From IMG/VR virus record IMGVR_UViG_3300028591_000112, positions 31,934 through 95,933 of that record: 64,000 bases of DNA. One strand, 5' to 3'. The notes under the pieces were generated by a model. The model did no database searches, was not told the origin of the DNA, and worked only from the letters and a program-made list of their open reading frames with translations. Positions within the stretch are counted from its first letter, which is position 1. Each line of letters opens with the position of its first letter. Positions 1 through 64,000 of the stretch are shown in pieces. Made by a program: the position numbers and the translations under genes. Origin of the DNA: a virus (taxonomy: Duplodnaviria; Heunggongvirae; Uroviricota; Caudoviricetes).

Positions 1-3000
1 CTAGTTTTGCAGAAGCATATCAAAAAATGGCTGCGGATTCTGCAGAATGAGCAAGAACATCTAAAAAGAATTTAATTGTTGGAACAACTGGAACTGGAGC
101 TGTAGCTACTGGTAAATTTAAAACTAAATGAAGTGCTAGTAATACTAGTGGAGTAGTGTCTAATACTCAAAAAGGAGAATTATCTTCTGCAGAAGGTTTT
201 TCTCAAAATATAGATTGAAATTCAGTTGCGAGCTATTATTCTGACTTATCAGATTCATATAGAAAAGCTGCAGGAAATACTCAAGCTAAAATTGCAGAAA
301 TTCAAGCACGTAATGCAGGATTATTAAATAATTTAAGAGGTGCTGGAACAGGTAGTCGTTCTGGTGGTGGGGGCAGTGCAGACGAAGCTAATATTATTGA
401 TTTTTTAGATGATACTGCAGATAGATATCATAAAGTTAATACTCAAATTGAAAAAACTAGTAATTCATTATCGTTATTACAATCTCAACAAGAAAAATTT
501 GTTGGAGCAAAATTAATTGATAATTTAAATAAACAATGAAATTTATTAAATCATCAAATAGAAAATTATAATGAAAAATTAAGAATAGCTAATGATGAAC
601 AAACGGAGTTAGCTAGTAAATTAGCTGGTCAAGGCGTAGTATTTAATGCAGATGGCACTATTTCTAATTATATGGAGGCTTTCCAAGCGCAAGAAAATTA
701 TGTAAATAGTTTAATTGCACAATATAATGGATTATCTGCCGCACAACAAGAAGTATGAGACAATAATAAAACAATTGATAATGCTAAAGATAACTTTAAT
801 AAATTTAAAGAGGATATGGATAGATATGATGAATTAATATCTAGTTTTATTCCTGATTTACAACAATCAATTCAAGATACTGTTGATAAAATGATTGATA
901 TAAATGTAGAAAAATTTAATAAAGAAATAACTATTCATTTAGACATGAATGCGGCAACAAGAGAATGAAATGAATGGAAGAAACGTGCTATTGATGGTAT
1001 TGAAACAGACAATATTTTAGGAAATGCACGTGCTAGATTAGAAGATTTCTACACATACTTCAATGGCGGAAATGGCGATATTGGAGTAGGAACTAGACAT
1101 GTAAATGAAGTTCTTGCAGAACTATATAAAATGGATAATGGACAATCTACTTTATATGGTAATAATAGAGCCAAAGCATTAGAAAATTTAGAAACATATT
1201 ATGAACAATTAAAGAAATCTATTACTGAATTTATCGCTTTACAAGATGAATTATATCAAGATGTTTTAGATGAAATGGATAGTGTTTCTAATGAATTTAG
1301 CAGACAAATTAAGAGTTATGAATATTTAAGAGAAATTTTAAATCATGATATGAAAGTTATTCAACTTGCATATGGAGAAGATTCATATAATCAATTAGCT
1401 AAATTCTATGAAGCAAATCAAAATAATTATGAAAAACAATTAGAATTCCAAAGACAACAACGTGATTTCTGGTACGAAGAAATGAGAAGTGCGGAAGAGG
1501 GTTCAAAAGCATGAGATTCCGCAAGAGAAAAATGAGAAGAAGCAACTAAGTCATTTAATAGTTTATTAGAATCTACTCTTGAAAATGCTAGAAAGAAATT
1601 TGAAAATACTATTAATGATATATTTAAACAATTAAATAATAAAGTTACTGGCGGAATGGGATTAGGATACGTTAATGAACAATGGAATTTAATTAATAAA
1701 AATGCAGATGAATATTTAGATACAATTAATGCTGTATCAGGAATTCAATCTCTTGAACAAAAATATTTAGATGCATTAAATAAATCAACAAGAGTATCAG
1801 ACCAAAGAAAAATTAGTGCTTTAATGGATGAAGAATTAAATTCATTAAAACAAAGAGATAAATTAACTCAATATGATTTAGATAGAGCAGAAAAGAAATA
1901 TAATTTAATGGTTGCTCAAATAGCATTAGAAGATGCTCAAAGAAATAAAAATCAGATGAGATTAAGACGTGATACTCAAGGCAATTATAGATATCAATAT
2001 GTTGCGGATCAAGATGCGGTTGCCGCAGCAGAAAGTGAATTAACAAATGCATATACTGATTTATATAATTTTGATTTAAATAGATATAAAGAAGTATTGA
2101 ACGAGATATATAGCTCTTGAGATGAGTATCAACAAAAAATGGCGGAGGCCGCATTAATCAATGACCCAGAATTAAGAGCACAAAAAGAGTTATTAATTCA
2201 AGAACAATATGGTGAATTAATTAATGGATTAGTTGAACAAAATCAAGAAATTAGAAATAATCTTCAAGAATCTGCTTTCTTATCATTAAGTAATTTATAT
2301 GAAGAAGATTTAATGAGATTCGCAGATATGACAATGAGTGAAAGAGAATTGTTGTTAAGTGAAGTTGGTGGAGGATTTGATTTATTACTTCAAATATATG
2401 GAGTTAATACTGAAGAATTTAGAAATATGACTGAAGACCAACAAAATGCAATAATGGAAAATATAGGCGGATCTATAAAAGCATTAAGCGGATATTATAA
2501 TGAAGACATATTAGCGTTTAGAAGAATGGGTGAAGCTGAACAAAGTATTATTGTTAATGCTATTGTTCCTCAATGGAATTCAGGCGTTCAAGCAATGGCG
2601 GAAGTATTCTATGGAGAAAATGGATTTGAAGCAAATACTATTGATGCATGGAATAATATTAAGGAAGCTGAAAATGAATATGCTAATGATTTAAATGAAT
2701 TAGAGTTAATTGCTAATGAGACATTTAGTGCTATTGCTGATGGTGAAGATGTTTCTATTGAAAAAGCTCAAGGTTTAATTGATATTAATCAAGAATTAAT
2801 TGATAAATATGGAGAAGAATTAAAAGCAGTTCAAGATGTTTATGCGGAAGTCAGTAGATTAGCAGATGAATATCATAGAGCGTATGAAGAAGCTACTAAA
2901 GCTGCGGAAGCCGCTTACAAATATAGACAACAAGAACGTGAAGCGGAAGCTGCGGCTGCGCAACAAGCAACGCAAGAAGCGATTAATAACTCAACTCCTT

Positions 3001-3647
3001 CAGTGGATATTGGCGGAAATGGATCTGGTACAGGAGGCTCTGGCGGAAGTAGCGAAGGCGCCGCCAACACGAATAGTGGTTCTTCTATATCACATGACCA
3101 AATGGTAGAATTAGTATATCAAATGGGTAGAGGAACTTATGGTAGTGGAGCTACTAGAAAGAGTAGAGTTGAATCTGCTTATCCTGGAATGTTCTCTATC
3201 GCACAAGCCATTTTAAATGAAGCTATTAATTCAGATTATTATAATTATAGTCATAATGGTACTACATGAAGAAACGGTACAGTAAGTAGAATTGCATCTA
3301 AGTATGGATATGATACTGGTGGTTATACTGGTGCTTGAGGAAATAATGGTAAATTAGCTTTCTTACATCAAAAAGAACTAGTATTAAATGCCAAAGATAC
3401 TGAAAATATGTTAAATACAGTAGCGATTATGAGAAATATGGCCTATGCTTTAGGTGAAAATACATTAGCTAGACTTGCAAATGTTGCCGCAGGTAACGGC
3501 GGTTCATATGGTTCTAGCGGAGATTTATTACAACAAGATGTTAATATACATGCGGAATTCCCTGGCGTAAGAGATGCTAGAGAAATTGAAGAAGCATTAA
3601 ATAATTTAGTTAATGCTGCCGCGCAAAAGGCTATGGAGACAAGGTAG
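1..3647 (+). CDS. tail tape measure protein (5' partial, >1214 aa)
   Basis: One frame stays open from the window edge to TAG at 3645-3647 when TGA is read as Trp. The ORF track shows it as five collinear same-frame fragments broken only at TGA. Coiled-coil-rich with a Gly-rich tract (GSGTGGSGGSSEG). Lies immediately upstream of the tail-tip genes. Confidence 0.7.
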
Positions 3648-3675
3648 TTTTGTAGAGAAACTACCTTTTTTCTTT
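3643..3675 (+). terminator. rho-independent terminator after the tape measure gene
   Basis: Inverted repeat ggtagttt / aaactacc followed by ttttttcttttgg. Confidence 0.45.
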
Positions 3676-3755
3676 TGGTCTAATATTTATAATATACTTA
3701 AGGGAATTTTAAAAATAATTAAATAAGGATAGATAGAGATAAAAGGAGGATTTTT

Positions 3756-6700
3756 ATGAGTAGTGTTAATTATGAAAATCAAATCTTAACTGCTATTGAA
3801 ACACTAGTTGATAGTGCAGTTCAATCAGCTGGTTATGATAAGACGATTAAGGCAACTATCATAAATCAAACTAATGCGGCTATTGGTGAATATAAGGTAA
3901 AATACCAAGATAGTGTATTTTATGCTTATTCAATAGATACTGCAATAGTATATCCTAAAGATACTTTAGTCTATATTCAAGTTCCTGGTAATGACATGAA
4001 ACAAGTCAAAACCATTATTGGGGCAGTAAATAAAGATGATATAGATTATACTGAAGTTCTTGAAACAGAAGATTACTATGATGCGGTTGGCGGCAATAGT
4101 TGTAATAGTGAAACTACATATGGTTTATGCTCATATAATGGTGAAACTAATATAACTTTATACGACAGAGATAATAGTATTAATTTAGTTAATTATGATG
4201 AAGATTTGCTAAAAACTAATCTAAATGAAATGTATAATATTATTTGCGGCGCTTGATTTAAAACTGCTTTAGCAGATGAACAGAAAAAGCAAGGTAATTA
4301 TGGTATTACATTTGATATAGATTTTTATGATGATTTAGATAATACGAAGGTTATAACAAAAACTTATACAATAGATGTTAATAATATTGAAGGAAATCCT
4401 TATAATTTACTATCATTTATTCGTCAAATCAGAATTTTTGAAATTAAAAGCGAAAATTATGTAAATGTTAAAAAAATTGGCTTATTTTGTAAAGGTTTCC
4501 CAAATACAGAAGTAGGTCATGAAAATGATATATTTATTAAAATGCCTATTTTACAAGCGGCAAGAGAAATTCCTGAAGTCGAATTAAATGGTTATTCAGT
4601 TAAAATAGAAACTGATAAGAGTTATTTTAACAGCGAAGATGCGGAGGACGCGCAAACGAGCATTTCCGCAATTGCTAAGATTAAGGGTCATGAAATTGGC
4701 TCAAAGAGATCTGTTCAATATTATTGGTTCAGAGAAAATTCAGATATTTATCCAACTATGACTGGTTATAATACTTATGGTGGTGCAGGTTGGGAATGTT
4801 TAAATGAATATAACATTCTTGATTCTACTACCGGAGAAATAGAGTATATAACAAATAATAAGACTTTAACAATAGCAAAAACAGATTGTGTTGCTACTGA
4901 TAATAAATATAAAGTTGTAGTTATATTTAATGAAAATGGCACAGTAGAAGCGGATATAAATATTAAAAATTATAGTTCAGCATTTACTTTATCTATTGCA
5001 TCTGATGAAGGTACTGAATTTTATTATGGTAATGGAAGTCCTACATTAACATTATTAATTAATGGTGTAGAAAGTCCAGCTAATTATACTTATAAATGAG
5101 CAAAAGAAGATAATAATGGGTTATTCGAAAATCTTGAAGAAACTACTTCAGTTAATTCTACATATAATACATTAGTATCTAATTATAATACTCTTTTAGC
5201 TAGTGTTGCAAATGAGACTGTTTTACCTAATGCGGCAAAAGCACAGTTAGACACATATAAAAATCAAATTGCGGGATATGATGAAATAACAAGAGTAGAA
5301 GGTAAAAAAGTTTATAACATACAAGTTAATGAAATTGATGAATGAGCAACATATAAATGTACTGTATATAATAGTGGCGATATAATAGGTACTGCCGCAA
5401 TTACATTAAATAATTATCCTAAAATTGAAGGAGAATTTACATTAAATATTATAAATGGTACTCAAACATTTAATTATAATAGTGCAGGAATTGCTCCAAC
5501 AAGTCAAACATTACAAAGACCAATGGAATTAAAACCATTAAGTTTTACTATTGTTGACAATAAAGGTAACTTACTTCCTGATAGAATATTAAATTTATGT
5601 AATATACATTGAACTGTTCCAAGTGGCAATAGTTTAATTCAAGCAACAGATAGTACTGATTTAACTCTAGATTATACTCTTGCTGAAAATTATGATATAA
5701 ATTTAATTAATAATAGTAATATTAAATTAGATATTCAATATCAAGAATTGATATTACATGCGGAAACTAATTTTACTTTTATAAAAGATGGACAACCTGG
5801 TACTAATGGTACTAATATTATTTGTAAAATTGTTCCTTATACTGATGATGATTTTGATGGTTATCCAGTATTATATTACAATGGAAATGGAACAACATAT
5901 GGTACTCATTTTAAATTAAACTATACTCCTAATTCAAATTATAGATGGTTTAAATTACAATTATGGGAAAATGGTAGTTTAATTTGGGAAGGCGTAAATA
6001 GTCAAAAAAGCGGAAATGTAATAGTTAAATGGGAAGTTTTAAAAAGCAATTATACTAGTTCAGTTTCTGATTTATCTCATATTAGAATTACTGAAAGTAG
6101 TGGAACATCTGAAACAACTCATAATTATTCATTTTTCTTTAATAATATAGATAGTAATTTAGCTACATATCAATATGCAGCTGATATTATCAGAGGTGAA
6201 GTTACATATAAAGATAAAAAATATTATTGTACTTTACCATTAATAACTGTTAAAACAAATGATTGAACTAATTTTAATTATGAATTAGTTAAAAATAGTG
6301 GATTTAGATATGTGCTTTATACAAGTGATGGAATGTATCCTCAATATGAAAGTGATACTCCATTTACATTAAAAGTTACTGAAAAAATAAATGGATTTAC
6401 AGAAGATATTAGTAATTTAACTACTAATGCACATAAATTAACTTATAATTGAGGAGCATGCGGAAGTTCTTATTATAATGGTAATTGGCATCAAGATATT
6501 GGCTTAATTGAACAAACAATTGCCGCAAATAAAGGTACTTATGTTCCTATTGAAGAATGTGATGGTAGAAATGTTACTCATGCAATTAGAATTGCAATAA
6601 GTCAAAGCAGAAGTCAAATTGCTGAAATTCATATTCCAGTACATTTTTATTTAAATAGATATGGTGTTTCTGCATTAAATGAATGAGATGGAAACCATAT

Positions 6701-9700
6701 TGAAATTAATACTGATAAAGATGTAATATTAGCTCCACAAATAGGGGCTGGCAAAAAAGAAGCTGATAATTCATTTACTGGTATATTTATGGGAGATGTT
6801 TTAGAGGCTGGTAATGAAGAATCTAAAACTGGATTATATGGATATTATAAAGGTGATAAGACTATTGAGTTAAATTCAGAAGATGGTTCAGCTAAGTTTG
6901 GTAAAACTGGAGCTGGTCAAATTATTTTAGACCCAACTGATAATACAGCTAAATTAAAATCTGGTAATTTCTCAATGACATTAAGAGACCCTGCCGCCAA
7001 TGAAAAATATACTAATGGTTTAGTATATTATGGTAGTAGATCTGGTGTTAGTAGAATATTAGTTCCAGGAACTGATTATACTATTGGCAATAATGTTGCT
7101 AATGGAGATAAAATATGGACAAGTGGAAGTGGTTTAGAAATAGATTTAACTGACCCTCATATTATATTCGGTTCTGGAGATTTCTGGGTTGGAAAAGATG
7201 GAGATGTACATGCTAAGGAGTATGCTACAATTGCTAATTTGCAAGGCGGAGCATATACTATTCCACAAAGTTCTGTTGAAAATTTGACAACATTTATTAG
7301 TCAAACTAATAATAGTATAGATGAATTACAAAATCAAATAGATGGAAATATTACTACATGGTTCTATGAATATGAACCAGCTTTAAATAGACCACCGGTA
7401 ACGAGAGATGAAGCTCATCCTGAGGGCACTGGATGGACAACTACAGAATTAAAAAATCAACATTTAGGAGATTTATTTTATAATACTTTAACAGGCTATT
7501 GTTATAGATTTATGATAAGTGAAGGTGTTTATAGTTGGCAACAACTGAGTGATAGCGATATTTCAGAAGCATTAAGAATTGCTCAAGAAGCACAAGATAC
7601 TGCCGATAGTAAACGTAGAGTATTTTATAATACTCCAACTCCTCCATATGATGCAGGAGATTTATGAGTACAAGGTAGTACAGGAGATATTTTAAGATGT
7701 GCTACTCCTAAAACTAGTACTCAAGCTTATGCGGCTGTAGACTGAGTTGCAGCAAGTAAATATACTGATGATACATTAGCACAATCTGCTAATAATAAAA
7801 TAGATAATTTACAAATAGGTGGTAGAAATTTTGTTTTAGAAAGTAATATTCCTAATAAAGATGGGTCTACTGATGCATATCTTATTGGTAAATATAAATT
7901 AAGTAAAAATTTAGTAAATAATAAACAATATACTTGGTCTATTAATATAGAACCAACTACTAATAAAAAAGGTGTAGCAGTATATATTGGCGGAAACACT
8001 CATATATGCGGACGTTGGATAACAGCAAATCCTTTATCTACAGGCACTTATTCTTGTACTTTTATAGCTACTTCAGCTATGGAAAGTTTTGACACTGCTT
8101 GGATATATTGTTCTAATAATGAAGGTCCTCAAGGTACTACAGCTATTACTGGCACATGTAAACTTAATTGAGTTCAAATAGAAGAAGGAAATAGAGCTAG
8201 TGACTGAACTCCTGCCCCAGAAGATATAGAAAATGCGGCAATAGGTACGGTCACTGTTTTATATGCTTTAGGTAATGATACTACAATAGCTCCAACAACT
8301 GGTTGGTCTGAAGTGGCACCATCATGAACTGAAGGTAAATATATGTGGCAAAAAACTGTTATTACTTATGTTAATGGAGATACAGATGAATCTGATCCTA
8401 CTTGTATAGCGGGGGCAACAGGTAAAGCTGGAACTGGAATTACATATTTTGGTACTCGTTCTTGAACTAATGCACAAATAACTGATACATATATAATAGG
8501 TTATTCAGATACATGGGCAAATCAACTAAGCAAAGAAACTAAAGTTGGAGATTTATTATTGTTAGATGTTACTAATTCAACTTATAATACTAAATATGAA
8601 TATATATTAGAAGTTACTATAGGTGGGACATCTAGCCAGGCACCAACTGCAACAATTGTTGCAATTACAAAAGATGGTGATGCTACTGATATTCAAGTTG
8701 GTGGACGTAATGTCTTATGGAATTCAAGATATTTAAATATACCTTATACAATACAATCTCCATATATTTCATATTATAGTTTAACTGCAGCTTCAGTTAT
8801 TGAAAGAGAAGATGGTTTTAATGAAGTTCGTATTACAACGGGAGATAGTTGGAAAGGTATTGCATATAGTTTAAACTCATTAGAATTATCTGTTGGAGAT
8901 ATTTTAACAAATCAATTCTGGTTTAGGTCAAATAATGTTAGTGGAAAACTATCATTATATGCTATGTGTTATGATAGTGGTGGCAATAGGGTTAATGGTG
9001 ATTATTTAGCAGATATTACTTATGAAGGAGATTCAACAACAGGAGATAGTAAATTATTAGAGAACTTTACTAGCACAACAAATAAAAAAATAGTTGTATC
9101 ATTTAAATGAACTCAATTAGCTCAAGATTTAATTGATAATGGTGGAAGGATTACTTTAACTTTCCAAACACATAATTTAACTACTTCTGGTACTGGATAC
9201 TATACTGCGATATGGAAACCTAAAACTGAAATAGGTACTATTGCAACAGATTGGTCTCCTGCAGCAGAGGATACAATGCGTGAGACATTATCTAATGTTA
9301 TTACGACAGGTAGTCCAATATATTGTTATACTACATCAATTAATACCCCACCTTTAACTCCAGATATGAGCGGAGCTCCTACATGGGCGGCCGCACCTCC
9401 GGTAGAAAGTGGTAAGTATTTATGACAAACAACACCTGTTACTGTTGTAAATAGTTTAGGTGTTAGTACAACAACATATACTACGCCAATTTGCTTAACA
9501 CAACCTAAAATTGTTAATATAGTTCAACAATATTGTATGGTTAATGAAAGTAGTACAACTCAACCTGCAGAAAATGATGCTGGTTGAACAGCAGTTATAC
9601 CTGAATGAAAAATAAATAAAAAACTTTGGGTTAGAACTGCAACAATATATGATGATAATAGTTTACGTACTTATTCAAATTATCATATAGATACTACTTG

Positions 9701-10343
9701 GTCAGCTAGTTCAGCATTGCAACAAGATTTAGAGGAAGCAAATGCAAAATTAAACGAAATAACAACTGAAGGAACTGGTGCAATTACAATATCTGGAGCT
9801 AATTTCTATGCTACTGACGCAAGTCAAGAAAATAGATTAGTTATTAATAATCAAGGACTTGGTTTCCAAAAGAAAAATACACAAACAGGTGAATGAGATA
9901 CAGCAACAAGTGTTTGGTCTTTAGATGGAACATTTGATGCTCAAAATATCAATGTTAAAAACTTAAATGCTGAATCTATTGTTAATGGTGATTTAGCAAT
10001 AGGTAAGAATTTTGGTAATAATCCAAATAATGGAGTATTAAAAATATATGATGAACAAGACCATTTAATTATCAAGGGTTCTGGTAGCGATGGTCTAGCA
10101 GTTTCCGCAACTAATGCAAATACTGCGGCAGCAGTTCATACAAAGATTACTCCAACAACAGGTATTGAAGGTTATGATAATGCTCATAATAAAGTATATT
10201 ATCATGATAATGATAAATTTGTTGCAAATAAATTAAATATTACTGAATCTATTACAATAGGTTCTATAAAAATAGTTATTATTAATAGTGCAGAACATAA
10301 AGGTATTGGTTTTGTTACTGCAAGAGATAATAGTAATAGTTAA
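3756..10343 (+). CDS. giant tail-tip/baseplate protein (2195 aa), putative distal tail + tail-associated adhesin
   Basis: Preceded by RBS aaaaggagga. A single frame is open 3756-10343 under code 4; I translated the gaps between the five ORF-track fragments and found only TGA, with TAA at 10341-10343. N/T/S-rich, adhesin-like composition. Position directly after the tape measure gene. Confidence 0.6.
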
Positions 10344-10365
10344 GAGATAAAAGGAGAGATTTAAT

Positions 10366-12651
10366 ATGGCAGTATTATATACAAATGATAATGGGTATTC
10401 ACCATATTATACCTGTTCGGTTAGTTATGGTACTGTAACTCGTAGTGGTACTACAGTTATAGTACCAAGTGTAACTTTAACAATGACTCGAGGAGACGGT
10501 TATTGGACAGGTAATAGATTAGCATATTGTGCAGGTAGAACAACTAATGGAACTGATATTGCTAATAATATTACAATTAAAAATAGTGGAGCTCAATCAG
10601 CTTCAAGTTATAGTGTAAATATTGGAGATATTTCTTATACAAATAACACAAGTACTTCTGTACATTTATGCGTAAGAGTAGCTTCAACAGGTGGTAGTAG
10701 TACTTGGGGTAATTTCCAAGGTAATTCACCAGTAACAGTATTTGATTCAGATATTTCATGTCCTGCCGCAAATCCTAGCTTTACAGTTCAACCATCTGCA
10801 ACAGCAATTGATGAAACATCAGTAAGTTTAAACTTGGGTTCTGTTGATATTTCAAGTTATTTATATTATAAAATAGGAAGCGGAAGTTGGAATTATGCAA
10901 GTACAAATCCAGTTACAATCAGTGGATTAACTGCAGGTACTTCTTATAGTTTGACAGTTCAAGCACGAAACACTGCTGATACTAGTTTAACTACTAATTC
11001 AAATGCAGTTTCAGTTACTACATATGCTAACCCTAGTATATCTAGCTCTGGTTGGCCAGGTGATATTACGATGGACGCTGCAACTAAAAAAGCTAATTTT
11101 ATATTTACTAATCCCTTAGGTAGAACCATTACAATGACTGCTACTGTTGGTAGTTATACTGTTAGTGGAACAACAAATGGTACAACAGGTAGTTTAACAT
11201 TAGATTGTGATGCTATTTATAATCAAATTCCTACTGATACAGAAGCAACTATTACTTATTCTGCTTTAGGAGTTAATAGTAATGGGAAAAAAGTAAGGGC
11301 ATCTGAATCATATGCTAAACCAACAGTTTTGATTGCAGGATTTGCTTGACAGGCTGTCCATGATAGTAGTTTTGGTAGTGTATTTAGTAATACAGGAAAA
11401 GTAATTCAAAATCATAGTTATATTAAAGTAAAACATACTGGTTCATCCGCATCAAATTTTAGTACTATTGGTACACCAAATAAAGGTGCTTCTAGTATTA
11501 CAGGAGCCACAGTTAGTTTTGATGGTAAAGCGGCGCAAACATTAACAAATAGTTATGCGGCATATGTAAATACTTCAACTAAATATAGTTACTCAATAGA
11601 TCAAATGGCTATTATTACAATTACAGATAGTAGAGGATATACCAACAGTGCCAATGTTACTATTCCATTTGTTGCATATAGTAATCCAGTAGCGAGCATT
11701 TCCGCAAATAGAGATGGTGGTTTTAGTGAAAATTTAGTTTTAGTTTTATCAGGGACTTTTAGTAGTTTAGATGGATATAATTCAATTACTGCACTACAAT
11801 ATAAAGTAGGAAGTTCAGGAACATGAATATCTGCTACTGTTGTTAATAATAGAGCAGAAATTACTACTGAAACATTAGCGCCATCTGATTCTCAGGTTTA
11901 TTATGTAAAAGCCACTGATGCGACATCAACAGTTAGTATGGAAGCATCTACAATAGTTGATATAGGTCAAGCAATTGCATTTATTGATGATAGATATAAT
12001 GCAGTTGGTATAAATTGTTATCCTGGTAGTGCTCAAAAAGGTTTAGTATTATCTAATGATAGTAGTATTTATATTGGAACTCAAGATTTAGTTACAGCGT
12101 TAAAAGCACAAATTATTAATACTATTTATCCTGTTGGGGCTATTTATATGAGTTTAGATAATACTAATCCAGGCACTTTATTTGGAGTAGGAACTTGAGA
12201 ACAAATAACAGATAAATTTTTAGTTGCTGCAGGTACTTATTTTACAATGAGCACTCCTACTGGTGGAGCTAGTAGTGTTACTTTACAAACGGCTAATTTA
12301 CCTTCTCATAATCATAGTTTTACTGGATCTACTGTTAGTACAGATAGTCAAGGTTCACATGAACATTGATTTTATCCTAAGTTACAATGGCAAAATAGTA
12401 GTGTTCAATCAAATGGTAATGTAGTTCGTACAGCTAGTGGTTGGGCTCCAGATCTTGCGGGAAATTTAAGTGGTTCAATGACAGTTAATTATAATAGTTT
12501 ATCACAAGGAACTGGTTATGCTGGCGAACATACGCATTCAATAACATGCGGAGGTACTGTAGGTAATACAGGTAGTGGAACTGCATTTAGTATTATTCCA
12601 CCTTATCAAGTTGTTTATATTTGAAAAAGAGTTAATGATCCAACTCCTTAA
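10366..12651 (+). CDS. tail fibre / receptor-binding protein with FN3 domain and C-terminal phage tail-collar domain
   Basis: RBS aaaggagag. Fragments 10366-11349, 11605-11826 and 11938-12198 are in one frame joined through TGA codons; TAA at 12649-12651. FN3-like segment (VSLNLGSVD...ISGLTAGTSYSLTVQARN). C-terminal LPSHNHSF...GEHTHS motif typical of the phage tail-collar (MdpB-like) domain. Confidence 0.6.
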
Positions 12652-12719
12652 TTGCATGGGCAGAAATGAATAATATAATATAAATATTTTTTAAATTTAT
12701 TTAGAAAGGAAAATGAAAT

Positions 12720-13022
12720 ATGGAAAATTATATTGAAGTAACAATTTATTTAGCAACTTTATTCTTTACATGGATTTTAGGTATTCTTTCAAAAAAATCT
12801 ACTTGGGTAAATAATAATTATATTCCTCTTCAAAACTTTTTGATAGGTGTAGTTGTTGCTATTGTTAATTTTATTATTACAGAAGATTTTGCTGGTTCTT
12901 TAATTTATTTAACTTCTGGCTTAGTTGCTGGTGGAGGTTATGATATTTATCATGGTCTTGCTAAAGTTAAACAAGGAAATGAAGAATGAGAAGCTACTGA
13001 AGAAGAACAAATAGGTGAGTAA
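12720..13022 (+). CDS. holin-like small membrane protein
   Basis: 100 aa with two hydrophobic helices (LATLFFTWILGIL; LIGVVVAIVNFII) and a charged C-terminus. Sits immediately upstream of the endolysin. Confidence 0.5.
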
Positions 13023-13023
13023 T

Positions 13024-14001
13024 ATGACAGATACTGAATTAAAAAATGCAAGAGGCATTGATAGACAAAGAATTTTATTTCCAATGTATCATTATTCTCC
13101 TTATTATGGACATGGTGTAGGACATGATGGACAACATAGATGGTCTTATGCTATTGATTGTATAGGTAAAGATGGTGGTAAAGACGAAGTTTATGCTCCA
13201 TTTGATTGTACTGTTACAAATGTATTTGTAAAATCAGGTTGTTCTCCTGAAGTATGGCTTCAAAGTGATAAACCTGTATTAGCATCTAATGGAGACATTG
13301 ATTATTATACTTTTACTTATACACATCCTAGTGAAGTAAAAAACATGAAAGTAGGACAACAATTTAAACAAGGCGAATTCGTTTGTCATGAAGGAAATGA
13401 AGGTGTTTCCGCAGGCAATCATGTTCATGTTGAAATAGGTAAGGGTAAATCAAAAACTTGGTCTATTGAAAAACATGGCGGAACAACTTATTATATGAAT
13501 CAAAATAAAGTAAAACCTGAAAATGTATGGTTCTTACCTGAAACTAGTGTTATTGATTTTACTACTGATAAAATAGGAAGTAAATATTCTATTAAAAAGG
13601 AAAGTGAAATGACTAAATATGTAACTAGTAAAGATGGTTTATATTTACATAATGCAAAAAATTATAATCAAAGTAGCGAAATTGCTTTATTAGATTATAA
13701 TGAACCTTGTATAGTATTTGAAACAAGCGGCAGTTTTGCAAAAGTTTATGCTAGAGGTTTAGTTGGTTGGTGTAGTAATAAATATTTAGGAGCACAAGGT
13801 AAAAGTATAGAAAATGCTTATGTAAATTCAAAAAATGGTTTATGGTTACATAAAACTAAAGATTTTAAAGTAGTTAGTGAAATTGATTTAATGAAATATA
13901 AAGAAAAAGTAACTTGGATAAGCACATCAGGTAAATTTGCTTATGTTGATTACAAAGGTATAAAAGGATATTGTGCAAAAAATTATTTAACAAAGATATA
14001 G
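13024..14001 (+). CDS. endolysin: M23 (LytM/lysostaphin-like) peptidase with two C-terminal SH3b-like repeats
   Basis: RBS aggtgag before ATG 13024. HxH motif (SAGNHVHVEI) and KVGQQFKQGEF segment align with lysostaphin-type M23 catalytic core. Two ~60-aa internal repeats (YVTSKDGLYLHNAKN... and YVNSKNGLWLHKTKD...) resemble bacterial SH3 wall-binding domains. Confidence 0.65.
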   Translation: MTDTELKNARGIDRQRILFPMYHYSPYYGHGVGHDGQHRWSYAIDCIGKDGGKDEVYAPFDCTVTNVFVKSGCSPEVWLQSDKPVLASNGDIDYYTFTYTHPSEVKNMKVGQQFKQGEFVCHEGNEGVSAGNHVHVEIGKGKSKTWSIEKHGGTTYYMNQNKVKPENVWFLPETSVIDFTTDKIGSKYSIKKESEMTKYVTSKDGLYLHNAKNYNQSSEIALLDYNEPCIVFETSGSFAKVYARGLVGWCSNKYLGAQGKSIENAYVNSKNGLWLHKTKDFKVVSEIDLMKYKEKVTWISTSGKFAYVDYKGIKGYCAKNYLTKI

Positions 14002-14071
14002 AGATAATCTATATCTTTTTTTTATTTGGGTAGATGTAAATAATACATATAATCAAAAAATCAAATATTAT

Positions 14072-14101
14072 TGAAATAAATATAAAATAAAATAGAATGC
14101 A
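14072..14101 (+). promoter_or_regulatory. candidate promoter upstream of the tail fibre operon
   Basis: TTGAAA, 16-nt spacer, TAGAAT. A small hairpin atgcaattttttgcat lies just upstream of RBS aaaaaggagg. Confidence 0.25.
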
Positions 14102-14129
14102 ATTTTTTGCATAAAAAGGAGGAATAAAA

Positions 14130-17100
14130 ATGGCACAAGTTAGTTTTTATAAAATGCAAAATAGTGCATTATCTTCTTTCCCTATTAAAGAAGGACAAAT
14201 AATTTATGTTACAGATAGTAAAAGATTATATTTAGATAATGCTGCTAATTCAAGAATAGAAATGACTTCGTATAATTTAACTCAAGATAGTAATAATAAT
14301 CATATATTAATTTTTACAAAGCCAGATGGTACTACAGTTAGTTATACTATGCCAGATACATTATATAATGGCGGAGATCATATAATTATAGATGAAAATA
14401 ACAACATTGATTTAGATGAACAAACAACTGATAGAATTTATGGAGTAGCTACAAAAGAAGGTTCTGGAGAAACAGTTTCATTAGTAGATACAAGAGAAGC
14501 AAAAATGAAAGTTGGTTTAAAAGGTAATACAAGCCAAGAAACAACAACAGGGAAGAATTTGTTAGGTGTAAAAACTAATTTAAAAAAAACCACAACAAAT
14601 GGCATAACTTTTACTCCTGTGTTTAATTCAAGTAATTTATTAGAATATATTGAAGTTAGTGGTACTTGTACTGCTGCAACTACATATACAATATCAAATT
14701 CCGTTTCATTAACTGCAGATAGTTATCTATTAAGTGGATGTCCATCAGGTGGTGGTGCTAATACATATGGTTTAGAATTACGTGGAGGAGCATTCCCAAA
14801 AGATGTAGGCAGTGGTCGTTCATTTACTTTAACAAATGATTTCACATTTTGGGATTGTAGGATAACAATTGAAAAAGGTGCGACTTTATCTGCGTTAAAA
14901 TTTTATCCAATGCTAGTTCAAGGAACAACAGCTACTGACTACGAACCATACACAGGTGGGCAACCTTCACCTAACCCTTCATACCCTCAACCTATACAAG
15001 TAGTAAGTGGAGATAATACAATTGTTAGTACAGGGGTAAACCTATTAACATACCCTTATGTAGATACACCTAATAGTCCAAAGACTACCAATGGACTAAC
15101 TTGGACTGATAATGGAGATGGAACAATAAGTGTAAGTGGAACTGCAACAGGTTATAGTGATTTTGTATTATTCAATACTAACAAAAAATTAATGGTACAA
15201 CCAAATACAACTTATAATTTGAGTGGAATACCAAGTACGGCTTATCTAGTTTTTGATTTAAGTGAGTTCGATAGTGATAATGCTTTAATAGTTGTACACA
15301 ATAATATAAGAAACTCATCTTTTACAACTTCACCTAATGCAAGATGGCTACAAATAATAGCAAAAAGAAGTTCTAATAATCAAGCAACTGATACAATAAT
15401 AAAACCACAACTAGAATTAGGAAGCCAAGCTTCAACATTTGAACCATATACAGGAACATCTTATCAAGTAAATCTAGGTAATATAAAACTATGTAAAATA
15501 GGAGATTATCAAGATAAATTCTTTAAAGCAATAAATGGTAATACAATATACGATAGTTTAGATAGTACAATAAAAAATACTTTAGATTATGGTGAATGGT
15601 ATTTAGAAAAGAATATAGGTAAGGTTGTATTAGATGGTAGTGAAAGTGGATGGACTAAAAACCCTAGCATTACAACTACAAATGGTTATAGTAATAATGC
15701 TTTATTTCCATATAGAGTAAGTAATAGTGGAATATATTGTAATTATTTAAAACAAGTACTATCTTTAAGTGGTAATAAAACAGGCATATATAATGCAACT
15801 AATTGCAATTTCTTATTAGAAGGAACTGATTATGATACCGAAATAAAATTTAAAAATTGGTTAAGCACATATACACCAATAGTTTATTATCAAATGTCAA
15901 CACCAACATATACAAAAATAGAAGGTACACTAGCAAGTCAATTAAATGCAATAGAATATGCTATGTCTTATAACGGACAAACAAACATAACACAAGTAAA
16001 CAATGATAAACCATTTATAATAGATGCAAGTGCAATAGCAGGACTTAGTTTAAATAGTTTAGAAGAAGAAATAAATAGAATGGATTATATTTCTCAATCT
16101 GAAAAAGCTGCACCTAATGGTGTTGCTGAGCTAGATGACCATGGAATTATCTTATCTTCTCAATTACCTAGTTATGTAGATGATGTATTAGAATTTGCTG
16201 ATATGGCGTCTTTTCCAGCTCAGGGAGAAAATGGTAAGATTTATGTAGCGTTAGATACAAATTTAACATACAGATGAAGTGGAAGTGCTTATGTTGAGAT
16301 AAGTAAAAGTTTAGCACTAGGTGAAACTAGCTCAACTGCCTATCGCGGAGATAGAGGCGCTGCCGCATATAAACATGCAGTTACTAATAAAGGAAGTGCT
16401 TTTGCAAGTAATCTTTATAAAATTACTACTAATAGCGAAGGTCATGTAACAGCTGCGACTGCTGCAGTAAAATCAGACATAATTAATTTAGGAATCCCTG
16501 GCACTGCAAGTAACGGAGTAAAAATAAATGAAACAGATATCCAATTAGATGATAATGTTAATAATTTACTTTATGGAAATGAAGAAGTTATTGCAACTGA
16601 TGTTGAAAATGCTAGTTTAAATAATACATTACAAGGAAAATTAAATATAGAATTAAAAGGTAATACATATCAAGAAACAACATCAATAAGTGGTGGAGAT
16701 GAATATGATAGTCCAAGTCCTGACCACCCACAACCTATACAAGTAGTAAGTGGAGATAATGAGGTTGTTGTATGTGGGAAGAATTTATTAGATGTAAATA
16801 ACAATTTAATAAGTAGTATTCAAGGGTTAAGTTTTGTTGCAAATAATAATGGCTCATTTAGTTATAGTGGCACTTTAGAAAGTCATACTTGGGTTAATTT
16901 TATGAATAATGTTGGTACATTCATAAAAGCAGGTGAATATACAATATCAATAAGTAATTCTTTAAATTTTAATCTTGTTTGGTATTTTCAATACGAAGAT
17001 GGAACTAACAATACTTTCAGTATAACATCGGGCGATACATCAAGGACTATAACACTACAAAAAAATGTTGTTAGACATAGAGTAGGCTTTACATTTATGA

Positions 17101-18356
17101 CAATAGGTACAACATATAATGGTACATTAAAAATAATGCTTGAAAAAGGTTCAATTGCAACCTCATACCAACCATATCAAGAGCAAAAATATCCAATAAA
17201 TTTAGGTGTAGAGAATTTATTTGATAAAAATAATGCTAACGTATTAAATGCTTATTTATCAGGTTATAAAATTCTTGGTTATGCAACAAATCAAACTATA
17301 TATATACCAATAATAGGAGGTACAACTTATACTGTAACTAAAAAAGTTGGTGTAACAAATTTATCTCTTGCTTATACAACCACAACACCAACTATTGAGG
17401 GTGAAACTCTTGGAACTATAACAGCTACAAGCAAAACATATACAACTACTTCACCTATTAATGCTACGTTCTTATGTGTATTTGTAAGAAAAGATAGTGA
17501 TAGTGATTATACATTAGAAGAAATATTAGAAGGTTTAGAAATAGTTAAAGGTGATAAAGCACAACAAGTAAGTGATAACCCAATAGAACTATGTAATATA
17601 CCTAATACAAATTATCAAGATAAATTCTTTAAAGCAATAAATGGTAATACAATATACGATAATTTAGATAGTACAATAAAAAATACTTTAGATTATGGTA
17701 AATGGTATTTAGAAAAGAATATAGGTAAGGCTGTGTTAGATGGTAGTGAAAATTGGGTATATCCAACACAAATAGGAAGTAGTACATATTATAGATACGA
17801 AAATCAAAATTTTAGAAATAACGATTGTATGGTACATAGTCAATATTTAAGTGATAATTTTAAATACAATGGTACAACAGGACAAGTAGAACAAAATGTA
17901 ATCACAAATACTTCTGGTGCAAACACTAATAGATTATGGATAACAATAAATACATCTTTAACGAGTGGAACTACTGAAAATGATTTCAAAATTTGGTTAT
18001 CAACACATAATACAAATATCTATTATGTTTTAGAAACACCAACTTATACAAAAATAGAAGGTACACTAGCAAGTCAATTAGAAGATGTATGGAGAGCAAA
18101 TACATACGATAATCAAACTAACGTAAGTCAAGTAAATAATGATTTACCATTTATTTTAGATGTTTCAGCTCCAACATATACTATAAATGGAATGAATAAA
18201 GAATATGCACATAAAGAAGATGCAATTAATAAAGTAACCTCTATTTCAGATTCTTCTACAGATACTCAATATCCTAGTGCTAAATGTGTATATGATTTAG
18301 TTGGTAATGTAGAGACTATTCTAGAAACATTAGATATAGGAAATGGGGTATCATAA
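14130..18356 (+). CDS. tail fibre protein 1 (1408 aa) carrying two tandem receptor-binding cassettes
   Basis: Strong RBS aaaaaggaggaataaaaATG. ORF-track fragments 14130-16277 and 16902-18356 are the same frame, joined via TGA at 16275 with no TAA/TAG between them; TAA at 18354-18356. Internal duplication of a ~450-aa module (PNPSYPQPIQVVSGDN ... LCKIGDYQDKFFKAINGNTIYD ... QVNNDKPFI). Confidence 0.65.
15507..15624 (+). repeat. near-identical ~118-nt repeat inside the fibre genes (second copy 17613-17730)
   Basis: tatcaagataaattctttaaagcaataaatggtaatacaatatacgata...ttagatagtacaataaaaaatactttagattatggt...aatggtatttagaaaagaatataggtaagg occurs twice with about 3 mismatches. Confidence 0.8.
15975..16027 (+). 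repeat. 53-nt exact repeat at the fibre cassette C-termini (second copy 19985-20037)
   Basis: ggacaaacaaacataacacaagtaaacaatgataaaccatttataatagatgc is identical in fibre 1 and fibre 2. A related copy at about 18110-18165 encodes QVNNDLPFILD. Confidence 0.8.
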
Positions 18357-20068
18357 TGAGTATAGCAAATAAAATTGAAAATATAGAAACACATTTAACT
18401 GATAATTATTCAGTTTTAACATTAGCGGGAGCTGATTTAACTGATATAAATAAAAATCTTTATAATTTAAAACCTGAATGAAAAAAAAGATTATTATATT
18501 TTATGAATAATGGAACTCAAGATGTTTGAGATAATTGAGAAAAAGTAACTGGATCTGGTGAAGCTTTAACACTAAATAACGTTGTTGAAGCTCCACTAAA
18601 GCTGGTTTTAAATGGTAATACTAGTCAAGTAAGTTATACAGGAAAGAATTTATTTTCTACAAATTATAGCGATTATGATACAACAACTGATACTTATGGT
18701 TTTAGAAAGATAGTAGATGAAATACCAAGCGGTAAATATCTAGTTTTGTCTTTAATAGATAATGACACATCAGTATCTTTATCATCAAGTTTTTATTTAA
18801 TGCTAACAACTGATGGAACATTTAGTAGTGAAACTAAAAAAATGCCTATTGCACGTGGAAATAAGAGCTTAAATGAAAGTTATTTTTATACCAATGAATT
18901 AAAGTATATTAGTTTTTACCCTAAAGATGAAGAAACATTTAATAAATTATTTCAAAGATATAAAGTACAATACGAGTTAGTTGATAATACTACTCCTACC
19001 AACTATGAACCATATTGTGGTGGAACTGCATCACCTAATCCTTCATATCCACAACCTATACACGTAGCAAGTGGAGATAATAGTGTTGTAGTATGTGGGG
19101 GAAATATATACAACTACGATAATAACACAAACTTATCTAATTATTATCTTAATAATCAAGGTGTGTTTCAACAAGAAATAACACCAAGTTATACTTTTAT
19201 AAACGAAAAAATAAATATAACTTCAAAAACAATATCAATTTATATAGGTGCAAAAACAGGAACACCAAATATTAGATTAGGACAATTTAAAAGTGATGGG
19301 ACATTTATTAGTAGAACATTAATAAATACATCCACAAATAACATAACTTTAGATAGTAATTGTGATTATATTTGGTTATCAACAGACAAATATAGTACTA
19401 CACAATTTACAAATATATCAGTAATATATGGTAATTCAATATCATCTTACGAACCATATCAAAGTCAAACCTATCCTATATCACTAGGAACACTAGAACT
19501 ATGTAAAATAGGGGATTATCAAGACTATATCTATAAAAACATACCAACTGCTACTGACTACTCTAGTGATAGAGAATTAGGTGCTTGGTATTTAAAGAAG
19601 AATACAGGTAAGGTTGTATTAGATGGTAGTGAAGATGACTGGTCTAGTGAAGAAGCATATACAGGATATTATCGTTTTAAAGTTGCACGTATATTGCCAC
19701 TTCTTACAAGAGGAAATGATGGTTTTAATAATAGGTTTACACAAAGAGTAAGCCAACCACACGGAGATTACCAATACTTATATTTACAATCAAATAATGG
19801 GTATATACATATACAAATATTACAATCATTACTAACAAATGGTGATGTAAACACATTTAAAACTTGGTTAAGTACACATAACACAATAGTATATTATGTC
19901 CTAGCAACACCAACAATAACTGAAATAACTGATACTACATTAATAAATCAACTTAACGATATAGAATATGCTATGAGTAAAAAAGGACAAACAAACATAA
20001 CACAAGTAAACAATGATAAACCATTTATAATAGATGCTTGAGCATTATTAGACGATATTGATTCTTAA
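18356..20068 (+). CDS. tail fibre protein 2 (570 aa) with a third copy of the receptor-binding cassette
   Basis: ATG at 18356 overlaps the upstream TAA (taATG). The frame runs through TGA codons to TAA at 20066-20068. Shares PNPSYPQPIHVASGDN, LCKIGDYQD and the C-terminal QVNNDKPFIIDA module with fibre 1. Confidence 0.6.
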
Positions 20069-20192
20069 CGATGGTCGGTTTGATATTTTTAAATATTTTA
20101 AAAATGTATAAACTAAGTTTCTAACATTTAACAAAAAATTTTATAACTTTGGGAAAATTTTAATAATTTATTTAAAATAAATTTCATATATC

Positions 20193-20223
20193 TATGAAAG
20201 AAAAGAAAAACTCTTCTTTCATG
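20193..20223 (+). other. perfect 10-bp stem hairpin in the intergenic region downstream of the fibre genes
   Basis: catgaaagaa aagaaaaactct tctttcatg. Confidence 0.4.
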
Positions 20224-20262
20224 GAAATGGATTGAATAAAAATAATTACAAATAATATTTTA

Positions 20263-20307
20263 TTGCGTAATAAGAATAATTCATTTCTTATTACGCAATT
20301 TTTTTTA
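20263..20307 (+). terminator. strong rho-independent terminator
   Basis: 15-bp stem attgcgtaataagaa / ttcttattacgcaat with loop taattcat, followed by tttttttt. Confidence 0.6.
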
Positions 20308-20327
20308 TGGAAAGGAGAAAGATAAAA

Positions 20328-20774
20328 ATGCCATATGGTAATCCAAATTTTATGAATCAATTATATAGACAAAAGGAAAATATTGAAAATATGATAAATC
20401 AATATACTGCCCCACAAGCTCCAGTACAAAATATTATTAATACAAGCGGAAATAGTGATATTGATTTAAAAATATTAAAAAATAATGAAGATATTTCTAA
20501 TATTCTTGTAACTAAAAAAACTATATTTATAGATGAAAATAACTGTAAAATAGCTATAAAAGAAACAGATGGAACATTATCAAAAGTATATGATATTATT
20601 ATTCCTAAGGATGAAAAAGATATAAGAATAGAAGAATTAGAAAATAAGGTAAGGGAATTGGAGGAAAGGGTAAATGATCAATCTACAAGGACTGCTATCA
20701 CAAGTAATGATGTCAAATCAGCCACAACAAGCGCTACTAAGTCTGCTAAACCCGCAACAATTACAGGTTTTTAA
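20328..20774 (+). CDS. hypothetical protein with coiled-coil C-terminal half
   Basis: RBS ggaaaggagaaagataaaaATG. 148 aa (MPYGNPNF...). No recognisable domain. Confidence 0.4.
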   Translation: MPYGNPNFMNQLYRQKENIENMINQYTAPQAPVQNIINTSGNSDIDLKILKNNEDISNILVTKKTIFIDENNCKIAIKETDGTLSKVYDIIIPKDEKDIRIEELENKVRELEERVNDQSTRTAITSNDVKSATTSATKSAKPATITGF

Positions 20775-20898
20775 TCAAATTAATAATCAACCAAATCAAA
20801 AACAGGCTGAAGCTATTGCGCAAATGTGTAATCAAAAAGGTATAACAAAAGAACAATTTGTTCAAATGGTTAATTTAATTAATGGTAATAAAAACTAG
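20674..20898 (+). CDS. hypothetical Q-rich small protein overlapping the 3' end of the upstream gene in another frame
   Basis: Its own RBS ttggaggaaagggtaaATG. 74 aa. Either a real overlapping gene or the downstream part of a frameshift product. Confidence 0.3.
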   Translation: MINLQGLLSQVMMSNQPQQALLSLLNPQQLQVFNQINNQPNQKQAEAIAQMCNQKGITKEQFVQMVNLINGNKN

Positions 20899-20952
20899 AA
20901 ATAGTTTTTTATTATATAAATATATTATAATTTAGAGAAAGGGAGGAAACAT

Positions 20953-21525
20953 ATGAACGATAGTACTGGAATGTCAGCTGCTGATGTTTTAGCATTAACA
21001 AGAAATAATGATGGTGGATTATTTGGTGGTTCAATGGGTATTTTCTCATTAATCATTATTTTTATCTTATTATTTGGCGGAAATGGTGGTTTCTGGGGTA
21101 ATGGTACTGCTACAGCTTTAGGTCAAAGTGATTTACAAAATAGTTTATATTTTCAAAGTCAAGACAATGCGATTAGAAGCTTAGCTCAAGGTCAATGCGC
21201 AATTACTGATACTGTTTTAACTAACAATTATAACAATTTAGTTGCTATGAAAGATATTCAACAACAAGTAAGTAATTCAATTGCCGCAATTGGAAATTTA
21301 GTAACAACTGAAAATGCCGCTACAAGACAAATGATTCAAGATAATTATATTAGAGAATTAAGTGATAAACTTCAAACTACTAGAGATGCATTATCTAATG
21401 CTAATCAAACTGCTGTATTAACTGCAGCTGTACAAAATTCTACTGACACAATCTTAAATTCACAAGGTAGATATGTATTAAATCCACCTTGCTATACTGG
21501 TTGTGGATGTGGATCTTTATACTAA
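20953..21525 (+). CDS. hypothetical membrane protein
   Basis: RBS aaagggaggaaacatATG. One strongly hydrophobic helix (IFSLIIIFILLFGG). C-terminal CYTGCGCGSLY. Confidence 0.45.
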   Translation: MNDSTGMSAADVLALTRNNDGGLFGGSMGIFSLIIIFILLFGGNGGFWGNGTATALGQSDLQNSLYFQSQDNAIRSLAQGQCAITDTVLTNNYNNLVAMKDIQQQVSNSIAAIGNLVTTENAATRQMIQDNYIRELSDKLQTTRDALSNANQTAVLTAAVQNSTDTILNSQGRYVLNPPCYTGCGCGSLY

Positions 21526-21557
21526 TTAATAATTCCTTGCTCTAGGCAAGTTGACAT

Positions 21558-21587
21558 AGAGGAGGGAATACCTCCTCTTTTTATTTT
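21558..21587 (+). terminator. rho-independent terminator
   Basis: agaggagg gaata cctcctct followed by ttttatttt. Confidence 0.5.
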
Positions 21588-21600
21588 AAGGAAAGGAGAA

Positions 21601-21966
21601 ATGATAATGAATTGTAGTTGTAATACAATGTATTGTTCAAGTGCAACAACAGATGATACCTATGTTAGATTAATTCCAAATATGAATGTAAAAACTTTAA
21701 CAAATACAGATACTTATGGTCTTGTAATTTGCAGCAATGCAGGGGCAACCGCTAATAGACCAGTATTAATTACTACTGATTTAGGGGACATACCTGTTTT
21801 ATGTAAAGCTGGTAATACTGTTTATGCAAATCAATTAAATACAAGAGTAAGATATTCTGTAATGTATGGTAATGAAAATGAAGATTATGAAAATGGACAA
21901 TTTGTTATTCAAAATTGCATAAATCCTAGAAGCGCAATTAGTGCAATTCCGCCACAAAGTATTTAG
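21601..21966 (+). CDS. hypothetical Cys-containing protein (121 aa)
   Basis: RBS aaggaaaggagaaATG. No recognisable domain. Confidence 0.4.
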   Translation: MIMNCSCNTMYCSSATTDDTYVRLIPNMNVKTLTNTDTYGLVICSNAGATANRPVLITTDLGDIPVLCKAGNTVYANQLNTRVRYSVMYGNENEDYENGQFVIQNCINPRSAISAIPPQSI

Positions 21967-21969
21967 AAT

Positions 21970-22188
21970 ATGGATAATCAAAGAAATATAAGTGCATTAG
22001 ATTTAATGACTATTTTATTATCATATATATCATTACATTCATATGAAGAAAATGAATCTCAAAGTAAAAAACTAGATACAATTATTTTTGATATGGAAAA
22101 TAAATTAGAATATCAAAATAGATTGTTAAATTGAATTTTAAGGAAGGTGGAGAAGATTGAAGATGGAATACAAGAATTATATAAATAA
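21970..22188 (+). CDS. hypothetical small protein (72 aa)
   Basis: ATG at 21970. The frame reads through TGA (NRLLNW) to TAA at 22186-22188. Overlaps the start of the next gene. Confidence 0.3.
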
Positions 22189-22600
22189 AATCTTAAATTC
22201 AGGAGATAAGGAAAAAATTGAAGAATTATCTGAGTATATGAATTATATTATAGATATGGTTGGAGAGAGAGAAAGAGAAAAAGTGGAAGAAAAATTATAT
22301 GAAATTGCGGAAGGCAAAGTTTTAAATGAAGATATGGCTAGAGAAATAATTGAAAAAATGACTCCAATTGGAATGAAATGAAAATTAGAAGAAACTGAAA
22401 CTGTTAGAAATGCTTATAATTATTCTGATATTAGACCTGTTGATTTTTGAATAGTTATGAATTCTGCAGCAAATGATTATGAAGATTTATTTAAAGATAA
22501 TGTAGAATGATATGCTAAATTTAGTAAAGATTTTATTAAAGATGAAGATGCTATTGATGAAAAAGTATATTGTTATTTCATGAAGATACCAAAAAGATAG
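22163..22600 (+). CDS. hypothetical acidic protein (145 aa)
   Basis: RBS aaggaaggtggag before ATG 22163. Reads through three TGA codons to TAG at 22598-22600. Confidence 0.4.
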
Positions 22601-22632
22601 TAAATAATTTTACTATCTTTTATTTTTATTTG
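22595..22632 (+). terminator. rho-independent terminator
   Basis: agatagta aataatt tactatct followed by tttatttttattt. Confidence 0.45.
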
Positions 22633-22723
22633 GACAAAATATAATCTTTTATTTAAATTAATTTTAATAAATATAAGAAGAACAAAAATGAAAATAAAAG
22701 GAGGAATTGAAAATATGAATTGA

Positions 22724-23392
22724 ACAGAATTAGGTCAGTTTATTGGCAATTTAATTGTTATGTGTTTTGTTATTTATACAACAATTAAAGCAGGAATAAA
22801 AAAATATGGAAATTCAATTATATTTAATCAAGATAATAAAAAAACAGATGTTATGGAACATAATAAAACCAATTTACAAATACAAGAAAGATTAGACAAT
22901 ATAAGAGAATTATTAAATGCGGATTCTGCAAGAGTTCATTTAATTCATAATGGTTCACATTATTTATCTGGAGTTTCTTCCTTAAAAGTTAATTGTGCAT
23001 GAGAAGCGCTAAAATATGGTATAAAATCATATCAAATAATGTTAAATGAAGTGCCAGTTACAATATCTGCTGCATTCATTGAAAAACTTTGAGAAAAAAC
23101 TCTTATCAATTGTCCTGATTTAGAACATTGTATAAATTTACCAGAAAATATATATAAATTAGCTCCTTTTGCATCTATTGAAAAAGCAATAGGTAATCAA
23201 GCATTGTCTGCAATTTTATTATATGATGATGATCGTTCCCCAATAGGCTTTATTACTATTGGATATGAAAATAAAGATTCATTTATTGAAAATAATGCAG
23301 AATTATATAAATTAGCAACTTTTATAGAAGATAAATTACATGATTTAGTGGTTATAGACCAAGATACAAAAAAGAAAACAAAGAGTAGATAA
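22724..23392 (+). CDS. hypothetical membrane protein (222 aa), possible GAF-like fold
   Basis: RBS aaaaggagg before ATG 22724. N-terminal TM helix (FIGNLIVMCFVIYTTI). Three TGA codons read through. TAA at 23390-23392. Confidence 0.4.
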
Positions 23393-23490
23393 TACTACTC
23401 TTCTTTTATTATGGGCAAAAATAGATAAAACAAATTTTGTAAAATTTATATATTTATAGAAAGATTTCGAGATAAAAGGAGATGAAAAAT

Positions 23491-25458
23491 ATGGCTGTAA
23501 CAATAAATTTATACCCGCCAATAACTGAAACATATGCTCCTGCTTTTTTAATTGGCTCAAGCAATATTAATAATAATAAATGTAAAATATATTTTACAAT
23601 GTCAATGTTTAATGATTTAAGCGAAGTAAAAAATATTCAAGTAGCAGTTAGAAATGCATCAACTAATGTATCAGCATTAAATCCGGATTTGTATCCAAGT
23701 GAAATTAAATTAACAACAGCATTACAAGATGCTGATGGTAATTTTTATATAGAGATTAATCCTGCAGATATAATAAATGAGCAATTTATAATAGACCAAT
23801 ATTATAAGGTACAATTAAGATTTACTAGTACAGATGCATCAAATCCGCCAGCATATGAAGTTCAAGCAATAGATAGTTGGTTAAATGCAAATCAAGCATA
23901 TTTTAGTGAATGGTCAAAAGTAACTATTGCAAGAGGAATTTCAGTACCAACTATTTCATTAAGAGATTATACTGAAGGAGCAACAACAGAAATCTATTCT
24001 ACTATTGCAAACACTCAAGTGGTAGGAAAATTATTATTTGCAGATGAAAATGAAACAGAAGTATTAAAACAGTATAGAGTTATTTTATACGATGATTTAG
24101 ACCGCGAATTAATAGATAGCGGAATTATTTATACAGATATTAATGAATTTGATTATACTTTTAATTATCTAATGCAAGAGGAACATATATATTCTTTTAC
24201 ATTAGAATATACAACACAAAATTTATTTACAGGTAGAGCAACATATTATATTGAGGTTCTTCCTTCGACAGAAACTAACCCTAATATCGCAATAACTGCG
24301 GCAATGGAAGAAGAAAATGCTAGAGCTAGCATAAACATTTCTCGAGCTGCCGCCGCAGGTAGTTATACAGGTCAAGTAGTTATTCGTAGAACAGATAGTA
24401 AATCTAATTTTACTATATATGATGATATGCAAACATGGACTTTAGATAATGTTAGTTCTATTAATATAGATTGATATGATTATACTATTGAAAGTGGTAT
24501 ATGATATAAATATGCAGTTCAAGGTATTACTACATCAGGTAATCGTATGCCTATGACAGAAATAGCTAATCCTATTATGGTTATATTTGACCATGCTTAT
24601 TTAACTATTGCAGATAAACAATTAAAAATAAAATTTAATCCTTCAATATCTAGTTTTAGAAAAACAATTAGTGATACTAAAATAGATACAATAGGAAGTA
24701 AATATCCTATTATTAAAAGAAATGGATATATGGACTATGCTCAATTTCCTATTAGTGGCTTAATTGCAACAGCAATGGATGAAGATGGTTTATTTGAAAC
24801 AAAAGATAGTTTATATGGTGAAAATAAAACTTTATATGCTAATTATAATACAACTGCGGAAATACCTGATTATAGAGATTTAGTATATGAAAAATTCTTT
24901 AGAGATAAAGTTATTAATTTCTTATATTCAGATGAGGCTAAATTATATCGTAGTCCAACTGAAGGAAATATTTTAATTAGATTAACAGATATTCAATTTC
25001 AACCTAATCAAACTCTAGGTAGAAGACTATGGAGTTTTAGCGGCAATGCTTATGAAATTGATGAATGTAGTTTAAATAATTATGAAAAATATGGTATTAT
25101 AGAAAAAGAAAAAACATTGAATACTATTACAAGTATTTATACTCCTATAAAAAGAATTGTTATTATTAATAATGTAGATGAGTTCCCTGCAGAAGGCAAA
25201 ACAGATGTTTTATATATTTATGATAAACAATTATATATTTGGAACTCAACAAGTAATAAGTATATATTAATTTCAGTTCCTTATTGGAATGAAACTTTAG
25301 CAGATCCAGAAATTACACCTGCTCAAGTAAGTACATTATCAAGAAACTTATTATATACAAATGGAACATCATTATTACAATGGAACAGTAATACTGATGA
25401 TTTAGATTTAATATCTGAACCTGAATATAATACAGATTACTTAGATGGAGCTGAGTAG
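23491..25458 (+). CDS. putative virion structural (baseplate/tail-associated) protein, 655 aa
   Basis: RBS aaaaggagatgaaaaatATG. Fragments 23482-24474 and 24547-25458 are in one frame joined by TGA codons; TAG at 25456-25458. Large, N/T-rich, located in the late module. Confidence 0.4.
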
Positions 25459-25459
25459 T

Positions 25460-27508
25460 ATGATAGCTAGACAATATCCTTATTTAAGTGACAATGAATT
25501 TTTATTAGAGATAGATACACAACATTTACAAAAACAATATATAAAATTAGTATTATTAGATTGAGATGAAAGACCTATTCAAGAGATACAAGGGATGGCA
25601 ACTGGCGGTAGTATTTCAATTAATGGAAATTCTGCTGTCCGCAGAACTTGTAGTTTAAACATGGTTATTATAGATCCAAAAGATTATGCAATAACTAAAA
25701 CAAGTAATTTAATATCAATAGGTAAAAAAGTATATTTAGAAGTTGGTATAAGTAATAATACTAATAGATATACTGATTATCCAATTATATGATTTCCGCA
25801 AGGAATTTTTGTTTTTACCTCTTGTTCATCTAGTTCTAGTGCTGGACAAGCTCCATCATTATCTTTACAAATGAAAGATAAAATGTGTTTATTAAATGGA
25901 GAGTGCGGCGGAACTATTACTTCAAGTATTCAGTTAGATAAAATGGATACAATAGATGAAAATGGAGAATGAGTAACTGTTCAACCTACAATTAGTAGGA
26001 TTATTATGGAAGCAGTTAATCATTTAGGCGGAGAACAAATAGGTAGAATAATAATTAGTGATATTGATGAAAGAATAAAAACAGTAATGAGATGGGTTGG
26101 ATCTAGTCCAGTCTATTGGGTTACTCAAGGTGGAGTTAATATTTTAACAACAAATAAAGCTAATTGAGGCGGAGATACTAGCAAGGTATATGAATATGGT
26201 GATGATATTGGTTTTATATATAATGATTTTATATATACAAGTGATTTAATTATTAATCCTGGTGATAATATATGCACAGGGATTTTAGATAAAATAAAAA
26301 CATTTTTAGGTAATTTTGAATATTTTTATGATATATGAGGTAACTTTGTATTTCAAGAAATAAAAAATTACTTAAATACTACACAAGCGACTATTGAATT
26401 AGATAATTTAAAAAATAGTGATTATTTAGTTGATATGTCTAAAGGTAAATCTGTATATGATTTTACTAATTCTCCATTAGTAACTTCATATGGAAATACT
26501 CCTCAATATACAAGAATAAAAAATGATTTTGTAATATGGGGAACTAGAACAGATTCAAAAGATATAAAACATAGTATTAGATATCATTTAGCTGTTGATA
26601 AAAAACCAAAAACAGGAAATGTTTATGATGTATATGTTTATTATGATGAGGAAGAAAATTTAAAAAAAGCAAAAATGCCTTTAAAATATGAAAGTATTAA
26701 TGAGTTCCCTGAAAAAGGAATAGTTGGATTATTTTACTTAGATGAAAGTAATGGTAATGTATATTGCTGAAATGCGGAAACGCTAGATTATGAAATTTCA
26801 ACTTTAGGTGAAATGAAGAAAATTCTCACTACAGATTGAAGAACTGAGCTTTATCTTCAAGGAGCTGCCGCAGAACCTTTAGGATTACAAACTAATCCTT
26901 ATTATGCGGAACTCGAAGCGGAATGACCTAAATTATATAATATTGCAGCACAACAAGTTTCAGGACAAGACTATTATGCAGGAGCATTTTATGATGAAGT
27001 GCTTGGATATCCTTGGGATGTTGATTATTGGTTAGATTTTATCGACAGTCAAGAAGCTATTAGCGAGCTTAATGTCGACTTGATCGGCCGCCGCAGTTTA
27101 AGTGAAAATAAAGATGAATATAATTGTGTATTTGAGCAAGAAGTACCTGATTATATTTTAATAGAAACACAACAACCTGATACAGAAGAAAAAAGAGAGG
27201 AATGTATAGCTAGAAATCAAGACTATATTCAAGTAGACCCAAATATCTATAATAACTTAGCTATTGGAGGTTTACGTAATAGTTGTTTTGAAAGAGTAAA
27301 AAATGCTCTATATGATTATACAAGTTATAACAATTCAATTTCAATAGGTTGCGTACCAATATATCATTTAGAACCTAATACTAGAATTACAGTATCTAAT
27401 AAAGAAAATGATATATATGGAGATTTTATGATTAATTCAATTTCATTACCTCTTGCTACAAGTGGAACTATGAATATATCTGCAGTAAAATGTACTGAAA
27501 AATTGTAA
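25460..27508 (+). CDS. putative virion structural protein, 682 aa
   Basis: ATG at 25460 is 1 nt after the upstream TAG. Four ORF-track fragments share one frame and are joined by TGA; TAA at 27506-27508. Confidence 0.4.
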
Positions 27509-27514
27509 TAAAAA

Positions 27515-27547
27515 AGACACTCTTTTTATAAGAGTGTTCTTTTATTT
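27515..27547. terminator. bidirectional terminator between the convergent late (+) and early/middle (-) modules
   Basis: agacactct ttttata agagtgttct flanked by A-run and T-run. Last + gene ends at 27508 and the first - gene ends at 27625. Confidence 0.5.
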
Positions 27548-27624
27548 TGCTTTAAAATTTGGCAGGAAATTAATTAAAAATAACCTTGACGATAAAATTA
27601 TCATAAGTCTTAAAATTTTTAATT

Positions 27625-28115
27625 TTAGTCCCAATTTATTTCAGTTTCTATATCATGGCTATGTGCGTAACCAATGCAAATTGCATCTGCAATATCATCA
27701 TTAACATCTAAATTATAATTTTCTTTAACAAATTGAATATCTTTACTTTTTAATACTGTACGAGTTTGACCTCTGCCAGTTTTGATTCCAATTTTTGACC
27801 TCCATGAGCTAGGATAAATTAATTCTAGCTCTTGTTTTTTATTGAATTCATATAAAGTATGCGCAATTACCCCTTGTAATCACATAAGCGCTCTATGTGT
27901 TTTTAAGTTAGATGGTCCACTTTCTGGGCGCACTTCTTCCGCGATTATTTTGTCTATATCTTTATGTTTGTTTAATATATCATTAAAACCATTTTTCATA
28001 ACATCTATACGAGTAAGCAAATTAGTTGACGAAGATGTGATACAACCATAATCAACTAACAATCCATCTTGAAATACTGCTCAACCGCTAGAATGAGTAG
28101 ATAAATCTAGACTAA
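27625..28115 (-). CDS. ruvC: RuvC-like Holliday junction resolvase
   Basis: RBS agagaggtgacaagaATG. MKILSLDLSTHSSGWAVF (catalytic Asp), IIAEE, DDIADAICIGYA motifs. Reads through two TGA codons; TAA stop. Confidence 0.7.
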
Positions 28116-28179
28116 GAATTTTCATTCTTGTCACCTCTCTTTATATCTACATTATACAAAAAATTTTAATTTAACGCAA

Positions 28180-28208
28180 TAAAAAAGAAGTAGATTAACT
28201 CTACTTTT
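28180..28208 (-). terminator. rho-independent terminator overlapping the GT1 stop codon
   Basis: On the minus strand: aagtagag ttaatc tacttc tttttt. Confidence 0.45.
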
Positions 28209-29304
28209 TAAATTTTTTAACAACTTCTACAAAAGCTATATTATATTTATTATTCTCAGTTAAAGTTAACATACGGTTAAAATCAACATCTCAAGTTTCG
28301 CCAGGATTAGGCACTCTACCTAATGTTGCGTCACGAATTGATTTAGCTTTGTATGAAGGTAATGCTTTAACTGTATACATATATTCTCTGTCTTGAACAT
28401 ATGAACTTTTTCTTAATACAAATAATTCATTTCATCTATCTTTTTTAGGTATATATTTAAAATCTTTGGGGATATGATTATATATATCTTCAATAGGTAT
28501 ATTTTGCATATCAAAATCTACCATATAACAATTCTTTTTATCTTCTAATCCTATTTCATTAAATACTGGACATGGAGTAACTATTACTGGAACTCCCATA
28601 GATAAAGCCTCAACAACAGAATAACAATAGCCTTCGCTATCTGATAACTGGACTAAGTAATCAGCATTTTTTATGTATCCATTTATATCTAATCTGGGTT
28701 TCATATATACGATATTGGGATTATCAATAGCATTTGTATCAGTAGTAAATACAGTTCATAAATAAGGTATACCCGCATCATCAAGAGCTTTAGCTAATTT
28801 TATCATACGTTCTTTACCTTTTTCTCTTGATAAACGAGTGGCGGAAACGAGATTTAAAATACGCTTAGGTTCATCTAAAGCTAGTGGGTTATAGCATAAC
28901 TCACATTTTACTCCCATTAATTCAGAAAAACTTTTACAAGCCTGTTCACTTACTCCAATATATTTAGTAATTTTTCTACTAATAACAGGTCTAAAATTAG
29001 GGTTCTTTTTCATTAATGATTGATAGTCTGCATGAATTACAAAATAATAATCTTCAGCTTCAACATTATCAATAATATCCATACCATAATTGAAAAATGC
29101 TTTTTTACATTTTATTTTTTGACCTGTATATTGAATACATTTAGCATACTTTTGTAAACGTTCAAGTTGTTCTTTTTCTGCTCGTTGATATACAATAGTA
29201 ATGTCATAATCTTTATATTTTTTTATTAGATAATACAAGAAGGTTTCTGTTCCACCAATAAAATTAAGATATGAAAAATAATACATATTAGTTAATTCTA
29301 TCAT
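28201..29304 (-). CDS. glycosyltransferase family 1 (GT4-type)
   Basis: RBS ggaggagag before ATG 29304. Fragments 28756-29319 and 28432-28704 share a frame through TGA. C-terminal EGYCYSVVEALSMGVPVIVT matches the GT1 E-x7-E region. Confidence 0.65.
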
Positions 29305-29305
29305 A

Positions 29306-31219
29306 CTACTCTCCTCCATTATATATTTCTAATTTAAAATTTGGGTCTTTTTGTTGCTCTGCGGCAATCCACAAATCCGCGTATTCTCTATCATAAACTC
29401 AATTTTGTTTTCCTCCAGCTCAATGATATATTTTAAAATGAGGATGTGTTTTCGTAAAAGGAGATGAATTATATTGATTACTGATAAATAAAATATTATC
29501 TTTAAATACTGCGTTGATAGTATCTTGATCTGGATAATATAATTTATTTTCATTAACAAATTCATCTAATTCTTTAACTTTATTATCTTCTCTTATTTTT
29601 TGTAAATTAAATAAAATGACGCCACTGTTGATATAGTTATATTTATCTACAGGAATATTAGGTGTCATTAGATTAGTTTTAGCTCCTTCATCAATAATTC
29701 CCGCAGCATAATAATTAGATAAATCTATATCTCATAATTCATCTATATTATCTTTAACAATTAAATCAGTATCTAAATATAATACTTTATCTTCAGGAAT
29801 TAATAAAGCAAGATATAATCTTATTAATGACGCTTTTGAATATCCTGTATTATAATTTTCTCCATTAGGATTTAAACAATTAAGTTTATTTATATTGATA
29901 TATTCAATATTTATAAAAGGTAAATTTAATTCATCATCTTCTATAAATAGATATAATTTTCTATAATAATTATTACGAGTATAAGCATATAATCAAGTAT
30001 ATAAATATTGATAATAATTTTTAGTACATGATAATGCTATTACTTGTTTTTTATTTGACCACCAACCATATGCTATGTCTGATTGACTCCCTTCTCGAGG
30101 AAAATTATAGAAATATGGCGCAAAATCTATTCTACCTAGCTTAGGATTTCTTTTATCTCACATTTCCGCACAAAAATCATTATCTTCGCCATTTTGTCTG
30201 TCATTAAAGCGGTAGTCTCCAATAATGCGCTTAGAGAACATTGCTTGCCATACAGTACCAGAACCGAAAGCTCCTAACGGATTTGCATTACTTCTTATTT
30301 TAAATTGAATAATATCCATATCATCTGTTACCATACAATCAAGAACTAAATCAATAGCATTTTTTTCTGCCAACCAATCGTCGCCGTCAATAAACCAAAT
30401 ATAATCTGCTGCGGACGCATCCAAACCCGCGTTTCTTGCTCCTCCAGGTGAGCCGGCCGCGCACTCAATAATTTGATAATTTCAATCGCTATTGTCCATT
30501 TCTTTAATAATTATATCTTTTGTATTATCAGTGCAATTATCACAAACAAAAATAATTTTTCTTTTTGCATTAGTCTTATTTTCTTGTGCTTTTAAAGACC
30601 TTAAACAAGGTTTAATATATTTTTCTAAATTATGACATGGAATAATTATATCAACAGAAGGTGATATTGTTTTATTACTTATTTCTTGTCATTTTTCATT
30701 TAATATAGTATTTTTCTTTATATAATAAGCATAGATTTGATTTCCCATAAATAATTTTAATTCAGGGTATCTTGTTTTCATATTTTGTTTTGTTAAATCT
30801 GGTTGTTTATGAATTTCATATATATTTCCATCAACTTCTTCTTGCGGCAATTCATATGGAATTGCAACAATTATTTGTTTACATTTAGTTAATAAATATT
30901 TTAATACAGTTTTTGCTTCTAATATAGATAAATGTTCTAATACATCTCCCATAATAATTAAATCATAAGAATTATCTATTTTAAAATTTTTTATATCTTC
31001 ATTATATACATTAGTATATAATGTTTTTAAATTATGATTTTCAATGTTTGGTGCTCAAGCCTCAACAGCATCTATATTATTAAAATAACCATTTAATAAT
31101 TTTGCGTAAGTACCATTGCCCGCACCTATATCTAAAACTCTATCTGTTGGAGAAAAAGTTTCTTTTATATATTCAATTATTTGTTTTTTATAAATTGTAT
31201 AGCTTCCTGCATTATCCAT
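29306..31219 (-). CDS. three-domain enzyme: class I SAM methyltransferase + GT2 glycosyltransferase + GT8 glycosyltransferase (about 637 aa)
   Basis: RBS aaaggagaagtgtctATG at 31219. N-terminal VLDIGAGNGTYA (MTase motif I). Middle VDIIIPCHN...IIFVCDNCTDNT...FIDGDDWL (GT2 DxD). C-terminal YLDTDLIV, NSGVILFNL, HWAGGKQNW (GT8). The three parts are one frame separated only by in-frame TGA at 30689-30691 and 30155-30157; I translated the gaps and found no TAA/TAG. Confidence 0.6.
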
Positions 31220-31280
31220 AGACACTTCTCCTTTTTATTATTATAATCTAAATTTTTTATTCCATCAAAAAAGACTTAGA

Positions 31281-32714
31281 TTATTCATCTAAGTCTTTAG
31301 TTTTTTTATCTACAATATTTGCTAATAATGTTTTTATATTCACACCTAAACTATCTTCAGCTACTTTTAATACTTTGTCTATTTTTTGAGTATTGTTTTC
31401 AATTAATTTAGTAGATTGGTCACCATACATAGTAATATTATCTACATTAGCTAATGGAGCAGAAACTTCTTTTGCAACTTGTGGTAATGCAGTCATAATC
31501 ATTTCAATAACTGATGCTTCACCCATTTTCTTTTGAGCTTCAGCTTTTTTCTCAATACCTTCAGCTTCTGCTAATGCTTTAGCTTTAACACCAAATGCTT
31601 CAGCTTCAAGAATAGCTCTTTTACCTTCAGCTTCAGCAAGCAACTTAGCTTTAATACCTTCAGCCTCTCTTATGTTTGCTTCTTTCTCAGCTTCTGCACG
31701 AGCAATTCTAGCTTGTGCCTCTGCCTCTGCCGCCTTTATTGCACGAGTCTTATCAACTTCTGCTTGAACTTCTGCAGCATATTTTTCTGCATCTGCTTGT
31801 TTTTTGATTTCAGCTTCAAGTTCTTGTTCTTTTAATGAAACTTCTCTTTGCTTTAATAAAGTAATTTTTTCAGTTTTTGCAACTTGAGCATCTACTTCAT
31901 TTTCATTAATAGTTTTTTGTTGAATTGCTTTTTGAATATTATATGCGGCATCTGCATCTGCTTTTTTTCTATCTTGTTCAATTTGGAACTCCGCCTTTTT
32001 AATTGCTAGATTTTTTTGTTGTTCTGCAATTTTAGTATCTGCGGCAGCACGTGCACGCGCACCTTCTTCATCAGCAACTGCTTCCGCAATTTTAATTTCT
32101 TTATTAGCTTGTGCTTTTGCAATTTTAGCATTTTTTTGGATTTGTGCTAAATTATCAACACCTAGATTTACAATAGCATCATTCTCATCTGTTACATTTT
32201 GAACATTTAAATTTACTATTTCAAGACCTAATTTTGCTATGTCATCAGTGGCATTTTCTTGTATCTTTTGTGAAAATAATTGTTTATTATTAACTAAATC
32301 AGTTAATTTCATTTGTCCTATTATCTCACGCATATTACCTTCAAGAATTTGTTGAACATTATTTGCAATATCTTTTGTTGTTTGATTTAAGAAATGCTTA
32401 GCTGCAATTTGTATTAATTCATTATTTGTTGAAATTCTTACATTTGCAACAGCATCAACATCAACATTAATAAAATCATTTGTTGGAACTTTATTTGCTC
32501 TAACGTCTATTTGAATAAGTTTTAAAGGTATTTTATCTATTCTTTCAAAGAATGGTATTCTAAATGCGGCCTTGCCTGTAATAACTCTAGGCTCTTTCTT
32601 AATACCAGATATTAAAAATACCATATCGGGTGGGCATTTTACATAACTAACAGCAATTAAAATTCCCACTAAAATAATTACTGCTATAATAATTCCTAAT
32701 AAAATAAAACTCAT
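31281..32714 (-). CDS. SPFH/band-7 (flotillin-like) membrane protein
   Basis: Intact 477-aa ORF. N-terminal TM helix, SPFH region, then a long Ala/Glu/Lys-rich coiled coil typical of flotillin/YqiK. Confidence 0.6.
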   Translation of the reverse strand: MSFILLGIIIAVIILVGILIAVSYVKCPPDMVFLISGIKKEPRVITGKAAFRIPFFERIDKIPLKLIQIDVRANKVPTNDFINVDVDAVANVRISTNNELIQIAAKHFLNQTTKDIANNVQQILEGNMREIIGQMKLTDLVNNKQLFSQKIQENATDDIAKLGLEIVNLNVQNVTDENDAIVNLGVDNLAQIQKNAKIAKAQANKEIKIAEAVADEEGARARAAADTKIAEQQKNLAIKKAEFQIEQDRKKADADAAYNIQKAIQQKTINENEVDAQVAKTEKITLLKQREVSLKEQELEAEIKKQADAEKYAAEVQAEVDKTRAIKAAEAEAQARIARAEAEKEANIREAEGIKAKLLAEAEGKRAILEAEAFGVKAKALAEAEGIEKKAEAQKKMGEASVIEMIMTALPQVAKEVSAPLANVDNITMYGDQSTKLIENNTQKIDKVLKVAEDSLGVNIKTLLANIVDKKTKDLDE

Positions 32715-32740
32715 TTTTTAATCTCCCTTTCTTTTTTATT

Positions 32741-33190
32741 TTATTGACCAGTAGAACCAAATCCGCCTGAACCTCTTTCTGTTTCTGTTAATGAACCAGT
32801 AACTTCAAATGTAATAGGACAATAAGGAATAACTACTAATTGAGCAATACGCATTTGAGGACTTATTACTCTATCTTCAGTAGAATCGTTATGAAGAGCA
32901 ACAATTATTTCTCCTCGATAATCTGAATCAACAACGCCTACACAGTTTGCTGGACGAAGTCCTTGATTTGTAGCAATTCCACTTCTTGCAAAAATTGCTC
33001 CAAAAGTTGCTTCTGGTAATTCCATACTTAATCCAGTTGTAATTTTTCTAGTTTCTCCTGCGGGGATTGTAACGTCTTCACTTATTGCGGCATATAAATC
33101 ATAACCTGCAGCAGCATCACTTCCGTGTGTAGGTTCAACTGATTCAGGATTTAATCTTCTATATTTAACAATTGTTGTTTCTACGCCCAT
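32741..33190 (-). CDS. dut: dUTP pyrophosphatase
   Basis: dUTPase motifs GSDAAAGYDLYA, ARSG, GVVDSDYRGEI, RIAQLVV, TERGSGGFGSTG. Confidence 0.85.
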   Translation of the reverse strand: MGVETTIVKYRRLNPESVEPTHGSDAAAGYDLYAAISEDVTIPAGETRKITTGLSMELPEATFGAIFARSGIATNQGLRPANCVGVVDSDYRGEIIVALHNDSTEDRVISPQMRIAQLVVIPYCPITFEVTGSLTETERGSGGFGSTGQ

Positions 33191-33432
33191 TAAAATGCAC
33201 TCCCCTCTGTATAAACAACTTCTGTTGTGCCTTCAGGGTCTTTTTCATTAGTAAATGATTTTACTAATGTAACTTTCCACCATTCTTCTCCAGTTTTTTT
33301 ATTTTCTTTATATTGAGAAGAATGTTTTTTTAATGTGTAATATTTGCTATCTTTTGCATTTTCAATTAATTCAGTAACTTCATCCTCAGAGCTAACTCTA
33401 TATGTTTCAGAAGTTTCTAATAAATATTTCAT
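33190..33432 (-). CDS. hypothetical protein (80 aa)
   Basis: ORF with ATGA overlap onto dut. No recognisable domain. Confidence 0.35.
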   Translation of the reverse strand: MKYLLETSETYRVSSEDEVTELIENAKDSKYYTLKKHSSQYKENKKTGEEWWKVTLVKSFTNEKDPEGTTEVVYTEGSAF

Positions 33433-33453
33433 ATATAAACCTTCTTTCTTTTA

Positions 33454-33714
33454 TTATATAAACTCTATTTCAAAAGGACATTTAGTATTATATTTTGCCA
33501 TAAACATACTTTCTATTCTAGTTTTTATTTTTTCATTAAAATTTTTATTTCCTTTTAATTTTATGTTATTGCATTGGCAACTATCTCCTAATTCACAAAT
33601 TAATTCAGGAAGGTTTTTAGTTGATGTTTTTAATGTATTAACAATATTATTTCCATCAATAACATAAATATTATGAGCAAGGGTAAAATTTTTAGTTTCC
33701 GCTAAAATAAACAT
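33454..33714 (-). CDS. hypothetical protein (86 aa)
   Basis: ORF with TAA stop. Cys pairs (CELGDSCQC). Confidence 0.35.
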   Translation of the reverse strand: MFILAETKNFTLAHNIYVIDGNNIVNTLKTSTKNLPELICELGDSCQCNNIKLKGNKNFNEKIKTRIESMFMAKYNTKCPFEIEFI

Positions 33715-33726
33715 ATAATTAACCTC

Positions 33727-34179
33727 CTATAATTCAATAACAGCTTGTTCATATGGGAAGAAATAATAACAGAAACTTTCTTTATCTATTGATAACCAAA
33801 TTTCAATACCATCTTTAGCATCAGTTAATTCAATAGACTTAATAACACCTCTGTTTGGAAGAATTTCATTAATTAAAGTGGTTTGAATACGTTCACCCAT
33901 AAAACCTACGCAAATATCATAGTATTGACCTAATCTATTTACATTTCTATGAAATACAGTATAGTCTTTTCTTTCATTACATAATAACATATAATATTTA
34001 TTATTTGTATCTTTAATGAAATCTTCAACTAATTTAATCTTTTGTAAAAGTTCTTCTTCTGAAAGAGGCTCTATTTGTTGTTCTACTATTGTTTTATTTA
34101 TATCATTTAAAGTTCCCATAACAACTGTAGATTCTTTTTTCTCTTTATTCTTGTTTCTCTTGAATTTCATTGTTTTCAT
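33727..34179 (-). CDS. hypothetical protein (150 aa)
   Basis: RBS gaaaggagaa before ATG 34179. Overlaps the 3' end of def. Confidence 0.4.
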   Translation of the reverse strand: MKTMKFKRNKNKEKKESTVVMGTLNDINKTIVEQQIEPLSEEELLQKIKLVEDFIKDTNNKYYMLLCNERKDYTVFHRNVNRLGQYYDICVGFMGERIQTTLINEILPNRGVIKSIELTDAKDGIEIWLSIDKESFCYYFFPYEQAVIEL

Positions 34180-34642
34180 TTTCTCCTTTCATTTGTTCAT
34201 ATGCCATAAATAATGGACACATTCCCTCAAAATGGTCTAATTCATGTTGAACAATAAAACTCCCATTTCCACCTTCAGCATATTCAATAGCATCTCCATT
34301 TTCATTATATGCGGAAATCCATACCTTTTGGGCGCGAATACCCTCAATAAAAATGCCAGGTACAGAAAGACAACCTTCTTGCATTTTATGCTGACCTCTT
34401 GAGCGCGTAACTACCGGGTTAATTAAAATATGAATTCCATCCCAATTGATAGCGCATATACGTAAAGGAAAACCTAGCTGAATTGCAGAAAGACCTGCGC
34501 CGCCGCTATCTTTTACAGTATCAATTATATCAGTAATTAAGTTTTGAATAAATTCAGATTTAATTTCTTCTATTTTTACTTCTTTACTTTTTTGCATTAA
34601 AGTTTCTTTATCTTCGGGATATTTTAATATTTTTCTAACCAT
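34145..34642 (-). CDS. def: peptide deformylase
   Basis: GAGLSAIQLG, EGCLSVPG and HELDHFEG motifs (PDF motifs I-III). Confidence 0.8.
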   Translation of the reverse strand: MVRKILKYPEDKETLMQKSKEVKIEEIKSEFIQNLITDIIDTVKDSGGAGLSAIQLGFPLRICAINWDGIHILINPVVTRSRGQHKMQEGCLSVPGIFIEGIRAQKVWISAYNENGDAIEYAEGGNGSFIVQHELDHFEGMCPLFMAYEQMKGENENNEIQEKQE

Positions 34643-34682
34643 AGTTATTTGCCTTCTTTCTTATGTATATAAATATTATAAT

Positions 34683-35465
34683 TTATTTTTTTATTTTTTT
34701 CAAAGTATATTCATTGTACTTATTATATCTTGTATGAACATCTTTTAATTCTTCTGCAGTTCAATCTTTGGTTAGTGCATCATAAAAGCCACAAGGTGCA
34801 TATTCAGGGCAGCCTCCGCATCTAATACATTGTGGTACACAAGCCCAGAAAATATCTTCATCATATTCTCTAATTGCTTCAATAACAGATTGTCAATATG
34901 CTCTTGTAGTAGGATCCGCACATGTGCATAATCTTTTATATGAAATATTTAGTATTGCTTGAATATTAGCTTCCATTTCCATTGGAACAGTATCCATTTG
35001 GCTACGTTGACTACGGTCTTTTACTACTGTTCTATCTGCTCTTTGTGTACCAACTCATTTTTCTACTCCTTCATGATGTCTAACAAAATGAGTAGATATT
35101 GCATATGGAATTTCATCTCATTTTCAACTAATTGTTCCACGTCTAATTGGACTATGTTCACATATTAATAATTTTCTCTTTCATTCATGAGAAGGTTCTT
35201 TATCTCCTGCCTCTTTTGAAATAGTTGTCATACAGGCTGATTTAATTTTTTTTCAATTAATATTAAAATCTGTAATTCTAGTTGTTGTATTGTATTTTTT
35301 AACCGGTGCTTCTTCTGTTTCAACTTTTGCTTGACCTTCTTTAAAATTAGCTTCTATTCCAGTATATTGATTTCTATATGGGAATAAAACTGTTTCTAAT
35401 TCAGTCATATCATTAATTTCTTTTACAATTGTTTTTTCTGGTGTAATAATCTTTATTTCGTACAT
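34683..35465 (-). CDS. hypothetical protein with C-terminal cysteine cluster (about 261 aa)
   Basis: ORF 35253-35465 continues through about 8 TGA codons to TAA at 34683-34685 (I translated it in full). Contains CEHSPIRRG, FVRHHEG and C-terminal CVPQCIRCGGCPEYAPCG. No confident family. Confidence 0.35.
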
Positions 35466-35477
35466 AAAATAATTTGC

Positions 35478-36425
35478 CTACTTTCTTTTTGTTAATTTTT
35501 TGTCTCCAAATGTTTCTAGTTCTGGAGTAATTTTATATATATTTCCTTTATCATCAAAATCTACATCAACTCATCAACATGATTTATCATTTGCCAATCC
35601 CATACTGCGGCAATAAGGAGTTAAATCTTCTAAGCAGCTAGTTTGGAAACAATGAGTTTTATCTTGTTTCATATAGAAGCTTTGATGAATATGCCCTGTT
35701 TGTAAAATATCAGGTCTTTCTTCTATAGGGATAGTATCTAAATATTTTTGTAATTTATATGATTTTGCATATGCACCGCCGCCAGAACCATGAAATAATC
35801 TTATTTTTAATTTGCCAATTTTTAAATCAGCTACATCTGGGCCTAAGTAAACTATATCTTCTCTTTGTTGAGCTATTGATTTTACAATTTCACTTCCCGC
35901 GCTTTTGTACCATCAATCATCATGATTTCCTTGAATAACATAGGTTTTCCCACTAAAACTAGGATACTTATTAGCACAATAGTCTACTTGTCCTTCATAT
36001 GAAATTTCTTTTAATTCATACATTTGTTCTGGACGACTTGATTTTAACCCATCAGTAAAATCCCCTGAATGAAGGATATGTTGAATTCCTCTTGTCTCTG
36101 CTTTATCATATAAATATCTTAAAATATCTAATCTATCATATTTTGAACATAAATGCGTATCACTAATTAATAATAATCTTAAATGTTCTAAATTATATGG
36201 TAATTCATATATATCTTGATTTTGAACAGGTGTTTTTCTAATAACAACCTCTCCATTTACATAATCAATATTATAGCCATTTTCTTTCATTATCATTATT
36301 AAACCTGCAATTTCATAATCTTTTAATTCTAATTTTTCACAGATTTCAATAAAAGATTTTTTCTTTTTTGCCATGTAATAAATTTTATCACATATTTCTT
36401 TATTTTCCATATAATTCTCCTCCAA
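35478..36425 (-). CDS. calcineurin-like metallophosphoesterase
   Basis: RBS attggaggagaattatATG. LLISDTHL (DxH), GDFTD (GDxxD), GNHDD, TGHIHQS (GHxH). Continues past four TGA codons to TAG at 35478. Confidence 0.6.
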
Positions 36426-36433
36426 TAGAAAAA

Positions 36434-36470
36434 GAGGTTAAATTATTTAATTATTTATAATTTAACCTCC
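36434..36470 (-). terminator. terminator-like perfect 12-bp hairpin
   Basis: gaggttaaatta / taatttaacctc, followed on the minus strand by tttttc. Confidence 0.4.
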
Positions 36471-36476
36471 TAACTT

Positions 36477-36635
36477 TTATTTATTTCTGAATAATAATGC
36501 TGTATATAAAATTGCTGCTCCAAGCCATTGTAATGAAACAGGTCAATTTCCTTTTGTATAAATATTTACAGCTAAACTTCCACTTGCTCCTATTACCATT
36601 AAAGCTGGGAAGAATATTCTTAAAAAATTAATCAT
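36477..36635 (-). CDS. small membrane protein (52 aa)
   Basis: MINFLRIFFPALMVIGASGSLAVNIY...; overlaps the nrdG 3' end. One TGA codon. Confidence 0.3.
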
Positions 36636-37134
36636 TTTCTATAGCCCCCGTCTTCATATTTATAATATTTTGATTGCGGCTACCGCGCCATTTCAATGTT
36701 ATATCTCGTTCTTGAAGTATAAACGGGCCTTCAATCAAATAATCTATAGTTGTTAATATTTCCCCAACTCCAATTAAATTAGTATCTTCTCTTAATTGAG
36801 ATAAAGTATACCCTGTCCATAAACAGATTTTAATATCTGGGAATTTATTTTTTACTACTTTTAATAGTAATTTTATGAACTCTCTTTTATCATAAGTATC
36901 TAAAGGTTCTCCACCTAAAATACTTAAATTTCTTTGTATTCCATTTGCAGAAATTAATTCAATAATATGATTTATTAAATCATTTCAATCTCAAGGTTTT
37001 CCGCCATTTGGATTTCAAGTTTCTGGATTATGACATCCCTGACAATGAAAAGGACAGCCTTGAAGGAATAAACTAACGCTTACTCCTTCCCCATTGACGA
37101 AATCATTACTATTAATACCTGCAACCCTAATCAT
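36628..37134 (-). CDS. nrdG: anaerobic ribonucleotide reductase activating protein (radical SAM)
   Basis: RBS ggagaattgaaATG. CPFHCQGCHNPETW (CxxxCxxC). Three TGA codons, one at a Trp aligning with E. coli NrdG (STW). Lies directly downstream of nrdD. Confidence 0.75.
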
Positions 37135-38095
37135 TTCAATTCTCCAATTTTTTAGAATGTTTATATCTTTGTTCAGTCTCTTGTTGTTTTCCTTTATTAA
37201 ATGCAGTTTTATAATCTCCTGTTAAATATCCTGTAACGCGTCTAAGTTGTTGAATATGCTCGCTTCCGCACATTGGACATTTATCATTAAATTCATCTGT
37301 ATATCCACAATCTAAACAAGTATCATTTGGAACATTAATTGCAAAATAAGGAATATCTTTATCCATAGCATAATTAACTATTTCTTCAAGAGCATCTAAA
37401 TTATGTTTAACGCCGCCCTCTAGTTCTACATATGTAATACATCCAGCATTACTATATCCAGTTAACTGTGCCTCAATATCTATTTTTTCAAATGGACTCA
37501 TTTCTTTCCATACTGGAACGTGAATACTATTAGTGAAATAATCTCTATCACTAACATTAGGAATAATTCCATATTGTTTTTTAAATTTTTTCATTGATGT
37601 ATAACACATATTCTCAGCAGGAGTATAATAAACACCAATGTTTAAATGTAAATCTTTTTTAAATTGTGCGCATCTATCTTTAAATAGTTGCTCAATTCTT
37701 TTAGCTAACTCCATACCTTCTTCTGTTGTATGGTCTTTACCAATTAATATTTGTAATGTTTCTGCTAAACCTATTTGGCCTATAACAAGAGTTCCATGTT
37801 TCATAGCACTTTCAACTGTTTTGCCATCATAGCCAAGCATAATATTGTTTTCATACATAAACTTAGCAGATTCAGGTGATTGATTAATAATCCAATTATA
37901 TCTTTCTACTAACATATCTTTTGCTTCATATATTTTTTTATCAAGCAATTCCATAAAAGCTTCAATGTCTTTATTAGCTTCCATAGCTAAAGTTGGCATT
38001 ACAATAGTAACAGGACAAATGTTTCCGCGGCCATCCTTAGTTTGAGGATTTACACCTGGATCAGCGTTTATATCACTTCCGTTATAGGTTCTACA
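37127..38095 (-). CDS. nrdD: anaerobic ribonucleoside-triphosphate reductase, exon 2 (C-terminal part including the glycyl-radical motif)
   Basis: Starts TGTAGAACC (CRTYNGS...GRGNICPVTIVMPTL). Zn ribbon CLDCG...CPMCG and RVTGYL glycyl radical site. Ends KLENWND then TAG at 37127. Confidence 0.75.
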
Positions 38096-39188
38096 CGTTT
38101 TTTCCTTATGTTACCATAAGCACTGACTATATCTTCTGCCTTGCGGCAGCCTTCTGCTTCGAGCTGGTGCTTATCTCCAGCCCTACTCCCTTACATTCAT
38201 CAGGGATAGTCGATACACTTTATTTTAAAATTTCAATAATATAACCTTCAATTTGAGGTCTTTCACCTTTTGCTATCTTAGCAATTATTTGTCTACTAGG
38301 TAATTCAGGCATCTCTCTTTCTACTTCTCTATAACTTTTAAATATTTTAATTTCATTAGTAAGAAGTATTGTAATTTTAATTTGAGTTCCTTTTCTTCTA
38401 ATATTTGTAGATACTGTATATTCATTAGTATAATCATCATTTTCATAAGCAATTAATCATTCATCTCTAAATAATTTTTTAATTTCATGATTACATCTTC
38501 TTGAAATGAACTGATGATTATTTTCATTAAAGAATTGTTGCATTTCAGATTGACTTCCAAAATGATATTCTTCATTAGTATTTATATTTTTACATTTAAC
38601 TCCAGTAGCATTTGGATTGTTAGCTCCTAATTTTGAAGCTCTTATTTTTTCACTTATTGTAGCAAGTTCTTCTTTAGTCTTACTCTGATAAGTATTTCCG
38701 CCACTTTTATTTGTAGCATCTGTTTCATTGTAACCATTCTCAATACTGTTATAATATCTAATCCAATACTGTTCCTTTTGAGTTAATTCTTCTTGAGTTT
38801 CTGCAGTATCTATTATTTCTGCTTTAAAATTATCTACTCCATAATATCTTAATGCTCTTGCAAAATGAGTATCAATAATATTATTTAAAGCATCGTTTTT
38901 ATGTCTATTAAATCTTTCTTCTAAAGTTCTTATTGTTTGTCCAATATAAACTTTATTATTTTTTAAATTTGTTATTTTATAAACTATCATAATAAAATCT
39001 CCTTTTCTTTTTCACCAATATATGAAAAATTGTACGGTACATTTTATTAATTTTGTTCATTTTTTTATTGAAATTTTAAAATCTTAGCACGGTCTCATCC
39101 TATCTTTAGGACCTAACCGTTAGCGGCGTTTCCGCCACACCCATTAAGCATGGTTCAAAAGGTTTTAGATGAGCTGTAGTTTACACTT
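38096..39188 (-). other. group I intron (IA-like) interrupting nrdD at STMG|CRT
   Basis: 5' exon ends in U (ATGGGT). Intron ends in G (aaaaaacg) before TGTAGA. Splicing restores the conserved NrdD TMGCR motif. Contains a T4 td-like core GUAUCGACUAUCCC and carries a GIY-YIG ORF. Confidence 0.7.
38220..38990 (-). CDS. GIY-YIG homing endonuclease within the nrdD intron (256 aa)
   Basis: RBS aaaaggagattttattATG. VYKITNLKNNKVYIGQT...YWIRYYNSIENGYN (GIY-YIG). Continues through TGA at 38457-38459 into a C-terminal putative DNA-binding extension; TAA at 38220. Confidence 0.75.
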
Positions 39189-40421
39189 ACCCATCGTTGA
39201 AACATATGTTTTAGGGTCGTTAACATCATATCCAGCATTAACTGACCAATCTACATTAACATAATTAGGATATAATCTTTGTGCTGTTGATTTAAGAGCT
39301 AATTTAAATAAATCATAATTAGGGTCTCCAGGTTTGCGGTTAACTCCTTTCATGCATTGAAATATACCACATGGGAATATTGGAGTTTTTCTAACTTTAC
39401 CCACACCTTCAATAGAACCTTCTAATAATGCTTTTGTAACCATTCTACCTTCAGGTAAAGTACAAGTACCATAATTAATTGAAGTAAATGGTAATTGATT
39501 GCCACTTCTACTTTGTAAAGTGTTTAAGTTATGATACATACCTTGAACAGCTTGCATTAATTCTTTTTCTGTTTTATTAAGTGCATACTTATAAACTTTT
39601 GGGAATTGTTTATAAAAGTCTGCGTCGATAGGTAATTCATCTGATTCTTGTCTTAAATCACTTTCTTCGATATATTCCATACCTTCATTAAAATGTTTTT
39701 TAAATGATAATCTAACATATGGAACCATAGTCCAGTCTAAATGACTTGCACTAACTCCGCCAAATTGTTGTAGGGATTGTAACTGAAATAATACTGCTAC
39801 TAATTGAAATGCTGTATTTATAGAACGGGCTGGTCTTACATCTGTTTGTCTAGTATTAAAACCTTCTGCTAATAATTTATCAAAAGGTACTGTTAAACAA
39901 TTGTGCATACCAACTGCATATGCATCTAAATCATGAATATAGATTTCATTATTTAAATGATTTTCTCTTGCCATAGGTGATACAATATAATTAAGAGCAT
40001 AATCTTTCATAAGTTCGCTTCTTGCTTCACCCATGCGGCCGCCGAATGAATACTCATCAACATTAGCATTTTGATTTTGAACATCAGAAGCTTCAATTTT
40101 CTCTTTAATATTTTGCATCAATTTACTATTAGCATTTCTAATTTTTGTTCTTTCTTCTCTATAAAGAATATAATTTTTAGCGACATCTTTTCTTTTTGTT
40201 GACATTAAACCTTTTTCAACAAGGTCTTGAATTTCTTCAATTCCAGGTGTTTCATCAACATCTAAAAAATATCCTTCAATATAACTAGCTATATTTTCAG
40301 CCTTTTCTCTTGCATAATCGGTAATTTCACCATCTACGTCTTGAAATGCGGCAAGAATCGCATTTTGAATCTTAGTTGCATCAAATGGAACTATACGTCC
40401 ATCTCTTTTAATAACATTCAT
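39189..40421 (-). CDS. nrdD: anaerobic ribonucleoside-triphosphate reductase, exon 1 (ATP-cone and N-terminal core)
   Basis: RBS gaggagg. MNVIKRDGRIVPFDATKIQNAI (ATP cone). Intact 411 codons with no TGA. Ends YVSTMG at the intron. Confidence 0.75.
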
Positions 40422-40470
40422 TATTAATCCTCCTCAGTATTTAATTATTTCGAGTTGGTTATAACTCTAT

Positions 40471-41061
40471 TTATATATGAAAAGTTTTTTTAATAGATGA
40501 ATCTAATCTGCTTAAGCAGCTATGCTCTTTTAAAAATAAATAAAAATTTTCTAAATTTACATTATTTCCATTATAGTAAGTATAAAAATCAAAATCTAAA
40601 TCTACATTAAAGTCTTTTGAATCACTTAAAAAACGTCTGCATATCTCTTCACAATTTGGTTTATCTTCTCGATTTAAAGAGCGCATTAAACGAGTTTTAT
40701 CTTCGCAAGCAATGAGAATAGGAGTAATATCTAAATTATTATCTTGTAATAAACACTCTAATGCATGGATATTAAATACTCCTATATTAATATTATTTTC
40801 TTTTAAATCATCTCTTGCTGTACCATAAAATCAATTATTAAAACTTGTTGCTTCTAACATTGTTCCATCTAAAACTTTTAGTCCAAACTCTTCTTCTGTT
40901 AGAAAATGATAATTTACATCTTCTTTTTCATATTCTCTTTTTGGTCTTGTTGTTGTAGTAATAATTTTATTAAAACCAGTTTTATTAACTATATAATTTA
41001 ATAAAGTATCTTTACCACATCCGCTAGGGCCAAAAAGGGCAATAACTTTTATTTTATTCAT
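40471..41061 (-). CDS. gmk: guanylate kinase-like nucleoside monophosphate kinase
   Basis: P-loop GPSGCGKDTL, TTTRPKREYEKEDVNYHFLTEEEF, FYGT. Two ORF-track fragments joined through TGA. Start overlaps the dnaE end. Confidence 0.65.
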
Positions 41062-43688
41062 TATTACCGCCCTTTCTATCATGTCTTAATTGCATATTTC
41101 CCTTTTCATCTATTTGTTCAATTAAATATATTTGATGTGTTTGTGTCTTTGTATAGGTCTTAGCTACAAAAGTATCATCTCTTCTAAATCCAGTTATCAT
41201 TAATTTTGTTCCTCTTGTGAACCAGCCTTTTTCTATAACATGTTTTGTTCCATCTGCTTGAAGTTCACTTATTTGTCTATTATACATAGCAAAATAATCT
41301 TTAGTAAATTTAATTGGAACAATACCATCTGGAGTTAATAAAGTGACACTATTTTTTGTATCATTTTTATTAATAACAGTTCCTACTATTTTAAATGTTT
41401 TAAAAATAGGAATTTCTTTACCATTTCTTTTAAACATTTGATCGACTTGCGGATTAGGGGATAAATTAAAGAAATCTGTTAGTCCATATTTTAAATTATT
41501 TACATGAGATAATTCATGTTCATGATAATAGAAACATAAAGCTTCCATCTCCCATGCAGATAAATTGCCTTGTGCATATTTATCTCATGCTTCTTTAAAT
41601 AATAAAATATTAAACTTTTTAAGCATTTCCGCTTGATGTTCTTGTATATATGTGCGGGCTTCCGCCATTACATCTTGATAAATTTTATCCCATCTTGTTT
41701 GCAATATACAAGTTAATCCATTAATTACTTCTAATTGGTCTATATCAAAATTTGCATTATAAAATGTTTCACATACATTATTAAATACATAATATTTTCC
41801 AACTTTTTGATTTGCTTTTAAATATCTATTAAATTTAAAAGTTTTCTTTTGGAACTCTAATTCTTCAGGAATTAAATCATGTTCTAATAATCCATTAAAA
41901 TTTTGTAATGTTAATCTTTTCTTTGCATCGCAAGTTTTACTTAAATAATATGTCATTGTCCAAAAACGTGGTTCTACATTTGCGGCAGCAGCATATTGTT
42001 TATCTACTTTATCAAAAGCTCCTGCTTTAATCAAACTAATCATTGCACTTTTATTTAATGGACATCTATTAATAAAATCTGCTATTCCAATATATGGACG
42101 TCCGTTTTTAATTTGTTCTATAATAGGCCCACCAATATTACTTAATGCCTTCATACCAAATAAAATTTCATTATTATCTACATCTGGCTCAAAACTATAA
42201 TCAGATTTATTAATATCAACTAAACTAACTTTAATTCCTTTACTTATAATATCACTTAATGCTTTTGCAATTTTACTATAATCTGTTGTTTTTTCTTTCT
42301 TTTCTACAATATATCCATCTTCATCTTCTTCAAAATCGCTATCTTCTTCTAAACTTCCGCTATTAACTATTAAACATGCGGTATTCCAATATATTGGGTT
42401 CCATCTTGTTGCTACATACATAGTTTGAAAACCTATAAAACTATATGCTAATGCGTGAATAATTGAGAATGAATATCCCATTTGAGGACCAACTCCGCAA
42501 GTTCAAACATAATGGCCTAAACAAGGACTTGCCGCTTGATCTAATACCTGTTGTCTTAATGCTGGAATTTTACTCATTTGTTTCTTTCCAACTATTTTAC
42601 GTGCGGCATTTGCATCTTTTAATGAGAAATTACATATATGTTCATCCATTAACATTCTCATTAATTGCTCTTGACTTGGCGGAACTCCGTGAGAGCTCTT
42701 AAAATATGGCTCTAATGTTTTTTGTTCTTCTTTTGTTAAACCATATTCATCCATTTCTTTATACCATAAATTAATATTATTTTTAAATCTAATATATTTA
42801 TCCATTGGAGATTCTTGACCTTTTTCTGCTGTCATTAATCTCATTAATCCATTTGCATCAGCCATTTCCATTATATTAGATGGCTTAATTTTCTTAGCGG
42901 CTTGACTTCCTACGTCACTATCAAATTGAAAAATATTTAATACATTATTTTCTTGAAGAACTTTCCAATATTTATCTTCTTCAATAGGAAGAACATTTGG
43001 ATGAAAATATTTATTATAAACTTCTCTTAAAGTTAAATCATTTTCTATTTCTCCATAATCTTGTAACATTCTAATAGCTTCCGCTAATTTATCTTGAACT
43101 TCAGTTACTAAAAAGTCATATTTAGTCATTCCGCATGCTTCACACATATGTAAGTCATATGCAGTGATTACCTCTCCTTTTGGAGTTCTCATAAACGAAC
43201 CAAATTCATACGGATCTTCATCAAATAATATAACTCCTGAGGCATGACTACTTCTTTTATTTACTAGTCCTTCTATTCCCATCATTATATCTAATAAACC
43301 AGGGAATTGATTAACTTCATTAATAAATGTTTTATTAGGTTTTCTATCTTTGTCTTCATTTCCATATACAACATCATTTAAAGACCATAAAAATCCACGT
43401 TCACTAGGAATTAATGAACTTAAATATTGAGCTGTATCAACATCTATTCCATCAGGAAAATCTTCACTACGATATCCGCGGCAAGCGGTTAATATAGTTG
43501 AACGAGTTCCTTCTGTACCAAAAGTTGCTATTAAAGTACAACCTAAATTTTTTCTACTTATTTCATTTATATCACTATTAAAATTTTGTCCTCTTTCTTT
43601 TTTAATTTCATTTAAAATTTTAGGACGCTTACTAGGACATAAATCTAAATCTATATCTCCTAATTCTACACGCTCTTTATTTAAATCA
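41054..43688 (-). CDS. dnaE: DNA polymerase III alpha (DnaE-type), exon 2
   Basis: Starts (F)DLNKERVELGDIDLDLC (the PDIDIDF motif). Contains HASGVIL and a C-terminal OB fold. ORF-track fragments 42503-43285, 41585-42481 and 41054-41548 are in one frame joined by TGA. Confidence 0.7.
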
Positions 43689-44707
43689 CGTTATCCACCA
43701 TTTCTGATGGCGTAGACTATATCTTATTCTTTAAATATTTTCTATAAAATAACCACAGTAATATCCATTTCCTGCCCTAGCAGCTTTTAATCCAGCTCTT
43801 GCGCTTTCTACTTTAGTAGTTTTACATATTTTATTTTCTACAAATCATTCAGCACAATCTTTTACGGAATCAAATTCTTTATGAAAATCATTTTTACTTA
43901 TCATAATTCTTTGTCCAGCTGCTTGTCTAAAACTAAATCTTGGAATATTATTTTGATTTAATATATCATCTACTGTTGAATGATTAATTCCAAAATTTAA
44001 TGCTGTTTTTCTTGCACTTCTAGTTTTATAATAATCTTCAATAATTTCTTTATTTGGAAGCATTTTATGGTATTGTTGACCTCCAAATGTTTCATTATAT
44101 CCTTTTACAAAACTATTATAATAATCTATCCAATAAATTTCCGCCTTATCTAATTGTTCATAAGTCTCTATATTATCTTGAAGAACTTCAAAAGTAAAAT
44201 TTTCAATTCCATATTTTCTCATAGCTTTATATAAAGTTTTGTTAATACAATTTGGATGATTGATATTTATATTTCTTTTATGTTCTTTTCATCTTTCTTC
44301 AGCAGTTTTTATTGTTTGACCAATATAACATTTATTATTTATTTTATTTGTTATTTTATAAATTAACATATTAATCTCTCCTTTTCTATTATTATATGAA
44401 AAGTAGATTAATATTTTTCTACCTTTTTGACCAAAGTGGTAGAAAATATTTAAAGATTTTCGCACTTCGAGTAGTAACTCATCTTCTACTCTACTCCTTT
44501 CGGATAGTCGTTACACCTTGCGGCGACTGCCGCCTTGGCACTGGATTACCTTCAACTTTACTTGCTAAGGTTTCCCTGTTAGCATAAGAATTAATTAACC
44601 ATTTCCTGTTAAAACTGTTCGTTTCTTACACACCCTTGAGTAACAAGGTTCACGAAATTTTTTATACTATACATTACTGTATAGGGCACCTATTTCTTAA
44701 AAGTTCT
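43689..44707 (-). other. group I intron interrupting dnaE at KWSLPFWRF|DLNKERV
   Basis: 5' exon ends CGCTT (U). Intron ends ...gataacg (G). The joined exons give a continuous alignment to the DnaE consensus KYNLLFERFLNPERV. Core GUAACGACUAUCCG (+ strand 44491-44514) resembles the T4 td intron P7 region. Confidence 0.6.
43724..44369 (-). CDS. GIY-YIG homing endonuclease within the dnaE intron (about 215 aa)
   Basis: RBS aaaaggagagattaatATG. LIYKITNKINNKCYIGQT...YWIDYYNSFVKGYN. Two in-frame TGA codons (44222, 43845). TAA at 43724. Confidence 0.7.
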
Positions 44708-46023
44708 AAGCGCCAGAAAGGTAAACTTCATTTGATTGGATCAAGTTGAGTTATTCCCAATAAATAATGATTAAGACCAGAACAACTTGAACCACGGCCT
44801 GCACCAACGATGCTGCCGCACTCCCAGAATAAATCAACGTAATGTTGTAAAGTTACTGGATAACTAAACATATTAGTTCCTAATTTTTCACTAATTGTTT
44901 GCTTTATATCAGCTTCTTCTTCTAATCTATCTAAATACTCTTGATTAAATTTTCCTATTTGTTGAAGTTTATTAATACATTCGTTAACCCAATATCTATT
45001 AACTTTATCATCTGAGTTTGCTAATTCATTTAATATTGGATAATTACTTATTCCTGTATATCCTTTAGGATAATCTTTTACTTCAACATGCGGAATTGTT
45101 TGTGCATGAGCTAAATTATAATTTTCTATTTGATTATATATTTCTATACTATTATTATATAATTCATTAATAAAATCTATATTAAATTCAGATGCATTTA
45201 AATTATTTATTATATCATTATCATCTTGAAGATAAGCAAATTCATAAAATTCATCCACTTCACGTTCTCCAAATTTACTATTTAAATATGCTTTGTGAAC
45301 ATATCTATCTTCTTTTTTAAGATAATGTGCATCTGTTCCAATAACCATTTTTAAACCAAATGCTTTTGCTATTGCAGGTAATCTTTTATTTACTGCAACT
45401 TGTTCTTTGCTACTTCCAGGCGCACACTCTATATAAAAGTTTTGTTCTCCAAAAACTTTTTTACACCATAATAAAAAATTTACTATATTACTATGTGCGG
45501 CAGTCGCGCCTTCGCTATCACCCGTTTGTTCACATTTTATTAATTCTAATGTATTGACAGATAATTCTCCACCTAGACATGCTGTTGTTCCTATTAAACT
45601 ATTAGGATATTTTTTTAAAATTAATTCTAAATCATCTTTTAATGTTGGAACCCTTTCTAAACCTCTATCCCAATAACTATTTAACCAAGCTAAAGAGGAT
45701 AATTCTCTTAAAGCTCTATGTCCTTCTTTATTTTTTGCTATTAAAATAAAGTGATAATATCTTTGTCCTTTATCTCTTGTATCTGTTAAATATATTTCAT
45801 TTCCTAAAGCAATTTTAAAATCAGGATGTTCTTTTTGAATTTCTTGTTGATAAAAGTTTAATTCAGGATGAGAACAGATTGCTTCATGGTCTGTGATTGC
45901 AATTCCTTTTAATCCAAGTTCAATAGCACGGTTTACTAAATCTTTAGGTCTATTAATTGAGTCAAGTAAACGAAGATTTGAGTAATAAGTGTGAGAATGC
46001 ACTTCGAAACGAGATACTTCCAT
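44708..46023 (-). CDS. dnaE: DNA polymerase III alpha (DnaE-type), exon 1 (PHP domain)
   Basis: MEVSRFEVHSHTYYS...GIAITDHEA is the PHP domain N-terminus. 431 codons without TGA, then TGA and a short tail up to the intron. Confidence 0.7.
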
Positions 46024-46089
46024 ATATTTCCTCCTCCCATACCATATATATATTTATTATAATACAAAATTATTTAAAAATCAAATAGA

Positions 46090-46557
46090 CTACCTGATTG
46101 GGTAGTCTAGTTCTTTGCAATCTATACCATGCATTTGAAAAAAATCTATAAGAGACTTTCTTTCACTGCATAAATTATTTGGAGCTTCATACACTATTAA
46201 TACTGCAATAGGCTCTTCTTTAATATTATTTTCATAACAATAGTCATTACAAAATTGAGTAATTCCTTTTATCATTTTGTTAAAATCAATATTATTTAAA
46301 TTATCGCGGTAGTCAGCTAAAAACGTGCATTGATCTGGATTTTTCTCCATACACGGACATCCGCATTGAGTACACTTTCCTTGAGTGATTATAGGTTGAA
46401 GACGTAATCCATTTAAAATTCCTCGTTTATCTTGAAATATATGGTCTTCACCCTCTCATTCATGAAATCATTGAGGGTCAGATATGCAAGTAGACATAGG
46501 AATCATATTAGGTTTAAAATTTCTTATTTGATAAAAATAACTAATTCTGATTTGCAT
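46090..46557 (-). CDS. hypothetical Cys-rich protein (155 aa)
   Basis: ATG at 46557. Two TGA codons. CTQCGCPC cluster plus further Cys pairs. Weak RBS. Confidence 0.3.
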
Positions 46558-46819
46558 GCTTATAACCAGTTCCCATAAACATATTTTTATTTTTATAAAA
46601 ATTTCTTATAGAATTAGCTAAAATTAATGAATCACTTAATTCTTGAGTTTGGCCTTCTCTTGGTTTATATCTAAAAGCATATTTATACGTTCTAGTTTCT
46701 TTTGTTAAATCTATAATTTTATATACTCCAATTTTATTGCCTCTTTTTCTTGTAAAGCCTAAATACCAAATTGCCCATTTGTCATTCATTACTGTTTGAA
46801 ATTTATATCTTTTACTCAT
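46541..46819 (-). CDS. hypothetical protein (92 aa)
   Basis: RBS aagaaaggattaataaaaATG. TAG stop. Confidence 0.4.
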   Translation of the reverse strand: MSKRYKFQTVMNDKWAIWYLGFTRKRGNKIGVYKIIDLTKETRTYKYAFRYKPREGQTQELSDSLILANSIRNFYKNKNMFMGTGYKHANQN

Positions 46820-46825
46820 TTTTAT

Positions 46826-48024
46826 TAATCCTTTCTTATAATCACTAGTTTTTTAGCTGCTCTAGTGCATGCAGTATATAATCATTTTTGATGTTCCTGT
46901 TTATCATATGGGAAGCCTTCTTCTATAACTAATACATTATCTCATTCACTGCCTTGCGATTTATGACATGTAATCGCATATCCATAAGTAAATTGATGCG
47001 GGATACTATTTTTATATTGTTTATGTTTTCCCATTCTATATAATGTTTTCCAATCTAAAGAAGATTCACCTGTTAAAATTAAATTTTTATCCATATCTAA
47101 TTGTCCATAATCTTCTTCTGTGTCAGAAATAAAATCTGCATATAGAATAGGTATAAATTTTTGTTCGCCTCCACATAAATAACCAGGTATTCTTAAAGTT
47201 GAATTAAAACTATTTTTTAAAAAACCAATAGTCCCATTTACTAGAGGATTATTATTTGTTGAAATTGTATCTCAATCATTTTTTAAACAAATAACTTTAT
47301 CTCCATCTTCTGGGTCTTTATCTCGTCCTAAGAGTTGTCTCATTTGATTATTAAGAGCAACTCTAGTCGCATTTGTTGAACATATAATCTGGTCTGCTCA
47401 TTGCAACATACCTGTTGTAAGTTCTTCTTTATCTAATATTTGAACTTCTTTTCCAATGAAATGATTTAAAGGTTTTCCTACCCTTATATCCATTGTTAAT
47501 TGAATAATCTCACTTTGATCCTCTTGTCTCATAATCTCATCTAAGAAAATATGAGGATGCTCTAATAAATGATTATCTTCATCTTTATTAACTGGCGGCA
47601 ATTGACCTGGATCTCCTAAACATATAATATGAACTTTATATGTAGACAATCTCATAATTAAATCTTTAGGCACCATACTACACTCATCAATAATAACAAT
47701 TTTTTCTTTTATTGAAACAACTGGTTTTCTAAAAAAAGTCCCATCTGGCTTAGGAATAGATTCAAAAAGTAATTTATGTAAAGTACATACATTTTTATTA
47801 CCTTTTTTTTGTAAAACTTGTGTAGCCTTTCCTGTAAAAGATGTGTAAACAATATCTTTTTCAGGGTCAATTCCATAATCTTGAAGGGCGTCTACAATAA
47901 ATTTAATTAGAGTTGATTTTCCTGTACCAGCATATCCGCTAATGATAGTGCATTTTTCTCCTGCAGTATATCGAGCTATTGCAATTTTTAATCCTTCTAA
48001 TTGTTTCTTATTTAATTCTATCAT
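46826..48024 (-). CDS. Dda/RecD-like SF1 DNA helicase
   Basis: Walker A GYAGTGKST, Walker B IIDECSM, C-terminal ITCHKSQGSEWDNVLV motif. One TGA read through. Confidence 0.7.
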
Positions 48025-48085
48025 TAGATTTTCACCTTTCTAATATTTATATTAATATTATATTTATAAATTAAATAAAAATCAA

Positions 48086-49882
48086 TTAAAAGTTATATTT
48101 ACTCTGCCCAATAATTTCATAATCTTCAATTAGAAGTTGAGGAGTAATATTTCCATTTCATTCATTAGCATTGCACTTTCCTATTAAATTAATTTCTATA
48201 TAACCGTCACTATATAATCTATCATATTCTTCTTGAGAACTATTAAATTTTATAATACTTATTTTATTAGGTAATGTAATTTTCAAAGTTGGTTTTTTAT
48301 CAGGAGACATTAAAGTTAAGTTGTCTTTAGTTATTTTTAAATTTTCAATACATATTAAACTTTCATCTATATCTTGACCTCATATATCAGATAAATTAGC
48401 TATATCTAAAATAATATTTGGATTAACATCTACTCCTTTAAATATGTAATCAACATAATATAATGGTTCAGATTCCATATTTACAAGGGCTATATCAGTT
48501 AGTTCTATAAATTTTTTAATATTTTCTTGTTTAATACCAATACCAAAAGCATTTTGATGCCCCTCTGCATATTCTACTAGCCCAGTTTCTTGACATATAT
48601 CTTTGAAGTTTTCTATACCAGATTTAGAATATCCACGTGCACTACCTTGATAAATAATATCATAATGTATATTTTCATCTGGGTCAATAGCAATATCTTG
48701 TACTAGATGTTTTGTCAACATTAATACAGGTCTTTGATATTTAGCCATTATTTTATTGGCTATTAAACCTGCGATATTTGGATCTATTTGCCCAGGCTCT
48801 AATAAAAACATAAGAACCTTATGCTTCATCATATTATTTTCCTCTATCATTCCTTCAACAAGTTCCATACCTTTATCTTGTTCTCTTGTTTGTCTACTTT
48901 TTACATTAGTAGCAGTACGTAAAGCTTGGTCTACTAATTTTTCCATTTCACCTAGCTTATGTCCGCGTTTATTTGATAATATTTCTTTAAATGCTTCTGA
49001 TTTTAGCATTGATTTAAATAATATTTCTTTTTCTTCTAATGTTCCACTTCTAACCATTGAGTTTATAAATGGGACTATATAAAATGCTGCTCCTATTGGG
49101 GTTATTTTATTACCTAAAGAATAAGAGTTTTTTTCTGCCATTCCATATATAAATGGGTTTTTTATATTTTCACTGCGGAAACCTTTGGTTATAATATGTT
49201 TAGTTTCTATTGATTTAAGACTCATCATATCGCCGCAATTTCCAAGAGCAGCAAGGTCTATATATTGTTCTGCATTAAACCCACCTCTAATTTTATCAAA
49301 ATAACGACAAAATTGCCATACAACTCCAGCACCTGATAATTGCTTATTTGGATAATTAGATAATTGATTATTTATTACAATAGCATCTTCAGAGATATAA
49401 GGCGCCTCATGGTGGTCTAAAATAATAATTTCTCTACCTTCTTCTTTTAATTTTTTATGATATTCATAATCATTACTTGCGGCATCAGGTATAATAATTA
49501 ATTTAAAATTATTTTTTTCTATATAATCTATACAGTCACTTAATCCATGAGTTTTGTCTTCATGTAAATAATATTTTAAATGATTAGTTACAAAAGATGG
49601 AAATAAATCATATAAATAATTTATAAGTATTGCGGCGGCCGTGTATCCATCACAATCGCAGTCTACCAATACCAAAGTGTCGTTATTTTCATTTATAGCC
49701 TTGGCTAAGATTAAAATAGCTTGCTTAATGACGTCTTGACCAAACATTTCCGCATTATTAATATCATTATCTGTTGTGTTTAAATAGTGATGAGTTTCAC
49801 TTAAAGGAATACCTCTGTTAAATAGTATTTGTTGTTCTGGACTTAATCTTGTGTCTATTTCATTTATTAATTTATATTTCAT
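48086..49882 (-). CDS. recJ: RecJ-like DHH-family single-strand DNA exonuclease
   Basis: VDCDCDGYTAAAIL and IIILDHHE (DHH motifs), DHHA1-like AEGHQNAFGIGI. 500 codons without TGA, then one TGA and a 98-codon tail to TAA at 48086. Confidence 0.65.
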
Positions 49883-49896
49883 ATATATTATCTCCT

Positions 49897-50988
49897 TTAA
49901 ATACTAAATCTCTTATTATATAATAAAATAAATTTCTCTTTTTGACAATCTATGGGGGAATCCTTATATCCTAAAAGATTTTCCTTATCAAAAATATAAC
50001 TTATCTTTGTATATTTACTATATTTTTTATTTATTTCTTTAAGTTTTTTTACCCATCCTAAATGTTCTTTATCACCTAGTTCAATATATTGTCTATCAAA
50101 AGCAATAATAATTTCTTCTACTCCTAAATTTAATAATAATTGAACTTGATATTGAGATAAGGTACTGCCGCATACTGCAACAGATATATCATTTTCTTCT
50201 CCAAAATAACTTGCATATAACAAGCAACTTTTTTCAGATTCAAAAACAATAGCTTTTTTTATTCTTTGTATATTTTGTTTACTAAAATTTAAGTTATATA
50301 AGTTAAAACCAAGAGGATGATTATATAAAGTATGGTTTAAATACATTGGACGATATTTTCCATATACTTCATTCTCTTGAATTAGTGTTCTTTCTCTAAT
50401 TCCTACTAAATTATTATTTTCATCATAGTGCGGAATAACTATTCCTTGAGAAGAGGGATTATAACATATATTATGAGTTTTGATTATCTCTTTTGATATA
50501 CCTTCTTTTTCCCATGGAAGTATGTGCGGATGAGGTAAAAAATTTAAAATATTTTTATCATAAAAACTTAGTTGAACTTCTTTTTTATTATTTTCTTTAT
50601 TTAAAATTTTGGCATATTTATTTAAAATTTTCCAATCTTGAAGTTCTTCTTGTTCATCAAAAAAATTTTTATTTTCCTGCTCGATCCCGCAAAAATTACA
50701 TACATAGTTTATTGCTTGCGGCAATTGATATGTTACCTTATTATCAGATAACACTTTCATTGTTAATTCAAAAATATCAAAAGTTGTTGAACATTCTGTA
50801 TAACAACGAAATAATCTTGTATTGTTATAATAATATAATTTATGTTGTTGCCCACAATGGCAAATTGTACGAGAAATAATAATATTATCTTTTAAGATAG
50901 GTTCCGCATTTCATGAAGCTAAAAGATTAAAAACTTGCTCTAAAGTAATTTGTTGTTTAATTTTTTCTAATTGTTCTTTTTCATCCAT
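49897..50988 (-). CDS. dnaG: DnaG-type DNA primase (zinc finger + TOPRIM)
   Basis: RBS gagaggagg. CHCG...CYTEC zinc finger upstream of one TGA. TOPRIM AIVFESEKSCLLY...EIIIAFDRQ. Confidence 0.65.
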
Positions 50989-51005
50989 GCGGGGAACCTC
51001 CTCTC

Positions 51006-52544
51006 TTAAAAGGCACTAGCTGATATAGCCGGATTAATTTTAATTTTTAAATCTGGCAATTCAACTAATTCATAATTATATGTTGTAGCAAACATTGGTT
51101 CGATACGGCATATTCCTCTATCTGCTTTACACCATAATAAAATATCTTTATATTGACCTCGTCTATTTTTATATATAGACATTTTTATAACAGGTTCTGG
51201 TAAACCTTGTTTAACTAATAGTGGTTTTAGCGCCTCTCTATCTTCTTGAGATACTTGTAACATAATTGCGCCATAATCAACTTTATCTGCAATTGCTTTT
51301 GCACCACGCAATAAATTTTGGTCATATTGTTGCGCAGTAACATAGTCCGCATTTAATTGAGTACTTGTTAAAATAAATACTCCATATTCATTACATAAAT
51401 CTTTTAATCTTATTGCTAGCATAAATAAAACATTATCTTCTCTTAATCCTTTTATTCCTGCTTTAGAAGAAACTTCTCCTAATATTTTTAAAGATGTATG
51501 TAAATAATCAAAGAATATATATCTTACTCCCCATTCCTGTATTCCATATTTAATTGCATTTTCTATGTCTTGTAAACTAAAATCTGGCAATCTCTTAATA
51601 TGTAACGGAGATGTTTTTATAAGTTTTGCAGCTTGCATAACTCTATCTAACTCTCCATCTTCATATTTATTATATATAATATGAGCTTCATTAACGCCGC
51701 TTAAAAAAGCTAACATCATAGTTTGAATTTCATCAATTTCTTGTTCTGTTGTTATATATAAAGTAGGTTCTTTTGTTCCATTTGTATCCCATTGATGCGT
51801 TTCTAGATTATATATTTGATCGCAAGCTATATTACATGCATCTGCGATCATAGCACGAGTTTTTCCTACTCCGGTTGCCGCAGAACGTAAATATAATTTT
51901 TTTAAACGAGCTCCACGAGTAACAGTATTAATTAAAGGGCCGTACATTGGATATCCTATTTCTGGATTCTTTTGTAATCGTTCAATTAATTCATCTATAT
52001 CATTTCCAGCTTGAACATATTCTTCATCTGTTCCATCAACATATTTTAATTTAATTGTTGTTATTTTTTTATCTATAATTTCTGCTATTTCTTCAAGAGA
52101 GGTATTATCTAACCAATCTTCTTGTGCTTGTTTTTTCTTCCCATCTAAAATATTATCTACATCATATAGCCAAGATAAGTCCATACCAATTCTATCATAT
52201 TCTCTTAATAAAGTAAATTTTTTCATACGAGTATAATAATAATCAAATGTTGAAATTTGAACTATTTCAGATAATTGTTGTAAATACTCTTGTCCTTTAT
52301 TTTCTTGATATATTCCATATGATTTCGGTCTATTATATAAATAATCTTCAATAGCAGTAATTGTTATTTCTTTTGCTCCTAATGCATGTAAATTGAAAAT
52401 TGAACCAAATAAAATTTTATGAAATTCATTAGAGAAATCTTCTTCATAAAATTTATATTTTTCATTATCTAATAGATTAGGATTATTAAAAATATTTCCT
52501 ATAACTTGTATAGTAGATGGTATATCTTCATATTTACTTTTCAT
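51006..52544 (-). CDS. dnaB: DnaB-like replicative helicase
   Basis: Walker A RSAATGVGKTRAM, Walker B IFFDYLH, RecA-like C-terminal domain. No TGA in 512 codons. Confidence 0.8.
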   Translation of the reverse strand: MKSKYEDIPSTIQVIGNIFNNPNLLDNEKYKFYEEDFSNEFHKILFGSIFNLHALGAKEITITAIEDYLYNRPKSYGIYQENKGQEYLQQLSEIVQISTFDYYYTRMKKFTLLREYDRIGMDLSWLYDVDNILDGKKKQAQEDWLDNTSLEEIAEIIDKKITTIKLKYVDGTDEEYVQAGNDIDELIERLQKNPEIGYPMYGPLINTVTRGARLKKLYLRSAATGVGKTRAMIADACNIACDQIYNLETHQWDTNGTKEPTLYITTEQEIDEIQTMMLAFLSGVNEAHIIYNKYEDGELDRVMQAAKLIKTSPLHIKRLPDFSLQDIENAIKYGIQEWGVRYIFFDYLHTSLKILGEVSSKAGIKGLREDNVLFMLAIRLKDLCNEYGVFILTSTQLNADYVTAQQYDQNLLRGAKAIADKVDYGAIMLQVSQEDREALKPLLVKQGLPEPVIKMSIYKNRRGQYKDILLWCKADRGICRIEPMFATTYNYELVELPDLKIKINPAISASAF

Positions 52545-53046
52545 TTTCTTCCTCCTCTATGCTGAATAATTTTGGTGGTTGAACATAAACTTGCGGCGGC
52601 GCAATTTCAATTTCTTCAACTTTATTATTAATTCGTTTACCTTCATTTATCATATTTGCAATAAATAATCCATAATAATAAGTTTTTGCATCATTATAAA
52701 TATAAGGTAAAATCCCTATTCCGCCATTTGCATCTTCTATAGAATTTCTTTTTATTTCAAACCACCATTTTAATGCTTTTAACATTCCGCTATAAGTAAA
52801 ATTATATTGTTTTTTATAATCTGTTATTTGTCTTGTTATTTTTGCGGGAATTGCTGTATAACAATATGTTTTTTTAATATATTGTAATAAGTTTTCATAA
52901 TCTATTTCTTCTTGCGTTTTATTTGATTGAACTTCATCATGACATTTTTTATGCGCATATCTACGAGCACTTACTGCAACTCATTCTTCTTGGTTTCTAT
53001 CAAACTGCTCTCCGCAATAATAACATTTTGCTATTAATTTAGCCAT
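52534..53046 (-). CDS. zinc-ribbon protein, possible helicase loader/replication accessory (170 aa)
   Basis: Strong RBS taaggaggcggaaATG. CYYCGEQF...AHKKCH. One TGA. Lies immediately upstream of dnaB. Confidence 0.35.
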
Positions 53047-53078
53047 TTCCGCCTCCTTAAAGTTTCTTATATATAAAT

Positions 53079-53107
53079 ATTATATTATATTTTTTAATAA
53101 AAATCAA
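53079..53107 (-). promoter_or_regulatory. sigma70/sigmaA-type promoter for the replication operon
   Basis: Minus strand TTGATT, 17-nt spacer, TATAAT, about 30 nt upstream of the zinc-ribbon gene RBS. Confidence 0.45.
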
Positions 53108-53108
53108 A

Positions 53109-53134
53109 AAGACACTTAATTAAGTGTCTTTATT
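53109..53134 (-). terminator. rho-independent terminator after sak4
   Basis: Perfect 9-bp stem aagacactt aatt aagtgtctt followed by a T-rich run on the minus strand. Confidence 0.5.
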
Positions 53135-53135
53135 A

Positions 53136-54158
53136 TTAAATTTTACTTTTTTCTAAGTCTTTTAATTCTTCTACAATTAAAGACAATGCTTCAACCTGTT
53201 CTCTTGAACATTGGCTTACTTTATTTCCTCTGCCTAAATATTTTTCAGTAATTTGTGTTATTCTAGGAGAATATTTTTCTTCAAATGAGTCTCCTGCATT
53301 TTTTATAATTCTATTAACACAATTTTGGAAATCAGCCATTAAATCATCAAAATCAAGATTATCTTCTTTATTTAAATATAAATTACTTCTTTCATTAGTA
53401 AAATTTTCTTTACCTTCTTCCGCCGCTTGTTTTTCAATAGCTTCAGATATAGCATTTGTTAAATTAGTATAATTAAATTCTATATAGTCAGGAGTATATT
53501 TGAAACGAGATCCAGCCATATATCTATTAGTTCCTCTCATAAATAACATAGTTTTATCTCCTTCATCTGTTGTAACAACTCTAGAATATCCAATTATATC
53601 AGCCATACGAGAAACAATATTTGTACCTCTCTTATCAAGAGTAGGAACAATTTGATTATACTCTTCTCCATTTTCGTTTTTAAATGTTTTATCTGTTGCA
53701 TGACTAATTAAAACTAGACCATAGTCCATTTGAACTATTTTTCTTAAAGTTTCATCGAACTCTTGTCCAACCATTCCATATCCTTTACCATATCCTATAT
53801 CGCTAATTGAATCAACACCAAAACTTCCATCAGGTCTTTTAGCATTGTCGCATATATATTTAGTACAATAGTCATATGCTATATCAACAGTATCTACTAT
53901 AATTGTTGAGAATTTTGCTTTTACTTCAGGTTTTTCTAGTTCTCTTAAAGTTTGTTTAAATTCAGACCATTTATTAATAGGTTGTGCCATAACTCCAGGT
54001 ATTGCATTATAACCTTTTTCAAAAGCTAATAAAAGAGCTTCTGGGAAATGAGATGCGGTAGTAGTTTTACCACTTTTAGGTTCACCATAGAAAAAAACAG
54101 AATAGCCACGCAAATCTTTGCTAACTTTATGAGGTTGTAAATTCATTAAATCTATCAT
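53136..54158 (-). CDS. Sak4-like RecA-fold ATPase (AAA_24 family) recombination/annealing protein
   Basis: Walker A FFYGEPKSGKTT, Walker B IIVDTVD, overall AAA_24 architecture. No TGA. Confidence 0.6.
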   Translation of the reverse strand: MIDLMNLQPHKVSKDLRGYSVFFYGEPKSGKTTTASHFPEALLLAFEKGYNAIPGVMAQPINKWSEFKQTLRELEKPEVKAKFSTIIVDTVDIAYDYCTKYICDNAKRPDGSFGVDSISDIGYGKGYGMVGQEFDETLRKIVQMDYGLVLISHATDKTFKNENGEEYNQIVPTLDKRGTNIVSRMADIIGYSRVVTTDEGDKTMLFMRGTNRYMAGSRFKYTPDYIEFNYTNLTNAISEAIEKQAAEEGKENFTNERSNLYLNKEDNLDFDDLMADFQNCVNRIIKNAGDSFEEKYSPRITQITEKYLGRGNKVSQCSREQVEALSLIVEELKDLEKSKI

Positions 54159-54180
54159 ATTTTACTCTCCTTTATTTAAA

Positions 54181-54212
54181 AAAGCCGATTAAAATAAGAA
54201 ATCGGCTGTTTT
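54181..54212 (-). terminator. terminator-like hairpin at the 3' end of the 313-aa gene
   Basis: Minus strand aaaacagccgatt tcttatttta atcggc tttttt, overlapping the stop codon. Confidence 0.35.
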
Positions 54213-55130
54213 ACTTGCTGTTGTTGCAGCTGTACTAGTTGTTGTTCCAGCAGCTTTATTTGCTTTATATTCTTCTGCTCTTTTCTTAATGTCTGCTAAA
54301 TAAACTTCTCTATTTTGTAATGCTTCTTTTACTTCTTTTTCTGTTAAGATATTTTCATCATTAAAATCATATGGTACTTTTGCAGTTCCAGTTATAATCC
54401 ATTCTTTATTAGAATTTCTATAAGTTCTTACTGCAGGTTCACCAAATGCACTTTCAACTTCTACAGTTGATGTACTAGTTTCAGATATAATTTTTCCCCA
54501 AACTCTTGTATATATAGGGTTAGCTCCAGTTGCACCTAAATTTTCAAAATATTTCATACCATCTGCATTTTTAACTTTAAATTCAACAGGTAGTATATCA
54601 TTTCTAAAATTAAATACAGCTCCTCTTACTGCTACATAATCTTCATTAATATGTTTTTCTTCATCTTTATCTACATGTGTTACATTAGTAATTAACATAT
54701 CAACAGAGAAAGTATTTCTTTCATTTTCTTCCCCTAATTCATTAACTAAAGTAACAAAACCACCTTCATTAGTTTTTGCAGATACTAATTCATCATTTGC
54801 ATTATAAAAATCATTTAATGCTAGGGCAGTATCAATTCTAACTTTTTGAGCTTCATCTTTTCCTACAGATACCCAAGTTTTATTTTCATCCATAATTTTC
54901 TTTAAATTTGCATATGTAGCATTTTTTACACCATTTTTATTTGCTTCTGTTACATATGTAAAATGTACTTTTATAACATTAAGTCCTTCTTCATCAGTAG
55001 CAATTTCTAAATTTCCACTAATAAATTCTTTTCCAAAATTTGCTGATGCTTGATTTTGTACTTGCTTACTTGTTAAATCATGTTGATAAATTCTTCCACT
55101 AATTCTTTCTGTATTTTGTGCTTTTCTCAT
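54189..55130 (-). CDS. hypothetical protein (313 aa), candidate ssDNA-binding partner of Sak4
   Basis: Intact ORF with no TGA, sitting between a promoter and sak4. Thr/Ala-rich C-terminus ending ADFLF. No recognisable OB-fold motifs, so the call rests on synteny only. Confidence 0.25.
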   Translation of the reverse strand: MRKAQNTERISGRIYQHDLTSKQVQNQASANFGKEFISGNLEIATDEEGLNVIKVHFTYVTEANKNGVKNATYANLKKIMDENKTWVSVGKDEAQKVRIDTALALNDFYNANDELVSAKTNEGGFVTLVNELGEENERNTFSVDMLITNVTHVDKDEEKHINEDYVAVRGAVFNFRNDILPVEFKVKNADGMKYFENLGATGANPIYTRVWGKIISETSTSTVEVESAFGEPAVRTYRNSNKEWIITGTAKVPYDFNDENILTEKEVKEALQNREVYLADIKKRAEEYKANKAAGTTTSTAATTASKTADFLF

Positions 55131-55204
55131 AATTTTCTCTCCTATCTTTTTATTTTTTTCAATAATTACTCATTTATCTTCTGATTTAATTATTTCTTAA
55201 TATA

Positions 55205-55233
55205 ATTATAATAAAAAATTTCAATAAAATCAA
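55205..55233 (-). promoter_or_regulatory. sigma70/sigmaA-type promoter
   Basis: Minus strand TTGATT, 17-nt spacer, TATAAT, upstream of the 313-aa gene. Confidence 0.45.
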
Positions 55234-55246
55234 TTATGAATTGCCT

Positions 55247-56152
55247 TTACTCGTTTCCTTTTTGGCTATTAAATCCAAATTGATTAGATTGATATAGGTT
55301 TATATAGAATTTTTCTTTTTCATTAAGCTCTTCTTTTTTACATTTTTCTAGTAATTCAAAAGAAAAGTTCTCTAAACCATCGCTTATCATTGATTGATAT
55401 AGTTTATTACCTGCGGGGGTGTCGATCCCTAGACCAGCTTTAGCATGGTTTTTCCAACGTGTAGCCATTTCAGTACTTTGTCCTATATAAACAAAATTAT
55501 TTAATTGATTTGTAATTTTATATATCCCGCATACTTCTGCGGTAGATGAGCCTAAAACATTTGCACACACTTGATTCATAGGTTTTTGATAATAACTTTG
55601 TCAAATTAACATACGAAGAATACGCGTGTCATTTAATTTATATTCAATATCTTTTAAAATTTTAACATCTTTTAAATCATTTTCTTTAATTTGAGGACAA
55701 TAGAAAGATTTTTTATCTTTTATTTCCTGTTCTTTTAATTGCGCTTCAAGTGCGGCCGCCCTCGTAGAGAATAATTTATCGAGGTCTTTCTCGATCAAAC
55801 CGGTTTCCGCAAGTAATTTATCTTGTCTTTTTTCATAGCTCATTTTAAGAACATTTATTGCGGTATCAAATTCTTCTTCTGCCTCTTTATATTTATTATC
55901 TAATACTTTTTGATATTGTGAAAAAGCATTTTGTGTAATTTGTTCAGTATTGTTAACTGAATTATTTAAATTTTCTATTTCTAATATTATATTATCTTTT
56001 TGTTTTTTTAAATTTTCAATTTCATTATTTAATATTTTTTGTTGATTAATTGTATTTTTATTTATTTCTATTGTTTTTATATTTTTCTTTTTTCATAAAT
56101 ATCAAAAAATTATTACTAATAATAGTAAACATATAATTATAATATCTTTCAT
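55247..56152 (-). CDS. membrane-anchored coiled-coil protein fused to a C-terminal minimal GIY-YIG nuclease domain (301 aa under code 4)
   Basis: N-terminal TM helix IIIICLLLLVIIFWYLW, then a long coiled coil. TGA at 55601-55603 in frame, then GIYKITNQLNNFVYIGQS...ATRW...EKFYINLYQSNQFGFN. I checked the frame codon by codon from 56152. Confidence 0.45.
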
Positions 56153-56164
56153 TTTTAATACCCT

Positions 56165-56205
56165 TTCAAAAAGAAAAGTTGAGTATTTCTACTCAACTTA
56201 GTTAT
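56165..56205 (-). terminator. rho-independent terminator
   Basis: Minus strand aagttgagta gaaa tactcaactt ttcttttt. Confidence 0.55.
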
Positions 56206-56210
56206 ATAAA

Positions 56211-56486
56211 TTATTCAGCGTCGTCTTCTGCGTCGATGTCTAAATCTTTACCTTCAGCAGTTAATACGATATGTTTAACTTTTTTATGAGTTCCATCTTC
56301 TAATTCAACTTCTGCTTCTTTTCTTTCCATTAAACCTTTTCTGCAGAATGCTGATGTAACGATACCATTAACTTGTCTTGGATTTAAACCAGTTGCTTCA
56401 GCGATATCAGCTGCAGTAATATCATTTCCTTCATTTTCTTTTACATAGTTATAAACTAATTTACTATTTTCACTAAATTTTGCCAT
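56211..56486 (-). CDS. small HTH DNA-binding protein with acidic C-terminal tail (91 aa)
   Basis: ITAADIAEATGLNPRQVNGIV helix-turn-helix. C-terminal DLDIDAEDDAE. Its own promoter and terminator. Confidence 0.45.
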   Translation of the reverse strand: MAKFSENSKLVYNYVKENEGNDITAADIAEATGLNPRQVNGIVTSAFCRKGLMERKEAEVELEDGTHKKVKHIVLTAEGKDLDIDAEDDAE

Positions 56487-56532
56487 ATTGTTTTTTCTCC
56501 TTTTTCTATTATTTATTTTATTTTATATGAAT

Positions 56533-56561
56533 ATTATAATTAAAAATTTGGCTCTTTTCAA
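56533..56561 (-). promoter_or_regulatory. consensus sigma70/sigmaA promoter
   Basis: Minus strand TTGAAA, 17-nt spacer, TATAAT, about 45 nt upstream of the HTH gene. Confidence 0.5.
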
Positions 56562-56616
56562 ATATATATTCTTTATTTATATATTTATTATAAACTAAAA
56601 TTTTTATATTATCAAA

Positions 56617-58533
56617 CTAACAAAACTTTAATCTAAATTCATCTTCCGTAATAATTGGTATTCCGGATTTTTTAGCGGCAATATTTTTGCTTGATTGACT
56701 ATTTATATCGTTATTTATTAAATAAGTTACTTTGCTAGATATAGAATCAACCACTTTACCACCCTTATTTTCAATATATGCTTTTAATTCATTTCTATTT
56801 TTAAATGTTAATAATTTACCTGTAATACAAAACACTTCTTTACTTAAGGTATTATCTTCTTTTTTATCATCTTTTTCTTGAATATTAAAAGCATATGATA
56901 CAACTTCATCAAGCTCTTTATAATTGAAATCTAAAAGAGCGGCGGCCATTGCTTCACCAAAACCATTATATTGTGTGAAATCAAATTTTGAATTTACCTT
57001 TTCTCTAAATTCACCATAAGTTTTAATATATTTACATAACTCTTTCGCAATAGAGCGGCCTATTAATGGGATACCAGCTGCCGCAAGGACAGCATCTAAA
57101 CTTGGATTTTTACTATTTTCTATGGCGTTCAAGATCCTCTCCACAGACTTTTCACCAAAGCCTGGTTTTGTTTTCCATTCATTTGAGAAGTTTTCTAATT
57201 TATATATATCAACAAAATTAGAAATCCAACCCCAGTTTATAAGTTTCTCGAGAGTTGCCGTTGAAAGCCCCTTAATATCTAATCCAGTTTTTCCACAAAA
57301 ATGGTCTAATCGGTTTATCAATTTACCTTGACATTGTGTATTGGTACAATATAAGGTAACTACTCCATCATTTTCATTTAGACGAGTAGCTCCGCCGCAT
57401 ATAGGACATTTATCGCATTTAAATTCAGATATTGTTAGCGGTTTTTGTTCTGCTTTTGATATTTGTGGTATTATCATATTTGATTTAAATACCCATATTT
57501 TTTGACCTTTATAAGGTTGTCCTAATAGTTCTGACATGATACTTACATTATGTAAACTTGCTCTTGAAACCTCTGTTCCGTCAATTTCAACAGGATTAAA
57601 AATAGCAACAGGTGTAAGTATACCAGTTCTACCCATACTCCATTCAATATTCTGTAAATAAGTTTCATATTCTTCATCATAAAATTTATATGCTATCCCA
57701 CCTTTAAAATGATGGTCTGTTTTTCCTGCCGCATCATAAATTCTATTTAAGTTATATTTAAAAACTACACCATCAATAGGATAATTCTTTATATCAGATT
57801 GTTCTTTTATATAACTAATAATCCAATTAATATTGGTTGAAGTATCTACAATAAAAGGGACTGTTGTAAAACCCAAAGTATCTAATAAATGTAATTCAGA
57901 TTCTAGACTAATAAACTTATTATCGTTATCAATAATATCCCATGCAATAAAAGTTAATTTTCTTTTTGAACTTTCTTTACTATCTAATAGTCTAATACTT
58001 CCTGCAGCAAAATTTCTAGGATTTTTATATTCATTTTCGAACTCTTTAAAATCTTCATAAGTACAAATAATTTCTCCATCAATAATTAATTCATCATTAT
58101 AATTTATTTTATTAGGAATATTTTTTACTTGTAAAGCATTATGTAAAATATCTTCTCCAATTTCGCCATTGCCGCGAGTTTCTGCAGAAAATAATTTACC
58201 ATTAATATATCTTAATGAACAAGTTAATCCGTCCATTTTTGCCATAGCAATATATTCTTCTTTATCACAAAAAGACGCTATTACATTTATATCTTTAGTT
58301 TTATCAAGAGATAACATAAGATGATTATGTTTTACTTTTTTTAAATCATTTACTAATTGGTAATTAATATTTTGAGTAGGACTATCTTGATAATATATAT
58401 TATATTTATTTTCTAAATTTTGTAATGTAAAATACATATTATCCCATTCACTATCTGAAATTTCTGGATGTCCTTCATCATATAGTTTAGTATAATAATT
58501 TAATTTATCAATTAAATCTCTAATCTCTTGCAT
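56617..58533 (-). CDS. ligA: NAD-dependent DNA ligase
   Basis: KMDGLTCSLRY (KxDG adenylation motif), OB fold, Zn finger CDKCPICGG, HhH and C-terminal BRCT. 638 codons without TGA. Confidence 0.8.
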   Translation of the reverse strand: MQEIRDLIDKLNYYTKLYDEGHPEISDSEWDNMYFTLQNLENKYNIYYQDSPTQNINYQLVNDLKKVKHNHLMLSLDKTKDINVIASFCDKEEYIAMAKMDGLTCSLRYINGKLFSAETRGNGEIGEDILHNALQVKNIPNKINYNDELIIDGEIICTYEDFKEFENEYKNPRNFAAGSIRLLDSKESSKRKLTFIAWDIIDNDNKFISLESELHLLDTLGFTTVPFIVDTSTNINWIISYIKEQSDIKNYPIDGVVFKYNLNRIYDAAGKTDHHFKGGIAYKFYDEEYETYLQNIEWSMGRTGILTPVAIFNPVEIDGTEVSRASLHNVSIMSELLGQPYKGQKIWVFKSNMIIPQISKAEQKPLTISEFKCDKCPICGGATRLNENDGVVTLYCTNTQCQGKLINRLDHFCGKTGLDIKGLSTATLEKLINWGWISNFVDIYKLENFSNEWKTKPGFGEKSVERILNAIENSKNPSLDAVLAAAGIPLIGRSIAKELCKYIKTYGEFREKVNSKFDFTQYNGFGEAMAAALLDFNYKELDEVVSYAFNIQEKDDKKEDNTLSKEVFCITGKLLTFKNRNELKAYIENKGGKVVDSISSKVTYLINNDINSQSSKNIAAKKSGIPIITEDEFRLKFC

Positions 58534-58549
58534 ATGTATCTCTCCCTTT

Positions 58550-58578
58550 CTTTATATATATTATAAGATAATTTTTAT
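58550..58578 (-). promoter_or_regulatory. consensus sigma70/sigmaA promoter for ligA
   Basis: Minus strand TTGCAA, 17-nt spacer, TATAAT, upstream of RBS aagggagag. Confidence 0.5.
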
Positions 58579-58599
58579 GTTATTGCAAATTTCTTTATA

Positions 58600-58631
58600 T
58601 GAAAAAAGTGTTGTTATAATTTAACAACACT
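58600..58631 (-). terminator. terminator hairpin overlapping the gyrA stop
   Basis: agtgttgtt ataattt aacaacact followed by ttttttc on the minus strand. Confidence 0.45.
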
Positions 58632-60941
58632 CTTAACATTATTTTGAATAAGTTTAACTCCAATAGTAGTTCTTCCTTGAGTATTTAATTCAGTTGCGGG
58701 GATACATATACTATTAGGAGTTCCTATTAATAATAAACTATCATCATTAGTTATTGCGGCCGCACCTGCAAGGTTAATACCTAATTTTAATCCCTTGCCT
58801 CCGCGTCCTTGTAATGAGAACTCAGATATATCACATTTTTTCCCATAACCCTCTACACTAATAAAAGCTATTTCTTTTGTATCTTTAGAGATAGGAATTC
58901 CGCAAACAACCTCATCATCACTAGCTAAATTAATACTTTTTACTCCACTAGTTACTCTACCTATTGCCGCAATATCTTTAGTAGTAAATCTTATGCTCAT
59001 ACCATTTTTAGTACAAACTAAACATTCTTCGTCCTTCATAAATAAAACATTAGCAATACTATCGCCATCTTTTAATTTAATAGCTTGAGTTCCTGTAGAT
59101 TTTTTAATTGATTTATATTCACTTAATAAAGTCTTTTTAAATAAACCTTGTTTTGTTATAAATACTACATAATCAGCATCTAAATCTCTGTCCATACTTG
59201 CGGCAGCAATAATTTTTTCATTTGGTTCCATGCTAATTAAACTAGCTAAATTTTGTCCTTTTGATACATTTGTACCAATAGGTAGTTTATCAACTAATAT
59301 TTTATACATTTTACCTTTATTAGTAAACACTAATAAGTTATCAATAGTATTAGTTTTTATAGTGGCTAAAATTGCATCATCTTCAGATTTAATTCCTTTT
59401 CCGCCTCTTTTTTGAGTTCTAAAACTTGTTTTAGGAATACGTTTAACATCTCCAGTTTGAGATACCATTACAACAACATCTTCAGGGATAACTGTTGCAA
59501 TTTCTTTTTCTTCTTTTGGAACTTCAATTTGTGCTAGTTCAGTTTTTCTTTTATCTCCATATTTTTTAACTAAATCAGATAATCTTGTTCTAATTATTGA
59601 TAATTGAGCATCTTTATTGGTTAATGTATAATTATATCCATCTATATCATGTTCTAACTGGGCTTTTTCTTCATTTAATTCTATCTTTTCTAATTTCGCA
59701 AGAGAACCTAATCTCATAGCTACAATAGATTTTGCTTGGGGTTCAGTAAATTTATATTCTTTAACCAAACCTTCTTTTGCGGCAGCACTTGATTCAGACT
59801 TTTTAATAAATGTAATTATATTATCAATATCTTCCAATGCTTTAATTAATCCATTTACAATCTCTAGGCGGGCTTCCGCAGCATTTAAATCAAATTTAGT
59901 TTCTTTAATTAAACAATTAATGTTATGGTCTAAATATATTTTAATACAATCTTTTAAATTTACTTCTGTTGGAGTTTTATCTATTAAAGCAACTTGATTA
60001 TATGAAAAACTACTTTGTAAATCTGTTTTTGCAAACAATCTATTAGCTATTGCATCAGGATTAACTCCTTTTGCACATTCTACAACTATTCTTAAACCTT
60101 TTTTATTACTTTCATTTCTAATATTTACTATTTCCGCAATATCAGTTTCTGCTACTTCACCTATTTCCGCAATAAGTGCTTCTGTTGTAGTACCATAAGG
60201 AATTTCATAGAATACGATATTTTGTCCTTCAGTTTTATATTTAGCTCTAACTTTTACACTTCCATGTCCTGTTTTCATGATACTTGGAATATCATTCATA
60301 TTAATAACAATTCCGCCTGTTGGAAAATCAGGGCCAGGTAACATTGGTTCTTTACCGTCCATATAATCATATATAGCTGTTGCTACTTCTCCTAAATTAT
60401 GTGGGGCAAAATTACAAGCCATTGCAACACCAATACCTGTATTTGGATTACATAGTAAATTAGGGAATATAGCAGGTAATGTAACTGGCTCTTCTGCATC
60501 TTCAGAGTAATTAGGAATAAAATCTACATTTTGCTTTTTAATTCCTTTTAACATACCGTCTTCTGCAAGTTTAGATAACCTTGCTTCTGTATAACGCATA
60601 TGAGCAGGACCATCTCCATCAATATTTCCATTGGAACCATGGACTTCGATTAGAGGGTACCTCATAATCCAACTTTGGGAAAGACGAATCATTGCTCCAT
60701 ATATTGAACTATCTCCATGAGGATGGTACGACCCCATAACATCTCCTACAATACGAGCAGATTTTACATGTGGCTTAGAACTCCCATATCCACGTTCAAA
60801 AGCCCCCCATAATATCCTTCTAGCTACTGGCTTTAGTCCTGAGGTAGCGTCGGGTATAGCTCTGTCTTCATTTACTGCTGCGGCGTACTCAATAAAATTC
60901 TTACTTAATTCATTTATAATGTCATTAGTTTTGTTATCCAT
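58614..60941 (-). CDS. gyrA: type IIA topoisomerase subunit A (GyrA/ParC-like)
   Basis: RAIPDATSGLKPVARRIL, YHPHGDSSIYGAMIRLSQSWIMRYPL, MRYTEARL (active-site Tyr region). 775 codons without TGA. My own indexing puts the ATG at 60940 (one off from the ORF track). Confidence 0.8.
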   Translation of the reverse strand: MDNKTNDIINELSKNFIEYAAAVNEDRAIPDATSGLKPVARRILWGAFERGYGSSKPHVKSARIVGDVMGSYHPHGDSSIYGAMIRLSQSWIMRYPLIEVHGSNGNIDGDGPAHMRYTEARLSKLAEDGMLKGIKKQNVDFIPNYSEDAEEPVTLPAIFPNLLCNPNTGIGVAMACNFAPHNLGEVATAIYDYMDGKEPMLPGPDFPTGGIVINMNDIPSIMKTGHGSVKVRAKYKTEGQNIVFYEIPYGTTTEALIAEIGEVAETDIAEIVNIRNESNKKGLRIVVECAKGVNPDAIANRLFAKTDLQSSFSYNQVALIDKTPTEVNLKDCIKIYLDHNINCLIKETKFDLNAAEARLEIVNGLIKALEDIDNIITFIKKSESSAAAKEGLVKEYKFTEPQAKSIVAMRLGSLAKLEKIELNEEKAQLEHDIDGYNYTLTNKDAQLSIIRTRLSDLVKKYGDKRKTELAQIEVPKEEKEIATVIPEDVVVMVSQTGDVKRIPKTSFRTQKRGGKGIKSEDDAILATIKTNTIDNLLVFTNKGKMYKILVDKLPIGTNVSKGQNLASLISMEPNEKIIAAASMDRDLDADYVVFITKQGLFKKTLLSEYKSIKKSTGTQAIKLKDGDSIANVLFMKDEECLVCTKNGMSIRFTTKDIAAIGRVTSGVKSINLASDDEVVCGIPISKDTKEIAFISVEGYGKKCDISEFSLQGRGGKGLKLGINLAGAAAITNDDSLLLIGTPNSICIPATELNTQGRTTIGVKLIQNNVKSVVKL

Positions 60942-60942
60942 T

Positions 60943-61656
60943 ATTAAAATCCTCCTTTTCCAATAATTTATCTATTGTTATATTATTAAAATTCTTATAA
61001 GAAATTTCTATCAATTTTTTATTATTATTTATACACCATTGTTTTTTTATTTTATCTCTTTTTATTTGATTTGTCAATTTTTCTTTTGTATTTCAGCCTA
61101 TATTTAATGTTTCATAGTGTTGACTACCTTGATATTCTATTAAAATATTGTATTCAGGAAGAAAAAAATCAAACCTTAACTTAGCATTAGTTTCAGGATT
61201 AATGCAATCTTCAAAAGTTTTTTCTTTTTCAAAAATGATATTATTTTCTTTTAGAAGATTAGATATTCTTTCTTCGCCTAAAGATTTAATGCATCCACAA
61301 GAATGTGTATGTCCTCTTCTTAAATCGATACCATTTACAATGATTTGATTACCGCATTTACATTGACATAATCAAAAAACATCTTTATTAGCATTATTCT
61401 TCTTAGCTTTTTCTATAACTGTCAGCTTCCCATATACATTTCCTATTTCTTCTTTTATAAGAGATGCTCTATTTTTATCATCAGGGCATCGTGTAATTTT
61501 TTGTAAAGAATCAGATCTTACAGAATGAATCTTATCACAATTATCACAAGAGCATAACCAAAATGCTCTTTTTTGTTGATTTGTTCTGTCTATATCTAAT
61601 TTTATTACTGTCAAAGGTCCAAATTTTTGACCTGTTAAATCTTTTCTATTCGGCAT
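60943..61656 (-). CDS. free-standing endonuclease: tandem Cys-rich DNA-binding repeats + Vsr/PD-(D/E)xK-like C-terminal domain (about 237 aa)
   Basis: Two repeats (GQKFGPLTVI...FWLCSCDNC and VYGKLTVI...VFWLCQCKCG...HSCGC); the second Trp is encoded by TGA, giving an internal control for TGA = Trp. C-terminal FDFFLPEYNILIEYQGSQHY resembles the Vsr/DUF559 nuclease core. Inserted between gyrB and gyrA. Confidence 0.5.
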
Positions 61657-62218
61657 TATAAGAAGCCTCTTTACTATGAAGTTTGATGAAATCTTTACGA
61701 CTTTGAATAGCAGTCCCCATTAAATCATTAAATAATTTATCTGCGGCCGCCGCATCATCAACAGTTATTTGTTTAATAATTCTATTATCGGGATCAGTTA
61801 GTGTTTCTTCAGTTTCGTCTACGGACATTTCACCTAAACCCTTCATTCTATTAACAGTTATTTTTTTATCTCCTATTGATTTTTTAAATTCTTCTAATTC
61901 TTCATCATTTTTAATATATTTATATTCTTTACCTATTGTTACTTTATATAATGGTGGAACTCCTGCATATATATATCCATCTTCAATTAATTGAGGACAG
62001 AAATTCCATATAAAAGTATAGAACAAATTTTTAATATGCGCTCCATCAACATCAGCATCAGATTCAATAATAATTTTGCCATATCTTAAACTATCTTTAT
62101 CATAAGTAACTTGCATAGTTTTAGTATCAATATATAATCCAAAAGCATCTATCATAGTCATAATTTCCGCATTTTTTTGTATTTTATCTAAACTTGCTTT
62201 TTGTGTATTAAGTATTTT
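61646..62218 (-). CDS. gyrB: type IIA topoisomerase subunit B (GyrB-like), exon 2
   Basis: Starts KILNTQKASLDKI (completing RG|KILN). Contains GKIIIESDADVDGAHI and YAGVPPLYK. TAG at 61646. Confidence 0.7.
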   Translation of the reverse strand, partial: KILNTQKASLDKIQKNAEIMTMIDAFGLYIDTKTMQVTYDKDSLRYGKIIIESDADVDGAHIKNLFYTFIWNFCPQLIEDGYIYAGVPPLYKVTIGKEYKYIKNDEELEEFKKSIGDKKITVNRMKGLGEMSVDETEETLTDPDNRIIKQITVDDAAAADKLFNDLMGTAIQSRKDFIKLHSKEASYNAE

Positions 62219-63356
62219 CGTTTTCCCTTATATTTCTATAAGAACTGACTATCTCTTACTCTCTGAGTTTGTCATCACTCTTCTTCGAGCACTCCATTTC
62301 GAACTGCGTATCAATAGCAGCCCTACTCCCAGTCTAACCCGGGATAGTCGATACATGAGTTAATCTACATTTTTATAAGTTTCTCTTTTTATAATTGCTG
62401 CAATAGAACTTTCAGATAAATTATATTTTTCTCCTAATTCTCTATAACTAACAACTCCTTTTTTATAAGAATTTCTTATTTCTTTTACTTGGACATTAGT
62501 AAGTTTTGCATTAGTATGTCTTACCTGTTCTTTGTTTGGAATATTTCCAACAGTGACATAAGTTTGACCTAAAACTATTCTTTTAAAAGTTTGTTGATTT
62601 GAATATAAATCTTTAAAATCTTGATAAATTTCTTTTATTGGTTCTCCATCAATATATCTTTGTCTAATATCCCAAACTTGTTGATTTGTTAGTTTTGCTC
62701 GAGGATGATTTTCACTCATTAAAGATTTATTTTGTTCCCTTGTTTTTTGTCTTTTTAATTCGGTTTCTTCAGAATAAATATTTGGACTCCAGTATTGTCC
62801 ACCTTCAGTTGAATTATATCCATTTTTAAAAGTATCAAATTCTTTTATATATTTAATTTCTAAATCATCTAATTCTTTTTCTTCACATAGTTTTAATATA
62901 ATTACTTCAAAATTATCAATTCCATATTTTCTAAGAGCTTGATAAAACTTAGTATTATAATTACAATTATTTTCATTCTTATAATCTACTAAATGATGAC
63001 TTTGAAATCTTTTTCTAATATTTTTGCTTTGTCCAATATATTTTTTATTGTTTATTAAATTTACTACCATATAAATTCCACTATTAGCTGGTAGATTTTC
63101 TATATTTTTCATATTTATCTCTCCTTTGTCAATAATATATGAAAAATAGTTTTAAGTATTTATATATTTTTGTCCGTTTTTAGTATTTTAGATTAACATT
63201 TTCACACGGGATTACCTTCGCCTAAACATATTTTGACATATATGTGTAACGGTCAGGCTTCCCCGTTAGCATACATTTCTGTACACCCCACTGATAAGTG
63301 GTTAGAAGTGTAGAGGCAAATATTATTTCGGTATAGCCTTACGCTATCCTAAGTCT
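62219..63356 (-). other. group I intron interrupting gyrB at PVRG|KILN (TOPRIM)
   Basis: 5' exon ends AGAGGT (U). Intron ends ...gaaaacg (G). Core GUAUCGACUAUCCC and CAGCCCTACTCCC are identical to the nrdD intron. Carries a GIY-YIG ORF. Confidence 0.65.
62360..63112 (-). CDS. GIY-YIG homing endonuclease within the gyrB intron (250 aa)
   Basis: RBS acaaaggagagataaatATG. GIYMVVNLINNKKYIGQS...KYIKEFDTFKNGYN. TAA stop, no TGA. Confidence 0.75.
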   Translation of the reverse strand: MKNIENLPANSGIYMVVNLINNKKYIGQSKNIRKRFQSHHLVDYKNENNCNYNTKFYQALRKYGIDNFEVIILKLCEEKELDDLEIKYIKEFDTFKNGYNSTEGGQYWSPNIYSEETELKRQKTREQNKSLMSENHPRAKLTNQQVWDIRQRYIDGEPIKEIYQDFKDLYSNQQTFKRIVLGQTYVTVGNIPNKEQVRHTNAKLTNVQVKEIRNSYKKGVVSYRELGEKYNLSESSIAAIIKRETYKNVD

Positions 63357-64000
63357 ACCTCTCACTGGCATTACCGCTTGGAACTCATTATCTCTTGCTG
63401 ATTTTAAGTTTCCGCTTGCGGAATCTCCCTCTGTGATATATATTTCACATTTGTTTCTATCTTTTGAATAACAATCAGCAAGTTTACTATCAAATTTTAA
63501 TGCTTTTTCTTTTTTCTTATTAGTTTCTCTTACTCTCTCACGAGCGTTTTTAGCTGCCTCTCTAGCTTTACGAGCGGCTGCCGCCTTATCAAAAATAGTT
63601 TTAATTTCTTTTTCATTATTAACTAACCAATATTGTAAATTAGTAGCAATAATAGTAGAGAAATTGCTCATATCTAATTTAGTAACAGTTGATTTTACTT
63701 GTGCATCATATGCAACATTAGGGGCAGTCATATTAAATACTATATACATACCTTCTTGTATATCATCTCCTGTTAAATTTTCTTCTTTATCTTTTAACCA
63801 TTTTTTATCTTTAAAGAATTTATTAAATTCTCTTGTAATTATAGTTTTAACTTGCGTTATATGAGGGCCTTTCTCTGTAAGACCTGTATTTACATAAGGA
63901 ATTAATGTTAATGAATAATTAGATGTATATGTTAATACCATGTCTAATTTTTCTTTTCCTTCTGCATACTTCATGTCAAATCTATTTGATATAATTTCTT
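63357..64000 (-). CDS. gyrB: type IIA topoisomerase subunit B (GyrB-like), exon 1 (3' part; N-terminus beyond the window)
   Basis: Transducer domain LTGDDIQEGMYIVFNMTAPNVAYDAQVKS and TOPRIM start EIYITEGDSASGNLKSARDNEFQAVMPVRG. The reading frame continues upstream past 64000. Confidence 0.7.

Follow-up and report, generated by a model that had tools for sequence, protein, structure and literature searches.

Gene content and reading frames

The window, by which we mean the whole 64-kb stretch of DNA analysed (GC 28.6%), carries a plus-strand late arm of structural and lysis genes and a minus-strand arm that is treated here as three blocks (Table 1). The leftmost block encodes a RuvC-like resolvase, GT1, an MT+GT2+GT8 protein, SPFH, dUTPase, a metallophosphoesterase, NrdG and the C-part of NrdD. 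The N-part of NrdD lies in the middle block, together with a dNMP-kinase-like protein, a split PolIII-alpha, RecD-like and RecJ-like proteins and a primase. The rightmost block encodes DnaB, a Sak4-like protein, the phrog_2367 protein (unknown function), LigA, GyrA and a split GyrB, among which homing-endonuclease ORFs are inserted. GenBank phages gave no near match to the window, the best DnaB match being 38%.

Table 1. Position, strand and Trp-codon content of the main features of the window
Feature	Position	Strand	Remarks
Late arm	27..27508	+	15 ORFs, 11 with in-frame TGA; TGA 57 vs TGG 78 (0.42)
Putative tape measure protein	27..3647	+	1206 aa, 11 in-frame TGA; named from size and position only
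Tail protein	3756..10343	+	2195 aa, 18 in-frame TGA; phrog_21973 tail protein, E 1.6e-35
Tail gene	10366..12651	+	weak fn3 match; TGA 5 vs TGG 6
Holin (Phage_holin_5_2)	12720..13022	+	Pfam match; 1 TGA
Endolysin	13015..14001	+	Peptidase_M23 + SH3_3 (Pfam); TGA 0 vs TGG 7
Fibre 1	14130..18356	+	1 in-frame TGA (2 segments)
Two baseplate-like proteins	23482..27508	+	658 and 687 aa, 2 and 8 in-frame TGA; relatives L050-L056
Leftmost block	27625..39164	-	TGA 29 vs TGG 17 (0.63)
NrdG W40 (CHNPETW)	37015..37017	-	TGA; ETW = GAA ACT TGA
Middle block	39165..51005	-	TGA 13 vs TGG 23 (0.36)
Rightmost block	51006..63974	-	nearly TGA-free; TGA 1 vs TGG 24 (0.04) outside homing-endonuclease ORFs
Free-standing homing endonuclease ORF	60934..61656	-	repeats FWLCSC, with TGG (61558-61560), and FWLCQC, with TGA (61372-61374)

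Translation table 11 gave a greedy non-overlapping ORF coverage of 0.749 (86 ORFs, median 125 aa), and reading through TGA raised this to 0.939 (52 ORFs, median 260 aa), with the longest ORFs growing from 775 aa to 2195, 1408 and 1206 aa. A TAG-recoded control reading reached only 0.79 (92 ORFs, median 119 aa). The long continuous genes that a preliminary description of this DNA had claimed under TGA = Trp were thus borne out by gene re-calling, table 11 giving the shorter genes. With TGA read through, 50 genes were usable, and 32 of these contain in-frame TGA, at 108 sites in total. In-frame TAA and TAG are absent (0 per 1000 codons, vs 26-73 in the other two frames), while TGA occurs at 5.4 per 1000 codons in frame vs 9.0 and 52.9 off frame. 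Of the 50 ORFs, 36 terminate with TAA and 14 with TAG, and TGA is never a terminator in the window; the one TGA close to any C-terminus, at NrdD aa 288, faces W8/TGA4 in aligned relatives. The earlier statement that TAA and TAG always stand at gene ends beside a ribosome-binding site and ATG is too strong, since ATG begins 42 of the 50 genes and an SD-like 4-5-mer at -20..-4 precedes 27 of the 50 starts (vs 9.4% of all ATGs). Its fragment counts likewise need revision: the putative tape measure gene, for which the longest TGA-free segment found no Pfam or PHROG match, falls under the standard code into 12 segments and the 2195-aa tail protein into 19, rather than five each, while fibre 1 does consist of two.

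Could these TGAs be true stops or errors, arising from pseudogenes, assembly artefacts, selenocysteine sites or occasional readthrough? Table 11 does break the genes, and nothing further speaks for this reading, to which we assign a negligible probability. All 108 of the 108 breaks are TGA, with no TAA, TAG or frameshift among them, and homology continues uninterrupted across them. Moreover, TGA is shared at the same columns by independent contigs from many metagenomes (135 cells), and we therefore rejected stops and errors as an explanation.

Residues opposite in-frame TGA

For a residue census, window TGA codons were masked as X and aligned to related IMG/VR phage contigs translated with the standard table. 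Across 999 aligned cells, the window TGA sites face W in 53%, TGA in 13.5%, F in 10%, L in 6%, Y in 4% and G in 0.5% (5 cells). At the 50 informative sites, W holds the majority in 32 and G in none. The window's own TGG sites served as a control and face W (75%), Y (7%) and TGA (5%) in relatives, so that the residue profile of TGA sites resembles that of TGG sites. In the reverse test, in-frame TGA of relatives lies opposite a window W in 263 of 382 cells. Six TGA sites of the 2195-aa tail protein have aligned relatives, of which aa 448, 619 and 977 face W only, aa 899 faces R1/W1, aa 167 K and aa 530 N. In the 687-aa baseplate-like protein, W, with or without TGA, stands opposite four of the eight sites; at two others W shares the lead (F3/W3 and E3/W3), and the last two face I/T and L.

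Standard-code PDB references place W at three conserved TGA sites, in PFL-activase (NrdG), RecD2 and LgtC. The W of 'GSEW' in D. radiodurans RecD2 lies opposite a window TGA in the RecD-like protein, and that of 'LWD' in LgtC opposite one in the GT8 domain. In NrdG, the ETW codon proposed earlier to encode a conserved Trp is confirmed as such, since it aligns with the W of 'RDTW' in E. coli PFL-activase and with W16/TGA11/Q2 in relatives. The internal control offered by the two repeats of the free-standing homing endonuclease, in which Trp would be written once as TGG and once as TGA, also holds at the codon level. Alignment to homologues, the check named in the preliminary description, therefore returns mainly Trp and hardly any Gly. 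Judged from these alignments, TGA in the phage genes is read as Trp.

The same census bears on code 25, under which TGA would encode Gly and the phage would infect Gracilibacteria or Absconditabacteria. Phages with this code exist and have low GC (Borges et al., bioRxiv 10.1101/2021.08.26.457843). However, with Gly in 5 of 999 cells and no Gly-majority site, we rejected code 25, and its chance of being correct is minute. Moreover, 64% of window genes are recoded. Phages of standard-code hosts are reported to recode 26-71% of theirs and host-adapted code-25 phages ~90%, so that the window falls in the first range and short of the second figure.

Graded TGA use and the codes of relatives

Recoding is graded along the genome: it is nearly absent from the replication genes at the right and frequent elsewhere. 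From right to left along the minus-strand arm, TGA/(TGA+TGG) rises from 0.04 through 0.36 to 0.63 (rightmost vs leftmost block, Fisher test, p = 6e-7), and it is 0.42 in the late arm. The A-ending share of K/E/Q/L(TTR) codons is 0.89-0.92 in every block, and TGA, at 42% of Trp codons overall vs ~90% A-ending codons in the other NNR pairs, is far below the mutational expectation under AT pressure. The homing-endonuclease ORFs inserted in the rightmost block have TGA 5 vs TGG 5. Relatives display a similar pattern: TGA is avoided in LigA (0/262), GyrA (1/104) and the phrog_2367 protein (0/167), and its share reaches 33% in NrdG, 52% in RuvC and 31-54% in homing-endonuclease genes. In the relative genome 3300028832_000101, the TGA share is 0.04 in the replication region (L004) and 0.43 in the baseplate region (L053). 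The core replication genes of 51006-64000 are thus readable in the standard code. Since their Trp codons outside homing endonucleases are TGG with a single exception, nearly all of these genes are identical under either code, and the earlier claim that the whole window is coherent only under code 4 applies to most genes but not to these.

The codes of relatives were judged from orthologous stop codons and in-frame TGA in aligned genes. High-TGA relatives use a TGA stop in 1 of 339 orthologous cases. Relatives without in-frame TGA (22 loci, most of them replication regions only) do so in 13 of 148, and TAG-recoded relatives stop at TAG in 2 and at TGA in 12 of 65. By these stop codons, sister phages follow either the standard code or a TAG recoding. 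The genomes of relatives span 105-146 kb, and some lie in ruminant-gut MAGs; relatives occur in bins with the labels Bacilli, Lachnospiraceae and Mollicutes, although binning is weak evidence of host. The source of the window is probably a tailed phage from the ruminant or animal gut, uncultured and low in GC, with a genome of ~105-145 kb of which the window covers about half.

A phage might simply share the code of a Mycoplasma- or Spiroplasma-type host. The very low GC of the window and its TGA = Trp agree with such a host-adapted code 4, and one relative lies in a MAG labelled 'uncultured Mollicutes'; that relative, however, is TAG-recoded and has no in-frame TGA. Known code-4 Mollicutes lack a cell wall, while the endolysin belongs to the peptidoglycan hydrolases and carries SH3 domains for wall binding. 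This domain pair implies a host with peptidoglycan and, together with the holin, a walled one. Given the endolysin, and with TGA not the dominant Trp codon (4% in the rightmost block against A-ending shares of ~90% in other NNR pairs), the window lacks the traits expected of a phage of a wall-less code-4 Mollicute. Sister phages with TGA stops or TAG recoding, and relatives that bear their own tRNA(UCA), also speak against a host-adapted code 4, which we regard as improbable. Phages of code-4 Mollicutes and code-25 Absconditabacteria have in-frame TGA in coding genes in common with the window, but they carry the codon in nearly all genes (~90% for code 25) and need no switch; the window instead has a 13-kb nearly TGA-free block and TGA far below mutational expectation. 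The recoding therefore seems to be specific to the phage and not an organismal code 4; both this distinction and the gradient were missed in the preliminary description.

Among published stop-codon-recoded gut phages, compared by description only, the window most closely matches the Agate clade. The study that describes this clade was reportedly published in Nature Microbiology in 2022. Agate phages read TGA as Trp, have genomes of ~127 kb, come from cattle and other animal guts, and combine codes 11, 4 and 15 in one clade, with core replication genes that keep the standard code, a TGA bias in intron homing endonucleases and in the tail protein that immediately precedes the lysis cassette, and a suppressor tRNA(UCA) in many members (Borges et al., bioRxiv 10.1101/2021.08.26.457843). 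The likeness extends to the genome sizes and partly ruminant-gut origin of the window's relatives, to the presence of all three codes among them, to their TGA-rich homing-endonuclease ORFs and to the tail gene at 10366-12651, where TGA makes up 5 of 11 Trp codons and whose position matches the preferentially recoded Agate tail gene. The Agate clade was defined on a terminase tree and the window has no terminase, so this is a likeness of traits and not a placement. Unlike in Agate, TGA extends deep into the window's arm of replication and nucleotide-metabolism genes (up to 63%), and the endolysin has none. TAG-to-Gln crAss-like and Lak phages (code 15) combine phage-specific recoding in a standard-code host with suppressor tRNAs and recoded late genes, the picture favoured for the window too, and differ from it in codon, amino acid and Bacteroidota hosts, being unrelated to it in sequence. 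For crAss-like phages, peptide-level proof of recoding is reported (PMC9523058).

Instead of timing, the TGA gradient could record selection acting on genes that are conserved or strongly expressed. A suppressor tRNA could operate without any role in timing if TGG drifted to TGA under AT pressure and purifying selection spared dosage-sensitive or conserved genes. AT pressure is indeed strong (~90% A-ending codons), the enzymes that avoid TGA in relatives (LigA, GyrA, PolIII-alpha) are the most conserved ones, and the endolysin has no TGA. Conversely, selfish homing-endonuclease ORFs inside the TGA-free block have 50% TGA, avoidance tracks both the type of a gene and its location in the arm, and lysis-associated and intron-homing-endonuclease families are significantly TGA-biased in the similar Agate clade (bioRxiv 10.1101/2021.08.26.457843). 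We consider this explanation somewhat unlikely, yet the most serious of the competitors. Against a timed switch, the endolysin, with no TGA among seven Trp codons, is at odds with a simple picture in which lysis genes are the most recoded. A sigma-70 promoter scan, which bears on the temporal order, performed no better than on shuffles.

tRNA(UCA) of relatives and a proposed switch

The 64-kb window contains no tRNA, release factor or TrpRS gene, and the decoding agent of its own genome was therefore not observed. A tRNA with UCA anticodon, likewise not found within the window, is carried by relatives just beyond the position equivalent to its right end. This tRNA is 93-100 nt long and tRNA-Trp-like; at L064 it adjoins tRNA-Trp(CCA), ~7.4-7.6 kb upstream of GyrA. 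Two pattern scans found it on 10 contigs that also carry window relatives anchored on RecD or GyrA, and 5 of the 8 large contigs with GyrA of at least 76% identity are among those bearing it. In 37 of 52 members the body resembles tRNA-Trp more than any other tRNA, and 39 of 52 begin with A; G73 is present throughout an alignment of 13 sequences, 12 of which have A1-U72, and a 7-bp acceptor stem and 5-bp T stem are supported by covariation. The variable region forms an extra arm whose stem covaries and whose 7-nt loop, N-UCCAAA, is conserved; UCCAAA copies the anticodon loop of tRNA-Trp.

ARAGORN labels this tRNA SeC. We rejected a tRNA-Sec identity because the acceptor/T arrangement is 7/5 rather than 8/5, Rfam matches it best to its general tRNA model, RF00005 (60.4 bits), and the body most resembles tRNA-Trp. 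Class II variable-arm loops have 3-5 nt, and the 7-nt loop of the relatives' tRNA(UCA) is larger. With its UCA anticodon and long variable-region arm, this tRNA resembles class II tRNAs, tRNA-Sec and allo-tRNAs (Mukai et al., PMC5389517), from which the canonical 7/5 arrangement, Trp-like body and UCCAAA loop set it apart. Our literature search found no description of a tRNA(UCA) with a Trp-anticodon-loop extra arm.

In our view, the window is probably best explained by phage-specific recoding of TGA to Trp, switched by a phage tRNA(UCA) in a walled standard-code host. The host would be a Bacillota bacterium, whose machinery would translate the rightmost replication genes first, as gene content and strand suggest. 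tRNA(UCA) might then be produced from a phage tRNA array just past the right end of the window, be charged with Trp and outcompete RF2, making TGA-bearing genes translatable. The genes unlocked would be those for nucleotide metabolism, DNA modification, homing endonucleases, structure and lysis. More speculatively, the extra arm could preserve TrpRS recognition after the anticodon change from CCA to UCA. A five-arm tRNA that makes the switch from stop to Trp across the clade, with a Trp body, a UCA anticodon and an extra arm that returns to TrpRS the lost CCA identity element, so that the host enzyme does the charging, is an idea we advance with considerable doubt.

Phage-specific stop-codon recoding has already been published, and the window adds one more case of a known phenomenon. 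If the five-arm reading were true, the tRNA should lie a few kb past position 64000 in the genome from which the window comes. The reading would also answer how suppressor tRNAs are charged without a phage synthetase, a question left open by the published survey.

Decoding of TGA in the window

The preliminary description held, from sequence alone, that TGA encodes tryptophan in this phage and not glycine (genetic code 25), a finding that proves correct and well supported. IMG/VR is rich in related contigs, with up to 74% identity in the RecD-like protein and up to 85% in GyrA. The window's proteins were aligned to these loci with each query TGA masked as X and the standard table applied to the subject, and we read which subject codon faced each TGA of the window. 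In the resulting 999 cells it was Trp in 53%, TGA in 13.5%, Phe in 10%, Leu in 6%, Tyr in 4% and Gly in 0.5%. Of the 108 in-frame TGA codons in the 50 genes that we kept, 52 are covered by one or more relatives and 50 of those are informative; Trp is the majority residue at 32 of these 50, Gly at none. The window's own TGG codons behave comparably (Trp 75%, Tyr 7%, TGA 5%), and in the reverse test the in-frame TGA codons of relatives face a window Trp in 263 of 382 cells. Solved structures from standard-code organisms, too distant at most TGA sites and usable at three conserved Trp positions only, carry Trp at 3/3: 'DTW' of PFL-activase (for NrdG), 'GSEW' of RecD2 and 'LWD' of LgtC. Since both the codons of relatives and the structures show Trp at TGA sites, these alignments indicate that TGA encodes Trp in the window phage, and they rule out code 25.

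Re-calling the genes under different codes points the same way. Using our own ORF caller and greedy, non-overlapping coverage, table 11 yields a coverage of 0.749 in 86 ORFs (median 125 aa), compared with 0.939 in 52 ORFs (median 260 aa) when TGA is read through; a control with TAG recoded reaches 0.79 in 92 ORFs (median 119 aa). Neither TAA nor TAG occurs in frame in any of the 50 kept genes, yet both are frequent in the two remaining frames, and 32 of the 50 carry TGA (64% recoded). Two internal observations made earlier were confirmed: in the homing endonuclease (HE) repeat pair FWLCSC/FWLCQC the Trp codon is TGG in the first copy and TGA in the second, and the Trp of ETW in NrdG is encoded by TGA. 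The earlier fragment counts, five each for the putative tape measure and the tail protein, were too low, the actual numbers of segments being 12 and 19. A table-11 annotation fragments the 32 TGA-bearing genes, and gene catalogues from such contigs are wrong unless code 4 is applied.

Genome layout and graded use of TGA

The window (GC 28.6%) consists of two convergent arms; they join near 27.5 kb, at a change of sign in GC skew (see table). Exactly at this junction lies a hairpin with a terminator score on both strands. The replication arm includes an SPFH/flotillin-like protein, an unusual gene for a phage, which has no Trp codon of either kind. No tRNA gene is present in the 64-kb window, Rfam at gathering thresholds matches nothing in it, and GenBank phages show no near-DNA match to it; the closest GenBank phage protein matches are to DnaB only, at 35-39%, in Firmicutes phages. 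Three essential genes (nrdD, PolIII-alpha and gyrB) are interrupted by GIY-YIG endonuclease ORFs. Because in relatives the halves are contiguous in frame (called half-ORFs 96, 402 and 51 nt apart, respectively), the insertions look like introns carrying homing endonucleases; Rfam E-value searches found no group I intron in the three split genes.

Features of the window and of related IMG/VR loci (L-numbers); counts are of Trp codons
Feature	Location	Strand	Details
Late arm, late genes	27-27508	plus	TGA 57, TGG 78; TGA share 0.42
Putative tape measure, 1206 aa		plus	without family match
Tail protein, 2195 aa		plus	phrog_21973
Tail protein, 761 aa		plus	
Gene of the 761-aa tail protein, directly upstream of holin	10366-12651	plus	TGA 5/11
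Holin	12720-13022	plus	Phage_holin_5_2; TGA 1/3
Endolysin	13015-14001	plus	Peptidase_M23 + SH3_3; TGA 0/7
Two long fibre proteins		plus	
Two baseplate-like proteins		plus	
Hairpin	27516-27538		
Replication arm, replication and nucleotide-metabolism genes	27625-63974	minus	
Non-HE genes	27625-39164	minus	TGA 29, TGG 17; TGA share 0.63
Non-HE genes	39165-51005	minus	TGA 13, TGG 23; TGA share 0.36
Non-HE genes	51006-64000	minus	TGA 1, TGG 24; TGA share 0.04
RuvC-like resolvase		minus	
Glycosyltransferases; methyltransferase-GT2-GT8 fusion		minus	
SPFH/flotillin-like protein, 477 aa	31281-32714	minus	
dUTPase, metallophosphoesterase		minus	
ORF, 260 aa	34683-35465	minus	TGA 7/8
NrdG, NrdD		minus	
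nrdD (split)	37999-39165	minus	GIY-YIG ORF 38220-38990
dNMP-kinase-like protein, PolIII-alpha		minus	
PolIII-alpha (split)	43285-44674	minus	GIY-YIG ORF 43731-44465
RecD-like, RecJ-like, primase, DnaB, Sak4-like		minus	
GIY-YIG fusion	55247-56152	minus	TGA 3/4
LigA, GyrA, GyrB		minus	
gyrB (split)	62161-63339	minus	GIY-YIG ORF 62360-63112
Five-arm tRNA(UCA)	L064 2483-2578	minus	
Five-arm tRNA(UCA)	L099 290-385		
Five-arm tRNA(UCA)	L101 737-832		
Five-arm tRNA(UCA)	L104 8971-9066		
Five-arm tRNA(UCA)	L105 1638-1733	minus	
Five-arm tRNA(UCA)	L154, L171, L174		and ~45 further loci (L134-L190)
tRNA(CUA), 77 nt	L171 138-214	minus	
tRNA(CUA), 77 nt	L174 3898-3974		

The window is a well-resolved example of recoding graded along a genome, with TGA making up 4%, 36% and 63% of Trp codons across the replication arm (Fisher p = 6e-7 for the 51006-64000 block vs the 27625-39164 block). 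In all blocks, Lys, Glu, Gln and Leu (TTR) codons end in A at a frequency of 0.89-0.92, so TGA use falls far short of what AT pressure alone would predict. Selfish endonuclease ORFs within the TGA-poor block reach 50% TGA. Across relatives, TGA is scarce in LigA (0/262), GyrA (1/104), the phrog_2367 protein (0/167) and PolIII-alpha (1-4%) and abundant in NrdG (33%), RuvC (52%) and HE genes (31-54%), and in a single relative genome its share is 0.04 in the replication region vs 0.43 in the baseplate region.

Several individual genes deserve mention. The endolysin is free of TGA, a surprise if recoding mainly targets lysis genes; the adjoining holin and the tail gene directly upstream both carry it. 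The most strongly recoded gene of the window, a 260-aa ORF of the replication arm, has no homologue among the fetched loci and matches nothing in PDB, Pfam or PHROG, leaving a guess that it is ThyX unsupported. One ORF inside the otherwise TGA-free block joins a GIY-YIG nuclease domain to a transmembrane and coiled-coil region at its N-terminus, and most of its Trp codons are TGA. Sigma-70-like promoter counts in a scan of the window equal those of shuffled controls and are uninformative on which genes are early.

Codes of relatives, the host and published recoded phages

The code differs among close relatives of the window phage. Those with high in-frame TGA end at TGA in 1 and at TAG in 87 of 339 stops examined; the corresponding figures are 13 and 23 of 148 in relatives with no in-frame TGA, and 12 and 2 of 65 in those with in-frame TAG, where TAG is most often opposite Gln. 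The TAG-recoded relatives (L023, L054-L056, L071, L076-L078, L080-L082, L086, L088, L090 and L124-L126) have 50-61% GyrA/RecD identity, except that L054-L056 were compared through the baseplate protein, at 35%. There are exceptions based on small numbers: 4/8 TAG codons of L071 are opposite Trp, and those of L023 are mostly opposite Glu and Lys. L044 has 22 in-frame TGA plus 5 in-frame TAG codons.

It could be supposed that the phage simply shares the TGA = Trp code of its host. Four results argue against this: TGA use is graded along the genome, the same genes avoid TGA across relatives, close relatives differ in code, and the endolysin, a peptidoglycan hydrolase, carries wall-binding SH3 domains. 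The known TGA = Trp bacteria able to host phages are the wall-less Mollicutes. Three relatives were binned in MAGs from sheep, buffalo and other samples, and one of these MAGs is labelled Mollicutes, the others Bacilli and Lachnospiraceae. We rejected these mixed labels as evidence for a Mollicute host; all three relatives recode TAG and carry few or no in-frame TGA codons, and the 'Mollicutes' label therefore lends no support to a code-4 host. Instead, we propose a code switch during infection, in which the host would terminate at TGA, TGA-free genes would be expressed first, and a phage tRNA(UCA) would then permit translation of the remaining genes. In relatives, tRNA arrays upstream of GyrA include a tRNA(UCA) adjoining tRNA-Trp(CCA). 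The window stops short of this region.

Borges et al. (bioRxiv 10.1101/2021.08.26.457843) have described the same situation: phages whose Firmicutes or Bacteroidetes hosts keep the standard code reassign TGA as Trp or TAG as Gln, repeatedly within clades and beside standard-code relatives, with recoding concentrated in late genes, suppressor tRNAs frequent, and 26-71% of genes recoded vs ~90% in host-adapted code-25 phages. Among their clades, Agate has genomes of ~127 kb, sampled from animals including cattle, and members using codes 11, 4 and 15; an intron endonuclease within an early gene is biased towards TGA, and so is a tail protein immediately upstream of the lysis cassette (bioRxiv 10.1101/2021.08.26.457843). 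Our phage and its relatives resemble Agate in genome size, animal source, three codes, intron HE and pre-lysis tail gene, a likeness by description, the clade itself resting on a terminase tree. Unlike the typical picture of that study, TGA extends far into the arm for replication and nucleotide metabolism, and the endolysin lacks it. Recoding in the window is a published phenomenon rediscovered; the value of the window lies in correct annotation, a clear within-genome gradient and a tRNA lead in relatives.

The five-arm tRNA(UCA) of relatives

The tRNA(UCA) found on 5 of 8 large contigs with GyrA identity of at least 76% has an extra hairpin in its variable region, giving a five-arm molecule of 93-100 nt. 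It also occurs in many other low-GC viral contigs beyond the relatives of the window, often adjoining a normal tRNA-Trp(CCA). ARAGORN labels it SeC because of its anticodon only. It scores 60 bits against the general tRNA model; the UCA arm occupies the anticodon position, and the variable region holds an insertion of 23 nt. An alignment of 13 different sequences supports each of the five helices (97% of cells paired, 15 pairs changed on both sides), a level reached by 0/500 shuffles, while slid controls are 38-46% paired. In this alignment the extra arm shows compensatory changes in 5/6 pairs and an invariant UCCAAA loop; it was not selected for, since the collecting pattern covered the UCA arm only. 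A second scan that required UCCAAA returned 72 loci and 52 distinct tRNAs with 28 different extra-arm stems, and 38/52 have a perfect stem of at least 4 bp directly flanking the 7-nt loop, against ~3% in shuffled flanks. L171 and L174, both TGA-recoded relatives, carry a normal-sized tRNA with a CUA (amber) anticodon in addition to the five-arm tRNA(UCA).

The conserved loop of the extra arm, N-UCCAAA, copies the anticodon loop of tRNA-Trp. Bacterial TrpRS recognizes the CCA anticodon and G73 as determinants, with A1-U72 contributing. The five-arm tRNAs have A as first nucleotide in 39/52, with A1-U72 in 12/13 and G73 in 13/13 of the aligned sequences, and without the extra arm the body is closest to tRNA-Trp in 37/52, although just 14 of the 313 tRNAs used for comparison are tRNA-Trp. 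These features suggest that the extra arm may provide a substitute CCA loop for TrpRS. Recognition of the long arm by SerRS would be an alternative, but one that agrees poorly with the Trp seen where the window has TGA; alternatively, the molecule might switch between two folds, or the arm might serve another partner. Our literature search found no paper on a tRNA with a second anticodon-like arm, an absence that is weak evidence as most subscription journals lay outside the search. With the five-arm tRNA(UCA) of relatives, how a suppressor retains its amino-acid identity becomes an experimentally simple question, and the molecule may interest engineers of orthogonal UGA-decoding systems. The five-arm tRNA bears on how the code switch is carried out, and the gradient of TGA use, together with sister phages using three codes, offers material for testing whether recoding times gene expression.

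Follow-up and report, generated by a model that had tools for sequence, protein, structure and literature searches.

This large, low-GC phage reads TGA as Trp, and it most likely lyses its host with a canonical holin-endolysin pair, the host most likely being a low-GC, standard-code member of the Bacilli with peptidoglycan (we put the probability of this reading at about 0.8). The DNA analysed, called the window below, is a 64 kb stretch that makes up about half of a genome of ∼131.6 kb. The two genes are adjoining ORFs on the plus strand, 12720–13022 and 13024–14001, just as given in the initial annotation, and its naming of them as a holin and an M23/SH3b endolysin agrees with matches in both Pfam and PHROG, with scores above the curated cut-offs. 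The flanking genes are tail or fibre genes on both sides (Table 1), which confirms that the cassette lies between these genes and does not close the late operon. In itself this is an ordinary cassette, with some practical value as a source of a compact endolysin that has M23 as its sole catalytic domain and SH3_3 in tandem. It is also useful as a counter-example for altered-code phages: the lysin and a fibre gene are almost free of TGA amid heavily recoded tail genes, and a second relative with a different lysin shows the same TGA-poor pattern. This suggests that standard-code phages still take part in the exchange of lysis and host-range modules, and that the strongest recoding is not always found in lysis genes.

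Table 1. Features in and around the lysis cassette (positions in the window)
Feature	Position	Strand	Remarks
Tail protein, 761 aa	10366..12651	+	directly upstream of the cassette; Gp10_C-type C-terminal domain; 5 TGA, 6 TGG
Block read as recently exchanged	11995..14500	.	97–99% identical to sister contig L018; flanks 62–80%
Holin, 100 aa	12720..13022	+	TAA stop (13020–13022); Pfam PF16079 and PHROG holin families
In-frame TGA, holin codon 90	12987..12989	+	read as Trp from alignment with relatives
Holin-lysin junction	13013..13026	+	Shine-Dalgarno AGGTGAG in last holin codons, TAA, one base, lysin ATG
Endolysin, 325 aa	13024..14001	+	TAG stop; M23 catalytic domain and two SH3_3 repeats
M23 (LytM-type) domain, residues ∼14–163	13063..13512	+	extent from phrog_9066, residues 14–163
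Catalytic residues	H38 13135–13137, D45 13156–13158, H101 13324–13326, H133 13420–13422, H135 13426–13428	+	
SH3_3 repeat 1, residues ∼197–255	13612..13788	+	best Pfam stretch 205–255; beta-strands of the model 197–251
SH3_3 repeat 2, residues ∼262–325	13807..13998	+	second SH3_3 stretch; strands of the model 263–324
Terminator-like hairpin	13992..14027	+	AT-rich stem of 11 bp with the TAG stop of the lysin inside it, then T-run
Promoter-like site TTGAAA-16-TAGAAT	14071..14098	+	ahead of the fibre gene; consensus match only
Fibre protein, 1408 aa	14130..18356	+	directly downstream of the cassette; 1 in-frame TGA (16275), 13 TGG
Second fibre protein, 570 aa	18356..20068	+	phrog_6782 tail fibre, E=2.1e-7; 4 TGA, 4 TGG

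TGA as a tryptophan codon

The GC content is very low (28%), and the initial proposal that the genome is TGA-recoded is well supported: 30 of the 46 genes have in-frame TGA and 16 do not, TGA makes up 42% of the Trp codons, and ORFs of 761 to 2195 amino acids are open only with TGA as a sense codon. In tblastn alignments with standard-code relatives, TGA is paired most often with Trp (14 of 44) and never with Gly, so code 25, in which TGA encodes Gly, was rejected. The alignment of the window with the sister contig L018 also has eight codons at which one sequence has TGG and the other TGA. An ORF at 34683–35465, guessed to be ThyX and considered as proof of TGA as Trp, was dropped after it gave no match in PDB or Pfam. 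The gene for the DNA polymerase III alpha subunit carries TGA, as do ORFs read by eye as a primase and a RecD-like helicase. Genes at the beginning of the minus-strand module (51–64 kb) are largely TGA-free, with 6 TGA and 29 TGG. Neither a tRNA gene nor an Rfam match was found in the 64 kb window, and a terminase is also absent from it. Among code-4 genomes, Borges et al. (bioRxiv 10.1101/2021.08.26.457843) found a suppressor tRNA in just 35%.

The holin and its junction with the lysin gene

The holin matches Phage_holin_5_2 (PF16079) with 31.0 bits, just over the cut-off of 29.2, and the PHROG holin families 1299 and 1129 (E about 3e-5). It is 58–63% identical to holins of 98–100 amino acids that precede the lysin in standard-code relatives. 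The hydropathy profile has two clear segments at residues ∼7–24 and ∼36–54 and a weaker third at ∼57–72, and the C-terminal tail, WEATEEEQIGE, is acidic with a net charge of −5. Judging from its family, the protein would permeabilise the membrane. Of its three Trp codons two are TGG and one, codon 90, is TGA. An end of the gene at this codon was rejected, because TGA is a sense codon here and the real stop is the TAA that follows. Opposite codon 90, L002 and L006 have TGG (Trp), the lineage of L004, L021, L022 and L023 has TAT (Tyr), and the ten codons between it and the shared stop are conserved. This conservation of the C-terminus is only partly evidence for protein function, because the last three codons overlap the Shine-Dalgarno sequence of the lysin gene and are conserved at the nucleotide level. 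The TGA at codon 90 is kept in the sister contigs L018, L019 and L020, and L018 has a second one at codon 18, which makes TGA two of its three holin Trp codons. Full-length holin would require that TGA is read as Trp.

The six phages aligned all share the junction between the two genes, ATAGGTGA(G/A)TAATATG, nucleotide for nucleotide except at the single G/A position, and this arrangement of Shine-Dalgarno sequence, stop and start would couple the translation of the lysin to that of the holin. At the other end of the lysin gene the terminator-like hairpin has a predicted RNA fold of −11.2 kcal/mol (z = −3.0 against shuffles) and is under the G+C rule of the consensus terminator scan. Immediately ahead of the holin gene a consensus scan gave no convincing sigma-70 promoter, and the region has no more promoter-like sites than shuffled sequences do. 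Because the promoter scan is unconvincing, the cassette is not claimed to be an independent transcription unit.

The endolysin

The endolysin matches Peptidase_M23 (PF01551) with 31.0 bits (cut-off 28.7) and SH3_3 (PF08239) with 44.9 bits in two stretches (cut-off 27). Peptidase_M23 and SH3_5 were the families expected beforehand; the first was found, while SH3_5 is absent among the Pfam matches at E≤1 and the repeats belong to SH3_3 instead. No domains other than M23 and SH3_3 were matched. The zinc and catalytic residues, which the initial annotation had wanted checked on an alignment, are all present, and 14 homologues of 37–98% identity show no variation at H38, D45, H101, H133 or H135. 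They form the M23 motifs H38-x6-D45 and H133-V-H135, with H101 located 32 residues before the HxH (the family motif H(x)nD is defined in PMC9662197), and the H-x6-D and HxH line up with the motifs of phi29 gp13. An AlphaFold2 model of the protein has a mean pLDDT of 89.8. Using this model, Foldseek gave phi29 gp13 (3csq) as the top match, with LytM, lysostaphin and EnpA also at probability 1.0, and the PDB profile match to 3csq has E=2.7e-18. For SH3_3 repeat 1 there are SH3-type matches in PDB (2kt8, 2kyb), and for repeat 2 a Foldseek match to the phiSM101 endolysin (4krt). In the alignment, repeat 2 is missing from homologues of 242–260 amino acids, which stop after repeat 1.

The N-terminus of the endolysin is not hydrophobic (Kyte-Doolittle maximum 0.79 over 15 residues), and with no signal sequence the enzyme should build up in the cytoplasm. 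The two SH3_3 repeats would tether it to the wall, where a zinc peptidase of the gp13 type would be expected to cut peptide links of the peptidoglycan. By homology, the most likely target is the cross-link between D-Ala and the diamino acid, as the C-terminal domain of phi29 gp13 is listed as a D,D-endopeptidase acting on the D-Ala-Dpm bond (PMC9662197). The cross-bridged wall that had been deduced from the M23 domain does not follow, since this closest characterised homologue cuts D-Ala-Dpm. The statement that the lysin gene has several TGA codons turned out to be wrong. There are seven TGG and no in-frame TGA in the window and in three sister contigs, and the frame 13024–14001 is open under the standard code. 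Being TGA-free, the endolysin is code-neutral: it is expressible without code correction and is itself independent of the recoded state.

A location among tail genes would also be explained if the 325 amino acid M23 protein were a virion-associated (tail) hydrolase used for entry and not an endolysin. The best structural and sequence matches are to phi29 gp13, a tail enzyme, and in cultured phages the best matches are Enterococcus phage genes annotated as tail lysins, with 33.6% identity across 44% of the query. Among characterised proteins, the catalytic domain has its nearest homologues in phi29 gp13 and the Enterococcus EF24C tail lysin, both of them virion-associated enzymes. In addition, the gene lies between tail and fibre genes, and according to a review the endolytic role of M23 domains has rarely been proven (PMC9662197). 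However, the protein is small, has C-terminal tandem SH3_3 repeats like the phiSM101 endolysin, and gave matches only to M23 and SH3_3, with no hint of virion attachment. A holin gene always lies ahead of the lysin gene and is coupled to it, and the two adjoin in this order in each of the phage relatives examined (L002, L004, L006, L018, L021, L022 and L023). In standard-code relatives the pair follows the last tail gene and is itself followed by non-structural genes. In L024, a distant relative that is also recoded, the same slot is filled by a holin and a classical CHAP+CW_7 lysin. A purely virion-associated enzyme is thus very unlikely. The features that can be read from the sequence, namely a holin partner, a non-hydrophobic N-terminus and a catalytic domain followed by a predicted C-terminal wall-binding domain, are those of an endolysin. 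No other peptidoglycan hydrolase was found among the tail genes tested, and therefore the lysin may have a double role, as endolysin and as virion enzyme.

The host

The evidence points to a host with peptidoglycan, probably one of the low-GC Bacilli with the standard code. Homologues of the lysin are found in low-GC assemblies labelled ‘uncultured Bacilli’, where they adjoin VanY and NlpC/P60 genes in standard-code loci. The sample names of related contigs hint at animal gut or rumen material, and the endolysin probably acts on uncultured low-GC Bacilli of the gut or rumen. If the host itself used code 4, like Mycoplasma, the presence of TGA in the cassette would have no regulatory or evolutionary meaning. 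The very low GC content (28%), the occurrence of TGA in late and replication genes alike, and the lack of a suppressor tRNA in the 64 kb window fit with such a host. Yet 16 of the 46 genes do without TGA, which is only 42% of the Trp codons, and an endolysin that binds and cuts the wall would be pointless on a host without one. The same pair occurs in standard-code phages (58–63% amino acid identity for the holin and 66–75% for the lysin), and the homologues in Bacilli assemblies are located in standard-code loci next to other wall enzymes. A code-4 host is therefore extremely unlikely, and a walled, standard-code member of the Bacilli is the preferred reading.

Neighbouring genes and exchange of the cassette

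The tail protein upstream of the cassette matches PHROG tail and tail-fibre families with E down to 1.9e-26, and its Gp10_C domain (PF21939) was found on an identical product from contig L001. Downstream, the large fibre protein is homologous to fibre genes that in standard-code relatives (L002, L006, L015 and L016) are found upstream of the holin, and its PHROG matches run across its TGA codon. The second fibre protein is homologous to fibres of the same relatives. The region has a mosaic identity to L018 that was found as sliding identity on a MAFFT alignment of the two sequences, with a blastn overview. A highly identical block begins within the tail protein gene, of which it covers the C-terminal part, and runs through the holin and lysin genes and both intergenic regions to the N-terminus of the fibre protein; from its sequence it appears to have been exchanged recently between phages. 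In the distant relative L024 the slot is taken by the CHAP+CW_7 lysin and a different holin, and the pair of the standard-code relatives lies elsewhere in relation to the fibre genes. The cassette would sit in a variable, recombining region of host-interaction genes within the tail-fibre cluster. Megablast of window positions 1–25000 against cultured phages gave no match.

A TGA-poor island

From the lysin to the end of the large fibre gene (13024–18356), TGA is used for only one of 21 Trp codons, compared with 55 of 112 in the other plus strand (late) genes (p=7e-5), with the limits that the boundaries of this island were picked after seeing the data and that the statistics rest on two lineages. 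For the lysin alone p=0.02, and the longest run of TGG is 13 codons (permutation p=0.03). The second lineage is that of L024, where an island without any TGA (0 of 26 Trp codons) lies between recoded genes (35 of 76; p=2.4e-6). It comprises the CHAP lysin (0/7), the holin (0/4), a GDSL-domain protein (0/10) and small neighbouring ORFs that are also TGA-free. The lysis genes show no preference for TGA over the genome-wide share of 42%, with 0/7 in the lysin and, in the holin, 1/3 in the window and 2/3 in L018.

Most likely, the region is poor in TGA due to exchange of its genes with, or their import from, standard-code phages of the same hosts. The closest lysins (66–75% identical) come from standard-code phages, and remoter homologues are found in standard-code genomes of Bacilli. 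Two observations complicate an import: no close standard-code donor was found, the best lysin match being 75% identical at the amino acid level, and the genes upstream of the lysin in the exchanged block do carry TGA, which counts against it (4 of 8 Trp codons in the window, within a block that is 98% identical). Selection, rather than recent import or chance, could also keep the lysin TGA-free, so that it is made at full length and in high yield whatever the efficiency of suppression. In favour of this, the lysin has no TGA at its seven Trp codons in four sister contigs, compared with four to five of eight in the upstream genes of the block (Fisher p=0.08 for the window, 0.03 for L018); flips between TGG and TGA are saturated in the diverged flanks, where 7 of 14 shared Trp codons differ; and the unrelated CHAP lysin of L024 lacks TGA as well. 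However, the neighbouring fibre gene is equally TGA-poor (1 of 14), and in L024 the GDSL-domain protein, the holin and small ORFs are TGA-free too, which points to a property of the region and not of the lysin. With two lineages only, selection on the lysin is unlikely, and exchange with standard-code phages stays the favoured explanation. Searches for more recoded relatives gave none, whether by alignment of the 761 amino acid protein to metagenome and viral contigs or by a second metagenome scan followed by a protein search. With the C-terminus of the giant tail protein as query, the only matches were unrelated standard-code phages of 46–54% GC.

Recoding and the control of lysis

The idea that lysis depends on recoding fails for the lysin, which is TGA-free, and can hold at most for the holin through its TGA at codon 90. 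Under the Borges et al. model, a code switch deliberately gates lysis. The TGA in the holin would then be an evolved brake on full-length holin until suppression of TGA is active, and perhaps also on lysin yield through translational coupling. In agreement with this, codon 90 is TGA in each of the four sister contigs, and the TGA at codon 18 in L018 would abolish the protein under the standard code. The adjoining upstream tail protein is recoded as well (5 TGA, 6 TGG), and the largely TGA-free minus-strand genes at 51–64 kb (6 TGA, 29 TGG) fit with a switch of the code in mid-infection. On the other hand, one or two TGA among three holin Trp codons is what would be expected by chance at 42% genome-wide, and a stop at codon 90 would cost the holin of the window only 11 residues. 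In L024 both the holin and the lysin in the same position are TGA-free, so gating is not conserved in the lineage, and the TGA in replication genes means that suppression must work well before lysis. Deliberate gating is quite unlikely on balance.

A related and rather doubtful possibility is a division of labour, in which control of lysis lies with the holin alone and depends on the code, while the lysin and the host-range genes can be read in both codes. Here the TGA of the holin is at a conserved Trp position near the regulatory C-terminal tail, with a second one in a sister strain. If this were true, lysin and host-range genes would move freely between standard-code and recoded phages of one host, and the altered code would be a one-way, semi-permeable barrier to gene flow.

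Comparison with known systems

In being small, with hydrophobic segments and a charged C-terminus and a gene directly upstream of the lysin, the holin is like the Hol44-type holins (PF16079). It differs from them in a score barely above the cut-off, a strongly acidic tail and a recoded TGA within the gene. The endolysin shares the fold and the catalytic set of its M23 domain with the C-terminal domain of phi29 gp13 (3csq, an M23B D,D-endopeptidase). However, gp13 is an enzyme of the tail tip that has an N-terminal lysozyme-like domain fused to it and no SH3 repeats, whereas here M23 is the sole catalytic domain, there are two SH3_3 repeats and a holin partner, and the identity is only ∼22–23%. 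The order of an N-terminal catalytic domain and a C-terminal SH3-type domain is found in two other Foldseek matches, the phiSM101 endolysin of Clostridium perfringens (4krt) and lysostaphin (4lxc). With ∼11% identity and a TM-score of 0.19–0.20 for 4krt, the likeness is one of overall architecture. The phiSM101 endolysin has a muramidase as its catalytic domain, and lysostaphin, a secreted bacteriocin, cleaves Gly-Gly bridges and has a single SH3_5-type domain.

At the level of the genome, the nearest comparison is with the TGA-recoded gut phages described by Borges et al. (bioRxiv 10.1101/2021.08.26.457843). Their ‘Agate’ clade of ∼127 kb has TGA as Trp, low GC and a similar size to the ∼131.6 kb here, a resemblance that is a lead only. 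Early genes interrupted by GIY-YIG endonuclease ORFs are shared with the phages of that study too. In contrast to those phages, TGA is found here in replication genes, and where Borges et al. describe lysis genes as preferentially recoded, this phage shows the opposite, with a lysin and an adjoining fibre gene that are nearly TGA-free.

Holin and endolysin of the lysis cassette

The interval 12720-14001 is, as the initial annotation had it, occupied by two adjoining plus-strand ORFs, a holin gene and a lysin gene. For the holin, Pfam Phage_holin_5_2 gives 31.0 bits (cut-off 29.2), and two PHROG holin families also match. Two hydrophobic segments stand out clearly in the protein, along with a third, weaker one, and its C-terminal tail, WEATEEEQIGE, is acidic. 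One base separates its TAA stop (13020-13022) from the lysin ATG, and at the nucleotide level the junction ATAGGTGA(G/A)TAATATG is shared by all six aligned phages, with G/A as the single variable position.

The lysin reaches 31.0 bits on Pfam Peptidase_M23 (cut-off 28.7), and SH3_3 matches it in two stretches with 44.9 bits (cut-off 27). M23 peptidases are defined by an H(x)nD motif, an HxH motif and one further histidine (PMC9662197), and these are the five lysin residues (H38, D45, H101, H133 and H135) that do not vary in an alignment of 14 homologues of 37-98% identity. The profile built from the lysin family hits phi29 gp13 (PDB 3csq) in its C-terminal M23 domain, with E=2.7e-18 and identical H-x6-D spacing. 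In a structure search with an AlphaFold2 model of the lysin (mean pLDDT 89.8), 3csq is again the top match, followed by lysostaphin, LytM and EnpA, and lower in the list by the phiSM101 endolysin (4krt), an enzyme with tandem SH3_3 domains. On every M23 feature that can be tested, the catalytic domain is an M23 peptidase of a gp13-like subgroup. The M23 assignment proposed earlier, with its zinc-ligand histidines, is thereby confirmed, and so is the count of two SH3b-type repeats, the Pfam family matched being SH3_3; shorter homologues (242-260 aa) have one repeat, and the window lysin and its closest relatives two. The further step from an M23 enzyme to a "cross-bridged" host wall does not follow, because gp13 is classed as a D,D-endopeptidase acting on the D-Ala-Dpm bond (PMC9662197). 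By homology, the lysin may have the same bond specificity. Since its N-terminus is not hydrophobic, it should rely on the holin for release.

Features of the window discussed in the text
Feature	Position	Strand	Remarks
Tape-measure protein	27-3647		upstream of cassette
2195-aa tail protein	3756-10343		upstream of cassette
761-aa tail protein			upstream of cassette; Gp10_C domain
Holin	12720-13022	+	100 aa; Phage_holin_5_2 (Hol44 type) and PHROG matches
Lysin Shine-Dalgarno AGGTGAG	13013-13019	+	within final holin codons
Lysin	13024-14001	+	325 aa; Peptidase_M23 and SH3_3
Terminator-like AT-rich hairpin, 11 bp, then T-run	13992-14027		after lysin; -11.2 kcal/mol, z = -3.0
Group-1 glycosyltransferase	28201-29319	-	
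Large ORF	29306-31225	-	similar to relatives' glycosyltransferase genes
SPFH/flotillin-like membrane protein	31281-32714	-	
nrdD part	37127-37999	-	NRDD positions 286-562, glycyl-radical domain
GIY-YIG endonuclease ORF	38220-38990		between nrdD parts
nrdD part	39165-40421	-	ATP-cone, NRDD model positions 2-268
DNA polymerase III alpha part	41054-43285	-	NTPase domain end, finger, HHH domain
244-aa ORF	43731-44465		between DNA polymerase III alpha parts
DNA polymerase III alpha part	44674-46023	-	PHP domain, NTPase domain start
NAD ligase, topoisomerase subunit, DnaB-type helicase	51-64 kb block	-	

Position among tail and fibre genes

The cassette does lie inside the tail cluster, with tail proteins upstream and fibre proteins of 1408 aa and 570 aa downstream. 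In four standard-code relatives (L002, L006, L015 and L016), homologues of both fibres are found upstream of the holin, and holin and lysin end the tail module, with small non-structural genes next; since the cassette closes the module there, its embedded position in the window is real. This position is typical of the lineage. The distant recoded relative L024, which has a tail protein 45% identical to the 761-aa protein, carries a different cassette after its homologous tail proteins (a CHAP+CW_7 lysin with a 143-aa membrane protein), and then more large genes. An identical copy of the 761-aa protein is found on a 131,615-bp contig.

The 1408-aa fibre (14130-18356, plus strand) contains an internal duplication, for example of the motif CKIGDYQDKFFKAINGNTIYD...LDGSE, which is present twice, and has its C-terminal module in common with the gene that follows (18356-20068). 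The fibre of the sister contig L018 diverges completely beyond the first ~135 residues. These sequence comparisons point to modular shuffling of the receptor-binding parts. In L004 and L021, also standard-code relatives and possessing the holin-lysin pair, a reverse transcriptase gene (RVT_1) overlaps a Phage_tail_APC gene directly ahead of the holin (8245-9697 in both), and the two overlapping genes look like a diversity-generating retroelement targeting a tail protein.

Reading of TGA and the TGA-poor island

TGA encodes tryptophan in this phage. Four ORFs (1206, 2195, 761 and 1408 aa) stay open only when TGA is translated; of the 46 window genes, 30 have it in frame, and it makes up 42% of Trp codons. 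When standard-code relatives are aligned by tblastn, Trp is the residue most often found opposite TGA (14/44); glycine, the other candidate, never occurs there and was rejected. Eight aligned codons are swapped between TGG and TGA relative to L018, seven in the diverged flank (within 9245-11995, at 9384, 9585, 9606, 9627, 9699, 10504 and 11824) and one in the holin (12771), a direct view of free Trp-codon interconversion in the lineage. The 64-kb window yields no tRNA genes or Rfam matches.

This usage is uneven. Across the lysin and the first fibre (13024-18356), TGG accounts for 20 of the 21 Trp codons, while the other plus-strand genes use TGA in 55 of 112 (Fisher p=7e-5, with boundaries set post hoc; p=0.02 for the lysin alone), and the longest TGG run is 13 codons (permutation p=0.03). 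L024 has a similar stretch (12243-18901, lysin and holin included) with no TGA in 26 Trp codons, against 35/76 in the bordering genes (p=2.4e-6). The region recombines, as a block 97-99% identical to L018 (11995-14500) lies between flanks of 62-80% identity, and the fibres are wholly divergent past ~14540. The closest lysins (66-75% identity) are all from phages without in-frame TGA, some of whose genes stop at TGA. The simplest reading of these sequences is an exchange of lysis and host-range genes with standard-code phages that infect the same hosts, or their import from such phages. The island genes could also owe the pattern to selection against TGA: TGG/TGA flips are saturated in the diverged flanks (7/14 shared Trp codons differ), and the nearest sampled donor lysin is just 75% identical. 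The only feature of more than routine interest is the island, which speaks against the idea of lysis genes as the most strongly recoded.

Dependence of lysis on recoding

The lysin had been credited with several TGA codons; it has none, and seven TGG, in the window and likewise in the three sister contigs. Holin codon 90 (12987-12989) is TGA, where standard-code relatives have TGG (L002, L006) or TAT for Tyr (L004, L021, L022, L023). An 89-aa holin ending at this codon was rejected, because the tail beyond it is conserved as far as a common stop, giving 100 aa. The L018 cassette, 98.4% identical, has a further holin TGG to TGA change at codon 18. Full-length holin thus needs TGA decoding and the lysin does not, so that the proposed dependence of lysis on the recoded state stands for the holin, fails for the lysin, and is weak overall: TGA at one of the holin's three Trp codons is the genome-average expectation, and the L024 lysis genes have none.

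TGA also occurs in the DNA polymerase III alpha gene and in ORFs read by eye as primase and RecD-like helicase, and suppression must therefore be active well before lysis. On the other side, in the minus-strand replication module (27625-63974), the promoter-proximal 51-64 kb block has 6 TGA and 29 TGG, and the remainder (27.6-51 kb) 44 and 41, a gradient that would fit an early switch of code during infection.

Within this module, nrdD (anaerobic ribonucleotide reductase; 37127-40421) is split into two ORFs, apparently by an intron carrying a homing endonuclease; no group I intron in Rfam reaches the gathering score. DNA polymerase III alpha is likewise split (41054-46023), and the intervening 244-aa ORF in part resembles L004 14476-14742, a stretch also resembled by GIY-YIG ORFs.

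Host and comparison with known phages

Six "uncultured Bacilli" genome assemblies (L007-L012) of 24-29% GC contain lysin homologues of 35-44% identity, at loci that can be read without TGA as a sense codon. Five of the six have ORFs of similar size directly upstream of the homologue. At the annotated locus L012, the homologue (M23 and one SH3_3) adjoins VanY and NlpC/P60 genes, in a cluster of a VanY D-Ala-D-Ala carboxypeptidase, NlpC/P60 proteins, an ABC transporter and an SPFH protein. The SPFH gene is common to L008, L009 and L012; homologues of the phage's own SPFH gene lie near the M23 homologue in the Bacilli loci. This gene neighbourhood suggests that the lysin family of these phages arose from a family of host autolysins. 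The nearest relatives of the phage DnaB-type helicase (37-39% identity) are the helicases of SPbeta-like, Geobacillus and other Firmicutes phages. Together these make a low-GC member of the Bacilli, with peptidoglycan and the standard code, the likely host.

The phage fits the description of the published TGA-recoded gut phages, and looks Agate-like. Judged by its sequence, the cassette would operate like the classical holin-endolysin pairs of Gram-positive hosts, and is a further example of kinds already known.

Follow-up and report, generated by a model that had tools for sequence, protein, structure and literature searches.

The 64,000-nucleotide stretch of DNA analysed here (the window) has a low GC content (28.6%) and corresponds to roughly half of a virulent phage genome of ~100-140 kb overall. 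Its genes form two convergent arms, with structural and lysis genes on the plus strand and nucleotide metabolism and replication genes on the minus strand (Table 1). When TGA is read as a sense codon (code 4), ORFs ≥100 aa account for 96% of the window length, compared with 79% under code 11, and in-frame TGA is carried by 30 of the 50 window genes. Promoter-like sites were as frequent as in shuffled sequence (138 in the window vs 136.7 expected).

Table 1 Features of the window, with in-frame TGA and TGG codon counts.
Feature	Position	Strand	TGA/TGG	Basis and remarks
Late arm	27..27508	+	56/77	Code-4 ORF tiling and codon counts; tape measure, giant tail protein, tail proteins, lysis pair, fibres, baseplate-like g13/g14
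Tape measure g01	27-3647	+	11/5	1206 aa
Giant tail protein g02	3756-10343	+	18/27	2195 aa
Holin g04	12720..13022	+	1/2	Phage_holin_5_2; Pfam PF16079
Peptidoglycan hydrolase g05	13024..14001	+	0/7	M23 peptidase and SH3 repeats; Pfam PF01551, PF08239
Meeting point of the convergent transcription arms	27509..27624	.		GC-skew sign flip
Proximal minus arm	27625..40421	-		TGA in most genes; Pfam, PHROGs, codon counts
RuvC-like g15	within 27625..40421	-		Pfam, PHROGs
Glycosyltransferases g16, g17	within 27625..40421	-	3/0, 8/6	
Cys-rich g24	34683-35465	-	7/1	
Metallophosphatase (phosphoesterase) g25	within 27625..40421	-	3/1	
nrdG g26	within 27625..40421	-	3/2	
nrdD (two pieces), flotillin, dut, def	within 27625..40421	-		def 0/2; no Trp codon in flotillin or dut
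DNA polymerase III alpha, two pieces	41054..46023	-		Pfam
PolIII alpha piece g31	41054-43285	-	2/8	
GIY-YIG gene g32	43731-44369	-	2/1	Between the PolIII alpha pieces
PolIII alpha piece g33	44674-46023	-	1/6	
Accessory replication genes g36, g37, g38	46825..50988	-		With TGA
RecD-like helicase g36, RecJ-like g37, primase g38	within 46825..50988	-	4/1, 2/1, 1/3	
Core replication block	51006..64000	-		Nearly TGA-free; DnaB to GyrB pieces
DnaB g39, Sak4 g41, SSB-like g42	within 51006..64000	-	0/5, 0/1, 0/3	
Small gene g40	within 51006..64000	-		TGA-bearing
Homing-endonuclease gene g43	55247-56152	-		TGA-bearing
LigA g45, GyrA g46	within 51006..64000	-	0/8, 0/2	
Homing-endonuclease gene g47	60934-61656	-		TGA-bearing
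GyrB pieces g48, g50	within 51006..64000	-	0/1, 0/2	

Alignment with homologues in standard-code relatives revealed that tryptophan outnumbers every other residue at 29 of the 39 testable TGA sites and makes up 517 of the 912 residues aligned to TGA sites, with F, L and Y coming next. All four TGAs of the RecD-like helicase match Trp in ~35-40 relatives each, and the same correspondence was found in the late genes g11, g13 and g14. Pfam domains run across in-frame TGAs, and the domains of nrdG and g25 contain TGA codons. These results demonstrate that most window genes need TGA to be read as Trp for full-length products. A reading of TGA as Gly (code 25, with an Absconditabacteria or Gracilibacteria host) was rejected, since Gly accounts for 6 of ~800 aligned residues.

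TGA usage in the window and its relatives

The window contains 106 TGA and 150 TGG Trp codons (41% TGA), which makes TGA far rarer than the 91% share of A-ending codons in the Lys, Glu, Gln, Leu (TTR) and Arg (AGR) pairs. TGA/TGG use is heterogeneous among genes (chi2 83, 43 df, permutation p = 5e-5); the non-uniform TGA fraction reported in the preliminary description thus holds on full counting. Depletion is concentrated in a core replication set (i.e., PolIII alpha, DnaB, Sak4, the SSB-like protein, LigA, GyrA and GyrB), which has 3 TGA and 36 TGG vs 103 and 114 for the remaining genes (p = 8e-7). The A-ending bias of these core genes in the same codon pairs is likewise 0.89-0.97. By position, the 51-64 kb block has 6 TGA and 29 TGG vs 100 and 121 elsewhere (Fisher p = 0.0015), and all six of its TGAs lie in the two homing-endonuclease genes and the small unknown gene g40.

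Neither strand nor early vs late expression divides TGA use; the division lies between core replication genes and the rest. The plus and minus arms do not differ (42% TGA vs 41%, the latter from 50 TGA and 73 TGG; p = 0.9), so neither strand nor module has an effect as such. Late genes average ~1 TGA per 156 codons (56 in 8755), within the one per 100-200 first estimated, and the giant tail protein bears out the claim of a dozen or more TGAs in a tail-tip protein. Two late genes, the lysin and fibre g06 (1 TGA, 13 TGG), are nevertheless TGA-poor. The preliminary description was right that a TGA-depleted gene set exists, but the contrast is core replication vs the rest and not early vs late. 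Its list of zero-TGA genes stood: gyrA, ligA, dnaB, nrdD exon 1 (0 TGA, 2 TGG), sak4, def, flotillin and dut all lack in-frame TGA. Flotillin and dut are uninformative because they lack Trp codons; with only 1-2 Trp codons each, gyrA, sak4, nrdD exon 1 and def are likewise uninformative as single genes. Among TGA-rich middle genes, the count for nrdG was correct, while those for the phosphoesterase and the Cys-rich protein are each lower than given (3 not 4, and 7 not ~8).

The same partition, in stronger form, was found in eight recoded relatives, whose core genes have 0-5 TGA vs 14-36 TGG and whose late genes have 27-113 vs 13-40 (46-82% TGA; each p < 1e-4). The counterparts of DnaB, Sak4, the SSB-like protein, LigA, GyrA and GyrB are TGA-free in all eight, and PolIII alpha orthologues have 0 TGA and 10-11 TGG in most genomes. 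Small genes upstream of gyrB in the same arm bear TGA in relatives (e.g., 3-4 in an RNase H-like gene), and arm position is thus no predictor of TGA use.

Relatives with 60-68% DnaB identity have zero in-frame TGA and use the standard code, which indicates that the recoding originated within a standard-code phage family. Genomes of the two kinds are tightly interleaved: L007, whose DnaB is 84% identical to that of the window, has 0 TGA and 26 TGG, and L183, L195 and L196 are TGA-free despite a g09 that is 86-87% identical to the window g09. This interleaving, together with a tail-fibre and lysis cassette that has clearly been exchanged between relatives, would fit an explanation in which gene flow and not expression timing shapes the pattern, i.e., replication modules frequently recombine with co-circulating standard-code relatives, where TGA would be lethal, and are reset to TGG time and again. 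We consider this rather unlikely, because late modules are exchanged too and yet remain TGA-rich in recoded genomes, and because it needs a strong, unexplained recombination bias to exactly the replication enzymes.

The lysis genes bear on the suggestion that the recoded codon times lysis. The lysin lacks TGA altogether, and the holin has a single one, near its end (codon 90 of 100). The standard code suffices to read the pair, which speaks against gating of lysis by TGA in this phage. The best solved match of the lysin is the M23 domain of phi29 gp13, with H..D and HxH Zn-ligand motifs aligned, and the enzyme looks intact. Only 34 homologues were found, all metagenomic; a set of 185,579 reference genomes contained none. 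Both TGA-poor late genes, the lysin and fibre g06, lie within the swapped cassette.

A suppressor tRNA in relatives and the likely host

No tRNA genes were found within the 64-kb window. However, contig L162, with 96% identity to the window across 813 gyrB bases common to both, encodes a tRNA with anticodon UCA beside tRNA-Trp(CCA), and synteny with this contig places the tRNA cluster ~12 kb past the right end of the window. tRNA(UCA) was found in 18 further contigs, including other recoded relatives. The suppressor tRNA anticipated in the preliminary description thus exists in close relatives, from which we infer its presence in the window phage. The tRNA carries the tRNA-Trp identity marks A1-U72 (invariant) and G73, and covariation supports a cloverleaf with a 7/5 acceptor/T-stem. 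A tRNA-Sec identity was rejected, as that class has a 13-bp acceptor and T branch (8/5 in bacteria).

The variable arm of this tRNA folds into a 5-bp stem, supported by covariation, that closes a 7-nt loop (CUCCAAA, GUCCAAA or similar); CUCCAAA is also the sequence of the tRNA-Trp anticodon loop. Such a duplicate of the tRNA-Trp anticodon stem-loop occurs in the variable arm of 41 of 57 long-variable-arm UCA tRNAs from IMG/VR, on many tRNA backbones, and may be a novelty. Tentatively, this could be an undescribed tRNA design in which a decoy CCA loop allows charging of a UCA tRNA by host TrpRS, an enzyme that recognizes the CCA anticodon; we regard this as possible but doubtful. tRNA-Sec and allo-tRNAs (PMC5389517, PMC7609411) share the UCA anticodon, long variable arm and G73. 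The tRNA of the relatives differs from them in being 7/5 and not 8/5, 8/4 or 9/3, in A1-U72 and the CUCCAAA variable-arm loop, and in serving a codon that aligns with Trp.

The long variable arm (20-23 nt) and G73, as in tRNA-Ser and tRNA-Sec, and the ARAGORN call of 'SeC' might suggest a meaning of TGA other than Trp, such as Gly (code 25) or, given this resemblance, Ser. The 7/5 acceptor/T-stem with A1-U72 is unlike the Sec type, Trp predominates at the aligned TGA sites and an earlier tally of ~800 aligned residues held 6 Gly and 9 Ser, which makes such a reading extremely unlikely.

We then considered whether code 4 might be native to the host (Mollicutes or a different TGA = Trp lineage), with uneven TGA produced by drift and recent gene imports. 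The Mycoplasma phages MAV1 and phiMFV1 share low G+C and TGA = Trp with the window, but their TGA use tracks A bias (77% and 87% of Trp codons, vs A biases of 82% and 88%), extends to all gene classes, replication genes included, and occurs without a peptidoglycan lysin context. This agrees with the earlier claim that native code-4 organisms do not partition TGA by gene class. The window departs from this pattern, as its TGA share falls far below its A bias and its core is TGA-free. Low G+C would suit a native code-4 host, as would import of the TGA-poor lysin and fibre g06 with the swapped cassette and a 41.7 kb phage-like contig that carries the same unusual tRNA and was assigned to a MAG labelled 'Bacilli bacterium', a name under which Mollicutes-like lineages can fall. 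Such a host is nonetheless very unlikely: eight diverged genomes keep their core genes clear of TGA against a 90% A bias, the phage lineage has its own tRNA(UCA), sister lineages use the standard code and the peptidoglycan hydrolase appears intact. The nearest DnaB homologues in cultured phages are from phages of Bacillus, Staphylococcus, Enterococcus and Lactobacillus, and those of baseplate g14 are from Enterococcus phages. With standard-code sister phages, cultured relatives on walled Bacillota and an apparently intact peptidoglycan hydrolase, the predicted host is most likely a walled, standard-code member of the Bacillota. Together, these data support a stop-codon-recoded phage (code 4, TGA = Trp) and not a Mollicutes phage.

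A model for recoding and its relation to known phages

We propose, with a probability of about 0.8, that this phage reassigned TGA from stop to Trp on a walled standard-code host while its core replication enzymes were kept TGA-free. These enzymes, being essentially TGA-free, can be made by unmodified host machinery. Phage tRNA(UCA), as seen in close relatives, would then be charged by host TrpRS and, once accumulated, would outcompete release factor 2. TGA-bearing genes (structural genes, homing endonucleases and many accessory genes) would be translated only after this switch, and purifying selection would bar TGA from genes needed before or regardless of it.

Avoidance of TGA could instead reflect efficiency alone, if decoding is leaky throughout infection and TGA is avoided where full-length yield matters most, with no temporal switch. 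The TGA-free genes are indeed long, essential enzymes, and TGA is under-used genome-wide. However, the longest proteins (the giant tail protein and the tape measure) have the highest TGA counts, and a 1027-aa late protein of one relative has 44 TGA and 3 TGG, so read-through must be efficient at the time these proteins are synthesized. Leaky decoding is therefore distinctly unlikely.

Recoding of TGA with TGA-free core replication genes is not new, having been reported in recoded phages of the gut and rumen. 'Agate' phages (~127 kb; cattle, pig and tortoise gut) read TGA as Trp, keep replication machinery in standard code with structural genes recoded, preferentially recode intron homing endonucleases within early genes, and have close standard-code relatives, TAG-recoded members, suppressor tRNAs and bidirectional GC skew (Borges et al., bioRxiv 10.1101/2021.08.26.457843). 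The large terminase gene lies outside the window, and the likeness to this clade is one of coding pattern, genome size and a habitat-like series of samples. It differs in that its holin and lysin are not TGA-dependent, whereas the 'Agate' paper stresses lysis-cassette recoding, and the unusual tRNA architecture of its relatives is not described there (bioRxiv 10.1101/2021.08.26.457843). 'Jade' phages share TGA = Trp, a suppressor tRNA and a standard-code Firmicutes host, but are ~200 kb and have a code-change operon encoding RF1 and TrpRS (bioRxiv 10.1101/2021.08.26.457843); we found no release-factor or TrpRS motif in 2.9 Mb of DNA from relatives in the window phage's family, which covers their genomes in part. 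The gut phage phAss-1/'Phassvirus' (~136 kb; PMC10607447; OQ749652.1), predicted by its authors to infect Clostridia, also recodes a stop codon and has suppressor tRNAs. Its baseplate protein and g14 share 30% identity over 97% of the length (OQ749652.1), but the relationship is only distant and the codon reassigned in phAss-1 is TAG, to Gln (PMC10607447).

The window is thus a well-resolved further case of stop-codon recoding, in a family with standard-code, TGA-recoded and probably TAG-recoded members. It indicates that the protected set consists of specific replication enzymes, not early genes generally, and that a holin and lysin can do without gating by the recoded codon. If the decoy loop is functional as proposed, it would be the device that enables a code switch on a standard-code host, would explain how host TrpRS accepts a UCA anticodon and could offer a template for engineered suppressor tRNAs. 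This phage family would be well suited to studying how a phage brings about a code switch in the infected cell.

Reading of TGA and its distribution among genes

The window (64 kb, 28.6% G+C) consists of two convergent gene arms. Once TGA was treated as a sense codon rather than as a stop, ORFs of at least 100 aa covered 96% of the window instead of 79%, and Pfam domains (e.g., those of nrdG and the metallophosphatase) contain in-frame TGAs. For residue assignment, TGA sites were masked and the window proteins were aligned to TGA-free ORFs from relatives. The residue most often opposite TGA was Trp at 29 of the 39 testable sites, and Trp made up 517 of the 912 residues aligned there, followed by F, L, and Y. 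An earlier tally of ~800 aligned residues contained 6 Gly and 9 Ser, which ruled out that TGA is read as Gly (code 25) or as Ser. Judged from these alignments, the genetic code of the window is code 4 (TGA read as Trp) and not code 25.

Coordinates of features in the window and in contigs of relatives
Feature	Location	Strand
Plus arm: tape-measure protein, 2195-aa tail protein, holin (PF16079), M23+SH3 peptidoglycan hydrolase (lysin), fibres, baseplate-like proteins	window 27 to 27508	+
Tail protein, holin, lysin, and fibre cassette	window about 10366-20068	
Minus arm, replication part: GyrB, GyrA, LigA, Sak4-type ATPase, DnaB, primase, RecJ-like, RecD-like, DNA polymerase III alpha	within window 64000 down to 27625	-
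Minus arm, other genes: guanylate kinase, NrdD/NrdG, metallophosphatase, peptide deformylase, dUTPase, flotillin-like, glycosyltransferases, RuvC-like resolvase	within window 64000 down to 27625	-
Flotillin/SPFH-family protein, 477 aa, zero Trp codons	window 31281-32714	-
Peptide deformylase	window 34145-34642	-
g24, Cys-rich protein, 260 aa	window 34683-35465	-
GIY-YIG endonuclease gene interrupting nrdD	window 38220-38990	
GIY-YIG endonuclease gene interrupting DNA polymerase III alpha	window 43731-44369	
GIY-YIG endonuclease gene interrupting gyrB	window 62360-63112	
Double-arm UCA tRNA	L162 13002-13098	+
Double-arm UCA tRNA	L084 3694-3789	-
Double-arm UCA tRNAs	L163-L180	
tRNA-Trp(CCA)	L162 13223-13296	
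tmRNA gene	L100 805-1213	-
tRNA with anticodon CUA	L139 8587-8662	
Double-arm tRNA	L182 4668-4762	

The preliminary description held that TGA is partitioned by gene class, being absent from early replication genes and dense in late and middle ones, and its per-gene counts were essentially right on recount. The window contains 106 TGA and 150 TGG codons (41% TGA), and TGA use is indeed uneven between genes (chi2 83, 43 df, permutation p = 5e-5; beta-binomial overdispersion likelihood ratio 18). The division does not follow strand or an early-versus-late scheme, however. TGA/TGG counts were 56/77 in the plus arm and 50/73 in the minus arm (p = 0.9), and a plain split of either kind was discarded. 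Instead, core replication genes differ from the rest: the genes for PolIII alpha, DnaB, Sak4, the SSB-like g42, LigA, GyrA, and GyrB together have 3 TGA and 36 TGG, compared with 103 and 114 in the remainder (odds ratio 0.09, p = 8e-7). Within the 51-64 kb block, TGAs are confined to two genes for homing endonucleases and a small gene of unknown function. The absence of TGA from individual early genes was confirmed, but several of these are uninformative, with no Trp codon (flotillin and dut) or one or two (gyrA, sak4, nrdD exon 1, and def). Comparable A/G-ending codon pairs (Lys, Glu, Gln, Leu TTR, and Arg AGR) are 91% A-ending across all gene classes. Because core genes and genes elsewhere share one A bias (0.89-0.97) outside their Trp codons, the TGG retained in the core points to purifying selection against TGA rather than to lack of time. 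The strongest TGA bias in the window belongs to g24, which uses TGA for 7 of its 8 Trp residues and is without a match in Pfam or PHROGs. Sigma70-type promoters had been noted near the TGA-free genes; sigma-70-like sites in the window occur at chance level (138 observed vs. 136.7 in shuffles), so their presence there carries no statistical weight.

No Rfam group I intron model matched the inserts in nrdD and PolIII alpha, even with the cutoff relaxed to E <= 1. For the gyrB insert, and for the window as a whole, no Rfam family reached its gathering threshold. The gyrB gene of a close relative (L082) is uninterrupted. The flotillin/SPFH protein and the peptide deformylase are both uncommon auxiliary genes.

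Relatives and the predicted suppressor tRNA

None of 50,697 deposited phages matched 24 kb of the window in a megablast search. DnaB relatives in IMG/VR numbered 210, with contigs reaching 100-160 kb. In-frame TGA is present in most of those with at least 70% DnaB identity and absent, at equal G+C content, from those at 60-68%, which indicates that recoding arose within a family of standard-code phages. In eight recoded genomes whose replication locus was paired to a late locus, core genes had 0-5 TGA and 14-36 TGG, as compared to 27-113 TGA and 13-40 TGG in late genes (p < 1e-4 each). Late genes are at mutational equilibrium in some relatives; a 1027-aa late protein of one is encoded with 44 TGA and 3 TGG. 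In relatives, TGA occurs in small genes right where the gyrB arm begins, and thus arm position is not the rule. Neither a release-factor motif (GGQHVN) nor a TrpRS motif (KMSKS in plausible context) was found in 2.9 Mb of fetched loci.

A tRNA scan found none in the window. In the gyrB loci of relatives, tRNAs are clustered on the opposite strand, 7-14 kb upstream of the gene. The close relative L162 (IMGVR_UViG_3300028832_000981), whose two gyrB exon segments match those of the window at 96% identity (813 bases in total), has 13 tRNAs, including the suppressor tRNA with a UCA anticodon that had been predicted, with a tRNA-Trp(CCA) adjoining it. By synteny with relatives, the UCA tRNA of the window's own genome would lie ~12 kb past the right end of the window. 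The L162 UCA tRNA combines A1-U72 and G73 with a CCA end that is part of the gene; these are identity marks of tRNA-Trp.

The UCA tRNAs of this lineage are 96-98 nt long and have two tandem anticodon-like arms, the first bearing UCA and the second standing in the variable-arm position. This "variable arm" is a covarying 5-bp stem with a 7-nt loop, CUCCAAA, and duplicates the anticodon stem-loop of tRNA-Trp. Among the double-arm tRNAs of this lineage, A1-U72 and G73 do not vary. Covariation across 16 distinct sequences supported all five helices (97% of cells paired; 16 pairs with double changes; equalled by 0 of 500 shuffles), with compensatory changes in 4 of 6 pairs of the extra arm. Searching IMG/VR with the variable arm unconstrained (pattern GGTCTTCAAAACC N{8,36} GGTTCRA; contigs L199-L294) revealed 76 distinct UCA tRNAs, 19 with a short normal variable region and 57 with a long one. 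UCCA is present in the variable-arm loop of 41 of these 57 (CUCCAAA in 15, GUCCAAA in 11, UUCCAAC, GUCCAUA, and others), on many different backbones and on contigs as long as 230 kb, while the 15 long-arm tRNAs without CCA look like genuine tRNA-Sec. Several loci flanking long-arm UCA tRNAs gain 25-50% coding coverage under code 4. When CCA-loop tRNAs were compared with other UCA tRNAs for TGA recoding of the surrounding DNA (coding density), they tended, as expected, to lie in more strongly recoded DNA, but the difference was not significant (p = 0.14), the loci being short and tRNA-rich. The searchable literature, including papers on recoded phages and unusual tRNAs, yielded no description of the double-arm design, which is possibly new. 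We hypothesize that the second arm could serve as a decoy identity element for TrpRS.

The tRNA cluster of another relative (L100, IMGVR_UViG_3300031998_000017) contains a tmRNA gene (ARAGORN; tag ANKVKSLFSFNRVSFA), and the same contig bears a double-arm UCA tRNA. A phage-borne ribosome-rescue RNA may be relevant in a stop-codon-recoded lineage.

Lysis cassette and host

The idea that TGA times lysis does not fit this genome: the lysin gene has no TGA, and the sole TGA of the holin gene, at codon 90 of 100, lies downstream of the membrane segments. At ~10.4-20 kb, where the window has its cassette of tail protein, holin, lysin, and fibre genes, relatives lack a counterpart and have unrelated genes instead. 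The cassette looks like a swapped module, and such a swap may be why it is low in TGA. Among the late genes, those for the lysin (0 TGA/7 TGG) and fibre g06 (1/13) are poor in TGA, which fits recent import from a standard-code phage.

The M23 domain of the lysin aligned best to phi29 gp13, whose H..D and HxH motifs it retains. Homologues of the lysin number only 34, all from metagenomes, and 185,579 reference genomes, searched for a host, contained no relative of it. The nearest cultured homologues of DnaB belong to phages of Bacillus, Staphylococcus, Enterococcus, and Lactobacillus, and those of the baseplate-like g14 to Enterococcus phages. g14 is 30% identical to the baseplate protein of phAss-1, a TAG-recoded gut phage with Clostridia as predicted host (PMC10607447). 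The sole double-arm tRNA that ARAGORN confirms among the 185,579 reference genomes is on a 41.7 kb contig (L182, JAEDHQ010000011.1) of "MAG: Bacilli bacterium MAG140". This contig is phage-like (GIY-YIG, PhoH-like, and dUTPase) and has in-frame TGAs, and its binning hints weakly at a Bacilli host. Together, the lysin motifs, the cultured relatives, this binning, and the standard-code sister lineages favour a walled, standard-code Bacillota host.

Comparison with known recoded phages

In the Mycoplasma phages MAV1 (29% G+C) and phiMFV1 (25% G+C), TGA accounts for 77% and 87% of Trp codons, a share that matches their A bias (82% and 88%), and their replication genes use TGA as well. The window is unlike such native code-4 phages, as the preliminary description argued. 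Its 41% TGA stands against an A bias of 91%.

Agate phages, by contrast, agree with the window point by point, in a comparison made by description and with the terminase outside the window. Their replication genes keep the standard code, their structural genes are recoded, and so, preferentially, are their intron endonucleases; suppressor tRNAs are present, some members recode TAG, and relatives sharing over 90% ANI use the standard code (Borges et al., bioRxiv 10.1101/2021.08.26.457843). The GC-skew sign of the window switches exactly where its arms meet (27509-27624), as drawn for Agate phages, and this flip is compatible with a replication terminus or with strand-biased transcription. The TGA pattern of the window is a correct, independent rediscovery of an already described kind of recoded phage. 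In a more distant, 36-38% G+C branch of the window's family (L139, L072, L074, and L076; sample 3300029305; 60% DnaB identity), several long ORFs contain 3-5 in-frame TAGs each, and L139 encodes a tRNA(CUA). These features recall the TAG-recoded Agate members and suggest that TAG recoding also occurs inside this same phage family.

Follow-up and report, generated by a model that had tools for sequence, protein, structure and literature searches.

TGA as a tryptophan codon in a methyltransferase-GT2-GT8 fusion gene of a putative SPbeta-like gut phage

Gut phages that read TGA as tryptophan (genetic code 4), among them the ~127-kb 'Agate' lineage, have been described by Borges et al. (bioRxiv 10.1101/2021.08.26.457843), who report that recoding affects 26-71% of the genes in phages whose hosts use the standard code and ~90% in phages with recoded hosts. 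A viral protein that combines several glycan-building activities is also known: A064R of chlorovirus PBCV-1, a polypeptide of 638 aa with two rhamnosyltransferase domains and a methyltransferase, builds and methylates the end of the capsid N-glycan (PMC9614988). PMC12619734 cites Freeman et al. 2023 for mycobacteriophages in which glycosyltransferases encoded by the phage and active in the cytoplasm add glycans to capsid and tail-tube subunits of the same virus, and it also cites phage DNA glycosyltransferases of diverse kinds.

The gene considered here lies in a 64-kb stretch of phage DNA, the whole of which was analysed and is called the window below; it represents about half of the genome. 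We infer that the phage is an SPbeta-like gut phage of Bacillota with a genome of ~130 kb, of the TGA-recoded type of Borges et al. The contigs of its relatives are 125-131 kb long, and the C-terminal part of its DnaE shares 38.5% identity with SPbeta YorL across 99% of its length. The reading that we prefer, with a probability of roughly 85%, is that the window contains one ordinary MT-GT2-GT8 gene (methyltransferase, GT2 and GT8 glycosyltransferase) in a phage genome that reads TGA as tryptophan.

The frame (29306..31219, minus strand) runs from an ATG at 31219 to a TAG at 29308-29306, comprises 637 codons plus the stop when TGA is taken as Trp, and has no TAA or TAG inside. A Shine-Dalgarno sequence, AAGGAG (31228..31233, minus strand), could be read from the sequence 8 nt 5' of the ATG. 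The first-pass annotation had placed methyltransferase, GT2 and GT8 in a single frame; this was borne out by the ORF and by a Pfam domain search of the code-4 translation, and the motifs it had quoted (VLDIGAGNGTYA, FIDGDDWL, YLDTDLIV, NSGVILFNL and HWAGGKQNW) were all found. The product is a soluble enzyme of 637 residues that, by its sequence, is predicted to join a SAM methyltransferase, an inverting-type GT2 and a retaining-type GT8. No transmembrane segment was predicted. Fifteen full-length homologues with 52-77% identity were found, and the catalytic motifs are invariant in 16/16 sequences. The structural statements below refer to an AlphaFold2 model of the 77%-identical homologue P0001, made with a 15-sequence alignment (pLDDT 82.9).

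The class I SAM methyltransferase domain (30710..31219, minus strand; ~residues 1-170) was recognised by Pfam PF13489, PF07021 and PF08241. Methyltransf_23 (PF13489) matched residues 15-98 with 28.6 bits (cut-off 27) and PF07021 scored 26.1 bits (cut-off 21); in the PDB profile search the domain matched 3cc8 at 7e-8. The SAM-binding motif VLDIGAGNG occupies residues 28-36, with D30, G32, G34 and G36 invariant in the homologue alignment, and in the model residues 8-167 form a Rossmann-type domain of alternating beta strands and alpha helices. The linker to GT2 (30659..30709, minus strand; ~residues 171-187) is helical in the model (helix 174-184). Its sequence is variable among the homologues, and it is 9 residues shorter in those of 620 aa.

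The GT2 domain, of GT-A fold (30062..30658, minus strand; ~residues 188-386), gave a Glycos_transf_2 (PF00535) match at residues 191-316 with 76.5 bits (cut-off 23.3; 3e-21). Its DxD motif is D278-G-D280-D281, in which the three aspartates are invariant, and it carries a conserved GEDNDF block. The extent of the domain was consistent across the profile alignment with residues 2-201 of S. aureus TarS (2.4e-17 in the PDB profile search), the GT2-only homologues of other phages, which cover residues 188/189-382/384, and the strands and helices of the model, which span 187-383. The GT8 domain (29309..30046, minus strand; ~residues 392-637), a retaining, LgtC-like GT-A enzyme by its matches, gave a Glyco_transf_8 (PF01501) hit at residues 434-590 with 89.3 bits (cut-off 24.3; 4e-25). 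The DxD motif is D483-T-D485, and a C-terminal motif includes H599/K604; D483, D485 and H599 are invariant. The PDB profile search matched it to LgtC (1g9r, E = 8.7e-19) and also to GlyE (5gvv), and Foldseek gave a TM-score (TMt) of 0.65 to LgtC.

The three domains had been described as parted only by two TGA codons, at 30689 and 30155. This proved incorrect in the number and in one position: the gene has eight in-frame TGAs, at codons 55, 177, 246, 354, 409, 496, 600 and 607, and the codon in question sits at 30158-30160. TGA55 (31055..31057; this and the following codons on the minus strand) lies within the methyltransferase domain, at a position that is Tyr or Phe in relatives. Thus standard decoding would end here after 54 residues instead of 176 and yield a 54-aa stub, where the first-pass annotation had expected a 177-aa methyltransferase. 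TGA177 (30689..30691) is the only one in an inter-domain linker, here between methyltransferase and GT2, so the claim that TGAs stand exactly at the junctions is true for this codon; it fails for TGA354 (30158..30160), which lies inside the GT2 fold at a conserved Trp of a helix (TGG in L004, TGA in L001, L003 and L005, TAT in L002). That at least one of eight TGAs should fall in a linker is expected by chance with P = 0.44, as ~45 of the 637 residues are in linkers. Codon 177 is GAA (Glu) in L001, L003, L004 and L005, the four closest relatives, and a gap in L002; TGA177 is thus a lineage-specific single-base change. At this position, Trp and stop are absent from all 15 full-length homologues.

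The remaining TGAs all lie inside domains. TGA246 (30482..30484, GT2) stands in a conserved Trp column, with TGG in L003 and L004 and TGA in L001 and L005. In GT8, TGA409 (29993..29995) and TGA496 (29732..29734; TGG in L002 and L004) occupy conserved Trp columns, TGA600 (29420..29422) belongs to the nearly invariant HWAG motif, and TGA607 (29399..29401; TGG in L002) encodes an invariant Trp. Altogether, six of the eight TGA columns are mostly Trp in the 15 homologues, and in the DNA alignment of the five relatives L001-L005 TGA and TGG exchange for each other in the conserved Trp columns. The nucleotide contexts of the eight TGAs have nothing in common. Unusual TGA richness of this gene was considered and rejected: TGA makes up 8/14 of its Trp codons against a window background of 42% (p = 0.28). 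For the RuvC, GT1 and MT-GT2-GT8 genes combined, TGA was marginally enriched (p = 0.064). As had been claimed, the downstream domains lack starts of their own (no Met codon is near either domain start; the first Met after residue 177 is at 241, the first after 354 at 517), and the full three-domain protein does require TGA decoding.

The same usage is found throughout the window. It contains 108 in-frame TGAs and 151 TGGs, i. e. TGA supplies 42% of the Trp codons, and 32/53 ORFs (60%) have at least one, among them two of 1206 aa and 2195 aa. ORFs called with code 4 cover 94% of the window and amount to 79.8 kb, compared with 53.6 kb for code 11. TGA positions are uniform along the ORFs (KS p = 0.78), and the 53 ORFs end in TAA (39) or TAG (14), never in TGA. 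The eight TGAs of the MT-GT2-GT8 gene are therefore Trp codons no different from the window's other 100, and their positions are unrelated to the domain architecture. The replication block at 51006-63974 is poor in TGA (6/35 Trp codons, Fisher p = 0.0015), which fits partial recoding. Several replication genes do carry TGA (those for the DnaE parts, RecJ, an SF1 helicase and NrdG), and the M23 endolysin gene has none; the partition into early and late genes is thus imperfect. A tRNA scan of the 64-kb window and of the loci of nine relatives was negative, neither the window nor the relatives' loci yielded a suppressor tRNA, release factor or TrpRS, and Rfam at gathering thresholds gave no matches, including to suppressor tRNAs and group I introns.

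The fusion itself does not depend on TGA. The relative L002 encodes a protein (P0019, 52% identity) of the same MT-GT2-GT8 architecture with 0 TGA and 12 TGG, and its 18 called genes have neither in-frame TGAs nor TGA stops. Together with the lack of Trp177 in all 15 homologues, this means that the fusion predates the recoding and is independent of it: it is ancestral in this lineage of phages and exists as well in a TGA-free version. Hence the suggestion that the gene is a footprint of three genes joined by recoding does not hold. The TGA-free relative and the gene of the window could possibly serve as a small natural control for the spread of sense-TGA. Among deposited phages, the DNA-level search returned only four fragmentary matches ('Bacteriophage sp.' records from human faeces), and the protein-level search found none with the MT-GT2-GT8 fusion. 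In a scan of bacterial and archaeal genomes there was one close match, a contig of 43.5 kb, probably phage DNA, from the bin of a Clostridia MAG, and otherwise three distant GT2 matches.

How the TGAs come to be decoded can be interpreted in other ways. If the host itself used code 4, the same gene would be read with the same tryptophans, constitutively and without timing or gating. The presence of TGA in 60% of the ORFs, several replication genes among them, the lack of a suppressor tRNA in the window and in the relatives' loci and the absence of ORFs terminating in TGA would all suit such a host. Yet TGA would not be expected to supply only 42% of the Trp codons, to be almost missing from a 13-kb replication block or to be avoided entirely by one relative. 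The only bacterial-bin match is the Clostridia MAG, the endolysin (M23 plus an SH3-like region) and the SPbeta-like replication genes point to ordinary Bacillota, and the published shares of recoded genes, 26-71% for standard-code hosts and ~90% for recoded ones, also speak against it. A code-4 host thus seems rather improbable to us. A programmed read-through switch at the two TGAs near the junctions, or relics of the stops of three genes, has next to no chance of being correct. It is true that TGA177 occupies the linker and that the downstream domains have no start codons. But TGA55 would halt translation within the methyltransferase, six more TGAs stand inside domains at conserved Trp positions, and TGA354 is in the GT2 fold and not at a boundary. 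Moreover, the four closest relatives have GAA at codon 177, where Trp and stop are lacking in every homologue, the fusion occurs without TGA in L002, and the contexts of the eight TGAs share nothing. Judged from these sequence comparisons, both the switch and the relics are already refuted; TGA is an ordinary Trp codon window-wide. An example of programmed read-through is Q-beta, in which UGA read-through extends the coat protein to A1. In both cases UGA must be decoded for the full-length product, but here eight UGAs occur in the gene and 108 in the window, all at Trp positions, and neither a conserved stop nor a defined short product exists. The use of TGA in the MT-GT2-GT8 gene is reassignment, not read-through.

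Directly downstream lies a gene for a GT1/GT4-type (GT-B) glycosyltransferase (28201..29304, minus strand; PF00534 at 2.7e-10; 3 TGA, 0 TGG). Its ATG is 1 nt past the upstream TAG, and its ribosome-binding site GGAGGAG (29310-29316) is inside the end of the MT-GT2-GT8 ORF, so the two genes are translationally coupled. GT1 follows MT-GT2-GT8 directly in L001, L003, L004, L005 and L009. The minus-strand unit ends with a gene for a RuvC-like Holliday junction resolvase (27625..28125, minus strand; phrog_159 and phrog_827 at ~1e-19), and the order dUTPase, MT-GT2-GT8, GT1, RuvC-like is kept in five relatives. On the other side is a gene for an SPFH/flotillin protein with an N-terminal membrane anchor (31281..32714, minus strand; PF01145, PF15975). 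Both annotated neighbours, GT1 and flotillin, were confirmed with Pfam; the flotillin gene is absent between the dUTPase and MT-GT2-GT8 genes of L001, L003, L004 and L005, and it is a neighbour, not a member of the conserved cluster. A promoter scan was uninformative in this AT-rich DNA (43 sites, 38 +/- 7 expected), and a TTGATG-17-TATAAT match upstream of the MT-GT2-GT8 gene was not relied upon. Genes of nucleotide metabolism occur nearby, namely dUTPase, NrdD/NrdG and a kinase, with a thymidine kinase in relatives. The gene g25 (34683-35465), considered as a ThyX-like enzyme that might hint at DNA modification, was dropped after Pfam (E <= 1), PHROGs and PDB sequence searches came back empty; none of its 978 homologues has a domain annotation.

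In a standard-code host, the MT-GT2-GT8 gene could not be translated beyond codon 54 until a TGA-decoding state is set, and the same block would apply to 31 other genes of the window. With translation blocked before TGA decoding, the enzyme would come into play at mid to late stages of lytic growth. It could then, with the coupled GT1, take as many as three sugars from the nucleotide-sugars of the host and transfer them to an acceptor in the cytoplasm, and the methyltransferase domain would O-methylate the resulting glycan. Probably, MT-GT2-GT8 and GT1 build a short methylated glycan in lytic growth, and the glycosylation and methylation of some macromolecule, as suggested in the first-pass annotation, is a reasonable role. 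No genes for sugar-nucleotide synthesis and no base-hydroxymethylase were seen in the window, i. e. in about half of the genome.

For the acceptor, virion proteins are the most likely candidate, at somewhat less than an even chance, followed by host wall-polymer precursors and then by modified DNA. Modification of glycopolymers in the host envelope, be it wall teichoic acid, capsule or lipid-linked precursors, is conceivable at perhaps one chance in a few; it might, for instance, block superinfection in the manner of the prophage enzyme TarP or of the Gtr systems. The GT2 domain is nearest to the teichoic-acid glycosyltransferases TarS, TarP and RmlT, and in P0034-P0038, from other contigs, this GT2 module is part of fusions with Stealth capsule-phosphotransferase domains. 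The SPbeta-like relatives of the phage are temperate. On the other side, a standard-code lysogen would presumably be unable to express a gene with eight TGAs, the gene belongs to the conserved, syntenic core and is not a variable moron, and it has neither a membrane segment nor a flippase partner. Still less likely is that the enzymes hypermodify the phage DNA by glycosylating hydroxymethylated bases, with additional methylation. The gene sits amid genes of nucleotide metabolism, and diverse phage DNA glycosyltransferases are known, at least as cited in PMC12619734; yet a dCMP/dUMP hydroxymethylase was not found in the window or in the relatives' flanks, and the best structural matches in Foldseek are glycan or protein glycosyltransferases and not DNA glucosyltransferases. 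Fusions with sugar O-methyltransferases, moreover, are typical of glycan capping.

Going further, MT-GT2-GT8 and GT1 might together be a system for virion glycosylation that is conserved in SPbeta-like, TGA-recoded gut phages. Being rich in TGA, the genes would be expressed only after the switch in decoding, alongside the structural proteins, and the enzymes would place a short O-methyl-capped glycan on capsid or tail proteins. This is a tentative proposal that we hold to be more doubtful than not. If it were true, the system would be a bacterial-virus counterpart of chlorovirus A064R, and the virion glycan might influence how virions in the gut bind to mucus or are recognised by the immune system; with virion proteins as the acceptor, phage virion glycosylation would extend to gut phages of Bacillota. 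As there is neither junction-specific recoding nor a domain switch, the gene deserves no further attention as a curiosity of recoding. Its more modest interest is that it encodes a well-conserved enzyme with three predicted glycan-building activities and that, together with a GT1 partner, it occupies the same position across a lineage of ~130-kb TGA-recoded gut phages.

Among known glycosyltransferase systems, A064R resembles MT-GT2-GT8 in its make-up. Both are viral polypeptides of near-equal length with two glycosyltransferase domains and one SAM methyltransferase, both are soluble and cytoplasmic, and both occur alongside further separate glycosyltransferases. However, the order is reversed, the methyltransferase being C-terminal in A064R, its glycosyltransferases belong to other families (a GT-A domain related to GT34 and a novel family), and its host is eukaryotic. 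A064R was not among the matches of the sequence and fold searches, and the resemblance is probably one of analogy, not of homology. The top whole-chain Foldseek matches were WbbM (6u4b), the heparosan synthase PmHS2 (8vh7) and the chondroitin polymerase K4CP (2z86), which likewise have two GT-A catalytic domains per chain, in WbbM including a GT8. Their TM-scores of only 0.22-0.34 indicate a different domain arrangement; none has an N-terminal methyltransferase, and they polymerise long chains, whereas MT-GT2-GT8 shows no sign of processivity. For the single domains, the best sequence and fold matches were TarS and TarP, wall teichoic acid GlcNAc transferases of which TarP is prophage-encoded, for GT2, and LgtC and GlyE for GT8, with the DxD motifs kept. 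At ~20% identity, and without the trimerisation or polymer-binding C-terminal domain of TarS/TarP, acceptor specificity is not transferable from these enzymes. Virion glycosylation in mycobacteriophages, as far as it is cited in PMC12619734, is similar in relying on phage-encoded cytoplasmic glycosyltransferases; it differs in the phylum of the host, and no glycosylated target was identified in our window.

With respect to the genetic code, the closest systems are the phages of Borges et al. Like these, and like 'Agate', the phage has in-frame TGAs aligned with Trp, partial recoding with TGA-poor replication genes, relatives with genomes of ~125-131 kb, one relative without TGA as sense or stop codon and AT-rich DNA (28.6% GC); TGA-depleted stops and standard-code relatives are also shared with the phages of that study. 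There, lysis genes are reported to be the most recoded, whereas the endolysin gene here has no TGA, and no suppressor tRNA was seen in our half-genome window. On the features compared, the size, code and recoding pattern of the phage agree with the 'Agate' clade, and it looks like a TGA-recoded phage of a kind that is already known.

The ORF running on the minus strand from an ATG at 31219-31217 to a TAG at 29308-29306, with a ribosome-binding site (AAGGAG) 8 nt upstream of the ATG, encodes a 637-residue protein when TGA is read as an amino acid. In Pfam this protein matches a class I SAM methyltransferase (MT; PF13489, residues 15-98, 28.6 bits at a cut-off of 27, as well as several sister families), Glycos_transf_2 (GT2; residues 191-316, 76.5 bits) and Glyco_transf_8 (GT8; residues 434-590, 89.3 bits). 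The motifs quoted for the three domains in the first-pass annotation were all found in the translation with TGA as tryptophan (code 4). The MT-GT2-GT8 ORF is real, and so are its three domains.

Across the whole window, TGA encodes tryptophan. The combined length of stop-to-stop ORFs of 100 codons or more is 79.8 kb if only TAA and TAG terminate, compared with 53.6 kb for the standard code. Simple gene calling with code 4 yielded 53 ORFs covering 94% of the window, all ending in TAA or TAG; 32 of them carry in-frame TGA, among them one of 1206 aa (11 TGA) and one of 2195 aa (18 TGA). Together the 53 ORFs contain 108 TGA and 151 TGG codons, and the TGA positions are uniform along them (KS p = 0.78). 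In the block of replication genes at 51006-63974 (-), with DnaB, AAA_24, an SSB-like protein, NAD-dependent ligase and GyrA, only 6 of 35 Trp codons are TGA versus 45% elsewhere (Fisher p = 0.0015), and five of these six belong to just two ORFs, a GIY-YIG fusion (55247-56152) and one that is unannotated (60934-61656). The pattern is consistent with early genes being kept readable in the standard code.

The MT-GT2-GT8 gene had been proposed to be a fusion via two in-frame TGAs located at the domain junctions. Its frame contains eight, at codons 55, 177, 246, 354, 409, 496, 600 and 607, and the second of the two cited lies at 30158-30160, not at 30155. Codon 55 is inside the MT domain, so that the standard code would give a 54-residue fragment instead of the 177-aa methyltransferase that had been predicted. 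Both tryptophans of the HWAGGKQNW motif belong to the six TGAs that went unmentioned. TGA makes up 8 of the 14 Trp codons of the gene, a share no different from the 42% across the window (p = 0.28), and at least one of eight TGAs would fall in an inter-domain linker (about 45 of 637 residues) by chance with P = 0.44.

Where the domains end was seen in three independent ways. An AlphaFold2 model of P0001, a homologue 77% identical to the window protein (pLDDT 82.9), places the MT domain at 8-167 and a linker helix at 174-184; the strands and helices of GT2 extend from 187 to about 383, the connector at 367-372 has low confidence, and GT8 follows from 391. Window residue 354 corresponds to helix 346-355 of the model. 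The family profile aligns from position 176 to 373 with the complete catalytic domain of TarS from S. aureus (chain residues 2-201), and from position 376 with GlyE. GT2 modules lacking MT and GT8 in other phage contigs match residues 188/189 to 382/384. Hence codon 354 is inside the GT2 domain and not at the GT2/GT8 junction; of the two supposed junction codons, TGA177 does lie in the MT-GT2 linker and is the sole TGA in a linker. The claimed special placement is an artefact: of eight ordinary Trp codons, two had been noticed.

In a collection of 5.8 billion proteins, a search found about 20 of 620-637 aa that share the three domains at 52-77% identity, many of them on contigs of 86-130 kb. 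When 15 full-length homologues were aligned with the window protein, identity was unbroken across both junctions and the catalytic motifs (D30/G32/G34/G36, D278/D280/D281, D483/D485/H599) were invariant. Most homologues have Trp in the columns of codons 246, 354, 409, 496, 600 and 607, whereas Tyr or Phe occupies that of codon 55. At column 177 the three closest proteins have Glu and the 620-aa group has a gap of 9 residues spanning the position; Trp is absent there from all 15. The relatives' DNA was compared codon by codon at five loci. TGA and TGG interchange freely between genomes at the conserved Trp columns 275, 282, 324, 354, 386, 496 and 617, and codon 177 is GAA in L001, L003, L004 and L005. 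By this comparison, TGA177 of the window is a lineage-specific single-base change from Glu to Trp in a variable linker. At the fifth locus, L002, the homologue (P0019, 52% identity) has 12 TGG and no TGA, and none of the 18 genes called on this 22-kb stretch uses TGA in frame or as a stop. The fusion therefore exists independently of TGA, which excludes that it is a product or footprint of recoding. Neither a read-through switch at domain junctions nor fusion by recoding is supported.

The same modules occur in other combinations. GT2 modules without MT and GT8 (residues ~189-384, 56-67% identity; P0026-P0038, loci L006-L008) are in some of these proteins joined to Stealth (capsule phosphotransferase) domains, and the MT module is fused to GT1, GT32 or TPR domains in other viral proteins. 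Phage glycan enzymes seem to have shuffled their domains extensively.

Both neighbours named in the first-pass annotation are present. Downstream, a GT1/GT4-type glycosyltransferase gene (28201-29304) has its ATG 1 nt past the stop of MT-GT2-GT8 and its ribosome-binding site (GGAGGAG) inside the end of that ORF; a RuvC-like resolvase gene (27625-28125) lies beyond. Upstream are an SPFH/flotillin gene (31281-32714, -; 477 aa, N-terminal membrane anchor) and then dUTPase (32741-33190). The order dUTPase, MT-GT2-GT8, GT1, RuvC-like resolvase and convergent tail genes is kept in L003, L004 and L005, and in L001 with a thymidine kinase gene between dUTPase and MT-GT2-GT8; L009 begins within MT-GT2-GT8, so that only its downstream side is visible. 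The flotillin gene is confined to the window, dUTPase being directly upstream of MT-GT2-GT8 in L003, L004 and L005, and is thus a recent insertion outside the conserved cluster. It has zero Trp codons, and a 12-bp hairpin (31270-31298) followed by a T-run overlaps its stop codon. Among deposited phages, flotillin genes are rare (10 matching records, the best at 43-46% identity on human faecal virome contigs). The L001 dUTPase was called as two ORFs (8404-8751 and 9089-9286) with ~340 bp between them, possibly a further case of a nucleotide-metabolism gene interrupted by an insertion or intron. A 260-aa Cys-rich protein (34683-35465, -), in which 7 of 8 Trp codons are TGA, has 978 database homologues, many with 75-90% identity on 112-138-kb contigs, and no Pfam, PHROG or PDB match; in L002 a homologue (9382-9999) lies immediately upstream of the TGA-free MT-GT2-GT8 gene. 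The gene seems to belong to the core set of this lineage and has no assigned function.

MT-GT2-GT8 belongs to an uncharacterised enzyme family. Over the whole chain, its fold matches bifunctional GT-A/GT-A glycan synthases (WbbM, heparosan synthase 2, chondroitin polymerase); per domain, GT2 matches TarS, TarP and RmlT, and GT8 matches LgtC and GlyE. In the viral structure library, uncultured tailed phages and giant viruses supply the best matches, which are likewise multi-domain glycosyltransferase/methyltransferase proteins. The closest known functional analogue, similar in logic and not in sequence, is A064R of chlorovirus PBCV-1, a 638-aa protein with two rhamnosyltransferase domains and a methyltransferase, which builds and 2-O-methylates the end of the capsid N-glycan (PMC9614988). 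Given the multi-GT fold matches, this analogy and the lack of any detected membrane segment, sugar and methyl transfer to a cytoplasmic acceptor is expected: MT-GT2-GT8 and GT1 would form a glycan-adding, methylating set that could attach up to three sugars and a methyl group. Virion proteins head our ranking of candidate acceptors, followed by wall-polymer precursors and then DNA. We argue for a function in the lytic cycle over lysogenic conversion, because MT-GT2-GT8 is a conserved, syntenic core gene and because its eight TGAs would block expression in a standard-code cell until TGA decoding is turned on.

Two other genes of the window are split. Anaerobic ribonucleotide reductase NrdD (37127-40421, -) consists of an N-terminal part (39165-40421; ATP-cone and NRDD model positions 2-268) and a C-terminal part (37127-37999; NRDD 286-562 and glycyl-radical domain) with a GIY-YIG endonuclease ORF between them (38220-38990). 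This looks like an intron or homing-endonuclease insertion; Rfam at gathering thresholds detected no group I intron there. DNA polymerase III alpha (DnaE; 41054-46023, -) is divided into a PHP/N-terminal part (44674-46023) and a finger/HhH C-terminal part (41054-43285), again around a GIY-YIG ORF (43731-44369). The latter is 99.5% identical to the L005 copy (1160-1894) against only 76-81% for the DnaE parts on either side, which suggests that the endonuclease moved horizontally and recently. In L002, DnaE has an intein in place of the split. The GIY-YIG fusion ORF at 55247-56152 (-) combines an N-terminal membrane anchor, a long coiled-coil-like middle and a C-terminal nuclease (residues 208-290), an architecture unusual for a homing-type nuclease.

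The window has a GC content of 28.6%, with structural, tail and lysis genes at 27 to 27508 (+) and nucleotide-metabolism and replication genes from 27625 onwards (-), comprising peptide deformylase, NrdD/NrdG, a guanylate-kinase-like kinase, DnaE, an SF1 helicase and RecJ as well as DnaB, the AAA_24 protein, NAD-dependent ligase and GyrA. Over 99% of its length, the C-terminal part of DnaE shares 38.5% identity with YorL of Bacillus phage SPbeta and relatives (125-134 kb). One window protein has an exact copy on a 131.6-kb contig, and the only match in a bacterial bin is to a contig from a Clostridia MAG. Large gut phages that recode TGA to Trp have already been described, and by size and recoding pattern the window seems to match the TGA-recoded gut phages of Borges et al. 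(bioRxiv 10.1101/2021.08.26.457843), particularly the ~127-kb 'Agate' lineage. The two have in common their genome size, the partial recoding of TGA, a replication block poor in TGA and a relative that lacks TGA altogether. In such phages the lysis genes are the most strongly recoded (Borges et al.), whereas the putative endolysin of the window (13024-14001, +; an M23-type peptidase with repeated C-terminal modules) goes the opposite way, with seven TGG and no TGA.

Follow-up and report, generated by a model that had tools for sequence, protein, structure and literature searches.

Group I introns that carry GIY-YIG endonucleases are classic residents of phage nucleotide-metabolism genes, and in canonical group I introns nothing but the 3-nt J3/4 stands between P3 and P4. 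A close described counterpart of the element reported here is the nrdD (sunY) intron of phage T4, an IA-type intron with P7.1 and P7.2 and no P2 between P1 and P3, which carries the GIY-YIG family endonuclease I-TevII. According to Dwivedi et al. 2013 (PMC3653736), nrdD is split in phage genomes more often than any other RNR gene, and the report on the Jug phages (gut jumbo phages) describes nrdD genes broken up by group I introns and endonuclease genes, together with metatranscriptomic data that support splicing (PMC12880540). Here, we analyzed a 64,000-nt stretch of a Caudoviricetes genome (positions 31,934 to 95,933 of IMG/VR record IMGVR_UViG_3300028591_000112; hereafter the window), in which an insertion in nrdD shares with the T4 intron its host gene, the subgroup features listed above and the family of its endonuclease. 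The insertion (39188..38096, minus strand) is very probably a mobile phage IA2-type group I intron lying directly before the Cys412 codon of NrdD, for which splicing and homing are inferred. This reading is supported by the continuity of the protein, a P1-P10 fold with covariation, homology to the T4 introns, and presence or absence at one bond among relatives. The features of the locus, with the helices as predicted, are given below in transcript order.

39189..40421, minus strand: nrdD exon 1, 411 codons, the ATP-cone and N-terminal part of NrdD; 3' end TCA ACG ATG GGT, final T at 39189.
39195..39189, minus strand: P1 5' strand GAUGGGU, the final 7 nt of exon 1, supported by P1 covariation.
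38096..39188, minus strand: group I intron, IA2-like, 1093 nt, from A39188 to terminal G38096.
39168..39179, minus strand: internal guide region, CUACA (39179..39175, P10 strand) then GCUCAUC (39174..39168, P1 3' strand).
39156..39162, minus strand: P3 5' strand CCUUUUG, partner CAGAAGG (38156..38150), with covariation.
39123..39153, minus strand: two extra hairpins from the P3 5' strand to J3/4-P4, CCAU-GCUUA-AUGG (39153..39141) and GUGGCG-GAAA-CGCCGC (39138..39123, GNRA loop).
39089..39120, minus strand: P4 enclosing P5; P4 ACGGUU (39120..39115) with GACCGU (39094..39089), P5 GUCCUA-AAGA-UAGGAU (39112..39097).
39065..39088, minus strand: P6 5' strand GC (39088..39087) and P6a 5' strand AUUUUAAAAUUUCAAUAA (39082..39065), the latter in a perfect 18-bp helix.
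38220..38990, minus strand: gene for a GIY-YIG homing endonuclease, located in the terminal loop of P6a; start codon ATG at 38990, TGA in frame at 38459..38457, stop codon TAA at 38222..38220.
38217..38239, minus strand: P6a 3' strand UUAUUGAAAUUUUAAAAU (38239..38222), overlapping the final endonuclease codons, and P6 3' strand GU (38218..38217).
38125..38211, minus strand: catalytic 3' domain with P7, P7.1, P7.2, P3 3' strand, P8 and J8/7.
38211..38206 with 38130..38125, minus strand: P7, GACUAU with AUAGUC, a pseudoknot with P3.
38205..38188, minus strand: P7.1, a subgroup IA hairpin.
38183..38161, minus strand: P7.2, a subgroup IA hairpin, with both-side changes at three pairs.
38156..38150, minus strand: P3 3' strand CAGAAGG.
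38149..38136, minus strand: P8, CUGCC-GCAA-GGCAG, with compensatory pairs.
38135..38131, minus strand: J8/7 AAGAU, identical to the T4 nrdD intron.
38120..38105, minus strand: P9 hairpin CUUAUG-GUAA-CAUAAG, within the 3' tail region 38096..38120 that ends in the terminal G 38096.
39179..39175 with 38095..38091, minus strand: P10, CUACA with UGUAG (first 5 nt of exon 2), paired in 97.7% of cells.
37136..38095, minus strand: nrdD exon 2, 319 codons and stop; 5' start TGT AGA ACC TAT AAC GGA AGT, encoding CRTYNGS.

The host gene lies on the minus strand in two pieces, exon 1 (40421..39189) and exon 2 (38095..37136), with a spacer of 1093 nt (39188..38096) between them. Under the standard code, the ORF 40421..39165 (minus) encodes 418 aa, comprising the N-terminal two-thirds of NrdD and eight unrelated residues, and the ORF 37999..37136 (minus) encodes the C-terminal part in 287 aa. 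That two NrdD ORFs (39165..40421 and 37136..37999) flank a GIY-YIG ORF was the starting point of the original prediction, and the ORF map and a match to PF01541 (44.1 bits) bear it out. The boundaries it proposed also hold: exon 1 ends STMG with a terminal U (T 39189), and the 1093-nt insert ends in G (38096). Joined in frame, with an expected ligated junction 39189/38095 that reads ..ACGATGGGT followed directly by TGTAGAACC.., the two exons give a 730-aa NrdD that matches the Pfam NRDD profile as a single stretch over profile positions 2-562 of 562 (E = 2e-154). This full-length match across the junction agrees with the further claim that exon 2 starts CRTYNGS and restores the TMGCR motif.

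The joined protein also matches the Pfam ATP-cone and Gly_radical families, and all features expected of a class III ribonucleotide reductase (ATP-cone, NRDD domain, thiyl-radical Cys and glycyl-radical motif) are present in it. Over the junction, the alignment with solved NrdD structures is ungapped (STMGCRT in the window, ATMGCRT in 8p23 and APMGCRS in 9d3x). In the alignment to T4 NrdD, the window residue Cys412, encoded by the first codon of exon 2, corresponds to Cys290, and Gly700 (in RVTGY) to Gly580; from the T4 NrdD literature, we take these T4 residues to be the thiyl-radical cysteine and the glycyl-radical site, respectively. The insertion point thus separates the codons of Gly411 (GGU) and Cys412 (UGU) and lies directly 5' of the one for the catalytic cysteine.

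The secondary structure was obtained by unconstrained minimum free energy (MFE) folding of the intron with its ORF loop swapped for GAAA. The MFE fold recovers P1, P3, P4, P5, P6/P6a, P7.1, P7.2, P8 and P9; P7, P10 and the terminal G were recognized by inspection, beyond the MFE fold. Together with covariation it supplies the P1-P9 fold on which the original prediction depended, and the complete P1-P10 fold, which covaries across 18 homologues, agrees with the proposed group I intron and with the placement of its GIY-YIG gene in a peripheral loop, here that of P6a. The helix order (P1-P3-P4-P5-P4'-P6-P6a-P6'-P7-P7.1-P7.2-P3'-P8-P7'-P9) is canonical except for two hairpins between the P3 5' strand and J3/4, and the extra P7.1 and P7.2 that mark subgroup IA are present between the P7 5' and P3 3' strands. 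At the 5' splice site, U39189 stands opposite G39174 in a wobble that is U·G in 18/18 homologues, the terminal G38096 is kept in all aligned copies, and P7 (CGACUAU/AUAGUC) would be the site that binds guanosine. The spacer is out of frame and contains stops, and its fold is that of a group I rather than a group II intron; both an intein and a group II intron were rejected.

The two extra hairpins follow the P3 5' strand and come before the UAA that leads into P4. Their position is conserved among the homologues, in which compensatory variants occur (for example CCUC/GAGG, CCAC/GUGG and GUUCGC/GCGAGC). Alternative P3 pairings that would place both hairpins upstream of P3, as a canonical P2/P2.1, were considered and none is complementary, whereas CCUUUUG/CAGAAGG shows covariation. 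No description of inserts between P3 and P4 was found in the literature consulted, the coverage of which was limited, and we do not claim that the arrangement is unprecedented.

Covariation was assessed in 18 distinct mini-introns, in which 7 bp of P6a were kept and the loop was replaced by NNNN, with the structure taken from the window sequence. Standard pairs fill 96.5% of 1362 pair cells, as against 37-45% when the partners are slid by 1-3 columns (note that deriving the structure from one member somewhat inflates the proportion of cells paired; the compensatory counts are independent of this). Compensatory changes, on both sides of the pair, occur at 32/78 pairs, with examples in P3, P4/P5, P6, P6a, P7.2, P8 and P9, and none of 500 shuffles reached any of the five measures. 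In P1, where the exon itself pairs with the guide, pair 6/35 is GC in 11 homologues, CG in 6 and AU in 1; the first pair of P3 is divided between CG (9) and UA (9), and the fourth between UA (15) and CG (3). P6a differs in sequence in nearly all homologues and shows both-side changes in 7/7 counted pairs. P7 and P7.1 are invariant, yet they are part of the 31-mer search key, and so neither contributes covariation evidence.

The homologues come from IMG/VR, where a scan for the 31-mer core followed by any base but T returned 25 loci, 23 of which carry the same intron at the identical nrdD position. In the GTDB genome set, four MAG contigs also carry it at the same bond, bringing the total to 27 other contigs. 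The element is therefore far beyond chance, given this recurrence at the same site and the full-length NrdD restored at the junction. Among related nrdD loci, 81 are uninterrupted at ACN ATG GGN / TGY MGN ACN; the NrdD proteins of the 23 intron-bearing IMG/VR loci are 58-81% identical to that of the window, whereas the closest relatives (84-91%) are without the intron. Such patchy presence at a fixed site is as expected for a homing intron. Natural versions lacking the ORF occur at the same site in L093 (263 nt) and L102 (256 nt).

Occupied and empty alleles also differ in the sequence flanking the bond. The Gly codon is GGT at 21/21 of the 5' splice sites located by regular expression, and in L085 and L107 by inspection, compared with 33/81 empty alleles (Fisher p = 2e-7), and TGTAG is found in 22/24 intron-bearing alleles compared with 33/81 empty ones (Fisher p = 6e-6). 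Both biases would fit either a demand of P1 and P10 on the exon sequence or co-conversion as the intron homed. A search with the intron of 50,697 GenBank phage records gave only a 32-nt match to T4 and short endonuclease-motif matches, and nothing specific was found in the literature consulted on an insertion site at the nrdD Cys codon. Other insertions in the nrdD genes of relatives lie at the glycyl-radical Gly, near aa 309 and elsewhere.

The check suggested with the original prediction, a search with Rfam RF00028, gave no match to the window, either in its whole length at the gathering score or on the 1.4-kb region at E <= 10. We judge this a false negative. The ORF splits the core inside P6a, and the ORF-less homologues also fail: L093 scores 22.4 bits (E = 0.0012, mostly misaligned) against a gathering score of 50, whereas T4 sunY, the positive control, passes with 105.3 bits. 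The miss was accordingly rejected as evidence against an intron, and we read it as a limit of the model, probably owing to the two atypical P3/P4 hairpins of this lineage, because a covariance model built from the 3' domain of the introns at this nrdD Cys site finds all three T4 introns. With this family model, the nrdD intron of T4 reaches 79.1 bits (E = 5e-18), the td intron 48.9 bits (E = 2.5e-10), the nrdB intron 22.4 bits (E = 0.0015) and L099, an RF00028-positive metagenomic intron, 68.5 bits. A megablast search of GenBank phages found an exact match to the T4 nrdD (sunY) intron over the 32 nt at 38212..38181, which take in the 5' strand of P7, P7.1 and the beginning of P7.2. At the level of sequence and structure, these comparisons establish homology to group I introns that have been shown by experiment to self-splice.

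They also refine the description of the core as T4 td-like. The string GTATCGACTATCCC on which that description was based is present (38216..38203), but the td intron shares just CGACTATCCC and the GGGAGTAGGG stretch with the window core, and the closest T4 intron is nrdD/sunY, both by the 32-nt identity and by the family model, which ranks td below sunY (48.9 vs 79.1 bits).

The ORF in the P6a loop, which is preceded by a Shine-Dalgarno-like AAAGGAG, encodes a putative GIY-YIG endonuclease. It exceeds the PF01541 cut-off of 22.6 bits (44.1 bits, residues 2-88) and matches the I-TevI catalytic domain (1mk0/1ln0) over residues 3-93 (E = 1e-7). In the 1mk0 alignment, VYKI, VYIGQ, ERFNRH, KEQYWI and NGYN are in register, with the conserved Tyr, Tyr, Arg, Glu and Asn all present. 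No close homologue was found in GenBank phages, where near-full-length matches (88-89% of the query) reach at most 32% identity.

Stop-codon recoding in gut phages has already been described, and it bears on the length of this protein: the standard code gives 177 aa (38990..38457), and 256 aa result if TGA is read as Trp (38990..38220, including the stop). The 256 aa originally proposed therefore stand only under the second reading, which the genome supports. It is unlikely, at roughly one chance in several, that the intron is real and its endonuclease gene a fresh pseudogene, with TGA a true stop, a 177-aa product without the C-terminal DNA-binding part, and no homing. The 177-aa ORF under translation table 11 is what this would predict; in addition, no tRNA gene, and hence no suppressor tRNA, was found in the window, and nrdD has no in-frame TGA and itself ends at one. 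However, six homologous intron endonucleases have a conserved Trp where the window ORF has the TGA at 38459..38457, and after it the reading frame continues uninterrupted for another 78 codons, to the P6a strand. With TAA and TAG as the sole stops, the window holds ORFs of 2206, 1413, 1214 and 878 codons; two TGAs in the 878-codon ORF stand opposite Trp in 55/55 and 64/68 homologous HSPs, and one window TGA falls inside a tail-fibre-like ..TYR*SGSAYVEIS.. motif. TGA also occurs at Trp positions in the nrdD of five relatives (L005, L009, L013, L028 and L097) and at two conserved Trp positions in the sister endonucleases of L104 and L105. Other relatives carry many TAGs at Gln positions in nrdD, and the sister endonucleases of L088, L090, L101 and L106 have TAG at mostly Gln positions. 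Our initial reading of the TGA as a nonsense mutation is thus disfavoured by the genome-wide code analysis, which supports TGA as a sense codon (Trp) in the window genome and a predicted endonuclease of the full 256 aa.

Two further explanations concern nrdD itself. The halves could be permanently split, translated separately and assembled, as in NrdA of Aeromonas phage Aeh1, which is split by mobE, with the spacer a free-standing endonuclease cassette; two separate ORFs are indeed present, and unspliced split RNR genes in phages are reported in PMC3653736. We nonetheless consider this hardly credible. In the downstream ORF the first ATG comes 32 codons past the junction, so that a separate product would be missing CRTYNGS..GRGNICPVTIV and with it the catalytic Cys; the non-coding sequence on either side of the endonuclease gene adopts a conserved group I fold, with covariation, in which the ends of both exons are paired; and the ORF-less versions of 256-263 nt in L093 and L102 occupy the same site. 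A decayed, non-splicing relic in an nrdD pseudogene, which would suit both a case for splicing drawn here from sequence alone and the lack of an Rfam match, is only slightly less improbable: both exons are open across 730 codons in a genome of 28.6% G+C with all catalytic motifs kept, every helix is intact in the window copy, and the core P7, J8/7 and P7.1 are identical to those of the active T4 nrdD intron.

For the preferred reading, a mobile IA2-type intron, the T4 introns suggest by analogy how the element would work. In the folded pre-mRNA, GAUGGGU of exon 1 would pair with the guide GCUCAUC to form P1, with U·G at the cleavage site, and free guanosine held in P7 would attack after U39189. 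The neighbouring guide CUACA would hold UGUAG of exon 2 in P10; the terminal G38096 would then enter the G site and the exons would be ligated, giving an mRNA for the intact 730-aa NrdD. Splicing of the nrdD intron is thus predicted from its resemblance to the T4 introns. The I-TevI-type GIY-YIG product would in turn cut the intron-less nrdD alleles of co-infecting phages, into which the intron would be copied (homing); site-specific cleavage of the intron-less allele, and the position of the cut, are likewise what the analogy would lead one to expect.

For annotation, what would appear as two 'NrdD fragments' and a 'hypothetical' spacer should be recorded as one spliced nrdD with an intron-encoded endonuclease, and screens based on RF00028 under-count phage introns. 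The locus adds a further case in which mobile introns target those codons of an essential enzyme that are most conserved, here that of the catalytic cysteine. It also offers a small natural experiment in how the proteins of mobile elements become adapted to the code that their carrier uses, with TGA at Trp or TAG at Gln depending on the resident phage. More tentatively, and with the balance tipped slightly against a firm assignment, the introns at this site may form a distinct phage IA2 lineage, combining a sunY-type core with a P6a ORF and the two-hairpin module, missed by RF00028 and spread in gut and rumen phages with three genetic codes, in which the ribozyme would be portable between codes and the endonuclease would not.

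Comparison with the T4 nrdD intron shows both a shared core and a separate site. The two introns have the guide GCUCAU in common, and their P7, P7.1 and J8/7 are identical. However, the T4 intron site (T4 Glu179/Tyr180) maps to window residue ~296, not to Gly411/Cys412, ruling out an insertion of the window intron at the T4 site. The ORF lies downstream of P9 in the T4 intron and in the P6a loop in the window intron, and the window lineage differs further in its two extra P3-P4 hairpins and in the sequences of P7.2, P8 and P9. In its ORF placement, in a loop of the P6 region, and in its I-TevI-like catalytic domain, the window intron instead resembles T4 td, with which it also shares the P4/P6 junction motif CCGUGCUAA and the CGACUAUCCC motif. 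The td intron differs in its host gene, thymidylate synthase, in having P2 and in its short P7.1 loop.

The closest nrdD in GenBank phages is that of Thomasclavelia phages TR-TP1 and TR-TP2 (PQ571309/PQ571310), with 64% identity over exon 1. It too is split in the TMGCR codons, by an insert with an ORF and group-I-like R and S elements, but the insertion lies 4 nt upstream of the window site, after the AT of the Met codon, and the ORF is HNH, not GIY-YIG. The insert has no family-model match at E <= 1, its group I assignment being by motifs only; what appears to be a different intron is thus found 4 nt away in related phages (TR-TP1). The accessible text of PMC3653736 and PMC12880540 describes neither the insertion site nor the ribozyme lineage of the window intron, a distinction drawn from text. 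Set against these systems, what is specific to the window intron is its site at the Cys290-equivalent codon, the combination of a core of the sunY type with an ORF placed as in td, the hairpin module between P3 and P4, and the fact that RF00028 does not detect it.

From the sequence, TGA appears to be translated in this genome, as Trp. The following ORFs of the window stay open when only TAA and TAG are taken as stops, and break into fragments under table 11:

3..3647, plus strand, ORF of 1214 codons
3723..10343, plus strand, ORF of 2206 codons
14115..18356, plus strand, ORF of 1413 codons
41054..43690, minus strand, ORF of 878 codons

The two TGAs of the 878-codon ORF lie opposite Trp in 55/55 and 64/68 homologous HSPs. 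Within the window, the plus-strand genes of 1..27.5 kb, among which a tail-fibre-like motif is found, contain TGA more often than the replication genes on the minus strand do. The window holds no tRNA gene. The nrdD reading frame is itself closed by a TGA (37138..37136, minus strand), with a TAG three codons further, the stretch from TGA through TAG being 37138..37127; if TGA always specified Trp, the NrdD C-terminus would be longer by 4 residues.

A DnaE-like polymerase gene is split by a second group-I-like intron, with the following features:

~44690..43689, minus strand, second intron, 5' boundary approximate
minus strand, exon 1 end, ..GITQLDPIK[TGA]SLPFWR, 5' splice site approximate
minus strand, exon 2 start, ..DLNKERVELGDIDLDL
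~44509, minus strand, R element AACGACTATCCGAAAGGAGTAG
~44368..43731, minus strand, GIY-YIG endonuclease gene with in-frame TGAs
43725..43715, minus strand, S element AAGATATAGTC

A P8 of 17 bp holds the endonuclease gene in its loop, and the covariance model built from the 3' domain of the nrdD-intron family scores 29 bits at 44412..44515. A third group-I-like intron lies at ~63330..62218 on the minus strand, flanked by ORFs at 63974..63339 and 62227..61646. Its 3' domain (62355..62218) reaches 60.2 bits (E=3e-13) with the same family model; Rfam does not detect this intron. The intron has a 250-aa ORF (63112..62360), placed as in a P6 loop and stopping just short of the R element.

The phages hosting sister introns of the nrdD-intron family differ in recoding. 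Endonuclease ORFs in the introns of the related nrdD loci L088, L090, L101 and L106 contain TAG only, mostly at Gln positions (the nrdD gene of L090 has 14 in-frame TAGs), whereas those of L104 and L105 contain TGA only, at Trp positions; the same mobile intron lineage therefore occurs in at least three genetic codes.

Further insertions, of about 0.3-1.5 kb, are present at various conserved positions of related phage nrdD genes, and the single nrdD gene of L093 is interrupted three or four times:

L093, near NrdD aa 170
L093 and L106, near NrdD aa 309
L064, after NrdD aa 570
L068, after NrdD aa 700, the glycyl-radical Gly

The closest GenBank nrdD, that of Thomasclavelia phage TR-TP1 (PQ571309), is likewise split, at 4701..5626, and its pieces are entered there as separate NrdD fragments. 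The split lies 4 nt upstream of the window site, where it follows the first two bases (AT) of the TMGCR Met codon, and the insert is unlike that of the window, with an HNH endonuclease inside.
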